Below, piece by piece: positions 1-64,000 of a stretch of DNA of 64,000 bases (position 1 is the first letter of the stretch; each line of letters starts with the position of its first letter). Location: positions 620,001-684,000 of the forward strand of contig VJWM01000025.1 of NCBI GenBank assembly GCA_010909165.1, given 5' to 3'. The DNA is from Anthoceros angustus. Taxonomy: Eukaryota > Plantae > Anthocerotophyta. The position numbers were made by a program, and so were the translations under genes. The notes under the pieces were generated by a model, which was given only the letters and a program-made list of their open reading frames with translations, did no database searches and had not been told where the DNA came from.

Positions 1-14
1 TTCTCTGTACTGCT

Positions 15-2074
15 GTTAGAGAGGAAGGTGACTAACCCTTAGATGATATAGGTCATCATTTTAAGATCACCGGTGGCAATTAGATCGCCTTGAGGGGTTT
101 CAATGATGTACATTGCCAAAACAAACATAACATCCTGCTTGATCAACTTTTGACGGAAAAGAGGTTTTTGTTAGTCCAGAACTAAGAGGACATCCGAAAT
201 CTGCGGTGGAGTGTGGTTACTGCGAGAGCAATGGAGCCATGGCTGTAATATGATGTTTGGTGTTATCTCCAAGGCTGACAAAGTTGGGTTGTGCTGTAGG
301 TGTAACTTTGGTAAAATACTCCCTATGGGGGTCATGTCTTTGAGGCTCCGAATCAATATACAGCGTGTTCGCCTTGGTGATAAGCAAGAGGCTACTAGTG
401 CTAATGGTGTGCTAGTGCCCGGAGGATTGTGGCTAATTTGGGCAAGGAAAGCTTTAGTGTGTTTCGCATTGTTAGGGCCAATGGGCGGGGCTAGCTGTCT
501 ATGGGAATTGGAGGATGCTAACACTTGGCATTCTTCATAGATGTGGCGGTATTTTGCGGTACCATACGGGCTTCCAAGCGGTTGTAGATCCCTCCGCCAC
601 GGTTGAGTAAGTGCCACGTCCTCTGTTGATGCCTCTCATGTTTCCTCTGAAGTGTCCTCGTCCGCGCCTCTGTCTCCCTCGGCTGTGAAAGCGGAGGATG
701 GCTCTCCGGCATGAGCAAAACTTTCCGCGTCCTTTTGATGGCATTGCTGATAACTTTGTTGATTAGAGGTTTGATGCCTTGGAGGCTTTGTCGACGCTCA
801 CCCATGATTCGTAATGTGGATAGCGTGATTGCTTCTAGGAGCTCCTCGGGATATTGAATCCAAGAGCACGGAATTTAATGATCCACGGAAAACCATGGCA
901 TGGTGATCAACATGGTCACCTTCGGACATTCAAGGTGAGGTAGCTTTTGATTGTATGTATAGTATGCATGATATCATGGGCGTCATATATCTCATGGAGC
1001 CGGGTCCATGCTTAATTCTTGTGTGTTGATCATCTCCTTCATTCTCTGCAAATGCATATGCCCAAGCCGGGCGTACAAAGGAAGGTCCGATTTTGTTTCT
1101 CTATGTCGTTAGAGAGGAAGGGTGACTAACCCTTAGATGATATAGGTCATCATTTTAAGATCACCGGTGGCAATTAGATCGCCTTGAGGGGTTTCAATGA
1201 CGCATGGCCATTGCCAAAACAAACATAACATCCGCTTGATCAACTTTTCGAAAAAGAGGTTTTTGTTAGTCCAGAACTAAGAGGACATCGAAATCTGCGG
1301 TGGAGTGTGGTTGCACATCGAGAGCAATGGAGCCATGGCTGTAATATGATGTTTGGTGTTATCTCCAAGGTGACAAAGTTGGTTGTCTTTGTAGGTGTAA
1401 CTTTGGTAAAATATTCCCTATGGGGGTCATGTCGAGGCTCCGAATCAATATACAGCGTGTTCGCCTTGGGTAAGCAAGAGGCTACTAGTGCTAATGGTGT
1501 GCTAGTGCCCGGAGGATTGTGGCTAATTTGGGCAAGGAAAGCTTTAGTGTGACATGGTTAGGGCCAATGGGCGCGTCTATGGAATTGGAGGATGCTAACC
1601 GCCATGCATTCATAGATGTGGCGGTATTTTGGACCCGACACGGGCTTCCAAGCGGTTGTAGATCCCTCCGCCACGGTTGAGTAAGTGCCACGTCCTGATG
1701 CCTCTCATGTTTCCTCAAGTGTCTCGTCGCGCGCCTCTGTCTCCCTCGGAAGAAAGCGCCGGAGGATGGCTCGATGAGCAAAACTTTCCGCGTCCTTTTG
1801 AAGCATTGCTGATAACTTTGTTGATTAGAGGTTTGATGCCTTGGAGGCTTTGTACGACGCTCACCCATGATTCGTAATGTGGATAGCGTGATTGCTTCTA
1901 GGAGCTCCTCGGGATATTGAATCCAAGAGCCTGAATTTAACTTCCACTGGAAAACCATGGCATGGTGGTCAACATGGTCACCTTCGGACATTCGGCCGAG
2001 GTAGCTTTTGATTGTATGTATAGTATGCATGATATCATGGGCGTCATATATCTCATGGAGCCGGGTCCATGCTT
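15..2074. repeat. ~1.06-1.09 kb tandem duplication inside copia-1 (15-1013 vs 1108-2074)
   Basis: GTTAGAGAGG at 15 and 1108, CCGGGTCCATGCTT at 1000 and 2061. Colinear between, differing mainly by small indels. Confidence 0.9.
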
Positions 2075-2939
2075 CGGCCGTGGTGTCCCTCCGTAGCATG
2101 CCTTGTTTCATACTGCATGAGCACGTTTTAGCTTGATTATTGTCCTCCCATTGATCTTTCTCTAGTTGTGTTCTGTAGGGTTGGGGATGGGGATGGGTGG
2201 ATTTCACTCGCCTCGTAACCCGAGCTTGCGCTCTTCGGGATATTAGTGATACGAAATTTCCGGATGGGGAAATTGTGTTGTCGATCAAATTTGTCCTCCT
2301 TGGACGGGGAAAGGTGGGAGGTAGACATGTTGGGACAGTTTTTAATTTGATGGAGTGTTTAATGGTGATGAGTGCTCCTAAGGAGGCAATTGATGTGTAT
2401 TTGGAGAGTGATCACATGTATAGTTTCTGCAGGTGTTAGAATTAGTTTCTGTGTGTGTTTCTAGACCTTGTAAATTCTGAATTATCTGATTTTGAAATTC
2501 CTCTATTTCGATTGTGGAGGAAGAATGTACAGGTTGTCGAGGAGCCGGGCACGATAGAAGGCTATGTTGCCTACATAGGTTTTGTAGGCTCGTGATCAAT
2601 GTTTCTCTTATTCGTGCAGGGTTGAGTGGTGTGTGAACTTCAACCGTGGTGGTGAATTGCCTTTATCATTGTGAGTTTGGTGGCCTTTCTATGAATAGAA
2701 AGGAGATTTCTACGTAGGCCCAATCATACTCCTGTGGGTCGTAAAAGCCACGAAATGAAAGTTCTTCTCCTATGATCAGAAGCACGGAACATGTTCGAAT
2801 CCATGCGTAAGCCCACAGGTTTTCTCTTGCCTCCTTGAGGTATGAATTCTCACGGTTATTTCTTTTCCATTCTTGAAGGTCTGCCTGCCTAGCTGTGCGC
2901 CGTTGGCTGGGCATGATACCATCACTGGCTCTGATACCA

Positions 2940-3146
2940 TGTGACGATTATGGTGCGACAGATGCATCAGAATCCGATAGATGGGCAATTCATGGTAGAG
3001 AACACAATGTAGTGTATCAGGACTGAGCCAGAATGTAAAGGAGGAGAATAACTGCCAGTTCGTGACGCTTCGCCCAAATGTCGGTTCAGGTTTTCAGGCT
3101 TAAAAACGAAACGTGCTCTAAGGGCTTGAGTGCTACAACTTCAACA
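2940..3146 (-). repeat. 5' LTR of copia-1 (~207 bp)
   Basis: Starts TGTGACG right after the PBS and ends TCAACA. PPR sequence (CTCGCATCTGCC, matching 13699, 24208, 40020) resumes at 3147. Confidence 0.85.
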
Positions 3147-4626
3147 CTCGCATCTGCCGAAAGATCTGCAAAGCTCTTTCCCCTCTGCTCTGTCGAGCAT
3201 ATGAAGACAGCATTGCATTCCATGAAACTACATTGCACTGAGCAAGTCCATGAAATGCTTCCTCCGCATCAGCAAAGCTCCCACACTTTGCATACATACT
3301 CACCAGTGTGTTGCCAAGAAACGTGTCGGACACAAACCCTCTTCTGACAGCTTCAGCATGTAACTTTCTTCCCACTTTCAAGGCTTCCAGCTTCACTTTC
3401 TCCCCATCCACAAACGTGATTTCCTCCTTTTCTGCCATGCTGCCACATGCTTGAAGGGCACTGACAAACGTCCGTGCATCCGGCTTAACTCCAGCCTGAT
3501 GCATCTCACGAAATGCCCTCATTGCCATTTCCCCATGTCCCTGCTGTGAGTATCCGGCAAGCATCACATTCCATGCCACCACGTCTCGCTGGGACAAGCC
3601 ATCAAACACCTGCCGGGCATCCACTATGCTCCCACACTTGGCGTACATGTCAACCAAACTAATCCCAACAATCCCATCCGAGTCCAGCCCACATGCCACA
3701 ACTTGAGCATGAATCCGCCTACCCTCCTCCAGGTCTTCCAATCTGCTGCATGCCTTGAGTAAGCTGATAGCCCTGCCGTCTTCTTGCATAGCCCTGTAGG
3801 GTTGAAGAGCCTCCTGGCCCATGCCCTGCTGGGAATACCCTGCTATCATGGCATTCCATGTCACCACAACCTTCCGACCAAACCCATTGAACACTCTCTG
3901 AGCATCCTCTAAGCTGCCACACTTCGTATACTGACCAAACTGTTGGCTACGAATGACAGCAGATTCATATCCTCGTTCCCTAAGTTGTGCATGAAGATGC
4001 TTCCCTTCTCCAACGCCAGGTGCTTACACTTGCACACGCCTGCAGGAGACACAAAAGTCACAGAACCAGGTGCTACGATGCCTTCATACTGCATAGCACT
4101 GTGGAGACGAAGGGCCTCATCCCCCATGCCCCGTTGGGAATACCCTCCTATCATGGCATTCCAGGTTATTATATATCTTTGTGACCAAGTCCTTCAAAAA
4201 CTCTCTGCGCATTCTCCAGCTGCCACACGTCCACCAAGCCTGCTTGTCTTCTCCATGTTTTAACATGCGCAGAGATGATGGCAGCCCACGTGAAGGCATC
4301 TGGATTGGACACCAGCTCAAACCCATCCCTCGCGTCTTGCAACCTGCCATGAGAAGCATACATCGCAGGATGTGGAAGCCCAGGAACGTGTTTGACTGGT
4401 ACCCGTTTCTCACAGCGAAAGCATGGACCCGGCTACCCAGAACAAGATCCCTGTTTACCACACATTTCTTCAGCACAGTATAAAGGAGAGATTTTGGAAT
4501 ACGACGGTCTGTCTGCACCATAGGTTCCAGAGACTCGACGGCCTGACTGAGATCAACATTATGACATAGTTTGCTCACGGATTCAGCAGAAATGCCCCCA
4601 TCGTCACGTGCAGGGCAACGACCCAT
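3147..4626 (-). pseudogene. Chimeric PLS-class PPR gene (B 5' + A 3'), disrupted by copia-1 insertion
   Basis: ORFs 4117-4626, 3909-4154 and 3133-3894 give L/S/P motifs (VTWNAMIAGYSQQG, LVDMYAKCGS). Truncated at 3147 by the LTR. Confidence 0.85.
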
Positions 4627-5501
4627 TCCTGCTTGCGCGCATCAGCCCAAGCTGGCTGGTGCAAACTGCTTAACCAGAGGACATCTTGTCACTGCCTATT
4701 CCAGCCGGAACATCCACCTGGACGGGCTGGCTCCCTTACAGAGGTGCTGCAACCACCGAGTCCCACTGCCAGCACTTGTCTCCTTGAAGTCAGGCCAGCA
4801 GCAGATCTTCCTACAGCCCCTCAACCCACAACTTCGTTGGGTGCACATAAGCTGTGGCAACAACGGGTCCCCTTGCCCTCTGCGTGACTCCAACGCCACG
4901 CTCCGGACAACCATGGTTCACAGGAGCACAGGGTGCGCCTGTGGAAGCAGCAGGAGGCTGCCAGGAGTTGTGCATCCTTGCTTGCTTCACAGGATTTCGG
5001 TTGCTGGCAATATTTCAGAATCCGGGAGTTTTCCTTGTTTTCTCACCTACAAGATGGCCTATACCAGACAGGCCCCATTACGGAGAAGGCACATCAGACA
5101 TGATCTCTTGCCATGCTCCATTCGCATTGGCAGTGCACTGGAAACACAAGTTCCTCCATAACACTCCCTGTCCGAGCATCTTCTGCAAACTTGGCAGAGA
5201 ATGATGGTGAAAAAGAATCACATTATGGGTAATGGAAGGCTATTTTTCTACCGGAGTTCAGAGTCCTCGAAGGGCAAGCCCCAAAGGCATGGTGCTTCAA
5301 TACACACCTAACGTGGTCAGAGATGGTGTGAAGCTGCACCGTTGTTACCGTGGAATCCATGACAATGAAACTACATGTCCAAGCTACAGCAACAGTGTCC
5401 TGATGCTAAAGCACAAGCCAAACATGTAGAATATTCGCTAGTGCAATCCCTCCAGGGATAATCTCTGAGAACAAAGGGAAGAACAGAAGGGGTTCATCTC
5501 A

Positions 5502-6470
5502 TCAGTACATGGGCTCCTCAGGATCCATCACACACCCAGGGTCAGGGTCCACCACACATCCAGGGTTAGCCTCCGAGTTCTTAAGAGTTTCATCCACCTT
5601 GCTTTCTTCTTCTGGAAAAGCAACGCTAGCTCGAAGACCTTTTTGTTCGTGATACGCCCTCTTCCAGATCTCTGCCATCCAGTACTTGTGGCGAGCCTTG
5701 GCGCGATGCATCCGAGCTAGATACTTGGCCGTCAAACCCGCAGTGGGAAACTCTGCCTCCAAGTCCGCCAAGATTTGCTCCGCAAGCACTCAAGATTGAA
5801 CCTGGCGTGCGCATGCTGACTGCAGATGCTACCAGAGGACTAGTCCACCATATAAAGGGGTCTCTGTGGATGAATTGAAGATGACCAAATGGTCACCTCC
5901 AACACAAAGGGTCACTGAGTCACGTTCAGTGGGAGGAAGGGCCCTGCCGTCAATGATCATCCACTGGTCGATCAACCTTAACGCTGAGCACTGTGAGATA
6001 TTGTGCAGTGTAGTTTGTGCAGGAGCACCCGGTGTACGTGCAAGCAAGCTTAGCGTCTCCTTCCGCACAAAGTCGCGACCTGAATGAGCCCCTGGGCTGG
6101 GGCCTTGCACCTCACAATTACGCAGAACACACGCATGAGGCCGATCGAGGCCACTATATCCTCAACATGGCCATGATTTTCTCCATACGTTTCTGCCGCC
6201 CACCTCACTTCTGAGCAGGAGGGAAAAGAAGATTTTGAACCTCTAACACGACCTCGAATAGATGTACATAGGTGCAGAGCACAAGCTTGCGCACAGGCTA
6301 ATTCCCGCCGTTGTGATCCGGAAGGAAAGGGTCATACATCTGATGCCAAAGATCAATAAAAAGTCTGCAAGCTTCCGTCCAAAATTTATGGCCAGCCTAG
6401 CGCTCACTATGCATGTGGTCTACGGAAGAAAGCTCGCGAACTGTACTGATACGTGACTTCCTAAACTAGC
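5502..6470 (-). pseudogene. Unidentified decayed ORF (~300 aa when stitched), copy 1
   Basis: Protein-like frames ...AGHKFWTEACRLFIDLWHQMYDPFLPDHNGGN*PVRKLVLCTYVHLFEV... and ...DPFIWWTSPLVASAVVHAHARFNLECLREQILADLEAEF...DPEEPMY, with TAG stops and frameshifts. Family not recognised. Confidence 0.4.
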
Positions 6471-6471
6471 C

Positions 6472-7754
6472 TTAATTCCAGCTGCCGAACTCCAGCCACG
6501 GATTCAGGCAGTGAAGGCTCTGCGTCACAAAACGCTTGTAGGGCCAGGAGGAAGCCACCTCCAAGCCCCGGGTGTTCGTCGCAAATCGACAGCCATTATC
6601 TTATCGAGCCCCTCTCGCTTGATGTATACTTGCGAATCCTGCCCCCACGACCTTGATATCGATGTCCAGGTGGCTCGGGAAACGTCTGCCATGGAAACGA
6701 GGAAGCATGGAAGCGGGCATGGTGTCCAGCACCGTCCAGGCCATGCTCGCGAAATCCATCTCCCAGATCTGCACAACAACTCCTTCCCCAGGACTACGCA
6801 TAAGAACCGGGCCGTGGAAGATGTCCTCACCTAGGACCACGCATAGCAGCCGGTCGCGCACGTTGATGAGGTTGCACTGCGCGATGTGGAAACGGAGAGG
6901 CGTGGACACGGCCATCCATTTCCAGCTGGCCCGCTCCAGGTCGTACGCCAGCAAATTGTAGTTCTCGGTGATGCAGTACAGCACGGACCTCACAAACACC
7001 GTCTGCGCCTGCGATCCCTCACCACGCAGGCTTCTGTCAAACACCTCGTTCAGGGCAAGGCGGTGGTAGTCACACTCCAGCTGCCCACCGCGGAATCGAA
7101 CACGAAGGTGGGCACGGGTCTGCGCATGTCCATGTTATCCATCTTGTTGCGTGTATCTTTGATGGCCACCAGCTTGAAGCAACGCGCCTTCACGTCAACG
7201 AACACGCCCAACACATCCTGGATCCACAGACCACCCGGGAGAGCCGGCAGCGAGGCCCAAGAGCGCGCCAACGGGTTGCCCAAGTGCGGGATGGTGACCA
7301 CGTCCCGCGCCCCTGCGTACGCGCGCACCTTATTGTGGACAGCAGCAGGCCGCCGCCGCCCTTCCCGACCCGCAGCGCCTCCATCATTTCCGGAACAGGC
7401 TGTGAAGCGTGGTGTTGCACCCGTAGCGGGAGTGGGAGTTGGTACCAACGGTTTGATCCAGGGTCGTAGACGCCGGAGGAAGCAGGAGGAGGTGCTGAAG
7501 CCTACTACCAAGAGCAGACAGTCCAGCGCTCCCGCTCGCAATTCCAAGCGCTCCCGCAACAAGGAGGGCGACACGGCGGCCGCATTCCAGGCTCTGCACA
7601 CCGCGCGCGTCCGCAACAAGCTCACCAGTGGCAGCCGAGCCTGAATCATGGTCTCAACGTCTCTAGGCAGCTCCAAGTCGCTGGATACAACGAATTCGTC
7701 ATCTGCATCTGCATCCATCTCGGGCCCTCGCACTCCGCCGTCTGCAATCACCAT
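6472..7754 (-). CDS. F-box protein with kelch/beta-propeller-like C-terminus, copy 1 (intronless, apparent frameshifts in homopolymers)
   Basis: F-box motif ELPRDVETMIQARLPLVSLLRTRAVCRAWN, then YDPGSNRW, NPLARSWASLP, FDSAVGSW, YDLERASW and WEMD repeats. Plausible C-terminus WRWLPP-PYKRFVTQSLHCLNPWLEFGSWN* ends at TAA 6472-6474. Confidence 0.85.
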
Positions 7755-7909
7755 CACCAGGGACCCTCGCTCAGCCTCCGGATCCGCCTGAGGACAACAC
7801 ACATACGCAGACCAACCTCTTAGACACTACCTATTGTGACAGGGTTGTAGGAGATAATACCCACATCACACGACAGTAATTCGATCACGGAATTGATATA
7901 TTGAATCAC

Positions 7910-7917
7910 TATATATA
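7910..7917 (-). promoter_or_regulatory. Putative TATA box of the F-box gene (also present in units 2 and 3)
   Basis: TATATATA ~156 bp upstream of ATG 7754, in an AT-rich stretch. Position only, no functional evidence. Confidence 0.3.
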
Positions 7918-8109
7918 GGCTCTGAATTTGCTATCATCTCGAGGACTATGCATTTAATCTCGATACATAGATCGATGGGCCGATCTATCCTGCTTACAAA
8001 ATTCACTCTCTTATCAATCCCATCCCTTGAGATGATTGAATACATGAGCTGATCATGCTTGTCACGGCGTGTGGTTGGGCTGATAATGTAGTCCATTTGA
8101 TGGGTGCAC

Positions 8110-9550
8110 CAGACTTCATGTGCAAATTAGATCAGAACGACATGAGATGCAGATAGAGAAGGGTAACCTCGCGCAGAGACCACACACGAGGGAGGCCAGC
8201 ACGCCCAGGTGCCCTCCTCGCAGATGGAACGATTCCAAAAGTTGTCGAAAGGTCATCTTCACGGGTCTGTCTGCGATATCTTCAACCAGGGAGTACTTCG
8301 TGTGTCCTTGGCTATGGGCGACAGCACTGATCCCTTCTTCCTCCGGCACTTGGGCTTGCCTGCAGCAGTTGCTGGGTTTTCAGCCTCCTTCATGATGACC
8401 TCTGGTCCAATCACATCAACCTCGCGTCGTTGTACTTTTGTCTTTCTCCGAGTTTCTCCCCTTCATCGATGGGCTCTTCATCTCGGAGCTTCTTGTCTTC
8501 GTCCACCACAGTTAGAATCCGTGTCCCTGGCATGCAGTCAGAGAACACTCCCCACCGTTTCATCCCCAGATGATTTCTGTGCCATCGTAACAAGCTGTTG
8601 GTTGTTCTTGGCAGGTCCTGCATTGGGCTTCTTAGTGTTTTTATTTCCGGTGCCCTGCTGAGGAAACTTTGGGCTTGATCAGTGCGTGTGTCCGGTTTCC
8701 TTGCACTTGGTGCAGGCGCCCTTCACGCAATAGCCTGAAGGAGTGGATGCCCTTGGTGCAAGTAGCTTAAGGCACATCATGGTACAAGTTGTTAAGTACC
8801 AAGTCCCATGACGGAAATCCGTCCTTAGTCGACTTAAATAAAATTCTTCTTCTTCTTCTTCTTAGCCCTTGGATAAAATGCAAGACTACTTTCTTTTGTT
8901 TCTCCCCTCATACCCCAACTTCTCATTTAGGACGCTCGTGCGGTCGATGTAGCTGACTAGAGTCTCATGGTCATCTTAATACAGGTCCAGGAGTTGGTTG
9001 TGACAGTCCCAGAAAAGGTTGGACTCAGAACTTCACCACAAATGCACAACATATTCCTGACCAGTCAACCTGGTTAGAACCCTTCAACTTCTCGCACCAT
9101 GCCTCAGCCCTTTCCTCTCAAGGAAGTGGGAAAGTACTTGAGGTACGTCTTCAGAGCTACCATGATCCTGACCTTCATAGCATTTTTGAAGCTCAACAGA
9201 TGTTCATCAGGATCATCAGCAGGAGTTCCAAAGAAAGCAGGAAAAGCAAGGAGCTCAAAGCACTTTTTATCTGATGACCTCGACATCCTATCTTTTCTAA
9301 GACTTGTCTAACTATACTCTCTATCTATTGGTGAGACCGTCTACCTTTGCCCACGAGCTCTGCGTACATTAGCCTGGTGGAGAGTCAACCACAGCGCTTG
9401 GTAAGCCAGGGGCATATGCTCAAAGCCAAGGGGCATATGCTCAAAGCCAAAAGGTACGAGAAGCACTTGTCGTGGCACTGGTTTCTGCACTGGCCTGATA
9501 CGGATTGGCTGATGTTTCCTAGCTCATCCAGACTGCTTTGACTCCTGTCT
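8110..9550 (-). mobile_element. Degenerate Ty3/gypsy gag remnant, copy 1
   Basis: DDPDEHLLSFKNA...FPTSLRGK is gag-like. YSLVEDIADRPVKMTFRQLLES resembles ITFGQLLKDNQ in the gypsy element at 62906-63151. Also (CTT)6 and a 20-bp GCATATGCTCAAAGCCAAGG doublet. Confidence 0.65.
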
Positions 9551-11677
9551 CATTCTCACAAAATCATAATACCACGGGTGATGCAGGATGAACCCCTCCG
9601 GGAGTTGGGGAGGGTACGTACATTGCTTCACGTCCCAAGCCTCAGCAACGAGTCCCACCGGGAGTGCCAAGCTGTTGGATATCGGGTAGGACTTGTAGGC
9701 CAGCCTGCTCTCGGCTGCCTAGCAGAAGTTATCGTTGTGGACCTAGCATTCGCGATGACACTGCGGCTAGGACCTACGCTCTTCCTCAAGATTGCTGGGA
9801 CGACTTGAAACTCTACACTCCTGCACTCAAGATGACATGTAGGAGTGGTCAAATACTGTAAATGACGGATGGAATGTTGATAGATAGGGCAAGGAAAGGA
9901 GGGCCTGTGCCCCGCTGCTTGACCTTCAGCAAGTGTGATCTGCAGGCTGGTGGTGAAGACAAATACACAAAACCGACGTTAGCACAACTAAAACGAGGAT
10001 TCCACAGCTGCAACGCATACTCAGTGCAACACTCAAACACAGGATGCCTTGCCTCGCAGGACTGACAAGAAGAGAGACAGGCCAGCAATTGCCTTCTGCT
10101 TTAGTCATGGCCAAACGGCCTACATATTTATTTGGTGGCCTTGCTACCAAGATCCAAGCCTACAGCTAGGCTGGTAATCGCAACCTCCACACAAAGTTGG
10201 ACTGACCCCTATCGCTTCCGACTCTCATGGCCAACCCCTATGTTTGGAGAGGGTTTCAGGTTGGGTGGGCAGGCAGGGCGTGAGTAGCTTCACGCGGTTG
10301 CTCCTACAGTTACGATGAATTATTTCAGTTGATACATGGTGCTCACCCTGCTAGGGGATCTTTGTCTTTTGGAGACAGTGACGGTTCATGCAAGCAGAGA
10401 GGGTTTGAAGACATCTGATCTCCCCGCATAAACTTAAGACTTGTCTTGGTCAATACTTGAGTCAGCACTTGGGAGAAGATTTCATGCATTTGGATGGCCA
10501 GGAGCCTTTCAAAGACTCACAGGAGTCCGCTTGTGCAGTCCTGCATTTGATCAGCGGTGCCCTGAATCGGATATCAGCTGCAATTGCATCTCGGCAGTCT
10601 TTCAGCTCTGGCTTCAATGTCTGAAAGTGGATTCTGTTGTAGGACAAGAATGTAATGTGGGCATGTGGGAAGAATCCAAATCAGTTCAAGGAAACAATCC
10701 AGTGCACTTTGAATGTCGCCGCCAAATCATGTCCCTCTCCCGATATCCGTTTACTCAGATTTGAATCTCCACTACATTTTGCACCGGCAGCAAGAACAAT
10801 ACGGTGGCTCCCGATTTGCGGTTGTGAGAGCTGATGAGCAGTTTGTTTGCGCCCATCAGCCAGTCGCTGTTTATGTATGGAGATCATCGGACTGCGATGG
10901 CTGCTCACCCATATCAACCACAGTCCACACCGAAACTACGGGAAGCGACGCCATTGGCATCAGTGTTCCCTAAGGCATCTACTCTGAAGATTTTCATGAA
11001 GCTGAAGCACGGACGAAATCATAGCACTTCAAAACCAGGACAATGTGGCATATGTGGCTTGATCATACCCTCTTCCGCCATGGAATTTCCTGGTTCTGGA
11101 ATTGTGAGCTGTCAATCTTTGACGTCTGATGTTTTCGCTTTGCGCAGCACACATTTAAATAAGGAGGAACTTTGGAACGCAGCAGTTTGGGTAGCGGCGA
11201 GGAGGCACCTTCCAAGCAGTCAAAAGAGAGCGAGGGGTGGGAAATTGTTTTGTTCAGGCTTGCATTGCAATGGGCACGCAGATTTGTTCTCCCATGATTC
11301 TATCACGGCACCTCTCCAGACACAGACAAGGAAAGGCAGTTGCCCATCACTACGTCATCCAGATCCCTTCGTCAGCGAGTGCAGCGCGCAGGCCTTCAGA
11401 AGACAAGCAAAGAGAACATGGTCAGCCAGAGTCAGCTCCTCCAGACAGGCGTCATGCTTGTCTTCTAATAAAGGTGATAGCGGTAATACGAATTCCCAAA
11501 CCCCGGTGACGTAGTTTCGCTCTGAAGTGCCGCTGATCGAGAGCAGGACGGCCATCAGCGCACGGCAGGTGGGACTTCTTAGCTCTTAGAGTAGCTCAGA
11601 CTCTTGACAATTTTTTGCAAGATCCTCGAGGATGGAGTTGGTTTGGAAGTTTGCGGAAACCTCCATGGAACCTGCTG

Positions 11678-14600
11678 CTACTGCCAGAGCTTGGGCGCTC
11701 CATGGAACCTGCTGCTACTGCCTTGGGCGGGTGGGGGCGTTTCTGCTGAATGCGTGACACCCTTATCTCGCCCTGATGCAGCTGAAGTCATCCTAGCTGT
11801 AGTTAGCTTTGCGCCGACATCTTCCAATATCTCATACAAAATGGCTGTTTGTTGGTGTTTGCAGTCATCCGCCAAAATACGTGCACCTGCTTGTCATGCT
11901 CGATCCAGCTCTGGCCAGGCTTCTTCCAGGAAACTGCCCTTTGCCTCAACTCATCCACCTTTCTCGCACAATCCAACATGCCAGCATCTAGATAAATGTT
12001 TGACATGAGGACATAGGCTGCTGCGTGTTCTGGATCTTCACCTACTGCTTCAGCGAAGGCCCGCTCTCCCAGTGAAACATTACCATGTTTTCGGCAGGCG
12101 CTCAGCAGGCACAACCAGACTGGCAAACCAGGCTGAATTGGCATCTGGGAGAGCAGCATTTCAGCTTTACTGAAGAGACCTGCTCGACCGACGAGGTCCA
12201 TTACACAAGCGTAATGTTCCGTGTCTGCAGAGATGCTGTATTCCCTGGTCATGGCTCCGAAGTACTCCAGTCCCCTATCGACTAGTCCAGCATGGCTGCA
12301 AGCAGACAGGAGGCCCAGGAAGGTGACTCTATCTGGTTTCAAGCCAGATTGTAACATGTGGCCATAGCACTGGATGCTCGTGTTGCAATCGCCCAGCCGG
12401 GCATAGCCTGCGAGAAGGGCATTCCATGAGATGACGTCAGGGCGAGATAGGAGTCGAAGACACGTTGGGCATCCACCATGCTCCCACACTTGCTGTACGC
12501 ATGAATGAGGCTGGTGGCAACAGGAAGACGGTACTCCAATCCATTGTCGAGAATGGCCTGGTGGGTCTGGACGCACATGTCTAATGCCCTGTGCTGCTGC
12601 ACGCTTGGAGGACTGACACAAAAGTAGCTTCCTGTGGCTTCATTCCCTCTGCTTGCATCTGGGCATACAGTTGCAAAGCCTTTCCTCCTTGCTCCTGGGC
12701 ATACGCTGCAATCATGACAGTCCACGACACAAGATCACGCTGAGACATCCTGTCAAACACCTGCTCTGCGTCTGTGATGCTCCCACACTTGGCATACATG
12801 TACACCAGAGTGCTGGCGACAAACATGTCTAAATCCAAATCCAGTCTTGCAGCTTCAGCGTGTATGTCTCTTCCCAGTTCAAGGTAATCCAGCTTCACAC
12901 TCTGCCCATCCTCAGATGACACCTTCTCCTTTTCTGCAGCGACTCCACAAGCATGGAGAGCACTGGCCAAGGTTCGCGCATCCGGCTTCACGCCCTCCTT
13001 CTGCATCTGTTTAAACACCTGGAAGGCCTTTCCTCCTGCGCCCTGCACAGCATACGCTGCGATCATGGCAGTCCATGACACCACACCTCGCCTGGGCAAT
13101 CGGTTGAAGACAAGTTCTGTGTCCTGAATGCTCCCACACTTTGCATACATACTAAGCAAAGTGTTGCAAACATAGATGTCAGAATCAAGCCCCATTCTGT
13201 AGCTCCTGCATGCAACTCCCTTCCCTCTCGCAGGGATGCCACTTTGACATCTTGCCCATGCACCAAGGTGCTTTTCTCTTTGCTGCAAGGCAGCCGCATG
13301 CATGAAGCGCACTTACAAATGTCTGCGCATCGGGCCTGCAGCCCTCCCTTTGCATCTGTCTGTAGACCTGCAAAGCTTTGTCTCCTTGGTCCTCCTCGGC
13401 ATATCCTCCTATCATGGCATTCCATGCCACCACATCACGCTTGTGCAAACTTTTAAACACCTCCTCAGCATCGTTGATGCTCCCGCACTTTGCATACATA
13501 CTAACCAGAATGCTACCAACAAACATGTTGGATTCAAAACCCCTTCCCGAACTCCAGCATGGATTTCCTTCCCCTTCTGCAAGGACTGTACTTTTACATT
13601 GCGGCTGTTCAGAGCTGCACTCTCCTCCTTTTCTGCAATGCTGCCACACGCTCGGAGGGCACTTACAAATGTTCGAGCATTTGGACTTATCCCCGTCTCT
13701 CGCATCTGCCGAAAGATCTGCAAAGCTCTTTCCCTCTGCTCTGTCGAGCATATGAAGACAGCATTGCATTCCATGAAACTACATTGCACTGAGCAAGTCC
13801 ATCAAATGCTTCCTCCGCATCAGCAAAGCTCCCACACTTTGCATACATACTCACCAGTGTGTTGCCAAGAAACTTGTCGGACACAAACCCTCTTCTGACA
13901 GCTTCAGCATGTAACTTTCTTCCCACTTTCAAGGCTTCCAGCTTCACTTTCTCCCCATCCACAAACGTGATTTCCTCCTTTTCTGCCATGCTGCCACATG
14001 CTTGAAGGGCACTGACAAACGTCCGTGCATCCGGCTTCACTCCAGCCTGATGCATCTCACGAAATGCCCTCATTGCCATTTCCCCATGTCCCTGCTGTGA
14101 GTATCCGGCAAGCATCACATTCCATGCCACCACGTCTCGCTGGGACAAGCCATCAAACACCTGCCGGGCATCCACTATGCTCCCACACTTGGCGTACATG
14201 TCAACCAAACTAATCCCAACAATCCCATCCGAGTCCAGCCCACATGCCACAACTTGAGCATGAATCCGCCTACCCTCCTCCAGGTCTTCCAATCTGCTGC
14301 ATGCCTTGAGTAAGCTGACAGCCCTGCCGTCTTCTTGCATACCCTGTAGGGTTGAAGAGCCTCCTGGCCCATGCCCTGCTGGGAATACCCTGCTATCATG
14401 GCATTCCATGTCACCACAACCTTCCGACCAAACCCATTGAACACTCTCTGGGCATCCTCTAAGCTGCCACACTTCGTATACTGACCAAACTGTTGGCTAC
14501 GAATGACAGCAGATTCATATCCTCGTTCCCTAAGTTGTGCATGAAGATGCTTCCCTACTCCAACGCCAGGTGCTTACACTTGCACACGCCTGCAGGAGAC

Positions 14601-15171
14601 ACAAAAGTCACAGAACCAGGTGCTACGATGCCTTCATACTGCATAGCACTGTGGAGACGAAGGGCCTCATCCCCATGCCCCGTTGGGAATACCCTCCTAT
14701 CATGGCATTCCAGGTTACTATATCTTTGTGACCAATTCCTTCAAAACTCTCTGCGCATTCTCCAGCTGCCACATGTCCACCAAGCCTGCTTGTCTTCTCC
14801 ATGTTTTAACATGCGCAGAGATGATGGCAGCCCACGTGAAGGCATCTGGATTGGACACCAGCTCAAACCCATCCTCGCGTCTTGCAACCTGCCATGAGAA
14901 GCATACATCGCAGGATGTGGAAGCCCAGGAACGTGTTTGACTGGTACCCGTTTCTCACAGCGAAAGCATGGACCCGGCTACCCAGAACAAGATCCCTGTT
15001 TACCACACATTTCTTCAGCACAGTATAAAGGAGAGATTTTGGAATACGACGGTCTGTCTGCACCATAGGTTCCAGAGACTCGACGGCCTGACTGAGATCA
15101 ACATTATGACATAGTTTGCTCACGGATTCAGCAGAAATGCCCCCATCGTCACGTGCAGGGCAACGACCCAT
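11678..15171 (-). CDS. Chimeric PLS-class PPR protein (B N-terminal motifs + A motifs, P2-L2-S2-E1-E2-E+, no DYW); putative organellar RNA-editing specificity factor; intactness uncertain
   Basis: Stitched ORFs 14863-15171, 13687-14472, 13185-13769, 12581-13312, 11803-12621 and 11678-11875 give P-L(L)-S triplets, E domain AAAYVLMSNIY, PG box WKKPGQSWIE, and E+ HVFLADDCKHQQTAILYEIL. Confidence 0.85.
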
Positions 15172-16045
15172 TCCTGCTTGCGCGCATCAGCCCAAGCTGG
15201 CTGGTGCAAACTGCTTAACCAGAGGACATCTTGTCACTGCCTATTCCAGCCGGAACATCCACCTGGACGGGCTGGCTCCCTTACAGAGGTGCTGCAACCA
15301 CCGAGTCCCACTGCCAGCACTTGTCTCCTTGAAGTCAGGCCAGCAGCAGATCTTCCTACAGCCCCTCAACCCACAACTTCGTTGGGTGCACATAAGCTGT
15401 GGCAACAACGGGTCCCCTTGCCCTCTGCGTGACTCCAACGCCACGCTCCGGACAACCATGGTTCACAGGAGCACAGGGTGCGCCTGTGGAAGCAGCAGGA
15501 GGCTGCCAGGAGTTGTGCATCCTTGCTTGCTTCACAGGATTTCGGTTGCTGGCAATATTTCAGAATCCGGGAGTTTTCCTCGTTTCTCACCTACAAGATG
15601 GCCTATACCAGACAGGCCCCATTACGGAGAAGGCACATCAGACATGATCTCTTGCCATGCTCCATTCGCATTGGCAGTGCACTGGAAACACAAGTTCCTC
15701 CATAACACTCCCTGTCCGAGCATCTTCTGCAAACTTGGCAGAGAATGATGGTGAAAAAGAATCACATTATGGGTAATGGAAGGCTATTTTTCTACCGGAG
15801 TTCAGAGTCCTCGAAGGGCAAGCCCCAAAGGCATGGTGCTTCAATACACACCTAACGTGGTCAGAGATGGTGTGAAGCTGCACCGTTGTTACCGTGGAAT
15901 CCATGACAATGAAACTACATGTCCAAGCTACAGCAACAGTGTCCTGATGCTAAAGCACAAGCCAAACATGTAGAATATTCGCTAGTGCAATCCCTCCAGG
16001 GATAATCTCTGAGAACAAAGGGAAGAACAGAAGGGGTTCATCTCA

Positions 16046-17010
16046 TCAGTACATGGGCTCCTCAGGATCCATCACACACCCAGGGTCAGGGTCCACCACA
16101 CATCCAGGGTTAGCCTCCGAGTTCTTAAGAGTTTCATCCACCTTGCTTTCTTCTTCTGGAAAAGCAACGCTAGCTCGAAGACCTTTTTGTTCGTGATACG
16201 CCCTCTTCCAGATCTCTGCCATCCAGTACTTGTGGCGAGCCTTGGCGCGATGCATCCGAGCTAGATACTTGGCCGTCAAACCCGCAGTGGGAAACTCTGC
16301 CTCCAAGTCCGCCAAGATTTGCTCCCGCAAGCACTCAAGATTGAACCTGGCGTGCGCATGCACGACTGCAGATGCTACCAGAGGACTAGTCCACCATATA
16401 AAGGGGTCTCTGTGGATGAATTGAAGATGACCAAATGGTCACCTCCAACACAAAGGGTCACTGAGTCACGTTCAGTAGGTGGAAGGGCCCTGCCGTCAAT
16501 GATCATCCACTGGTCGATCAACCTTAACGCTGAGCACTGTGAGATATTGTGCAGTGTAGTTTGTGCAGGAGCACCGGTGTACGTGCAAGCAAGCTTAGCG
16601 TCTCCTTCCGCACAAAGTCGCGACCCGAATGAGCCCCTGGGCTGGGGCCTTGCACCTCACAATTACGCAGAACACACGCATGAGGCCGATCGAGGCCACT
16701 ATATCCTCAACATGGCCATGATTTTCTCCATACGTTTCTGCCGCCCACCTCACTTCTGAGCAGGAGGAAAGAAGATTTTGAACCTCTAACACGACCTCGA
16801 ATAGATGTACATAGGTGCAGAGCACAAGCTTGCGCACAGGCTAATTCCCGCCGTTGTGATCCGGAAGGAAAGGGTCATACATCTGATGCCAAAGATCAAT
16901 AAAAAGTCTGCAAGCTTCCGTCCAAAATTTATGGCCAGCCTAGCGCTCACTATGCATGTGGTCTACGGAAGAAAGCTCGCGAACTGTACTGATACGTGAC
17001 TTCCTAAACT
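16046..17010 (-). pseudogene. Unidentified decayed ORF, copy 2
   Basis: ORFs 16595-16837 and 16046-16363. Copy of 5502-6470. Confidence 0.4.
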
Positions 17011-17014
17011 AGCC

Positions 17015-18298
17015 TTAATTCCAGCTGCCGAACTCCAGCCACGGATTCAGGCAGTGAAGGCTCTGCGTCACAAAACGCTTGTAGGGCCAGGAGGAAGCCA
17101 CCTCCAAGCCCCGGGTGTTCGTCGCAAATCGACAGCCATTATCTTATCGAGCCCCTCTCGCTTGATGTATACTTGCGAATCCTGCCCCCACGACCTTGAT
17201 ATCGATGTCCAGGTGGCTCGGGAAACGTCTGCCATGGAAACGAGGAAGCATGGAAGCGGGCATGGTGTCCAGCACCGTCCAGGCCATGCTCGCGAAATCC
17301 ATCTCCCAGATCTGCACAACAACTCCTTCCCCAGGACTACGCATAAGAACCGGGCCGTGGAAGATGTCCTCACCTAGGACCACGCATAGCAGCCGGTCGC
17401 GCACGTTGATGAGGTTGCACTGCGCGATGTGGAAACGGAGAGGCGTGGACACGGCCATCCATTTCCAGCTGGCCCGCTCCAGGTCGTACGCCAGCAAATT
17501 GTAGTTGTCGGTGATGCAGTACAGCACGGACCTCACAAACACCGTCTGCGCCTGCGATCCCTCACCACGCAGGCTTCTGTCAAACACCTCGTTCAGGGGC
17601 AAGGCGGTGGTAGTCACACTCCAGCTGCCCACCGCGGAATCGAACACGAAGGTGGGCACGGGTCTGCGCATGTCCATGTTATCCATCTTGTTGCGTGTAT
17701 CTTTGATGGCCACCAGCTTGAAGCAACGCGCCTTCACGTCAACGAACACGCCCAACACATCCTGGATCCACAGACCACCCGGGAGAGCCGGCAGCGAGGC
17801 CCAAGAGCGCGCCAACGGGTTGCCCAAGTGCGGGATGGTGACCACGTCCCGCGCCCCTGCGTACGCGCGCACCTTATTGTGGACAGCAGCAGGCCGCCGC
17901 CGCCCTTCCCGACCCGCAGCGCCCTCCATCATTTCCGGAACAGGCTGTGAAGCGTGGTGTTGCACCCGTAGCGGGAGTGGGAGTTGGTACCAACGGTTTG
18001 ATCCAGGGTCGTAGACGCCGGAGGGAAGCAGGAGGTGTGCTGAAGCCTACTACCAAGAGCAGACAGTCCAGCGCTCCCGCTCGCAATTCCAAGCGCTCCC
18101 GCAACAAGGAGGGCGACACGGCGGCCGCATTCCAGGCTCTGCACACCGCGCGCGTCCGCAACAAGCTCACCAGTGGCAGCCGAGCCTGAATCATGGTCTC
18201 AACGTCTCTAGGCAGCTCCAAGTCGCTGGATACAACGAATTCGTCATCTGCATCTGCATCCATCTCGGCCCTCGCACTCCGCCGTCTGCAATCACCAT
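17015..18298 (-). CDS. F-box/kelch-like protein, copy 2
   Basis: ORFs 17874-18263, 17144-17965 and 17068-17373. Near-identical to copy 1. Confidence 0.85.
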
Positions 18299-18659
18299 CA
18301 CCAGGGACCCTCGCTCAGCCTCCGGATCCGCCTGAGGACAACACACATACGCAGACCAACCTCTTAGACACTACCTATTGTGACAGGGTTCTAGGAGATA
18401 ATACCCACATCACACGACAGTAATTCGATCACGGAATTGATATATTGAATCACTATATATAGGCTCTGAATTTGCTATCATCTCGAGGACTATGCATTTA
18501 ATCTCGATACATAGATCGATGGGCCGATCTATCCCTGCTTACAAAATTCACTCTCTTATCAATCCCATCCCTTGAGATGATTGAATACATGAGCTGATCA
18601 TGCTTGTCACGGCGTGTGGTTGGGCTGATAATGTAGTCCATTTGATGGGTGCACCAGAC

Positions 18660-20050
18660 TTCATGTGCAAATTAGATCAGAACGACATGAGATGCAGATA
18701 GAGAAGGGTAACCTCGCGCAGAGACCACACGAGGGAGGCCAGCACGCCCAGGTGCCCTCCTCGCAGATGGAACGATTCCAAAAGTTGTCGAAAGGTCATC
18801 TTCACGGGTCTGTCTGCGATATCTTCAACCAGGGAGTACTTCGGTGTGTCCTTGGCTATGGGCGACAGCACTGATCCCTTCTTCCTCCGGCACTTGGGGC
18901 ACTGCAGCAGTTGCTGGGTTTTCAGCCTCCTTCATGATGACCTCTGGTCCAATCACATCAACCTCGCGTCGTTGTACTTTTGTCTTTCTCCGAGTTTCTC
19001 CCCTTCATCGATGGGCTCTTCATCTCGGAGCTTCTTGTCTTCGTCCACCACAGTTAGAATCCGTGTCCCTGGCATGCAGTCAGAGAACACTCCCTTACCG
19101 TTTCATCCCCAGATGATTTCTGTGCCATCGTAACAAGCTGTTGGTTGTTCTTGGCAGGTCCTGCATTGGGCTTCTTAGTGTTTTTATTTCCGGTGCCCTG
19201 CTGAGGAAACTTTGGGCTTGATCAGTGCGTGTGTCCGGTTTCCTTGCACTTGGTGCAGGCGCCCTTCACGCAATAGCCTGAAGGAGTGGATGCCCTTGGT
19301 GCAAGTAGCTTAAAACACATCATGGTACAAGTTGTTAAGTACCAAGTCCCATGACGGAAATCCGTCCTTAGTCGACTTAAATAAAATTCTTCTTCTTCTT
19401 CTTCTTAGCCCTTGGATAAAATGCAAGACTACTTTCTTTTGTTTCTCCCCTCATACCCCAACTTCTCATTTAGGACGCTCGTGCGGTCGATGTAGCTGAC
19501 TAGAGTCTCATGGTCATCTTAATACAGGTCCAGGAGTTGGTTGTGACAGTCCCAGAAAAGGTTGGACTCAGAACTTCACCACAAATGCACAACATATTCC
19601 TGACCAGTCAACCTGGTTAGAACCCTTCAACTTCTCGCACCATGCCTCAGCCCTTTCCTCTCAAGGAAGTGGGAAAGTACTTGAGGTGCGTCTTGAGCTA
19701 CCATGATCCTGACCTTCATAGCATTTTTGAAGCTCAACAGATGTTCATCAGGATCATCAGCAGGAGTTCAAAGCACTTTTATCTGATGACCTCGACATCC
19801 TATCTTTTCTAAGACTTGTCTAACTATACTCTCTATCTATTGGTGAGACCGTCTACCTTTGCCCACGAGCTCTGCGTACATTAGCCTGGTGGAGAGTCAA
19901 CCACAGCGCTTGGTAAGCCAGGGCATATGCTCAAAGCCAAGGGCATATGCTCAAAGCCAAAAGGTACGAGAAGCACTTGTTGTGGCACTGGTTTCTGCAC
20001 AGGCCTGATACGGATTGGCTGATGTTTCCTAGCTCATCCAGACTGCTTTG
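18660..20050 (-). mobile_element. Degenerate gypsy gag remnant, copy 2
   Basis: Copy of 8110-9550 with a private ~27-bp deletion near 19765. Confidence 0.65.
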
Positions 20051-22106
20051 ACTCGTGTCTCATTCTCACAAAATCATAATACCACGGGTGATGCAGGATG
20101 AACCCCTCCGGGAGTTGGGGAGGGTACGTACATTGCTTCACGTCCCAAGCCTCAGCAACGAGTCCCACCGGGAGTGCCAAGCTGTTGGATGTCGGGTAGG
20201 ACTTGTAGGCCAGCCTGCTCTCAGGCTGCCTAGCAGAAGTTATCGTTGTGGACCTAGCATTCGCGATGACACTGCGGCTAGGACCTACGCTCTTCCTCAA
20301 GATTGCTGGGACGACTTGAAACTCTACACTCCTGCACTCAAGATGACATGTAGGAGTGGTCAAATACTGTAAATGACGGATGGAATGTTGATAGATAGGG
20401 CAAGGAAAGGAGGGCCTGTGCCCCGCTGCTTGACCTTCAGCAAGTGTGATCTGCAGGCTGGTGGTGAAGACAAATACACAAAACCGACGTTAGCACAACT
20501 AAAACGAGGATTCCACAGCTGCAACGCATACTCAGTGCAACACTCAAACACAGGATGCCTTGCCTCGCAGGACTGACAAGAAGAGAGACAGGCCAGCAAT
20601 TGCCTTCTGCTTTAGTCATGGCCAAACGGCCTACATATTTATTTGGTGGCCTTGCTACCAAGATCCAAGCCTACAGCTAGGCTGGTAATCGCAACCTCCA
20701 CACAAAGTTGGACTGACCCCTATCGCTTCCGACTCTCATGGCCAACCCCTATGTTTGGAGAGGGTTTCAGGTTGGGTGGGCAGGCAGGGCGTGAGTAGCT
20801 TCACGCGGTTGCTCCTACAGTTACGATGAATTATTTCAGTTGATACATGGTGCTCACCCTGCTAGGGATCTTTGTCTTTTGGAGACAGTGACGGTTCATG
20901 CAAGCAGAGAGGGTTTGAAGACATCTGATCTCCCCGCATAAACTTAAGACTTGTCTTGGTCAATACTTGAGTCAGCACTTGGGAGAAGATTTCATGCATT
21001 TGGATGGCCAGGAGCCTTTCAAAGACTCACAGGAGTCCGCTTGTGCAGTCCTGCATTTGATCAGCGGTGCCCTGAATCGGATATCAGCTGCAATTGCATC
21101 TCGGCAGTCTTTCAGCTCTGGCTTCAATGTCTGAAAGTGGATTCTGTTGTAGGACAAGAATGTAATGTGGGCATGTGGGAAGAATCCAAATCAGTTCAAG
21201 GAAACAATCCAGTGCACTTTGAATGTCGCCGCCAAATCATGTCCCTCTCCCGATATCCGTTTACTCAGATTTGAATCTCCCACTACATTTTGCACCGGCA
21301 GCAAGAACAATACGGTGGCTCCCGATTTGCGGTTGTGAGAGCTGATGAGCAGTTTGTTTGCGCCCATCAGCCAGTCGCTGTTTATGTATGGAGATCATCG
21401 GACTGCGATGGCTGCTCACCCATATCAACCACAGTCCACACCGAAACTACGGGAAGCGACGCCATTGGCATCAGTGTTCCCTAAGGCATCTACTCTGAAG
21501 ATTTTCATGAAGCTGAAGCACGGACGAAATCATAGCACTTCAAAACCAGGACAATGTGGCATATGTGGCTTGATCATACCCTCTTCCGCCATGGAATTTC
21601 CTGGTTCTGGAATTGTGAGCTGTCAATCTTTGACGTCTGATGTTTTCGCTTTGCGCAGCACACATTTAAATAAGGAGGAACTTTGGAACGCAGCAGTTTG
21701 GGTAGCGGCGAGGAGGCACCTTCCAAGCAGTCAAAAGAGAGCGAGGGGTGGGAAATTGTTTTGTTCAGGCTTGCATTGCAATGGGCACGCAGATTTGTTC
21801 TCCCATGATTCTATCACGGCACCTCTCCAGACACAGACAAGGAAAGGCAGTTGCCCATCACTACGTCATCCAGATCCCTTCGTCAGCGAGTGCAGCGCGC
21901 AGGCCTTCAGAAGACAAGCAAAGAGAACATGGTCAGCCAGAGTCAGCTCCTCCAGACAGGCGTCATGCTTGTCTTCTAATAAAGGTGATAGCGGTAATAC
22001 GAATTCCCAAACCCCGGTGACGTAGTTTCGCTCTGAAGTGCCGCTGATCGAGAGCAGGACGGCCATCAGCGCACGGCAGGTGGGACTTCTTAGCTCTTAG
22101 AGTAGC

Positions 22107-25100
22107 TCAGACTCTTGACAATTTTTTGCAAGATCCTCGAGGATGGAGTTGGTTTGGAAGTTTGCGGAAACCTCCATGGAACCTGCTGCTACTGCCAGAG
22201 CTTGGGCGCTCCATGGAACCTGCTGCTACTGCCTTGGGCGGGTGGGGCGTTTCTGCTGAATGCGTGACACCCTTATCTCGCCCTGATGCAGCTGAAGTCA
22301 TCCTAGCTGTAGTTAGCTTTGCGCCGACATCTTCCAATATCTCATACAAAATGGCTGTTTGTTGGTGTTTGCAGTCATCCGCCAAAATACGTGCACCTGC
22401 TTGTCATGCTCGATCCAGCTCTGGCCAGGCTTCTTCCAGGAAACTGCCCTTTGCCTCAACTCATCCACCTTTCTCGCACAATCCAACATGCCAGCATCTA
22501 GATAAATGTTTGACATGAGGACATAGGCTGCTGCGTGTTCTGGATCTTCACCTACTGCTTCAGCGAAGGCCCGCTCTCCCAGTGAAACATTACCATGTTT
22601 TCGGCAGGCGCTCAGCAGGCACAACCAGACTGGCAAACCAGGCTGAATTGGCATCTGGGAGAGCAGCATTTCAGCTTTACTGAAGAGACCTGCTCGACCG
22701 ACGAGGTCCATTACACAAGCGTAATGTTCCGTGTCTGCAGAGATGCTGTATTCCCTGGTCATGGCTCCGAAGTACTCCAGTCCCCTATCGACTAGTCCAG
22801 CATGGCTGCAAGCAGACAGGAGGCCCAGGAAGGTGACTCTATCTGGTTTCAAGCCAGATTGTAACATGTGGCCATAGCACTGGATGCTCGTGTTGCAATC
22901 GCCCAGCCGGGCATAGCCTGCGAGAAGGGCATTCCATGAGATGACGTCAGGGCGAGATAGGAGTCGAAGACACGTTGGGCATCCACCATGCTCCCACACT
23001 TGCTGTACGCATGAATGAGGCTGGTGGCAACAGGAAGACGGTACTCCAATCCATTGTCGAGAATGGCCTGGTGGGTCTGGACGCACATGTCTAATGCCCC
23101 TGTGCTGCTGCACGCTTGGAGGACTGACACAAAAGTAGCTTCCTGTGGCTTCATTCCTCTGCTTGCATCTGGGCATACAGTTGCAAAGCCTTTCCTCCTT
23201 GCTCCTGGGCATACGCTGCAATCATGACAGTCCACGACACAAGATCACGCTGAGACATCCTGTCAAACACCTGCTCTGCGTCTGTGATGCTCCCACACTT
23301 GGCATACATGTACACCAGAGTGCTGGCGACAAACATGTCTAAATCCAAATCCAGTCTTGCAGCTTCAGCGTGTATGTCTCTTCCCAGTTCAAGGTAATCC
23401 AGCTTCACACTCTGCCCATCCTCAGATGACACCTTCTCCTTTTCTGCAGCGACTCCACAAGCATGGAGAGCACTGGCCAAGGTTCGCGCATCCGGCTTCA
23501 CGCCCTCCTTCTGCATCTGTTTAAACACCTGGAAGGCCTTTCCTCCTGCGCCCTGCACAGCATACGCTGCGATCATGGCAGTCCATGACACCACACCTCG
23601 CCTGGGCAATCGGTTGAAGACAAGTTCTGTGTCCTGAATGCTCCCACACTTTGCATACATACTAAGCAAAGTGTTGCAAACATAGATGTCAGAATCAAGC
23701 CCCATTCTGTAGCTCCTGCATGCAATTCCCTTCCTCTCGCAGGGATGCCACTTTGACATCTTGCCCATGCACCAAGGTGCTTTTCTCTTTGCTGCAAGGC
23801 AGCCGCATGCATGAAGCGCACTTACAAATGTCTGCGCATCGGGCCTGCAGCCCTCCCTTTGCATCTGTCTGTAGACCTGCAAAGCTTTGTCTCCTTGGTC
23901 CTCCTCGGCATATCCTCCTATCATGGCATTCCATGCCACCACATCACGCTTGTGCAAACTTTTAAACACCTCCTCAGCATCGTTGATGCTCCCGCACTTT
24001 GCATACATACTAACCAGAATGCTACCAACAAACATGTTGGATTCAAAACCCCTTCCCGAACTCCAGCATGGATTTCCTTCCCCTTCTGCAAGGACTGTAC
24101 TTTTACATTGCGGCTGTTCAGAGCTGCACTCTCCTCCTTTTCTGCAATGCTGCCACACGCTCGGAGGGCACTTACAAATGTTCGAGCATTTGGACTTATC
24201 CCCGTCTCTCGCATCTGCCGAAAGATCTGCAAAGCTCTTTCCCTCTGCTCTGTCGAGCATATGAAGACAGCATTGCATTCCATGAAACTACATTGCACTG
24301 AGCAAGTCCATCAAATGCTTCCTCCGCATCAGCAAAGCTCCCACACTTTGCATACATACTCACCAGTGTGTTGCCAAGAAACTTGTCGGACACAAACCCT
24401 CTTCTGACAGCTTCAGCATGTAACTTTCTTCCCACTTTCAAGGCTTCCAGCTTCACTTTCTCCCCATCCACAAACGTGATTTCCTCCTTTTCTGCCATGC
24501 TGCCACATGCTTGAAGGGCACTGACAAACGTCCGTGCATCCGGCTTCACTCCAGCCTGATGCATCTCACGAAATGCCCTCATTGCCATTTCCCCATGTCC
24601 CTGCTGTGAGTATCCGGCAAGCATCACATTCCATGCCACCACGTCTCGCTGGGACAAGCCATCAAACACCTGCCGGGCATCCACTATGCTCCCACACTTG
24701 GCGTACATGTCAACCAAACTAATCCCAACAATCCCATCCGAGTCCAGCCCACATGCCACAACTTGAGCATGAATCCGCCTACCCTCCTCCAGGTCTTCCA
24801 ATCTGCTGCATGCCTTGAGTAAGCTGACAGCCCTGCCGTCTTCTTGCATACCCCTGTAGGGTTGAAGAGCCTCCTGGCCCATGCCCTGCTGGGAATACCC
24901 TGCTATCATGGCATTCCATGTCACCACAACCTTCCGACCAAACCCATTGAACACTCTCTGGGCATCCTCTAAGCTGCCACACTTCGTATACTGACCAAAC
25001 TGTTGGCTACGAATGACAGCAGATTCATATCCTCGTTCCCTAAGTTGTGCATGAAGATGCTTCCCTACTCCAACGCCAGGGTGCTTACACTTGCACACGC

Positions 25101-25684
25101 CTGCAGGAGACACAAAAAGTCACAGAACCAGGTGCTACGATGCCTTCATACTGCATAGCACTGTGGAGACGAAGGGCCTCATCCCCATGCCCCGTTGGGA
25201 ATACCCTCCTATCATGGCATTCCAGGTTACTATATCTTTGTGACCAATTCCTTCAAAAACTCTCTGCGCATTCTCCAGCTGCCACATGTCCACCAAGCCT
25301 GCTTGTCTTCTCCATGTTTTAACATGCGCAGAGATGATGGCAGCCCACGTGAAGGCATCTGGATTGGACACCAGCTCAAACCCATCCTCGCGTCTTGCAA
25401 CCTGCCATGAGAAGCATACATCGCAGGATGTGGAAGCCCAGGAACGTGTTTGACTGGTACCCGTTTCTCACAGCGAAAGCATGGACCCGGCTACCCAGAA
25501 CAAGATCCCTGTTTACCACACATTTCTTCAGCACAGTATAAAGGAGAGATTTTGGAATACGACGGTCTGTCTGCACCATAGGTTCCAGAGACTCGACGGC
25601 CTGACTGAGATCAACATTATGACATAGTTTGCTCACGGATTCAGCAGAAATGCCCCCATCGTCACGTGCAGGGCAACGACCCAT
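22107..25684 (-). CDS. Chimeric PLS-E+ PPR protein, second complete copy
   Basis: ORFs 25376-25684, 24196-25113, 23151-24278, 22313-23221 and 22107-22385. Confidence 0.85.
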
Positions 25685-26558
25685 TCCTGCTTGCGCGCAT
25701 CAGCCCAAGCTGGCTGGTGCAAACTGCTTAACCAGAGGACATCTTGTCACTGCCTATTCCAGCCGGAACATCCACCTGGACGGGCTGGCTCCCTTACAGA
25801 GGTGCTGCAACCACCGAGTCCCACTGCCAGCACTTGTCTCCTTGAAGTCAGGCCAGCAGCAGATCTTCCTACAGCCCCTCAACCCACAACTTCGTTGGGT
25901 GCACATAAGCTGTGGCAACAACGGGTCCCCTTGCCCTCTGCGTGACTCCAACGCCACGCTCCGGACAACCATGGTTCACAGGAGCACAGGGTGCGCCTGT
26001 GGAAGCAGCAGGAGGCTGCCAGGAGTTGTGCATCCTTGCTTGCTTCACAGGATTTCGGTTGCTGGCAATATTTCAGAATCCGGGAGTTTTCCTCGTTTCT
26101 CACCTACAAGATGGCCTATACCAGACAGGCCCCATTACGGAGAAGGCACATCAGACATGATCTCTTGCCATGCTCCATTCGCATTGGCAGTGCACTGGAA
26201 ACACAAGTTCCTCCATAACACTCCCTGTCCGAGCATCTTCTGCAAACTTGGCAGAGAATGATGGTGAAAAAGAATCACATTATGGGTAATGGAAGGCTAT
26301 TTTTCTACCGGAGTTCAGAGTCCTCGAAGGGCAAGCCCCAAAGGCATGGTGCTTCAATACACACCTAACGTGGTCAGAGATGGTGTGAAGCTGCACCGTT
26401 GTTACCGTGGAATCCATGACAATGAAACTACATGTCCAAGCTACAGCAACAGTGTCCCGATGCTAAAGCACAAGCCAAACATGTAGAATATTCGCTAGTG
26501 CAATCCCTCCAGGGATAATCTCTGAGAACAAAGGGAAGAACAGAAGGGGTTCATCTCA

Positions 26559-27525
26559 TCAGTACATGGGCTCCTCAGGATCCATCACACACCCAGGGTC
26601 AGGGTCCACCACACATCCAGGGTTAGCCTCCGAGTTCTTAAGAGTTTCATCCACCTTGCTTTCTTCTTCTGGAAAAGCAACGCTAGCTCGAAGACCTTTT
26701 GTTCGTGATACGCCCTCTTCCAGATCTCTGCCAGTCCAGTACTTGTGGCGAGCCTTGGCGCGATGCATCCGAGCTAGATATTTGGCCGTCAAACCCGCAG
26801 TGGGAAACTCTGCCTCCAAGTCCGCCAAGATTTGCTCCGCAAGCACTCAAGATTGAACCTGGCGTGCGCATGCACGACTGCAGATGCTACCAGAGGACTA
26901 GTCCACCATATAAAGGGGTCTCTGTGGATGAATTGAAGATGACCAAATGGTCACCTCCAACACAAAGGGTCACTGAGTCACGTTCAGTAGGTGGAAGGGC
27001 CCTGCCGTCAATGATCATCCACTGGTCGATCAACCTTAACGCTGAGCACTGTGAGATATTGTGCAGTGTAGTTTGTGCAGGAGCACCCGGTGTACGTGCA
27101 AGCAAGCTTAGCGTCTCCTTCCGCACAAAGTCGCGACCCGAATGAGCCCCTGGGCTGGGGCCTTGCACCTCACAATTACGCAGAACACACGCATGAGGCC
27201 GATCGAGGCCACTATATCCTCAACATGGCCATGATTTTCTCCATACGTTTCTGCCGCCCACCTCACTTCTGAGCAGGAGGGAAAAGAAGATTTTGAACCT
27301 CTAACACGACCTCGAATAGATGTACATAGGTGCAGAGCACAAGCTTGCGCACAGGCTAATTCCCGCCGTTGTGATCCGGAAGGAAAGGGTCATACATCTG
27401 ATGCCAAAGATCAATAAAAGTCTGCAAGCTTCCGTCCAAAATTTATGGCCAGCCTAGCGCTCACTATGCATGTGGTCTACGGAAGAAAGCTCGCGAACTG
27501 TACTGATACGTGACTTCCTAAACTA
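26559..27525 (-). pseudogene. Unidentified decayed ORF, copy 3
   Basis: ORFs 26887-27168 and 26559-26846. Copy of 5502-6470. Confidence 0.4.
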
Positions 27526-27528
27526 GCC

Positions 27529-28813
27529 TTAATTCCAGCTGCCGAACTCCAGCCACGGATTCAGGCAGTGAAGGCTCTGCGTCACAAAACGCTTGTAGGG
27601 CCAGGAGGAAGCCACCTCCAAGCCCCGGGTGTTCGTCGCAAATCGACAGCCATTATCTTATCGAGCCCCTCTCGCTTGATGTATACTTGCGAATCCTGCC
27701 CCCACGACCTTGATATCGATGTCCAGGTGGCTCGGGAAACGTCTGCCATGGAAACGAGGAAGCATGGAAGCGGGCATGGTGTCCAGCACCGTCCAGGCCA
27801 TGCTCGCGAAATCCATCTCCCAGATCTGCACAACAACTCCTTCCCCAGGACTACGCATAAGAACCGGGCCGTGGAAGATGTCCTCACCTAGGACCACGCA
27901 TAGCAGCCGGTCGCGCACGTTGATGAGGTTGCACTGCGCGATGTGGAAACGGAGAGGCGTGGACACGGCCATCCATTTCCAGCTGGCCCGCTCCAGGTCG
28001 TACGCCAGCAAATTGTAGTTCTCGGTGATGCAGTACAGCACGGACCTCACAACACCGTCTGCGCCTGCGATCCCTCACCACGCAGGCTTCTGTCAAACAC
28101 CTCGTTCAGGGGCAAGGCGGTGGTAGTCACACTCCAGCTGCCCACCGCGGAATCGAACACGAAGGTGGGCACGGGTCTGCGCATGTCCATGTTATCCATC
28201 TTGTTGCGTGTATCTTTGATGGCCACCAGCTTGAAGCAACGCGCCTTCACGTCAACGAACACGCCCAACACATCCTGGATCCACAGACCACCCGGGAGAG
28301 CCGGCAGCGAGGCCCAAGAGCGCGCCAACGGGTTGCCCAAGTGCGGGATGGTGACCACGTCCCGCGCCCCTGCGTACGCGCGCACCTTATTGTGGACAGC
28401 AGCAGGCCGCCGCCGCCCTTCCCGACCCGCAGCGCCCTCCATCATTTCCGGAACAGGCTGTGAAGCGTGGTGTTGCACCCGTAGCGGGAGTGGGAGTTGG
28501 TACCAACGGTTTGATCCAGGGTCGTAGACGCCGGAGGGGAAGCAGGAGGAGGTGCTGAAGCCTACTACCAAGAGCAGACAGTCCAGCGCTCCCGCTCGCA
28601 ATTCCAAGCGCTCCCGCAACAAGGAGGGCGACACGGCGGCCGCATTCCAGGCTCTGCACACCGCGCGCGTCCGCAACAAGCTCACCAGTGGCAGCCGAGC
28701 CTGAATCATGGTCTCAACGTCTCTAGGCAGCTCCAAGTCGCTGGATACAACGAATTCGTCATCTGCATCTGCATCCATCTCGGCCCTCGCACTCCGCCGT
28801 CTGCAATCACCAT
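27529..28813 (-). CDS. F-box/kelch-like protein, copy 3
   Basis: ORFs 28047-28778 (243 aa open from the F-box onward), 27658-28050 and 27582-27887. Confidence 0.85.
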
Positions 28814-29169
28814 CACCAGGGACCCTCGCTCAGCCTCCGGATCCGCCTGAGGACAACACACATACGCAGACCAACCTCTTAGACACTACCTATTGTGACA
28901 GGGTTCTAGGAGATAATACCCACATCACACGACAGTAATTCGATCACGGAATTGATATATTGAATCACTATATATAGGCTCTGAATTTGCTATCATCTCG
29001 AGGACTATGCATTTAATCTCGATACATAGATCGATGGGCCGATCTATCCCTGCTTACAAAATTCACTCTCTTATCAATCCCATCCCTTGAGATGATTGAA
29101 TACATGAGCTGATCATGCTTGTCACGGCGTGTGGTTGGGCTGATAATGTAGTCCATTTGATGGGTGCAC

Positions 29170-30950
29170 CAGACTTCATGTGCAAATTAGATCAGAACGA
29201 CATGAGATGCAGATAGAGAAGGGTAACCTCGCGCAGAGACCACACACGAGGGAGGCCAGCACGCCCAGGTGCCCTCCTCGCAGATGGAACGATTCCAAAA
29301 GTTGTCGAAAGGTCATCTTCACGGGTCTGTCTGCGATATCTTCAACCAGGAGTACTTCGGTGTGTCCTTGGCTATGGGCGACAGCACTGATCCCTTCTTC
29401 CTCCGGCACTTGGGCTTGCCTGCAGCAGTTGCTGGGTTTTCAGCCTCCTTCATGATGACCTCTGGTCCAATCACATCAACCTCGCGTCGTTGTACTTTTG
29501 TCTTTCTCCGAGTTTCTCCCCTTCATCGATGGGCTCTTCATCTCGAGCTTCTTGTCTTCGTCCACCAGTTAGAATCCGTGTCCCTGGCATGCAGTCAGAG
29601 AACACTCCCTTACCGTTTCATCCCCAGATGATTTCTGTGCCATCGTAACAAGCTGTTGGTTGTTCTTGGCAGGTCCTGCATTGGGCTTCTTAGTGTTTTT
29701 ATTTCCGGTGCCTGGAAACTTTGGGCTTGATCAGTGCGTGTGTCCGGTTTCCTTGCACTTGGTGCAGGCGCCTTCACGCAATAGCCTGAAGGAGTGGATG
29801 CCCTTGGTGCAAGTAGCTTAAAACATCATGGTACAAGTTGTTAAGTACCAAGTCCCATGACGGAAATCCGTCCTTAGTCGACTTAAATAAAATTCTTCTT
29901 CTTCTTCTTCTTAGCCCTTGGATAAAATGCAAGACTACTTTCTTTTGTTTCTCCCCTCATACCCCAACTTCTCATTTAGGACGCTCGTGCGGTCGATGTA
30001 GCTGACTAGAGTCTCATGGTCATCTTAATACAGGTCCAGGAGTTGGTTGTGACAGTAGAAAAGGTTGGACTCAGAACTTCACCACAAATGCACAACATAT
30101 TCTGACCAGTCAACCTGGTTAGAACCCTTCAACTTCTGCACCATGCCTCAGCCCTTTCCTCTCAAGGAAGTGGGAAAGTACTTGAGGTACGTCAGAGCTA
30201 CCATGATCCTGACCTTCATAGCATTTTTGAAGCTCAACAGATGTTCATCAGGATCATCAGCAGGAGTTCCAAAAGCAGGAAAAGCAAGGAGCTCAAAGCA
30301 CTTTTGTCCGATGACCTCGACATCCTATCTTTTCTAAGACTTGTCTAACTATACTCTCTATCTATTGGTGAGACTGCCGTCTACCTTTGCCCACGAGCTC
30401 TGCGTACATTAGCCTGGTGGAGAGTCAACCACAGCGCTTGGTAAGCCAGGGCATATGCTCAAAGCCAAGGGCATATGCTCAAAGCCTCGATGACCTCGAC
30501 ATCCTATCTTTTCTAAGACTTGTCTAACTATACTCTCTATCTATTGGTGAGACCGTCTACCTTTGCCCACGAGCTCTGCGTACATTAGCACAGTGGAGAG
30601 TCAACCACGGTAGCTTGTAGCCAGGGCATATGCTCAAAGCCAAGGGCATATGCTCAAAGCCAACGTACATTAGCACGGTGGAGAGTCAACCACGGTAGCT
30701 TGGTAAGCCAGGGCATATGCTCAAAGCCAAGGGCATATGCTCAAAGCCAGCGTACATTAGCCTGGTGGAGAGTCAACCACGGTGGTAAGCCAGGGCATAT
30801 GCTCAAAGCCAAGGGGCATATGCTCTCAAAGCCAAGGGGCATATGCTCAAAGCCAAAAGGTGCGAGAAGCACTTGTTATGGTTGGTTTACGCATAGGCAC
30901 GTCTGGATTGGTGATGTTTCCTAGCTCATCGGACCGCTTTGACTCGTGTC
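29170..30950 (-). mobile_element. Degenerate gypsy gag remnant, copy 3, with expanded repeats
   Basis: Copy of 8110-9550 with an expansion at 30400-30860. Confidence 0.65.
30403..30860. repeat. Nested minisatellite: ~85-bp unit containing 20-bp GCATATGCTCAAAGCCAAGG repeats
   Basis: CGTACATTAGC at 30403, 30579, 30664 and 30751. Nine GCATATGCTC copies versus two in units 1 and 2. Confidence 0.9.
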
Positions 30951-30953
30951 TCA

Positions 30954-33900
30954 TGTTGGGAAAAGAGCTGAGCCTTTATAGAGAGGAACACAACACTCCC
31001 ATACAATATGGGTTATATGCACTAGGCACACTAGATACTAGCACACAAGCACACAAGAACTCTTGCACACCTTACAAGTAGGTGGGCTTGGCCTTATATA
31101 GTCCTAGCCTTGAATCCTACTGGTCACTTGACCTTGAATCCTATTGGTTACTTGACCTTGCCCTTTACTTTTGGACTTTCTTTAGGACTTTCTAGAAGAT
31201 ACTTTCTAGAAGATGCATGACTTTCAAGTATGTTATTTTAGGGCACTCTTCATAACCTGCTTTTAGGGCACTCTTCATAACATATTTTGATATGTTGTAA
31301 TAAATTACTTCTAACACTCCCACTCAACATATCAAAATTATTCCCTTAGGCCTAGCATCTTGCTAAACCTAGCATGTTTTTCTAAAGTCAAGGCTTTGGT
31401 CAAAATATCTGCCGGCATGTCTCTGTTGGACAATACTCTAGCTTTACCTCTTTTGACTTTACCTTCTCTCTTATAAAGTGATGTTTCACTTGATGTGCTT
31501 GGTTCTAGCATGAAAAGTTGCATTCTTGGCTAAGAAGATGCAACCTTGATTGTCGTTGAAGATTGTTGTTGCTTCCTTGCTTGAATCCCATCTCCTCTAG
31601 CAAGTTCAACCATATCGCCTCCATGACCGCAGAGCATGTTGCCATATATTACCGGAGGATAGAGCCACGATGGGTTGTCTCCTACTATTCCATGAAATGG
31701 CTCCCCATTCGGCATAAGCATATCCGTAGACTTGCGACTATCAACATCTCCGCCCGAATCACAATATCCTACCACTCGGACTTCCTGATGCTGTTGATAC
31801 ACCAAATTCCAATGCTTTGTACCACTCAAGTACCTCATTATCCTCTTCACGGCTTGAAAGCTGTTGTGGTTAGCCATAAATTGACTTGCAACTCCAATTG
31901 CCTCTGCAATGTCAGGCCTTGTCCCTGTAGATAAATAGGTGAGGCATCCAACAGCACACTGATAGAGAGTTTTATCTACCTTCTCCTTCTCTTCTTGATT
32001 GTAGGACTCATCTCCTTTGAGAGCTTCTCATTAAGCACCATTGGTGTCTTCAGCTTGCACTCTTGCATTCCAAAGCGCTTGAGGACATTCTCAACATATG
32101 TCCTTTGGCTCAAAGAGATCTTCTTGTTAGCCCTGTCTCTCATTACTTCTATCCCTAGAAAGTAATGAAGTTCACCTAGATCCCTCATATCAAAACTATC
32201 ATTAAGACTCTTCTTCGTACTCTCTAAGAGCTCCAAATCATTGCAAACAAGGATTAGATCATCCACATAGACAGCAATGATCATCATGGACTCTCCCACT
32301 CTCTTCACATAGATGTTCCAATCTCCATTGGTTTTCTTGAAACCTCTAGCTTGGAAGAACTTGTCAATCTTAACATACCAGGTAAGTGCAGTTGCTTAAG
32401 ACCATAGTGCCTTTAGCAATTTACATACCTCACTTTCTACAGCACTTCATACCCTTGGTTGGTTCATGTAGATCTCTTCTTCCAAATCTCCATTGAGAAG
32501 CAGTTTGGACATCCATGTGATGTATCTCCGGATCCATGGTAGTGCTATTGCTAAGAGTATACGAATGGATGTTATCTTAGCAGGGAGAAAGTGTCGGTGT
32601 AGTCAATACCGCACTTGTGTATATCCCTTCCCCACCAGCCTTGCTTTGTATCGCTCTATGCTCCCATCGTTGTGTGATCTTGAACACCCATTTGGATCCT
32701 ATGCACTTCCTTCCTTGGGGTAGAGGAGTGATTTCCCAAGTCTTGTTCTTGATAAGTGAGTTATACTCACTATCAGGCTTCTTTCCACTCCTTCGCCTTT
32801 GGCCCTTCCAAGGCTTCCTTCAAGCTTTGCGGCTCATCAACATCGCCAACATAGCCTCTTCGTGCCATGCATTCATGGACTCCAAAATTTTCTCGAAGGT
32901 TTCCATCGCCTTGATGATCTCACGATGGGTCGGCGCTCCTCTTGGATTCTTGATCTCGCTCCTCTTCATCATCCTCGATATCCGGGGCTTCTCCACCTTC
33001 TATATCACCTTGTGGTAGAGGTTGCTCATGCTCAGGAACAGGTTGAGCATGCTCAAGAGTAGGTTGCTCAAGAACCAAGTCTTGTGCTTCTTCACGCTCC
33101 TTCAACTCCTTGATGACAACTTGCGTTGCTCCCACTCCTTTGTTAGGTTCCACAACCTCATGAAAAACAACATCCTCGAAAATGATTTTCTTGGTTGTAG
33201 GGTTGTATAATCTATACCCCTTTACCTCATTGAATACCCAAGCATGATGCCTTTGGATGCCTTTAGGATCCCACTTGGTTCGGTTTTGCTTTGGAACATG
33301 AGCATAAACCTCGAACCAAAGATCCTAAAATGACTCACGTTAGGTTTGACACGGACCATGCCTCCTCGGTCATTCCAGTCTGACCTTGGTTGGAACTCTA
33401 TTCAAAACATGAGTTCTTGTAGCAGCCTCTCCCAAAACGTACCTCCAACCCACTTTGATGGAGCATGCGCAGCCGCCTCCACTAGGCTCCTTAGCTTGCG
33501 CTCCGCCACTCCATTTTGCTCCGGTGTGTGAGGAATTGTTAGTTGCCTCCGAATGCCATGCTCCTTGCAAAAGCTTTTGAATTGAGAAGAGATGTATTCT
33601 CCTCCATTGTCACTCCTAGTCTTGAGGCATTCTCCACTTTCGTTCTCCACCAAGGCTTTCCACTCCTTGAATGTCTTGAACACTTGGACTTCTCCTTCAA
33701 AAGGTATGTCCAACTCCTCCTTGTGAAGTCATCCACAAACACTAGAATGTAGCGGGCTCCTCCATGGGTAGGGTTCTTCATTGGTCCACACATCGGTGTG
33801 TACAAGTTCAACGCCTTTGCTCACGCGCCCAATCCTTGGGAACTTGGTTGGTGAAGCTTTCCCATCATGCACCCTTGGCACAATCGCTCACCAATCTCTT

Positions 33901-35889
33901 TCAAATCCAAGCGGTCACCATTTGTTGATTCTTCATCATCTTGATGTTGTCCACTCCAGTGTGCCCCAAGCGTTGATGCCACAAATCTATTGACCTAGTG
34001 CTCTTAGGCGAGCTTGACACAAATGTGCAAGCTTGTTGATCACCTATGGAAGCACACAACTTATAGAGATTGCCTTCCCGAACACCTCGAGCTATCACCT
34101 TGACATTAGGTGATTCTGGTTGCTCGGGTTGGATGCGACATCCTCGAGTTGAAAACAATCTCATTCCCAGGGTCAATGATTCTTGCTACTGAAAGAAGAT
34201 TCTTCGCAAGACCAGGCACATGGTGTACATCCTTGATTGTACCTTTGGATGGTCCTCCAGGGAGTTGAACTTTAATCACACCTCTTCCTTTGATCTCGTG
34301 TGACCTATTGTCTCCAAGCGCCACTTTATGCCCCGCCGGCATTTCTTCATAGCTTGAGAACCAAGGCCGATTGTAGGTGAAGTGTTGAGATGCTCAGTCG
34401 AGGTACAAACTCTCATCCTTCTTTGATGGGAGTTGTCGTACTCTTTCTACGGTTGAGGCAATGAAAGATGTTCTTCCTTCTCACTCACTTGATTGGCTTG
34501 TGACTCCTTTCCTTCTTCTTCAAGTCAACCTTGTCCTACAATCCTTGGCATAGTGATTAGGCTTTTGCAATAATGGCAAGTACCCACACCTTTTCTTCAC
34601 CTTTTCTCCTTGATCCTTCTTGAGTTGGCTTGTGAAGTCTTCCCACGTGTTGTTCCCTTCTTTGAGAAGAGCACCGAGTCTCCATTCTCTTCTTTCTTGA
34701 AGGAATTCTCTAGCTCCTCTTGTAGGAGCAACCCAACCACCTCATCCAACATTGGTGGTTTGTCGCTTGGACGCATCACTACCATAGTTCTGAAGGCCAA
34801 CACAAATTGCTTGTATGCGGATGGTAAGCTACTTAGCAACACCACGATAACCTTTCTTTCAGAAGGTTTGACGTCCGCCGCCTTCATTTGATCCACCAAG
34901 TTCTTCAACTTGTTGGCGTGTTGTTGAATGGTGTCACCCTCGACCATCTTGAAGTTGGCGAATTGTTGCTCCCACTCCTTGATCCTTCTTCTTCTCATTT
35001 GTTTCTTGCATCTCACATTGAGGATCGCCACATCTCATTCACCAAGCTCTTCTTCTACTGTTGCAGTCGTCACGCCGCTTTTGATGTTGCACACTCACTC
35101 AATTGAGAGAGTATGTCATCGGACACATTGAGGAGAATCGTTGAATTGTCCATCTTTCTCGTGTCCACTTGGTGGGTGTTTCTCGAGGCCATTGTCGACA
35201 AACTTCCATAGTCCTCGGTCGATGAGAAGCATCTTCACTTCAACTTCCACAATGTGAAGTTGTGCCTCAAACTTCTCCGCTAGACGTGTCTCCATGCTTG
35301 CTGACGCCATGCTAGTTTCCCTACAATTGATCTTGAAGACCAAAGCGCCTCACTCACATGCACTACAAGAATAGTATCAAGACCTTTCCAATTGCACACA
35401 AGTTCTCACAAGCTCTAGGCTAAGAACTATGCAATAGGACTTGACTCAAATAACAATGCAAGGGGCATTCTATAAGGCTCTTGAACATGGCTTTGATACC
35501 ATGTTAGGAAAAGAGCTGAGCCTTTATAGAGAGGGAACACAACACTCCCATACAATATGGGTTATATGCACTAGGCACACTAGAAACTAGCACACAAGCA
35601 CACAAGAACTCTTGCACACACCACGCCTGACAAGTAGGTGGGCTTGGCCTTATATAGTCCTAGCCTTGGATCCTACTGGTCACTTGACCTTGAATCCTAT
35701 TGGTTACTTGACCTTGCCCTTTACTTTTGGACTTTCTAGAAGATACTTTCTAGAAGATACTTTCTAGAAGATACTTTCTAGAAGATGCATGACTTTCAAG
35801 TATGTTATTTTTAGGGCACTCTTCATAACCTGCTTTTAGGGCACTCTTCATAACATATTTTGATATGTTGTAATAAATTACTTCTAACA
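30954..35889 (-). mobile_element. Full-length Ty1/copia retrotransposon (copia-3, 4,936 bp), frameshifted gag-pol
   Basis: LTRs 30954-31316 and 35502-35889 (TG...CA). PBS GCTTTGATACCA at 35490-35501. PPT complement CTCCCACTC at 31317. TSD TCTCA at 30949-30953 and 35890-35894. Integrase ([17 protein letters not shown]), RT (YVDDL) and RNase H (ADILTKAL) motifs. Confidence 0.95.
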
Positions 35890-37918
35890 TCTCATTCTCA
35901 CAAAATCATAATACCACGGATGATGCAGGATGAACCCCTCCGGGAGTTGGGGAGGGTACGTACATTGCTTCACGTCCCAAGCCTCAGCAACGAGTCCCAC
36001 CGGGAGTGCCAAGCTGTTGGATGTCAGGTAGGACTTGTAGGCCAGCCTGCTCTCAGGCTGCCTAGCAGAAGTTATCGTTGTGGACCTAGCATTCGCGATG
36101 ACACTGCGGCTAGGACCTACGCTCTTCCTCAAGATTGCTGGGACGACTTGAAACTCTACACTCCTGCACTCAAGATGACATGTAGGAGTGGTCAATACTG
36201 TAAATGACGGATGGAATGTTGATAGATAGGGCAAGGAAAGGAGGGCCTGTGCCCCGCTGCTTGACCTTCAGCAAGTGTGATCTGCAGGCTGGTGGTGAAG
36301 ACAAATACACGAAAACCGACGTTAGCACAACTAAAACGAGGATTCCACAGCTGCAACGCATACTCAGTGCAACACTCAAACACAGGATGCCTTGCCTCGC
36401 AGGACTGACAAGAAGAGAGACAGGCCAGCAATTGCCTTCTGCTTTTAGTCATGGCCAAACGGCCTACATTTTTATTTGGTGGCCTTGCTGCAAGATCCAA
36501 GCCTACAGCTAGGCTGGTAATCGCAACCTCCACACAAAGTTGGACTGACCCCTATCGCTTCCGACTCTCATGGCCAACCCCTATGTTTGGAGAGGGTTTC
36601 AGGTTGGGTGGGCAGGCAGGGCGTGAGTAGCTTCACGCGGTTGCTCCTACAGTTACGATGAATTATTTCAGTTGATACATGGTGCTCACCCTGCTAGGGG
36701 ATCTTTGTCTTTGGAGACAGTGACGGTTCATGCAAGCAGAGAGGGTTTGAAGACATCTGATCTCCCGCATAAACTTAAGACTTGTCTTGGTCAATACTTG
36801 AGTCAGCACTTGGGAGAAGATTTCATGCATTTGGATGGCCAGGAGCCTTTCAAAGACTCACAGGAGTCCGCTTGTGCAGTCCTGCATTTGATCAGCGGTG
36901 CCCTGAATCGGATATCAGCTGCAATTGCATCTCGGCAGTCTTTCAGCTCTGGCTTCAATGTCTGAAAGTGGATTCTGTTGTAGGACAAGAATGTAATGTG
37001 GGCATGTGGGAAGAATCCAAATCAGTTCAAGGAAACAATCCAGTGCACTTTGAATGTCGCCGCCAAATCATGTCCCTCTCCCGATATCCGTTTACTCAGA
37101 TTTGAATCTCCACTACATTTTGCACCGGCAGCAAGAACAATACGGTGGCTCCCGATTTGCGGTTGTGAGAGCTGATGAGCAGTTTGTTTGCGCCCATCAG
37201 CCAGTCGCTGTTTATGTATGGAGATCATCGGACTGCGATGGCTGCTCACCCATATCAACCACAGTCCACACCGAAACTACGGGAAGCGACGCCATTGGCA
37301 TCAGTGTTCCCTAAGGCATCTACTCTGAAGATTTCATGAAGCTGAAGCACGGACGAAATCCTGTACTTCAAAACCAGGACAATGTGGCATATGTGGCTTG
37401 ATCATACCCTCTTCCGCCATGGAATTTCCTGGTTCTGGAATTGTGAGCTGTCAATCTTTGACGTCTGATGTTTTCGCTTTGCGCACACATTTAAATAAGG
37501 AGGAACTTTGGAACGCAGCAGTTTGGGTAGCGGCGAGGAGGCACCTTCCAAGCAGTCAAAGAGAGCGAGGGGTGGGAAATTGTTTTGTTCAGGCTTGCAT
37601 TGCAATGGGCACGCAGATTTGTTCTCCCATGATTCTATCATGCACCTCTCCAGACACAGACAAGGAAGGCAGTTGCCCATCACTACGTCATCCAGATCCC
37701 TTCGTCAGCGAGTGCAGCGCGCAGGCCTTCAGAAGACAAGCAAAGAGAACATGGTCAGCCAGAGTCAGCTCCTCCAGACAGGCGTCATGCTTGTCTTCTA
37801 ATAAAGGTGATAGCGGCCATACGAATTCACAAACCCCGGTGACGTAGTTTCGCTCTGAAGTGCCGCTGATCGAGAGCAGGACGGCCATCAGCGCACGGCA
37901 GGTGGGACTTCTTAGCTC

Positions 37919-40900
37919 TTAGAGCAGCTCAGACTCTTGACAATTTTTGCAAGATCCTCGAGGATGGAGTTGGTTTGGAAGTTTGCGGAAACCTCCATGG
38001 AACCTGCTACTGCCAGAGCTTGGGCGCTCCATGGAACCTGCTGCTACTGCCTTGGGCGGGTGGGGGCGTTTCTGCTGAATGCGTGACACCCTTATCTCAC
38101 TTGATGCAGCTGAAGTCATCCTAGCTGTAGTTAGCTTTGCGCCGACATCTTCCAATATCTCATACAAAATGGCTGTTTGTTGGTGTTTGCAGTCATCCGC
38201 CAAAATACGTGCACCTGCTTGTCATGCTCGATCCAGCTCTGGCCAGGCTTCTTCCAGGAAACTGCCCTTTGCCTCAACTCATCCACCTTTCTCGCACAAT
38301 CCAACATGCCAGCATCTAGATAAATGTTTGACATGAGGACATAGGCTGCTGCGTGTTCTGGATCTTCACCTACTGCTTCAGCGAAGGCCCGCTCTCCCAG
38401 TGAAACATTACCATGTTTTCGGCAGGCGCTCAGCAGGCACAACCAGACTGGCAAACCAGGCTGAATTGGCATCTGCGAGAGCAGCATTTCAGCTTTACTG
38501 AAGAGACCTGCTCGACCGACGAGGTCCATTATACAAGCGTAATGTTCCGTGTCTGCAGCGATGCTGTATTCCCTGGTCATGGCTCCGAAGTACTCCAGTC
38601 CTCTATCGACTAGTCCAGCATGGCTGCAAGCAGACAGGAGGCCCAGGAAGGTGACTCTATCTGGTTTCAAGCCAGATTGTAACATGTAGCACAGTAGCAC
38701 TGGATGCTCGTGTTGCAATCGCCCAGCCGGGCATAGCCTGCGAAGGGCATTCCATGAGATGACGTCAGGGCGAGATAGGAGTCAAAGACACGTTGGGCAT
38801 CCACCATGCTCCCACACTTGCTGTACGCATGAATGAGGCTGGTGGCAACAGGAAGACGGTACTCCAATCCATTGTCGAGAATGGCCTGGTGGGTCTGGAC
38901 GCACATGTCTAATGCCCTGTGCTGCTGCACGCTTGGAGTACTGACACAAAAGTAACTATAATAGCTTGTTCCTCTTGCTTGCATCTGGGCATACAGTTGC
39001 AAAGCCTTTCCTCCTTGCTCCTGGGCATACGCTGCAATCATGACAGTCCACGACACAAGATCACGCTGAGACATCCTGTCAGGCACCTGCTCTGCGTCTG
39101 TGATATCCACACTTGGCATACATGTACACCAGAGTGCTGGCGACAAACATGTCTAAATCCAATCCAGTCTTGCAGCTTCAGCGTGTATGTCTCTTCCCAG
39201 TTCAAGGTAATCCAGCTTCTCACTCTGCCCATCCTCAGATGACACCTTCTCCTTTTCTGCAGCGACTCCACAAGCATGGAGAGCACTGGCCAAGGTTCGC
39301 GCATCCGGCTTCACGCCCTCCTTCTGCATCTGTTTAAACACCTGGAAGGCCTTTCCTCCTGCGCCCTGCACACAGCATACGCTGCAGTACTGTGCAGTCC
39401 ATGACACCACACCTCGCCTGGGCAATCGGTTGAAGACAAGTTCTGTGTCTAGATATCCCACACTTTGCATACATACTAAGCAAAGTGTTGCAAACATAGA
39501 TGTCAGAATCAAGCCCCCATTCTGTAGCTCCTGCATGCAATTCCCTTCCCTCTCGCAGGGATGCCACTTTGACATCTTACATGCACCAAGGTGCTTTTCT
39601 CTTTGCTGCAAGGCAGCCGCATGCATGAAGCGCACTTACAAATGTCTGCGCATCGGGCCTGCAGCCCTCCCTTTGCATCTGTCTGTAGACCTGCAAAGCT
39701 TTGTCTCCTTGGTCCTCCTCGGCATATCCTCCTATCATGGCATTCCATGCCACCACATCACGCTTGTGCAAACTTTTAAACACCTCCTCAGCATCGTTGA
39801 TGCTCCCGCACTTGCATACATACTAACCAGAATGCTACCAACAAACATGTTGGATTCAAAACCCCTTCCCGAACTCCAGCATGGATTTCCTTCCCCTTCT
39901 GCAAGGACTGTACTTTTACATTGCGGCTGTTCAGAGCTGCACTCTCCTCCTTTCTGCAATGCTGCCACACGCTCGGAGGGCACTTACAAATGTTCGAGCA
40001 TTTGGACTTATCCCCGTCTCTCGCATCTGCCGAAAGATCTGCAAAGCTCTTTCCCTCTGCTCTATCGAGCATATGAAGACAGCATTGCATTCCATGAAAC
40101 TACATTGCGCTGAGCAAGTCCATCAAATGCTTCCTCCGCATCAGCAAAGCTCCCACACTTTGCATACATACTCACCAGTGTGTTGCCAAGAAACGTGTCG
40201 GACACAAACCTCTTCTGACAGCTTCAGCATGTAACTTTCTTCCCACTTTCAAGGCTTCCAGCTTCACTTTCTCTACATCCACAAACGTGATTTCCTCCTT
40301 TTCTGCCATGCTGCCACATGCTTGAAGGGCACTGACAAACGTCCGTGCATCCGGCTTAACTCCAGCCTGATGCATCTCACGAAATGCCCTCATTGCCATT
40401 TCCCATGTCCCTGCTGTGAGTATCCTGCAAGCATCACATTCCATGCCACCACGTCTCGCTGGGACAAGCCATCAAACACCTGCCGGGCATCCACTATGCT
40501 CCCACACTTGGCGTACATGTCAACCAAACTAATCCCAACAATCCCATCCGAGTCCAGCCCACGTGCCACAACTTGAGCATGAATCCGCCTACCCTCCTCC
40601 AGGTCTTCCAATCTGCTGCATGCCTTGAGTAAGCTGACAAACGTAAAACGGTCTGGCTGCAAACCTTCCTGTCGCATCCTTCCATCGCACGACAAGGCCA
40701 CCCGAGACAATCCAGCATTGCTATACCCTGAAATGATTGCTCTCCAAGAAGCAACTGATGGGTGCGACAATCTCTGCAACAGTTGAACCCCGTCTGCAAG
40801 GCCCCCACGACTGACCAGTGTGGACACCAGCAGGTCGCCCAACTGCCTGTGGGACTCCAACCCAAGTTTTGTCGCATGAGCATAGACCTGCTTGGCCTCG

Positions 40901-41031
40901 GCAAAGGTCTTCCTGCTCTTGCACGCTTGCAACAAGCTCTTGTACTCCAGCACTGAAGGCAAACTTCCCTGCTGGTCGATTCGGAGCAGAGTAACCAGTG
41001 CCTTGTCTAACTGCCCCGCCGTGGGCACCAT
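37919..41031 (-). CDS. Native PPR gene A, PLS-E+ class (~23 motifs including four long-insert L motifs)
   Basis: ORF 40390-41076 gives a distinct N-terminus (LDKALVTLL...SVLEYKSLLQAC...QPDRFTFVSLLKAC) running into the same motifs as the chimeras. E1/E2/E+ in ORF 38131-38718. Many indels. Confidence 0.85.
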
Positions 41032-41229
41032 ATGGGAACGCACAAAAGCTCGCTCTTCATGATGATGAAATTGCAACCCAATCTGATGGCATCATCGACG
41101 TTTGTTCCGTCGGAGCTCTCAAATATCAAGCGAACCTGAAAGGCCCACTTTCAACAATGAGCAGAAGGAACAGCAGTCTGCTGAGCAAAGCATAGATGTC
41201 AGTGGGTTGTCTTCGAAGGACATCTATCT

Positions 41230-41900
41230 GAATTGTTCCGATCGGACGTCAAACTGGGTTGTCTGCCGTCGGAGGTCCATGGGAAACAGTGGTTGGTCTC
41301 CTTATTGCGTATGCTAGAGGGGTTTTCCATGTGCATCGATTCTGTGACGTTCTTGTGCCTCCTGCAGGCGTATGCTAGTGTGAGGACCCCGGTGTTGGAG
41401 AAGGGGAAGCAGCTTCATGCACAATTTAGGGTACGAGGATTCCTATCTGATGTTATTGTAGCCAACACTTTGGTGAGTGGGCAGCCTGCAGTTTGGCACA
41501 CTCTGTTGGGTGCTTTTCGAAAATGGAGCAAACTTCAAGCTGGGGGTTCCTGCTTTTAGCGAATCAGTGAAGCTAAGGAAAGATGCTGCAGCATATGTGC
41601 TGATGTCCAACATATACACAGCTATCCAGATGTGGGAGCAGGAAGAGGAGATGCAGGCGGGGAGAAAAAAGTCACAGCACGGAAGCAGCTCGGTCAGAGC
41701 TGGTGGACAGACAAGGAGGGACGGGTGCATAGCGTATTCGTTCAGGATGAGAAACATCATCCCCAGAGTTCAGCAGGGCTGAAGTCGTATTTTCCATAAC
41801 CAAAACAGAATGGACCGGAGTTGGACTTGTCACCTGTGGTCACACCTGATCATAGAAAGCTTGGAGGATGGTCAGGGAGTCTTTTACGGGCTTACTCCAA
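41230..41900 (+). pseudogene. PPR fragments (L motif fused directly to E-domain piece; S/P fragment)
   Basis: IDSVTFLCLLQAYAS...EKGKQLHAQFRVRGFLSDVIVANTLV joined to QPAVWHTLLGAFRK...AAAYVLMSNIY, followed by SLEDGQGVFYGLTPKDVVAWTAL. Confidence 0.75.
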
Positions 41901-42290
41901 AAGATGTGGTAGCATGGACTGCCTTGACATGCATGAGATTCCGGGGATTGAGGAGGAGAAGGCATGCTATTCCAAGTAGTGCTCGTGATGAGCTCGGGGC
42001 TTGTGTATGCGGTGCTTTCCCTCTTGCAACGTCGGGCTGCCCACACTTGCACATATGTCCATGTATGCCTGCAGGAGGCCCACACAAATACATGTCACTT
42101 GCACTGGGTGCACCCATCATGCCTTTTTCCTTCATAGCACTGCACAGAGAAAGGGCTTCCTGGCCCATGCCCTTGCCGACTCATGACAGGTATGACCTGG
42201 AAAAGGCATCAGGAATAGTTACTTTGTGTTGGGGAAGGAGATATGTATGGGCTTGTTGTCTGATCGTATCTGTTCTTGGTTGATTTCACT
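41884..42290 (-). pseudogene. PPR fragment, probably the distal part of paralogue C
   Basis: GMGQEALSLCSAMKEKGMMGAPSA resembles B motif GMGDEALRLHSAMQYEGIVAPGS. Confidence 0.6.
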
Positions 42291-42699
42291 CGATCACAGT
42301 ACACAAAGTCTGGGCACCAAAGATGTGTCTCCCTAGCAAGACAGAAGCGGAAGATCGGTGCAGGTGCTCCCTCCGTTGGAGATGATATGGTACAACAGTA
42401 CAATTGTTTTCAAATGGGAGATGTGGTTCGCAGTTGCGCTACTTAGTGGACGAAGAGGTGTACCTCTTTGAGCACTGCTGGACATGGACATGGGGCCTGC
42501 GTCTCAATCTCCGAAGCAATCAATGCTTCGCGCGTGTGAAGGCGGGCGTGGCATGCCATGCCTCGCCCATCACGATGCTCTCTCATCGTGGTATACTTTA
42601 AACGCAACACCATGTACAGGTCCATACAGGATGTCACTGCCGTATTTTGCCCAGCACGGCACAACCTAATACGCACCACCACCAACCATGCTTGATTTT

Positions 42700-45600
42700 A
42701 GAACCGTGCGCGAGTATGAACTGAGCGCGGGTGTCTTAAACAAACCATCCCAAAGACAAACAGATTAACCTAAACCAAGCACCCAAAGACAAACACATTA
42801 ACCTAAACCAAGCATTCGGCAAGCGTGCTCCGTCCATGGAGTGTCGAAGGTGCAATTTCGAGGCTTGGTCAATTCTGAGAATCTAACTTGGCGGTTTTGA
42901 AGGATTTGAAGATTGCCTACATTCCATGGAATAGAGTAGAAGATTTCATTTCGGTGAAGGCTTCAAATGTGCTGCAAGTTTCTATCGGAAGGATTCAAAG
43001 ACTCAAAATTCACTACCACCACCAATTGTGCCGTCCTTAGACACGCAATCACATATATCGTGTACGCAACTTCCAAGTTCTCTACACTAATTTCCCGACC
43101 ATTTGGGTTTCTGGCTTGGTGGCCTCTGTCCATGTGCTTTCTTTGCCTTAAGTTGAAGCCAAATCTTGGTATTTGTCGTGTGTTTCTATGTAGGTATTGG
43201 TGTTCATATGGACCGGAGGATTTCCAGTACCACACCCAAGAATGTGCGCATGAAGAGGATGTATGGCCAATTTTGTTGTGAAGCGATTGCGCTTATTCCA
43301 CAAGTTGCTCAAATCCTTCTTCATGAAGGCACGTAGATCGGCGGTGATATCTGTCATGGTCCAGTATGTGGGACACCCTAAATTGTCTAGAGCTCCTTGG
43401 ATCTCGAAGAGAAAAGGATTGGGTTAAACATTGTCTTTATTGCAAGGTATACGTATGGAGATTATGCGTCGGCATGTTGCGGTTGTGTCACGAGAAGATG
43501 AGTCACTACATAGGACATGAGCGTGGTGGTGACGTTCGAGATGACTACATGCGGCGCAAGGATGTGTTGAACATGAAGCGACAAGTGGAAGCGGGTGAGT
43601 GGAAACTAGACCACGATGATGTAAAGTCCACGAGATGTGGCTCAAAGTGAATCTTGACCTTATCTTCCATAGATCGAACTGGTGAACCTTTTGTTTTAGG
43701 GTTGCAAACTCCTTTCATGCGGATGTTCATCAAGCATGGTAACAATAGTGTGTTAGCCATGGACGCCACATTTGGTATGAACAAGTATAGGTACCACTTA
43801 TTTACGGTGATGGTTTTGATCAACACCTTAATGGTATTCGATTGCTTGGGCACTAACACGAGGCTACTATACTTTCTTTGGTATCATGGTTGGCGCCACT
43901 CCGACATGTCGCTCTTACAACATGTGCAACATGGGTCCCTAGTTGCTTCCTAGTTGATGATTGTTTAGCGAGATAGGTGCCTTTAAGCGGTATGGGGGCC
44001 AACATACATGTTGTGTTGTGTCTATGGCATGTAAGGAAGGCTGGCAACAAAACCTTTTAAAGAAGGTAAAGTGCATTATTGCAAGGAAGAAGATTTGGGC
44101 AGCTCTTGCGGAGATCATGTATGTCGAGGCCATAATACAAGATGGTATGTCGCATGGGGTAAGGTATTGTTAGAGTTCTTCTACAAGGAGTGGCATGGAA
44201 GTCAACCACCTTTTGTTGAGTATTTCAAGAAGCGATGGGGTGACTCTATAGGTTCTTATTCTTTGCCCAAAGTGCACTAGTTTCTTTGTGCGGTAAGGGT
44301 TGCTTGAATGGATGTTTACATGGTGTTGTGTGTAATAATGTTTCGCATTTCTTATGCCGGACATGTGGTTGAAGAACCGCAGGATGTTTCCCCGGACAAG
44401 ATACCACGTCGCTGGAGGCCTTTCATCGATTCTTGAAGGAAAGAGTATCTTTTACCAAGGCTGCGTTGCGGAAGGCGTATGGATTGGCTTCTTCATCAAC
44501 TTGTGAGCAGGTAGCACGCATCGGTACCTTGATTTCACCAAGACCGGGGTTACAAGCGAATTTAAAACTCGAGAAGGTATATGAGCATGTTTTGTCCATG
44601 AGCACCATCCTGCAGTCATATTCCGTCAGTTGGGTCTCTGCATATTGCATGTCCTCCGAGGATAGTGACAAGGTTTACGTCATTGAGGCCGCATTCTCCA
44701 TGGGCATTTTGTACTTGTGGGATGGGGCGAAAGGATTCATTTGCAAACATGTTGTGAAGGTGCAACAGTATGTGGTATATTTGAACATACTTCCGATTAT
44801 TGCGCCTTGCTTGGTGTACCAATGGATCTTATGTTCGGGCACAAGAAGAAGGAAGAACATTACGACCTAAATCTTGTTCGGAGAATGAGATATCACATGA
44901 TAATCATGTTCGGATACAACTGTCACACAATCTTGTCGCATCTTCCCATCAACCTGTAGCTTGGAGGAGTTGAAGGCTGAAGCACGTCGAGACTTGGATG
45001 CAATCATGGGGTATTCCAAGCATTGTGGAAGCCAAGCCTATTTTGTTTGAGGTCTGCGCAATAATGGAACAAGCACAACATCGTATTAGGGAAGTTGCAT
45101 TTCGGTGGGCGAGGCCTCAAGCGATAACCGGTATTAGAGGAGTTTGTTCCAATAATGGACCACCAAGTTAGTGCGTTTCAAGGGCATTGAAGAACGCTCA
45201 AGACCAAGAAGAAAAAGTGATTACTTTGTGACACCTTTAGGCTAAATTTGAAGAATTTTGCAATCGAGGGCTGAAAAATTTTGCAATCGAGGGCTGAAAA
45301 ATTTTGCAATCGAGGGCTGAAAAATTTTGCAATCGAGGGCTAAGAATTTTGCAATCGAGGAATTTGTTCGAGGAATTGCAATCGAGTGAAACAAAATTGT
45401 TACGAGGAATTTGTTCGATTTGACCTTGTATAGCTGGACTTCTTTACTAGGATGTTTTACAAATTAGTACAATAATGAAGAGGCCTCATCTCGATTCTTT
45501 GAGGGCTGCAAAATTGTTCTCGAGGAATTTGTTCGACGATATTGTATAGCTGGACTTCTTTACTAGGATGTTTTACAAATTAGTACAATAATGAAGGCTA
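42700..45600 (+). mobile_element. Mutator-like (MULE) DNA transposon remnant with SWIM-type transposase; ends not defined
   Basis: KRGCMANFVVKRL Zn-finger-like segment, RKDVLNMKR...KLDHDDVKS, VLAMDATFGMNKYRYHLFTV (MULE first catalytic D at ~43762), VEYFKKRW, and SWIM-like GFICKHVVKV at ~44740. Frameshifted. Confidence 0.85.
45254..45360. repeat. 23-bp tandem repeat x5 (AATTTTGCAATCGAGGGCTGAAA), MULE subterminal region
   Basis: Starts at 45254, 45277, 45300, 45323 and 45345. Confidence 0.95.
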
Positions 45601-46696
45601 TTGTATGGCTAGAAGGCTCTTTGACACCCGACACTGGTAACACGCCTAGCAGTTATTCTCCTTTACGCTCAGTCATGAAGGGCTCCTCACAGCTGTAATG
45701 AAGGGCTCCTCACAGCTTTAATGAAGGGCTCCTCACAGCTGTAATGAAAAGCTGCCCACACTTGCACATGCCTGTACAAGGCACACAAATGTCACTGCAC
45801 TCGGAAAAGCCATTCAATTCCTGCATAACACTGAACATACAGAGAAGGACCGCATTTCCGTGACCAAGTCGGTGAAACACTGTTTTTGTGCATCTCCAGC
45901 TTGCGAGCTGCCACACTTTGAATACATGTTTACCAAACTGTTGGCCGCAAATGCATCACCAATTCAAGCTCTCGCTCTCTAATGTGCGAATGAAGATCCT
46001 TCCTCTTCTCCAATATTAATGCCCAGGTACCCACACTTGCACATTCCATGTTACCGTGCCCATCTTTTTGAGCAAGTCCATGAAAGACTCCCCAAGCATC
46101 GTCCAAGCTGCCACACTTTGCATACATGCTTACAAGATTCCCACCTACAAACACATCAGCTTCAAGTGCTCGTTCCTGAATTTCGGCATGCAGATGCTTT
46201 CCCTTCTCCAAAGCTGCGGTGCCCAAACAAAGATGACTCGGCATCTCTGAAAATGGACAGCGTCGACCCCTGCCCCTTACCCGAGTACAACCTGCAGGCA
46301 CTGCCTATTCCAGCTGGCTGGAACATCGACGATCTTGCTCGACGGGCTGCTGGCTCCCTTACAGAGGAGATGCAATTATTGAGTCTGGATCCCACTGCCA
46401 ACGCTTGGTTCCTTGAAAGAAGTCAGGCCAGCAGGAGATCTTCCTCCTATCCCCGTCAACCCACAACTTTGTTGGGTGCACAAAGGCTGTCCCAACAACG
46501 GGTCTCCTTGTGATTGCCCTCTGCATACGTACGTGACTCGATTGCAATGCTCTGAACAAGCATGGTTCGAAGGAGCACGAGACGCGCTTATGGAAGCAGA
46601 GGCAGCTGCCAAGAGTTGTGCATCCTTGCTTGACAGGCGAGGATTTCGGTTGCTGGCATTATCTTTAGGTTTTCTTTGTTCTGTCACCTCCAACAT
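45600..46696 (-). pseudogene. Decayed PPR paralogue C (B-like)
   Basis: Leader SKDAQLLAA / QGDPLL.Q.LCTQ.SCGL is shared with B. Motifs LEKGKHLHAEIQERALEADVFVGGNLVSMYAKCGSLDDAWGVF with internal deletions. Confidence 0.8.
45675..45746. repeat. 23-bp tandem repeat x3 (ATGAAGGGCTCCTCACAGCTGTA)
   Basis: Starts at 45675, 45698 and 45721. Confidence 0.95.
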
Positions 46697-46774
46697 GGCC
46701 TACTCTAGGCAGGCCCCACGACGTTCATGCAAAAGGCAAATCAGATAGACGTGATCTCTTCCCATGCTCCATGC

Positions 46775-49700
46775 TATTGAGATTGAAGATGGATATGTGC
46801 TTTCATTCAGTGTCGGGATAATTACAATGTTGAGCGTTCATGTGTGTCCTTAATGCATGCGGTGCTACGTGAAGAGGTGTGTCTCATTGGTTGATGCCTC
46901 TTGGATGAAGAGCTGCTGGTGACGGGTCTTGGTCACTCCATTACTCCCGCTCGGCTCTAGCATCCGGACTTGTAAGAGATGAAGAATCGGATGAGGTTAC
47001 GAGGTCCGCGAGGCCTAAAGGTGAAGTGAGTGCTTCATGCTTGGCTTTGCCTAGCGACTTAGTGAGGAGGTCGGCTAAGTTGGACTCGTGAGGAACATAT
47101 AGAAGCTTGACAAGACTTCTCGCCATGTCGCCTCACAAAGTGATAAGCAACTTCTATGTGCTTTGTTCTAGCGTGAAATCTGTCACCCTTGGTTAAAGCA
47201 ATAGCTGCGGTCTTGTCACAGGTAGAAATGTAGTCACCAGGTAGCCAAGATCTTCAAGGATGCACTGCGGTGTACAATTTCTTTTCCGGCCTTGGATAGG
47301 GCTCCATATTCGCCAAAGCACTAGATGTAGAAATCGTGGCAAGCTTCTTGCTTGACCATGATACATTGATCCTCCCAGTGAAAACATAGGTGCAACACTT
47401 GACGAGCATCGTGGTCCATGCCCGCCCAGACATCCAGCCTCAAAGTTAAGCACTGCTACTTGACCTCTTGTAAGTGATTCCACGGTGAGTTGTGCCCTTC
47501 AAATAACGATAGATTCTCTTCACGCACATCCAATTTGCCTTGCCGGATTAGACATGAACTGCTACACTAGAGGCGATAGGAAATGTCAGCACGTGTCCAA
47601 CCATGCAAGTAGATAAGATCGCCAATGCCAAGGTAAGGGACCTTGGCCATGTCCTCCTTTTCTACCTCGCTAGGGGCACACGAGGTGAGTTTGATTCCAA
47701 ACAAAGTGGTGTTGGGGCAGTGCATCCGAGAGCTTGAACCTATCTAGAATTTCAAGTACATACTTTGATCAAGCAAGGATAGAGTGCATGCCTTTCTATC
47801 TCGGATTTGTACACCGAGACAATACTCAGGGCCCTATGTCCCTCATCTTAAACTTAGCGAAGCATCTCCTTTACATCTACAAGCGACTTTCGGGTCATTG
47901 GTAAACATGATGCGATCGTCGACATAGACAACGCCAGAATTTGTCTCCTCTCGCAGCAAGTATAAGTTCGTCTAAGGTCTTGACGAAGCCAAATCGAATA
48001 AGGTGGCCGCCAATCACGTAGAATTCGTGGTGATTGCTTGAGGCCAGACAGCCCTTGAGGAGCTTGCACTGTGTAGGTCTCTTGGGGTCAACATACATCG
48101 GTGGTTGCTCCATGTAAATCTCCTCCTTTAGTGTGGCATAGAGGAAGGTCCGAAATGTCCGGTTGATGTACATCAAGGTCGTGCTCGGCCGCAATTGCCG
48201 AAGGAATCGGCAGTTGAGCAGCCACCACGGTGCATAAATGTTATCTCCGTAGTCAAGGCCGGGCCTTTGGTAGCCCTTGACCACCACCTTGCCTTGAGTC
48301 TTTCTGTTCCATCGATTTGACTTTCGTTTGAAGGTCCATTTGCATTTAATGGCCTTGCGGAGGGAGTGGGGTGAGCACCCATGTCTTTAGTTCGATGAGT
48401 GAATCGTACTCTTGGATTGCCTTGATCCACCCTTCCTTGTCGTGATTTGAGTGCTTCTTCCAGCTTGCGGGCTCTAGCACATGAGTGGCGGCCGGCCTAG
48501 CCCTTGCCATGAGATTGTTCGGGGCCTCATGCCCGTCAGACATGGTTTCCATTTCGAAGCATCGAGCGGCTTCTACAATGTTAGTTGAGGAACAATGCCA
48601 GAGAGCATCTCACAGGACATGATAGGCATCCAGCAAGGTGTCGCCTACGAACTCGGTAGATTGACGTCTCTGGAATGATGGTCGGGAAGAAGGTTGTCTT
48701 TGCGGTGAGTTAGAAGAGTGAGCGTCGATCACCTCCAACATCCTCGGTCTCCGCCAAGATCCGATCTCCTCCAAAGATGGACGACCGGAGAGCAATGGAT
48801 CGCCTGAGGGTTGACCAAGGGGTTGGTGCGGGCGTTGTTGAGGATCTCAATCTCGGGCTCAATGTCCTCCTCCACATGGCGGCGGAGGAGTCAAGGTCGG
48901 GTAAGAGCCAATGAGACTCCAGCCTCTGTAAAACTAGAAGAGGAATCCGGTGTTCACGCACATAAACACTCAGAGATTGTAACTGATGGGAGTTTGGGTG
49001 AATGAGCTTGTAGCCTTTGACCCCGTCCATATATCCAACAAATATGAGCTCGTGCTCGAGGATCGAATTTACTAGTCTTGGAATCAAGAGCATGGCGCTT
49101 CTCCTTGGGAATCCAAGAGTAAGCTTGAGACAACACACGAAGGTGGGTCAAGGAGGGCTTGATGCCACTCCAAACCTCAAAGGGTGTCATGTCCGGAGTG
49201 ATGTGGGCGGGCGATTCACTAAGTGTGTGGGGAAACCGCCTCACCTCAGAACCACGTGATGATGTGAATGAGCCAACATGGCCTGGCCATCTCGCAAACG
49301 CCGACAATTCTCCGCAACACCGTTGTGCGTGAGCATAGGGAGCGATCACTGTCGAGTTATTCCTCGAGAGGTAGGAGGTGAACTCACAGACATGAACTCA
49401 CCTCCACCATCCGAAAAGACATTTAAGCTTGCTAGTCCGACGCTCGCCATCGCATGGAATTCCGAAACTTAGCGAAAACCTCACTCTTGAGACGCAGAAA
49501 ATAGGTGTGAACCATACGGGTTTGTCATCGACCACGGGCATAAAGTAAGATGCTCCTCCAAACGAGTGAGTTGACATAGGCCCGCAGAGATCGATGTGTA
49601 CCGGGTAGCTCGGTTGCGGTGAGTGGAGGCACGAGGGTATGGTGTCTCTTTACTTTTACCGAGCATACCTCACAAGAGCGAGTCAGAACTCGGTAGAGGC

Positions 49701-51548
49701 TCGCATATAGCCGACTCGCATCTCCTTCATACGCTTGATTGGGATGTCCCAGCGTAGATGCCATAGCTTTGTTACTTGATTTATTTGAAGTCCGAGCCAA
49801 GAGGGTTGATCCAAGGGTAGCGATCGCTTCAAGAGTGTAGAGCCGATCCTCCTTCTCTCCGTGGCGATAACCGCAAGGGATTTTCATACAGGAAATCTCA
49901 CACTGGGCCTTGAAGTGTACCTCATGTTTCTTGTCGTCTGTCAGGCTGCTCACTGAGACAAGGTTCTTTGCTACCTTAGGTACGTGAAGCACGTCTGTCA
50001 GGGTTATAGTGCCACCAGTCTTGCACGTTAGGGTAACCGTGCTAGTGCCACAAACATTTGCGATCGGTTATGCGCAACATAAATCGACCCTCCCTCCCCG
50101 GTGGTTTGTAGGTGGAGAAGCAGCTGCGTTCCTTACAGATGTGAGCGGAAGCTCCGCTGTCTAAGTACCATGAGGAGCAAATCACACCGCCGGGTGTGAG
50201 AGCGTGATGAGGATTGTTGGCACCGCACAACATTAGCACTTTGGGGACCGCTTCTTGGTTCGCCGCTTGTTTACTCACTCTCGCTCATAGTGCCCTAGTT
50301 TTCTGCAGCGGCTCCTTTTCGACGGGATTGGCAGGGCCTGAAGAAGACGAACTCTCTCCTCCCTTCCCCGCTAGCGTTTATTTCTTGGTTGTCTTTGCCC
50401 GTTTGGCCCTGAGATGAACAAGGCATGTCCTGGGGCAGCGCTTCTTGAGGATCCTGGCAGAGTCTTCCTCTATGACAGCCGCTATGACCTCTGAGAGGGT
50501 CATCTCGTCTCCAAGTTTTAATTTCTTTGCGAGTTGTGATTGTTTGATAAGGCCGTTTTGTGTGGCTGTGAAGGTACGCCAGCTTTGTGGTAGTGTCATG
50601 AGGAGGGCTATGGCCGCCTCAGGCTCTGAGAGAGTTGTACCACAAGAGGCCAGTCTTGCTCTTAGGGTTCGGAAAGTGCTCAGATGTGAGTGGATGCTCT
50701 CCCCGTCCTTATATTTAAGGAGGTGAAAGTTCCTTGTCGCTGTGGCAACGTGCTGTGGATCAGTTGCTTCATACATCTGGCGAAAGCGCTCCCAGATGTT
50801 GTGGGACGTAGGTGCACCAAAGGTATGATGCACCATGTCCTTATCCAGTCCTGCAATTAAGAGGTTTCTGGCTTTCCTGTCTGATTTGTTCCAGTGATCA
50901 AGATCTGGACCTGCGGAATTAGGGCAAGGGAGCGATCCGTCGACTATTGTCCACAAATCGGCATCTTCCAAGTGCCCTCTCATTCTCGTAGACCACACAT
51001 CGTAATCGGTACCAGTGAATCTATCTTTTTCCTTGATTTCGATCACGGGCGGTGAGGTATCCGAGGTTAGGTTGAGCTCCTCCACTTGCTCCTCACGGTC
51101 CCTCCACCGGCTCCTCCGGCTCGACATGATGTCGATTTGTTGTAAGTCTCAGGCTTCACCGTGCTGTTGGTTGCGCTATTTGATGTTCTTGGTGAGGTAG
51201 AAGTCGTCGGTGGTTGTAGGAAATCGAGGAGGCGGGAAAATGTTCCCCATGTGGCGGTGCACGATGCACGCGTATTCCCCACATTACGAGCCATGGCTTT
51301 TAACCACGAAACTTCAAGCGCATGTCACGGTAGGCCTTTCATCACGATAGGCTTTTCATCACGGCATGGCTCTGATACCATATTGAGATTGAAGATGGAT
51401 ATGTGCTTTCATTCGGTCGGGATAATTACAATGTTGGCGTTCATGTGTGTCCTTAATCTGTGCAGGGTGCTACGTGAAGAGGTGTGTCTGTTGGTTGATG
51501 CCTCTTGGATGAAGAGTCGGTGACGGGTCTTGGACTATCACTCCATTA
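46775..51548 (-). mobile_element. Full-length Ty1/copia retrotransposon (copia-2, 4,774 bp) with TA...TA LTR termini
   Basis: LTRs 46775-46943 and 51381-51548. PBS GCTCTGATACCA at 51369-51380. PPT complement CTCCCGCTC at 46944. TSD CATGC at 46770-46774 and 51549-51553. gag ORF 50378-51127, protease WYLDSGASAHIC, integrase (TPFEVWSGIKPSL), RT (LYATLKEEIYMEQP) and RNase H (LADLLTKSL). Confidence 0.95.
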
Positions 51549-54500
51549 CATGCGCATTCGCAATGGGAAGCACAAGTCCTAGCTCCTTACTCCATCCGGT
51601 GCATCATTCGCAAACTTGGCAACAACCATAACGAGGAAGCGGTAATTGTCCACCGCAGGTTCATAGTCGCTACATATAGTTTGGGAGCACCACGATTAAG
51701 GATAAATCTAGAATCTTGATTGCGGACCACCACGATGACGATTGAAAGGATCGATATCAAAGCGATCCGTGCATTGTCAACCCCGGAAGGCATGGTGCTT
51801 GATGAAAAGATGCAATCACAGGAATGGTGTGAACTTGCAGCAATGTTAGTGAGATCCATGACAATGAAAATACATGTACAAGTCCAAGCTATAGCTGATG
51901 TCTAGAGAGTCTACATGGCTAAAGCGAAGAACATCATAATTTTTGAAGGGGTGAATAATCTGAGGGTTTTCCATAAATAATCTCTAAAGGGGGTTTTTGA
52001 TGGGCCCTAAAACAGCGTTTTTAAGGCATTCCGGAAAACATCTCCGAAAAAAAGGGTGTCACTCACTTAAGTTCGTACTTTCCATCCAGCAATGTTTGTG
52101 TCGAATGGTCGTCACAAACTCGAACCTATGGGATTAATACAAAGTAGGAACGGTAAGAAAAGCCGTTCTTGCCAGGAAGGGACGACTGTAAATTCAGTTT
52201 TGGGAGGAAAATGTGGTTTAGTAAGGATACAGCAAAAGCCACGGACAGGGTACTTCCAAAACACAGTAACATTTGGGACCAGACGCACAACATTCACTCT
52301 GGGACCCCGGGACAAACCGTGATTTCAGTTTCACTCATCACCAGAGTTCAATCCTTCGTCATCACTTGGTCCAACTTCTCCAAAGATCATTATCATCATC
52401 TTCACAGCACTTTGACCGCAATTTATATGAAGCCGCCGCAACTCGCAGCTTATCCCTTATCGCTTTTGTCCACCGCATACAAATGTTTCTATCGTTCACA
52501 CAAACCCATGTCTGGATGGGTATTTCATTCTGAAACACCTCCACAGATGTTTTTGGGTAATGGACCTTATTCCTTTTTTCCCCTGCAGACGCACTGTGGG
52601 TTGGCACTCTAACGGACTATGTATTCCTATACATATCTCCCTCGTATGCATCCGTGTGCTCGGTCCGATACTGCTGGTTAAGAAAAGTGAGGTCGTGGTG
52701 CATCTAGCTCACACAATGACTCTCCTCAATCCGTATGGCTCGTAGGTCTGTAGTGCACGACCGCTGAAACATCCCTTCCGGACGCATTATGTCCCCATTC
52801 ATCCACGCCATTCCACTATTGCCTTCCCAAGATTTTGATATGCCCCTGGCACATATCACGTTGTGGGAGGTCCCTCGATAATGCCTCATCCAAGAAAGCT
52901 TCATCCGCACTTGAAGTGGTCAGTCAGATGATCCACTTACGCGTGAAACCACTTCCAAGGATGCCGTAGCACTAGCCCAATGTTATTCTTCATACGATAG
53001 CAATCTCCTCCGTCCACCCAAAAGGCTTCCCACCACTTGTACTCTTCAGCAGTCACCTATGGACGTGTGGTGACCACATGGGTACTCAGACCCCTGAAAG
53101 GAGTATGTTTTGTGTTTAAGTTGCGAGAATCGTGTGGAGTTGGAATGTGAAGTAGGTTAGGAAATAAAGAAAAGTCTACTAGAGCCTAGTAGGAGGAAGA
53201 GAGTCTAGTCCCGATCCCGGATGTAACCTGAGGGTTGGCCGACCGTTGCTAACGCAGGGGCCGCTGTTACAGTGGCGCTATGACCACAACCGACGGAGCC
53301 TGCTATGGTAGCAACCAAGTTGGAGTTTCTTTCGATGACTTGGAAAATCCAATCGATGGAATCACAAGGAATACCCAAACGGAAGTAACGGGGTCCTATT
53401 GGCAATTAAGTCCAGTATGGAAGAGTATTTGCATCGAATCCAGCGGATTGAAGATGGATATGTGCTTTCATTCGGTGTCGGATAATTACAATGTTGAGCG
53501 CTCATGTGTCCTTAATGCAGTGTGGTGCTACGTGAAGAGGTGTGTCTGTTGGTTGATGCCTCTTGGATGAAGAGCTGCTGGTGACGGGTCTTGGACTGTC
53601 ACTCCATTACATGCGCATTCGCAATGGGAAGCACAAGTCCTAGCTCCTTACTCCATCTGGTGCATCATTCGGCAAACTTGGCAAATAACCATAACGAAGG
53701 AAGCGGTAATTGTCCACCGCAGTTCATAGTCGTCTACATATAGTTTGGGAGCACCACGATTAAGGATACGTCTAGAATCTTCGAGTTGCGGACCACCACG
53801 ATAGACGATTGAAAGGGGATCGATATCAAACAGTCCAGCGATGCCCCGCATTGTCAACCCCGGAAGGCATGGTGCTTGATGAAAAGATGCAATCACAGGA
53901 ATGGTGTGAACTTGCAGCAATGTTACAGTGAGATCCATGACAATGAAAATACATGTACAAGTCCAAGCTATAGCGCTGATGTCTAGAGAGTCTACATGGC
54001 TAAACGAAGAACATCATAATTTTTGAAGGGGGTGAATAATCTCGGAGGGGTTTTCCATAAATAATCTCTAAAGGGGGTTTTTGATGGGCCCTAAAACAGC
54101 GTTTTTAAGGCATTCCGGAAAACATCTCCGAAAAAAAGGGTGTCACTCACTTAAGTTCGTACTTTCCATCCAGCAATGTTTGTGTCGAATGGTCGTCACA
54201 AACTCGAACCTATGGGATTAATACAAAGTAGAACGAAGGTTCTTGCCGGAAGGGACGATCAGAATTCAGCTTTTGGGAGGAAAATGTGGTTTAGTAAGGA
54301 TACAAAAAAGCCACAGTGGTACTTCCAAAACATGTAACATATTTGGGACCAGACGACAACATTCACTGGGACCCCGGACAAACCGTGATTTCGCTTTCAC
54401 TCATCACCGAGTTCAATCCTTCGTCATCACTTGGTCCAACTTCTCCAAAGATTGCCATCACTATCTTCGGCACTTTGACTCAAGCTATATGCCGCAACTC

Positions 54501-55533
54501 CGCAGTAGCTTATCCCTTATCGCTTTTGTCCACCGCATACAAATGTTTCTATGCTCAACACAACCATAATATGATGGTCGTTTCATTCACAAACACCTCC
54601 TGTATGTTTTTTGGGTAATGGACCTTATTCCCTTTTTTCCTCGGCATCAGACCAGGTGGGTTGGCACTCTAACGGACTATGTATTCCTATACATATCTCC
54701 CTTCGTATGCATCTGTGTGCTCGGTCCGATACCAGTGGTTAAGAAAGTGAGGTCGTGGTGCATCTAGCTTCGCGTCAATGACTCTCCTCAATCCAGATGG
54801 CCTGTTATGCGGTGTCGCGTAGTGCACGACCGCTGAAACATCCCTTCCGGACGCATTATGTCCCCATTCATCCACGCCATTCCACTATTGCCTTCCTGAT
54901 TTTGATATGCCCCAAGTACATATCACGCTGTGGAGGTCCCTCGATAATGCCTCATCCAAAGAAAGCTTCATCCAAGACTTGAAGTGGTCAGTCAGATGAT
55001 CCACTCGCACGCAAAAACCACTTCCAAGGATGCCGTAGCACTAGCCCAATGTTATTCTTCACAATGATAGCAATCTCCTTCTCGGTCCACCCAAAAGGCT
55101 TCCCACCACTTGTACTCTTCGATACCTATGGACGGTGGTGACCACATGGGTACTCGCACCCCCTGAAAGGAGTGTTTTTTTTTTGTTTTGTGTTTAAGTT
55201 GCGAGAATCGTGTGGAGTTGGAATGTGAAGTAGGTTAGGAAATAAAGAAAAGTCTACTAGAGCCTAGTAGGAGGAAGAGAGTCTAGTCCCGATCCCGGAT
55301 GTAACCCTCGAGGGTTCGCTCGACCGTTGCTAACGCGGCTAGGGCCGTTGTGGTCGCTATGACCACAACCGACGGAGCCTGCTATGGTAGCAACCAAGTT
55401 GGAGTTTCTTTCGATGACTTGGAAAATCCAATCGATGGAATCACAAGGAATACCCAAACGGAAGTAACGGGGTCCTATTGGCAATTAAGTCCAGTATGGA
55501 AGAGTATTTGCATCGAATCCAGCGGATTGAAGA
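51387..55533. repeat. ~2.07-kb tandem duplication (51387-53445 vs 53446-55533), including a third, 5'-clipped copia-2 LTR at 53446-53609
   Basis: GATTGAAGA at 51387, 53446 and 55525 marks both ends and the junction. Sequence between is colinear. Confidence 0.9.
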
Positions 55534-58210
55534 CGGCGCCGCGCCTAATTCGAGCGCGACCGGGTGGAGGCCGGAGCGAACGCCGGACGGATGCAAGGCG
55601 TGTCACGGGATCGTGGCCCGGTAGCAGCGCCGAGGAGACCAAACCGGCGGATTGAGAGGGGCTGGAGGAAGGAGCAAACCGGAGGCTGACCCGAGAGGCG
55701 GAAGGCGGTTCAGTGGAGAACGCCCAAAGTGCGCGCGGGCAATGGGAGGCAGCCGCGCCAGAAATCTCCACCGCGAGTGGGGAGTAATCGGGCCGCAACT
55801 CGGAGAAGGCTAGGCGGCTGTGGCGACCGTGCCGCAGAAGCTAACAAGAGTGGGCAAGCCTGATCCGGGGCCGGAACCGTCGGAAAAGAGAAGTGTGCAA
55901 CGGGCAGCCGAATCGGAGGCACGCACTCGGGAGGTCGGTGGGCAAGACAAAGCGCACTAGGGTCGCCGCTAACTGGTTGTAGGATACACCTCCAAGCCTC
56001 ATACAACCGAGGTAGGCGTGATCGGCCCGAGCCGAGGTGGAGGTGTATTGGCGTGGGGTTTCACCAGAGGAGCCGGTGTCAAGCGAATACAGTAACGGGC
56101 GAAGCATAGATTGTAGCCGGACACCTTTGCTCGAAGCTCTAAGCTTGTGTCATAGGACAGGAGCATGGCACCTAAGAAGAACCCTCCGGCCGCCATTGAG
56201 GCCATTACGACCGCCCAATGGCCCAATATGGGGCAATCGGAGAGTGAAGGCGGGGTCTTTAGTGGCTAAGCATCACCGTCCTTCATGGACAAAAAGTGGT
56301 GCTACAATAGCCCTACGTTGGTTTTGGAGTGCAGGGGCATGAGGGAGAAGGCCATTGGGGAAGGCAACGTGAGGACCAACCCCGCACTGGAATATTCAAA
56401 TTGCTCCGGCCGCTTATGAGAGACCAAGAGGAATGTGGCGGGATAATCATTGACCCTTTCAGAAACCATCTCCTCAAAAGTCGCAGGAGGCACAAGCCAT
56501 TGCTCCCACATTGTCTAGAGTGGAGAATGGGTGGGTCACCAACAAGCTAGACCACAGTGGCCGGATTAGCCAGTGATCCTGCTCTCACTCACTAAGAAGC
56601 CGGAGCACATTGTCGACCATTTCCTTGTCTTTCTATGAGGTGGTGAGAGGGTCCAAGATAGATTGGGCCAGGATGTTCTATGACACACAGTGTGGAGAGG
56701 GACCACTTGACCCTACCATCACCTAGCCCCTCAGCTCTATCTCCCTTCTTAATCCACGTTTTGACCATGCCAAGTTGTCGGAGGGAATGGAGATGGTCTC
56801 ACCTTTCACTGGAGGCCGGTGTTTGAAAGAAGGAAGCCCAAAGAGGAGTCGAGGAAGAGGCCATCTCCGTGGCACCGGGAGTGAAGATGAGAAGTCCAAG
56901 TGTCCATGAAAGGAATGTGACTGGCTAAGGTAGCACCATGTTGCTAATAAGGCAACTTGCTAAGGCCCCAACAGTACCAAGAGGAGCCGGGGAGCAACGG
57001 GACTCCAACAACACCTAGAGCCACAAGAGCGCGACGGGAGCTCACCGACAGAAGCAAGACAAGGGCAAGGCTGTGGCAGCACTGCTCAGAGCCGTGGGCT
57101 GGGAAACCAGTCAACAGGAGGAATCGGCCCAACCTTGGGCACCCGAGTGATCCGAGAAAGCGACTACTGCTCAAGGGTGGCTTTCAAGTATACCGGAAGT
57201 TGTGAGGGGGTCACCACAGACAGGGAAGGAGGGAGCCCATTCCCAGAAGGTTGGGACCTAACATCACCCTCGGAGTTGGTTTCAGCTATGGCACGCACTG
57301 TGGTGAGATGGAAGATCGATAGCTCGTCCTCTCCTTGTTAGGTTTACAGTAGCAAGGGAAGCAACAGGAGCATTGGAGGAGCTCGGAAGATGAAGAAGGA
57401 GAAGGAGGTTTTGGAGGGACGCCTAAGCCATGGAAGTGGAAATAGGAAGGTCCGAGAAGAGTTGCACAAGTCTAAGGACCAGAAGCCCTCATGGCTCGGC
57501 TCTCGGACAGAGCACCATAGGAGGCTGCGAATGTTATTTCGTATGCGCGCAGGCCGAAACTCGGATGCCTCACCGAGCGCCGAAGGAGAGGGACGAGGCT
57601 AGGAAAGGTGGAAGGAGGCCAAGAGGGCTGTGGATTGCAAGGAGGGCCACCGTGGAAGAGGCGAGGCTCCTATGGAAGAATCTGTTGAGAGTTAGCAATG
57701 AGGAGGTTGCTAAGCAAGCAACGCCCGGGTTGCTAGGAAGCAACAGACTGCTCTAGGGAAGCAACAACAGCTCCAAGACCAAAGCCACAAGAAGGAAGAA
57801 AGGGGCAACAAGATCGTGAGGAGGACAACAGCTGGGGAGCGGTAAGCACCGCCTAAGAAGTCTAACTTCCCAATGGTGCATTAGATTGAGGATGCTTATC
57901 AAGATAATCATGTGCCCGGATTCTCCTTGGGGAGAGAAGATTGTCACCCGAAAGTTTATGTTGTTGTGGGCACGGGGACATGGAGGTACTTGATCCATGC
58001 CTTGACGGCACGGATCCTACCTATGGGTTGGACTCTTACGGAGGAGACTCTCACCGACCCATCCAGATTCAAGAGCTCACCGAGGAGGAGTACTGGCGAG
58101 CACAAGAGAGGAGGAGTCCAGCTGAGGAGGTGGAGATTTTGGGAGAGATTGCCCAACCAGCCAAGAGGGAAGAGCAAGAGGAGAACATGGGCTAGGCGGC
58201 CTAGGAGGCC
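55190..58210 (+). mobile_element. Probable 3' internal region of a gypsy element with a decayed extra (non-gag-pol) ORF
   Basis: ATG at 56165 (MAPKKNPP...), KIDWARMFYD...YLAPQLY motif, and a coiled-coil-like E/K/R-rich tail. Lies directly upstream of the putative LTR. Confidence 0.5.
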
Positions 58211-59492
58211 TGTGAGGGATAATAGGGTAAGTGGCCTGAAATAGATGAAGGCCCATGTGTTATAGACTGATCTTCCCTCATAGTGGATAGAATTAAGAGA
58301 TAGGCCTCTAGGACTGGTAGGCTAGGACTGATTGGTATTTTTGGCAAGTAGCCAAGCTACTTTTATGGGCTGATCTTGGGTATAAGAGGCAGCCCCTCTT
58401 GATGAAATGCAAGCAATGTTGGCCTAAAGTCTCGGTGTTTGGGGCTGAGCACGGGGTTTGGGGGCACCAAAGGCCGTGGAGTCTAGACACGCTTTCACAG
58501 GAGGAGCCGAGAAGACTACTGTTGCCCAGATCTGTGTGACCAGATCCGCAAGAGTGGTGGAAAGCAAGGGAGGAGCCGGTGGTCTCCTTGGGGAGTTCCC
58601 AAGGATAAGAGGAAGGGGTTGTGAAGCCGGGAGGCTGGCCCATTCTCTTACTCATTCCCTTCAGCTTGTCTAGTACTCACCTTGTGTTTGAGTTTTCAGG
58701 TTGAGGTCATGTGGGAAAAGGAGACAAGGCGGGAGCCCGTGTGGGTGGAAGAGAAGGTCAAGTGAGACGGAACCTGGGTTTGTATGCTTGGAAAATGTGA
58801 GCGAAAAGTGAACTGTGAGAGGAGTGGAAATCTGGACATGGAGAGTTCGATTGGGAGAGAAGTAAGAGGGATTGGAGAAGATCAGAAGTGATGTTTCGAG
58901 AAAGTGGAGATTGAATGAGGCCGTGAGGTGTGAGAACAAGGAGCGCGGAAGGGGTTGCAGAGGAAACTTGGGGAGTATGGAGAGAGGCAAGAGGTACCTG
59001 TGGAGCCGTGGAGAGCTGGGAGGACTGGAAGCTTGGGGAGGAAAGCTGAAAGGTTGGAGGAAGAAAGAGAGATCCGGGAAGCGCACTGAGTAAGGAGGTG
59101 GGTGTGATCGGTAACCACGATTGGTGGATCCGACTTTGTGGAAGGATAAGAGAGAGGGTGTCCAATCCACTTGGACCCCAAGTGGGCCCACCTTCTATTA
59201 ATAGCTGTGCCCAACCCGAGATGGGCCCCCCACTAAAATAGAGGGTGGTTGCTAAGATAGCAACTGGCCTGCTAAGGTAGCAACAGGGCGTGGCTAAGAT
59301 AGCCAGTCCGAGTTGTTAGGATAGTAGCTGGTCTCAGAATCGCTAGATGTTTTGTATGTCCGTGTTTGGATTGGCTATGTTTTGGTTGTCTTGACACGAA
59401 ATCACTCCCTTGGGTACGAATCTCAAGTCTACAACGATAAGAGGGTAAATGTGGCCTCTTTGTGACCACTTGGTTTAGAAAATCACTCCACA
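58211..59492 (+). repeat. Putative gypsy LTR (~1.28 kb)
   Basis: Ends ...CTCCACA immediately before PBS-like TTTTGGCGCCGCTGGG. The 5' TG start at 58211 is a best guess with no second copy in the window. Confidence 0.5.
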
Positions 59493-62400
59493 TTTTGGCG
59501 CCGCTGGGAGTGTCATTGTTGTCAAGACCTTAGAGTAGACTAACCTTGTCTAGTAGTGTATTGGGAGTCTTGAGTGTGATACATGGATGCTACCCATTGA
59601 GTCTCGAAAGTTCCGACCCACCGTGAAGAGAAGACTCAAAGAAGAAGACAACGCTGCCGTGGAGCGAGGGCTCGCAGATCGAGAGCCGAGGAGAGCACAG
59701 AAAGTAACGCACTGGAGGAGCCAAGAAGCAAGCAACAGTCGCTAGGACCGACAGCCATCCTTGTCTTGACCTCCGTGTCGAACTTGCAACCGTGAACTCG
59801 AACTTTTGACAGTATGCTACAGAGATCCTGCTAGACCAACAATCGTTGGGATAGTGACGACGTCATGGCGACTTCCTTTTGCAATAACTACTGCAGCCAT
59901 ACCCACCGTATGGAGAGAAGAAGGGTATGAAGATCCGACGAGTTTGTTGAACGCTTTGAGCAACTAACCATTGCAAATCGTGAACTGGGATCTGCAGCAG
60001 ATTCACTCTTCTACGGAGTTCTTCGGAGGGCCAGCCAAGTGGTACAAGAGGGAGTACCTCAAGGCATCAAGACCAAAGAACCTTCAACGAATCAAGAAAG
60101 CCTTTTGTGAGAGGTTCAGGGAATAGATGTAGAAGGCTACGTGTTGTCAAAGTTGGAGTTTTGAGGAGAAGAAGGAAGGAGACCTTGCAAGCTTATGTTG
60201 AGAGGTTTCTTAACTTGCGTGATCGTAGTGGTCCTCACTCGATTCTGTGCCATTCGGTGGTTGCTAAGGGGTTAGATCCCGAGATGGGCCGACATGTGAG
60301 GCGCAAGCGGAGAAAGACGAGACAAGGCCATCAAGGCGGCACTCAACTACGAAGAATCCAACTCCTTGGACAAGAAGAAGCACAAGAAGGAAAAGAGCAA
60401 GAAGAAGAAGTCCAAGCGAGGGAAGAAGGACAAGGGATCTTCGTCGGAGGAGGAAGAAACTTCAGGAGAGTGACTCCTCTCAAGACTCAGACTGGAGGAC
60501 TCTTCCTGAGGATGGCAAGACGGAGGAAGAATCCTCAAGACGAGAGACGCAGGAAGAAGAAGAAGGTTGGCCGCTAAGAAGAAACCAGAGGCTCGAGGAT
60601 CAAGGGAGCTGGCTAAACAAGAGGTCGCTAGTGCTAAGAAGGAAGTGGAACAAGTCAAGAGGAGTACCTCAAGGCATCGAACCTTCAACGAAGAAAGCCT
60701 TTTGTGAGAGGTTCAGGAATAGATGTAGAAGGCTACGTGTTGTCAAAGTTGGAGTTTTGAGGAGAAGAAGGAAGGAGACCTTGCAAGCTTATGTTGAGAG
60801 GTTCTTAACTTGCGTGATCGTAGTGGTCCTCACTCGATTTGCCATTCGGTGGTTGCTAAGGGGTTAGATCCCGAGATGGGCCGACATGTGAGGTCAAGCG
60901 GAGAAACGTGACAAGGCCATCAAGGCGGCACTCAACTACGAAGAATCCAACTCCTTGGACAAGAAGAAGCACAAGAAGGAAAAGAGCAAGAAGAAGAAGT
61001 CCAAGCGAGGGAAGAAGGACAAGGGATCTTCGTCGGAGGAGGAAGAAACTTCAGGAGAGTGACTCCTCTCAAGACTCAGACTGGAGGACTCTTCCTGAGG
61101 ATGGCAAGACGGAGGAAGAATCCTCAAGACGAGAGACGCAGGAAGAAGAAGAAGGTTGGCCGCTAAGAAGAAACCAGGCTCGAGGATCAAGGGAGCTGGC
61201 TAAACAAGAGGTCGCTAGTGCTAAGAAGGAAGTGGAACAAGTCAAGAGGAGTACCTCAAGGCATCGAACCTTCAACGAAGAAAGCCTTTTGTGAGAGGTT
61301 CAGGAATAGATGTAGAAGGCTACGTGTTGTCAAAGTTGGAGTTTTGAGGAGAAGAAGGAAGGAGACCTTGCAAGCTTATGTTGAGAGGTTCTTAACTTGC
61401 GTGATCGTAGTGGTCCTCACTCGATTTGCCATTCGGTGGTTTGCTAAGGGGTTAGATCCCGAGATGGGCCGACATGTGCAAGCGGAGAAACGTGACAAGG
61501 CCATCAAGGCGGCACTCAACTACGAAGAATCCAACTCCTTGGACAAGAAGAAGCACAAGAAGGAAAAGAGCAAGAAGAAGAAGTCCAAGCGAGGGAAGAA
61601 GGACAAGGGATCTTCGTCGGAGGAGGAAACTTGAGGAGAGTGACTCCTCTCAAGACTCGGTCGGAGGACTCTTCCTGAGGAGGATGGCACGGAGGAAGAA
61701 TCCTCAAGACGAGAGCAGGAAGAAGAAGAAGGTTGGGCTGAAGAAACCAGGCTCGAGGATCAAGGAGCTGGCAGCTAAACAAGAGGTCGCTAGTGCTAAG
61801 AAGGAAGTGGAACAAGTCAAGAGGGAGGCTGCAGTGAAGAAGGTGCAACAAAGAAGAAATGAAGATGGAGGAAATGATGAGCAAATTCGAGAAGTTTCAC
61901 CTCAACGCGTGAAGGAGCATGAGAAGAGGAGAGCGCATCCAAAGCTCGGGCTAACTGCTTTGTTCCACTTGTGGCCAGCCAGCCACACCAAGTCCAACCG
62001 TATGTGGCCAAGGTGCACATGCTCGCCACGAGGAGGAGGAAGAGGATCGCTGGAGGATACCTACCGATCCGTGAGGTTTCCAGGACAACAAGATTCAAGA
62101 CCGCCCATCCATCGATGCTGCGAAATTCCATGGGGGCATTCGTAACAACCAAGTGCCTGTGGTTGCTAACCAAGCAACGGGTGGTTCAACAATCAGAGGG
62201 GCTTTGGTCATTATGCAAATAGCTGTTCATCGAACAAGACAGCCAATGGTGACTACGAACGTGCAAGACCGCAAACAACAGGTCATGTAGCGGGAGTGTC
62301 ACTTGCCCAAACCGAGGTCGCTCAATTGCTCAACCACCGTGATGGGGTTCAAGCAGCATCCCAAGGAGCATGCAGCCATGCACGTGGAGGATGCCCTTAT

Positions 62401-64000
62401 GGTCGCTTTGGGAGGATGCGGAAGCCATGGTGTGGGGAGCTAGATGGACTGGGGGCAGGAGGAGACTACTACGGAGAGGTCAGCATGCATGCGCACTAGG
62501 AATGAAAAGCTAGGAGGAAGTCATGGAAGAAGAAAGAGACGGAGGTGCAATCACCACAAAGTCAAGAGAGCACTCCAAGCCCGGAGGGAACGGATCTAGA
62601 GGAGACACTTGAGAAGGAGAACCCAGAAGGAAGAATCAAGGAGTGAATCGCCTGGGGCCATGCTGGAGAAGAAGAAGTTCCAAAGAAAAGGGAGAGGAAC
62701 CCGAGTTTCCACCGGACGGCCGGAAGTCATGGAGATGATAGAGGAGGAATTGACCAAGACAAAACCGAGCTCGTGATCCCGAGACGCAGAAGTCCTCCGG
62801 TTAGCAACCGCGCTAAGGCGGCCGCAGCTAAGCAACCGACGTTGTTGCTAAGGGAGCAACCGCGATCGTTGGGGGAAGGAGGGACCGATCGAGGACCATT
62901 TAACCTTGCCAAGCCATCATGGATCGCAATTTGCTATCACGTTTGGTCAACTATTGAAGGACAACCAAGTAGTGCAACAAGTTCGGAGGGCCTTGCAAGA
63001 AGCGCAACCCAAGAGGAAGAGGCGATTGCCCAAGCCAGACCAAGGGTGCCGACCTACCAACCTAGTGTCCATGATAGACCAAGGGCCGGAGTCGCAAGTG
63101 GAGATCACCGGTCATTATCAAGCGGGTTCCCTTGGATACCGGATCCGGTGAACATCATGACGGAAGGGATAGCAAGGAAGCTTGGGTTGGACATTGAGCA
63201 TACCACAAGGTCCGAGATTACCGACATGTCAAAAATGCACTGTGGGAGAATCAAGGAGTAACCACCATCATAGGGACCATTCCCTATCTCATGGACTATG
63301 TGGTTATCCAAGACAAGGCGCCTGTGGTACGACATCCTATTGGGAAGGACTGTCAGATGGCTCAAGATGCAAGATGACTTGGGGAGGAAGGAAGTGGCTT
63401 TTAAGCCAATGGATTGGGACCCCAAGACGAAGGAGGCCGAATTTGTTTGAGTTGGAGCAGGATACCTCTGGGGAGACTCCTACAGAACGGAAGGATACAC
63501 ATCGGTGGAGAAACATCCGACTGGAGGAAGAAGGAGGGAATCGGACAAATTTCCTTTTGCACATATCGCATGGTCGATGAGGAGGAAGAGTATAGGAGGG
63601 ATATCCCTTACTCCCTCAATTTGGTGGACCGCTGGTTCATGGAGGACCGCATCAGGAGGAGACAAAGAACTATAACGAGGCGGTTAAGGAAGCATCACCG
63701 ATTCTCAGGTTGCTAAGGAAGGACTGAGGACAACAAGAACAGAAGAGGGTGAGCCAGGATCATTCGATTCACCTCCGAGGACCTATTTAGGGAGTGGGGA
63801 TGAGGGAAGAGGACCTCGTGAACCGGAGGAAGGGTTTGGTGAGAGTTCAAGACCCGTGGAGCGAGAATGGGTACAAGCGACGAGATTAAGGATGTGGAGG
63901 TATTGCCCGAAGGTGCTGAAGTTTGCACGATACCTGGAACCAGCGTTGGAAGAAGGAATGAAACAGCCTCCTCGAGTTCATCGACGTGTTTGCCTTGAGG
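59493..64000 (+). mobile_element. Ty3/gypsy (Athila/Tat-like) internal region: PBS, gag, Zn knuckle, aspartic protease, start of RT; continues beyond right edge
   Basis: PBS TGGCGCCGC at ~59496, gag YEDPDEFVERFEQL, GHYANSC knuckle at ~62205-62227, protease LDTGS.VNIMTE at ~63130, YDILLGR, and LEFIDVFA at the window end. Confidence 0.85.
60045..61827. repeat. Triplicated ~590-bp segment within gypsy gag
   Basis: Unit starts CAAGAG(G)GAG at 60045, 60656 and 61243, and ends at 61818-61827. Encodes a K/S/E-rich stretch. Confidence 0.9.

Follow-up and report, generated by a model that had tools for sequence, protein, structure and literature searches.

The analyzed window is a 64,000-nt stretch of Anthoceros angustus contig VJWM01000025.1 (positions 620,001 to 684,000; coordinates below are those of the window), which contains an ≈10.5-kb unit repeated head-to-tail at least four times. 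A tandem array had been proposed in a preliminary description of this DNA, and its repeats were confirmed by self-megablast; alignment A1 placed the joints identically, at exactly 3769/3770, 14320/14321, and 24829/24830, as well as the right end of the array at 40639/40640. Unit 1 (3770-14320) is 10,551 nt long, unit 2 (14321-24829) is 10,509 nt long, and unit 3 (24830-40639) is 15,810 nt long, including a 5.4-kb insertion (30487-35889), and lacks ≈100 nt that unit 1 has (9449-9547). In the self-megablast comparisons, 3147-19958 matched 13699-30486 with 99.0% identity, 3147-9448 matched 24208-30486 with 98.8% identity, and 35890-40639 was matched by 9548-14320 and 20058-24829 with 98.1% identity. 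The right end given earlier, 40639, stands. By contrast, the start given at 3770 does not, because the array is already visible at 3147, in a fourth unit. This interrupted unit 0 retains a minus-strand segment of A-type PPR motifs (segment "a", 3147-3769), which is 98.4-99% identical to 13699-14320, 24208-24829, and 40020-40639 (98.4% between 3147-3767 and 40020-40637 by self-megablast). Since a copia-like element, rather than a unique flank, interrupts the fourth unit at 3146/3147, the data are consistent with the earlier proposal that the array extends beyond the left edge of the window. The left array boundary, where a B head joined to its own B 3' half is predicted, thus lies outside the window, and a native gene A lies at the right end.

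At every joint, the 5' part of PPR gene B on the minus strand, consisting of its start codon and ≈8 motifs, is fused to the body of PPR gene A, which consists of 20 PLS motifs followed by E1, E2, and an E+ tail. The same internal joint recurs at each unit boundary in alignment A1, with both fused genes in the same orientation. The peptide MQEDGRA[V/I]SLLKAC was found at three joints (3748-3789, 14299-14340, and 24808-24849), and the peptide at the right end of the array is QPDRFTFVSLLKAC. Three chimeric genes, all on the minus strand, join a B head to an A body: G0 (3147-4626; joint 3769/3770), which is ended at 3147 by the retrotransposon, G1 (11677-15171; joint 14320/14321), and G2 (22107-25684; joint 24829/24830). 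The native A gene (G3; 37918-41031, minus strand) combines the A body with its own head of 3 motifs (40640-41031), which is present in the rightmost copy only and is exchanged for ≈8 B motifs in the chimeras. The reading frame is locally retained at the joint, and the P-L-S motif order is unbroken across it. Our reading therefore agrees with the preliminary description on the fusion of a B head to an A body at each internal joint, on the in-frame join, on the motif counts (≈8 for B, 3 for native A, and ≈20 for the A body plus its E/E+ tail), and on the position of native A in the rightmost copy. Outside the array, an older paralogue of the head of B lies within 45757-46772 as a B-like PPR fragment (45757-46253, minus strand). 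The region upstream of this fragment (46299-46772) shares ≈74-80% identity with 4690-5121 as conserved non-coding sequence; a leader exon upstream of B was considered for this pair and rejected, because its indels are not multiples of three.

The encoded proteins matched the Pfam PPR, PPR_2, and PPR_1 models (E down to 1.9e-42) in tandem P-L-S triplets, and matched E_motif PF20431 (E=6.5e-7), with E1 and E2 following P2-L2-S2. A PG box (KKPGQSWIEH..VHVF) was located by tblastn at 11875-11925, 22385-22435, and 38203-38253. No DYW deaminase core (HxE ... CxxC, C-terminal DYW) was detected, either as a PF14432 match or by tblastn past the PG box. The nearest full-length relatives also terminate ≈30-45 residues past the PG box and likewise lack DYW, and decay was therefore rejected as the explanation for the missing domain. 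A 16-residue insert in the L motifs is shared with 67 of the 150 nearest representatives. No targeting peptide was evident, and the visible N-termini are short and acidic. The best relatives of these PPR copies reach at most 49-59% identity. A word-index protein search with a 375-amino-acid ORF yielded no close relative (best 47% identity), and the junction ORF, searched against all 1.84 billion representatives, yielded no orthologue (best 49% identity), with Logan contigs as the top matches. E+ proteins are reported to be enriched in hornworts (PMC13386178). The copies described here resemble the hornwort PLS-class E+ "long L motif" PPR proteins in their P1-L1-S1 triplets, P2-L2-S2, E1, E2, and PG box, in their short E+ tail without a deaminase core, and in the 16-residue L-motif insert. 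Unlike those proteins, the copies here are frame-broken as assembled and have exchanged heads.

An F-box gene with Pfam F-box and beta-propeller matches was amplified in each unit (6601-7718 on the minus strand in unit 1; other copies at 17144-18263 and 27658-28778). The breaks in this gene are all confined to one or two units, and a three-copy comparison showed a single 1-nt deletion in the unit 3 copy. Two retrotransposons interrupt the array. A copia-like LTR element (1-3146, minus strand) is inserted in unit 0 and splits chimera G0; its 5' LTR (2940-3146; 207 nt, TG..CA) adjoins a tRNA-iMet primer-binding site starting at 2939, its 3' LTR is not within the window, and beyond it the remainder of unit 0 would be expected to open with a 5-nt target duplication (GCGAG); its ORF at 1491-2288 gave a weak copia gag match (E=0.04) below the Pfam cut-off. 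A Ty1/copia element private to unit 3 (30952-35912, minus strand), with gag, rve, and RVT_2 domains, makes up most of the 5.4-kb insertion and is immediately preceded by extra copies of an 87-nt repeat (30488-30835). The LTRs of this element (30952-31338 and 35500-35912) are 90.6% identical, and their substitution difference of ≈3% exceeds the 0.04-1.2% by which the units differ from each other. This excess counts against the history favored below, and conversion between units or noise would be needed to account for it.

The preliminary description attributed the joint to recombination between paralogues. In the sense of homologous exchange, this claim is contradicted by the flanks: B and A are 48-50% identical around the joint, and within 300 nt they share no word longer than 8 nt. 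The PPR register is shifted by 18 nt at the joint (an 18-nt gap in alignment A1), with six codons lost and ≈1 nt of microhomology. Non-allelic homologous recombination of the RFL type was rejected on the same ground, because a high-identity tract is absent at the crossover. Judged by these flanks, the founding joint is a non-homologous end-to-end join and not a product of homologous recombination. Random breakpoints would have a roughly 1-in-30 chance of retaining both the frame and the P-L-S order, so that this retention may point to selection, or to repair guided by homology with a small deletion afterwards.

As assembled, all four PPR copies lack an uninterrupted ORF, and each carries 7-10 frame changes, counted by per-segment blastp and chained tblastn with closer relatives. 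These counts replaced tblastn frame maps from distant references, which were too coarse because matches ran through stops. G0 has three frame changes within its B part, G1 has about 10 as assembled, and G2 is the least broken copy, with 7-8 and no in-frame nonsense codon. Native A has at least nine, together with a CAG-to-TAG nonsense codon at 40064. The absence of nonsense codons from G1 and G2 over ≈1,100 codons, with motifs that stay canonical, is a better fit to a young intact gene obscured by assembly noise than to an old pseudogene. Several frame breaks, mostly 1-nt losses in short runs, are common to all copies, and the B part has a hybrid motif of P/S type as well as a loss of 4 nt that recurs in every copy. 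Among the units, 61 private 1-nt indels compare with 87 private substitutions, and 52 of these 61 indels lie in runs of at least 2 nt. Most of the breaks look, by their sequence context, like homopolymer noise of a noisy assembly; the broken ORFs describe the assembly and not necessarily the organism, with noise a likely contributor. A mosaic in which the best observed allele was chosen wherever the copies differ yielded no open PPR frame, but the same approach did restore the frame of the F-box gene. For a test of selection, comparison of native A with the chimeras offers only ≈18 sites, of which roughly 11 are non-synonymous and 7 synonymous. Because a copia element splits one chimera, the junction motif is six residues short, and several breaks occur in all copies, the chimeras are, on balance, probably not working editing factors. 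Still, since most single-base breaks resemble assembly noise, there is an appreciable, though clearly smaller, chance that the actual genome carries G1 or G2 with an open frame.

These results bear on the further suggestion of the preliminary description, that recombination between paralogues both amplified the block and produced a functional PLS editing factor that recognizes a new RNA sequence through its upstream motifs. The 20 motifs common to native A and the chimeras would predict an identical site-proximal sequence for both. A gain of specificity in the chimeras is at odds with the frame breaks in all copies, the split chimera, and the truncated junction motif, and we consider it unlikely. 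The B head does replace the first three motifs of A in frame and in P-L-S order, B supplies its own start codon, and another B-like copy has conserved the B 5' flank; in addition, G1 and G2 are free of nonsense codons among breaks that mostly resemble homopolymer noise, and relatives in the subfamily are also E+ proteins without DYW, so that the missing domain does not signify decay. Against this, the joint has no homology tract and its motif is six residues short, all copies share the hybrid P/S motif and 4-nt loss in the B part, mosaics of observed alleles restore no ORF, one chimera and native A are dead, and a targeting peptide is not evident. It is similarly improbable that the breaks in G1 and G2 are noise and that the fusion is an open, expressed, multi-copy E+ PLS-PPR gene and thus a very young editing-factor candidate. 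If this were true, one non-homologous step would have exchanged an upstream recognition block, with amplification afterwards, in a natural experiment on PLS specificity change.

We next consider whether the assembler produced the array, or its copy number, from fewer real units. The assembly is noisy here, with an indel-to-substitution ratio near 1, and units 1 and 2 could be one, because their right halves hardly differ and neither do segments a1 and a2. However, two different copia insertions, a 28-nt indel (near 9227), a 9-nt substitution cluster (7480-7491), and growth of an 87-nt repeat are not the kind of change that noise produces. The indel, the cluster, and the copia elements are private marks among the units, which also carry private substitutions (left part, 17/7/5; right part, 2/0/56). 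Moreover, segment "a" precedes all three B heads, and at least one a|b joint must therefore exist. Segment a1 matches a2 exactly, whereas 4 substitutions distinguish a0 and 8 distinguish a3. Divergence among the units is greatest in the edge unit and rises in its direction, a pattern shown by real arrays. An artefact of assembly is accordingly very unlikely. The units are, from their private marks, distinct sequences and not an assembler loop, and the a1/a2 identity together with the divergence of the edge unit suggests that they were homogenized after duplication.

The direction of the change was judged by collinearity with distant full-length relatives. Over residues 33-226, native A is collinear with residues 1-194 of P0132, with 56% identity and no gap, and it likewise aligns gap-free to P0150, P0195, P0160, and P0141. 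In contrast, the chimera aligned to P0130 and P0195 with a 6-residue gap exactly at the joint (MQEDG/RAVSLL). This gap-free collinearity of head and body, set against the gap in the chimera, supports the A head as the ancestral form and the chimera as derived, in keeping with the polarity proposed earlier (A native, B+A new). The reverse polarity, in which B+A is the ancestral gene and the right-end head (40640-41031) a derived fusion, is highly improbable: the array end alone cannot polarize the event if a later rearrangement struck the right end, and native A has a nonsense codon and no visible presequence, but its head and body match the N-termini of five full-length relatives, the chimera carries the 6-residue gap, and a tandem duplication keeps its two outer junctions in the ancestral state and creates only the internal one.

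We therefore favor, as probable, a genuine tandem duplication of a segment in a hornwort-like nuclear region rich in PPR genes and transposons, founded by one join, enlarged by array growth, and later invaded by copia elements. A single non-homologous join would have duplicated a segment with one end within PPR gene B and the other within PPR gene A, creating a new minus-strand gene with the B 5' flank, start codon, and ≈8 motifs followed by the 20 PLS motifs, E1, E2, and E+ tail of A. Unequal crossing-over or conversion between these 10.5-kb units would then have expanded the resulting two-unit array to four units or more, copying the chimera and the F-box/beta-propeller gene each time. The two copia elements would have inserted later, into two different units.

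Chimeric genes formed at tandem-duplication breakpoints have been surveyed in Drosophila (PMC4069613, PMC5460883). As in those cases, the duplicated segment here begins inside one gene and ends inside another, and the internal joint fuses 5' to 3' parts in the same orientation, with one parent, native A, at the right outer end and native B predicted at the left one. The locus described here differs in that both parents belong to one modular repeat family, so that a block of RNA-reading motifs was swapped instead of unrelated exons, and in that the unit was amplified further, to at least four copies. Clusters of rice RFL P-class PPR genes evolve by unequal crossing-over and recombination (PMC5075784), and they share with this locus clustered PPR genes, chimeric structures, and a motif-block replacement proposed to alter RNA recognition. 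However, the RFL chimeras were ascribed to homologous recombination between highly similar paralogues (PMC5075784), whereas the founding joint here lacks a homology tract and the genes are of the PLS-class E+ type rather than P-class, with a function that is only putative. The event is of a known kind and, on present evidence, a clear but ordinary tandem-duplication chimera in a decaying, transposon-rich PPR cluster. A practical caution is that frameshift-based pseudogene calls are unreliable inside repeats of this assembly.

Hornwort PPR editing factors number in the thousands, and the origin of new site specificities is mostly ascribed to duplication of a whole gene and subsequent point changes in its motifs. 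The locus shows an alternative base by base, in which one pair of breakpoints inside two PLS genes swaps an 8-motif block for 3 motifs. If a copy is intact and expressed, this would be a dated, testable change of PLS-class specificity by block swap.

Self-comparison of the window matched 3147-19958 to 13699-30486 (99.0%), 3147-9448 to 24208-30486 (98.8%), 3147-3767 to 40020-40637 (98.4%), and both 9548-14320 and 20058-24829 to 35890-40639 (98.1%). With segment a defined as 3147-3769 and segment b as 3770-13698, the array order is L / a b a b a b' a / R, where L and R are the flanks, and a repeat finder and the self-comparison gave identical periods. Alignment of the four ends of segment a (A1) placed the internal joints at 3769/3770, 14320/14321 and 24829/24830 and the right end at 40639/40640, in exact agreement with the preliminary description. 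The array it proposed is thus confirmed, but its limits are corrected by a left boundary that lies within the window at 3146/3147 (alignment A2). The array does not naturally stop at this boundary. Reading the minus strand from 3146, a 207-nt LTR starts with TGTTG and ends with CACA, and it is directly followed at 2939 by TGGTATCAGAGCC, which we take to be the typical primer-binding site of copia elements (complementary to initiator tRNA-Met); the same strand also gives a weak copia gag match farther downstream. Therefore, a retrotransposon cuts a fourth unit, and the array should resume left of the window edge, consistent with the earlier prediction that its left end lies outside. Within this retrotransposon, 15-1013 and 1108-2074 form a 1-kb direct repeat (91% identical) that may represent either a tandem duplication inside the element or a second element nested in it.

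PPR-like coding sequence occurs only on the minus strand (≈3147-4626, 11677-15171, 22107-25684, and 37918-41031). As previously described, the head of one parental gene, B, is fused to the body of another, A, at each internal joint, producing chimeras G0, G1, and G2. The B head contains a start codon (MGRCPARD), the usual leader architecture of the subfamily, and about eight motifs, of which two are partial. The A body runs through 20 PLS motifs to E1, E2, a PG box, and a short E+ tail, and the rightmost copy (native A) carries its own head of a short leader and three motifs. The PPR motifs and E motif are supported by Pfam, and there was no detectable match to a DYW deaminase core in the array PPR genes. 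Absence of DYW as a sign of decay was ruled out; it is a family trait, because the nearest full-length relatives also terminate 30-45 residues past the PG box. The genes fit the E+ subgroup, reported in a recent survey to be enriched in hornworts (PMC13386178). In four consecutive PLS triplets, the L motif contains a 16-residue insert between the two helices (AC..AEKEE...DG..VK...L..G..IH) at 24418-24510, 24068-24160, and 23370-23462, with matching sites elsewhere in the array (e.g., 13909-14001, 13559-13651, 12860-12952, 40229-40321, 39183-39275, and 3358-3450); this pattern was found in 67 of the 150 nearest full-length representatives.

The fusion had been attributed to recombination between neighboring paralogues. 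As homologous exchange, this explanation fails, since the B and native A sides of the breakpoint share 48-50% DNA identity, and the longest word they have in common within 300 nt is 8 nt. Compared with native A, 18 nt are missing at the joint, which has ≈1 shared base and reads MQEDGRA/VSLLKAC in the chimeras, as opposed to MRQEGLQPDRFTF/VSLLKAC in native A. From these sequence comparisons, we conclude that the joint is a non-homologous join, rather than a crossover in a shared tract. Both the reading frame and the order of motifs (P, then L) continue across the joint, an outcome with perhaps a 1-in-30 chance for random breakpoints that may reflect either luck or selection.

Two large protein searches found no orthologue of the array PPR genes (best identities 47% and 49%), and the top matches were Logan contigs. 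However, the head and body of native A align without gaps to the N-terminal 194-206 residues of the distant full-length relatives P0132, P0150, P0195, P0160, and P0141 (56% for P0132), whereas the chimera aligns to P0130 and P0195 only with a gap of 6 residues that falls precisely on the joint. In a tandem duplication, the internal junction alone is new. Together, these points argue that A is ancestral and the chimera derived, as the preliminary description had it, and polarity is settled here by distant full-length relatives.

Two copia elements, a 28-nt indel, and a 9-nt cluster are private to individual units and argue that each unit is a real sequence in its own right. In unit 3 (b'), 5.4 kb at 30487-35889 replaces ≈100 nt, and part of this extra sequence is an expanded 87-nt repeat. 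This repeat is present in ≈1 copy in units 1 and 2 (near 9380-9450) and in several tandem copies in unit 3 (30309-30835), where it directly adjoins the insertion of a minus-strand Ty1/copia element. This element has gag, integrase, and RVT_2 domains, a tRNA-Met-type primer site, and LTRs (30952-31338 and 35500-35912) of 90.6% identity. Divergence by substitution between the LTRs (13 in 413 nt, ≈3%) exceeds that between units (0.04-1.2%), suggesting conversion between units after insertion, or local noise. The second and third copies of segment a (a1 and a2) are identical, and a0 and a3 differ from them by 4 and 8 substitutions, respectively. Comparison of units 1 and 2 gave 2 substitutions over 4.8 kb for the right halves and ≈24 over 6.3 kb for the left halves, and 56 substitutions are private to the right half of the edge unit. 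Such a mosaic with a most-diverged edge unit is what exchange between units would be expected to produce, and unequal exchange among 10.5-kb units alone could have expanded two units to four or more.

The right flank contains further repeats and PPR remnants. A minus-strand B-like fragment (45757-46772, with the short PPR part at 45757-46253) lies 5 kb right of native A, lacks ≈600 nt of the first motifs of B, and has an upstream non-coding stretch that is 74-80% conserved; it is a trace of an older B-head duplication. Small PPR-like fragments at 41338-41478 and 41810-42283 lie just upstream of native A on the opposite (plus) strand, so the region is full of PPR debris. Another copia with gag and RVT_2 matches (47895-51127, minus strand), a 2.1-kb tandem duplication (51387-55533; 90% identical), and a ≈600-nt repeat encoding lysine/arginine/glutamate-rich ORFs (60078-61824) follow.

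As assembled, no PPR copy is intact in per-segment searches and chained tblastn. Frame changes number ≈10 in G1, 7-8 in G2, at least 9 in native A, and 3 in the short G0, and native A has a CAG to TAG change at 40064. No open frame was obtained from any mosaic of alleles seen in the PPR copies, so several breaks are common to all copies. The proposal that the chimeras provide a new functional specificity is not upheld, because the copies are frame-broken as assembled and G0 is split by a copia. Comparison of the units gave 61 private 1-nt indels and 87 private substitutions, with 52 of these indels in runs of ≥2 identical bases; real divergence gives far fewer indels per substitution. A co-amplified F-box and beta-propeller gene present once per unit (6601-7718, 17144-18263, and 27658-28778, minus strand) was probably intact in the ancestral unit and serves as an internal gauge of assembly noise. 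All of its frame breaks are 1-nt indels private to one or two units, with only one in the unit 3 copy, which puts the noise at roughly one break per kb. Most of the shared PPR breaks that were inspected have lost a single base from a short run, such as TTTT where TTTTT would preserve the VHVF-LADDC frame, and G1 and G2 have zero nonsense codons over ≈1,100 codons and still-canonical motifs. Much of the PPR frame damage therefore looks like assembly noise. Other features are hard to attribute to single-base noise: the truncation of the junction motif, the hybrid P/S motif of the B head and its 4-nt (TA)2 loss, the copia within G0, and the nonsense codon of A. On present sequence, we consider the chimeras somewhat more probably non-working than working. 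An open G1 or G2 frame in the real genome is a tentative possibility, and an expressed, functional factor from either is unlikely.

Hornwort PPR expansion occurred partly via tandem duplication (PMC7027989, PMC13386178), and tandem-duplication breakpoints are well known to yield chimeric genes (PMC4069613, PMC5460883). Unlike in those cases, the genes here are PLS-class E+, the founding joint is non-homologous, and the chimera was amplified. The locus belongs to an already known type of event.
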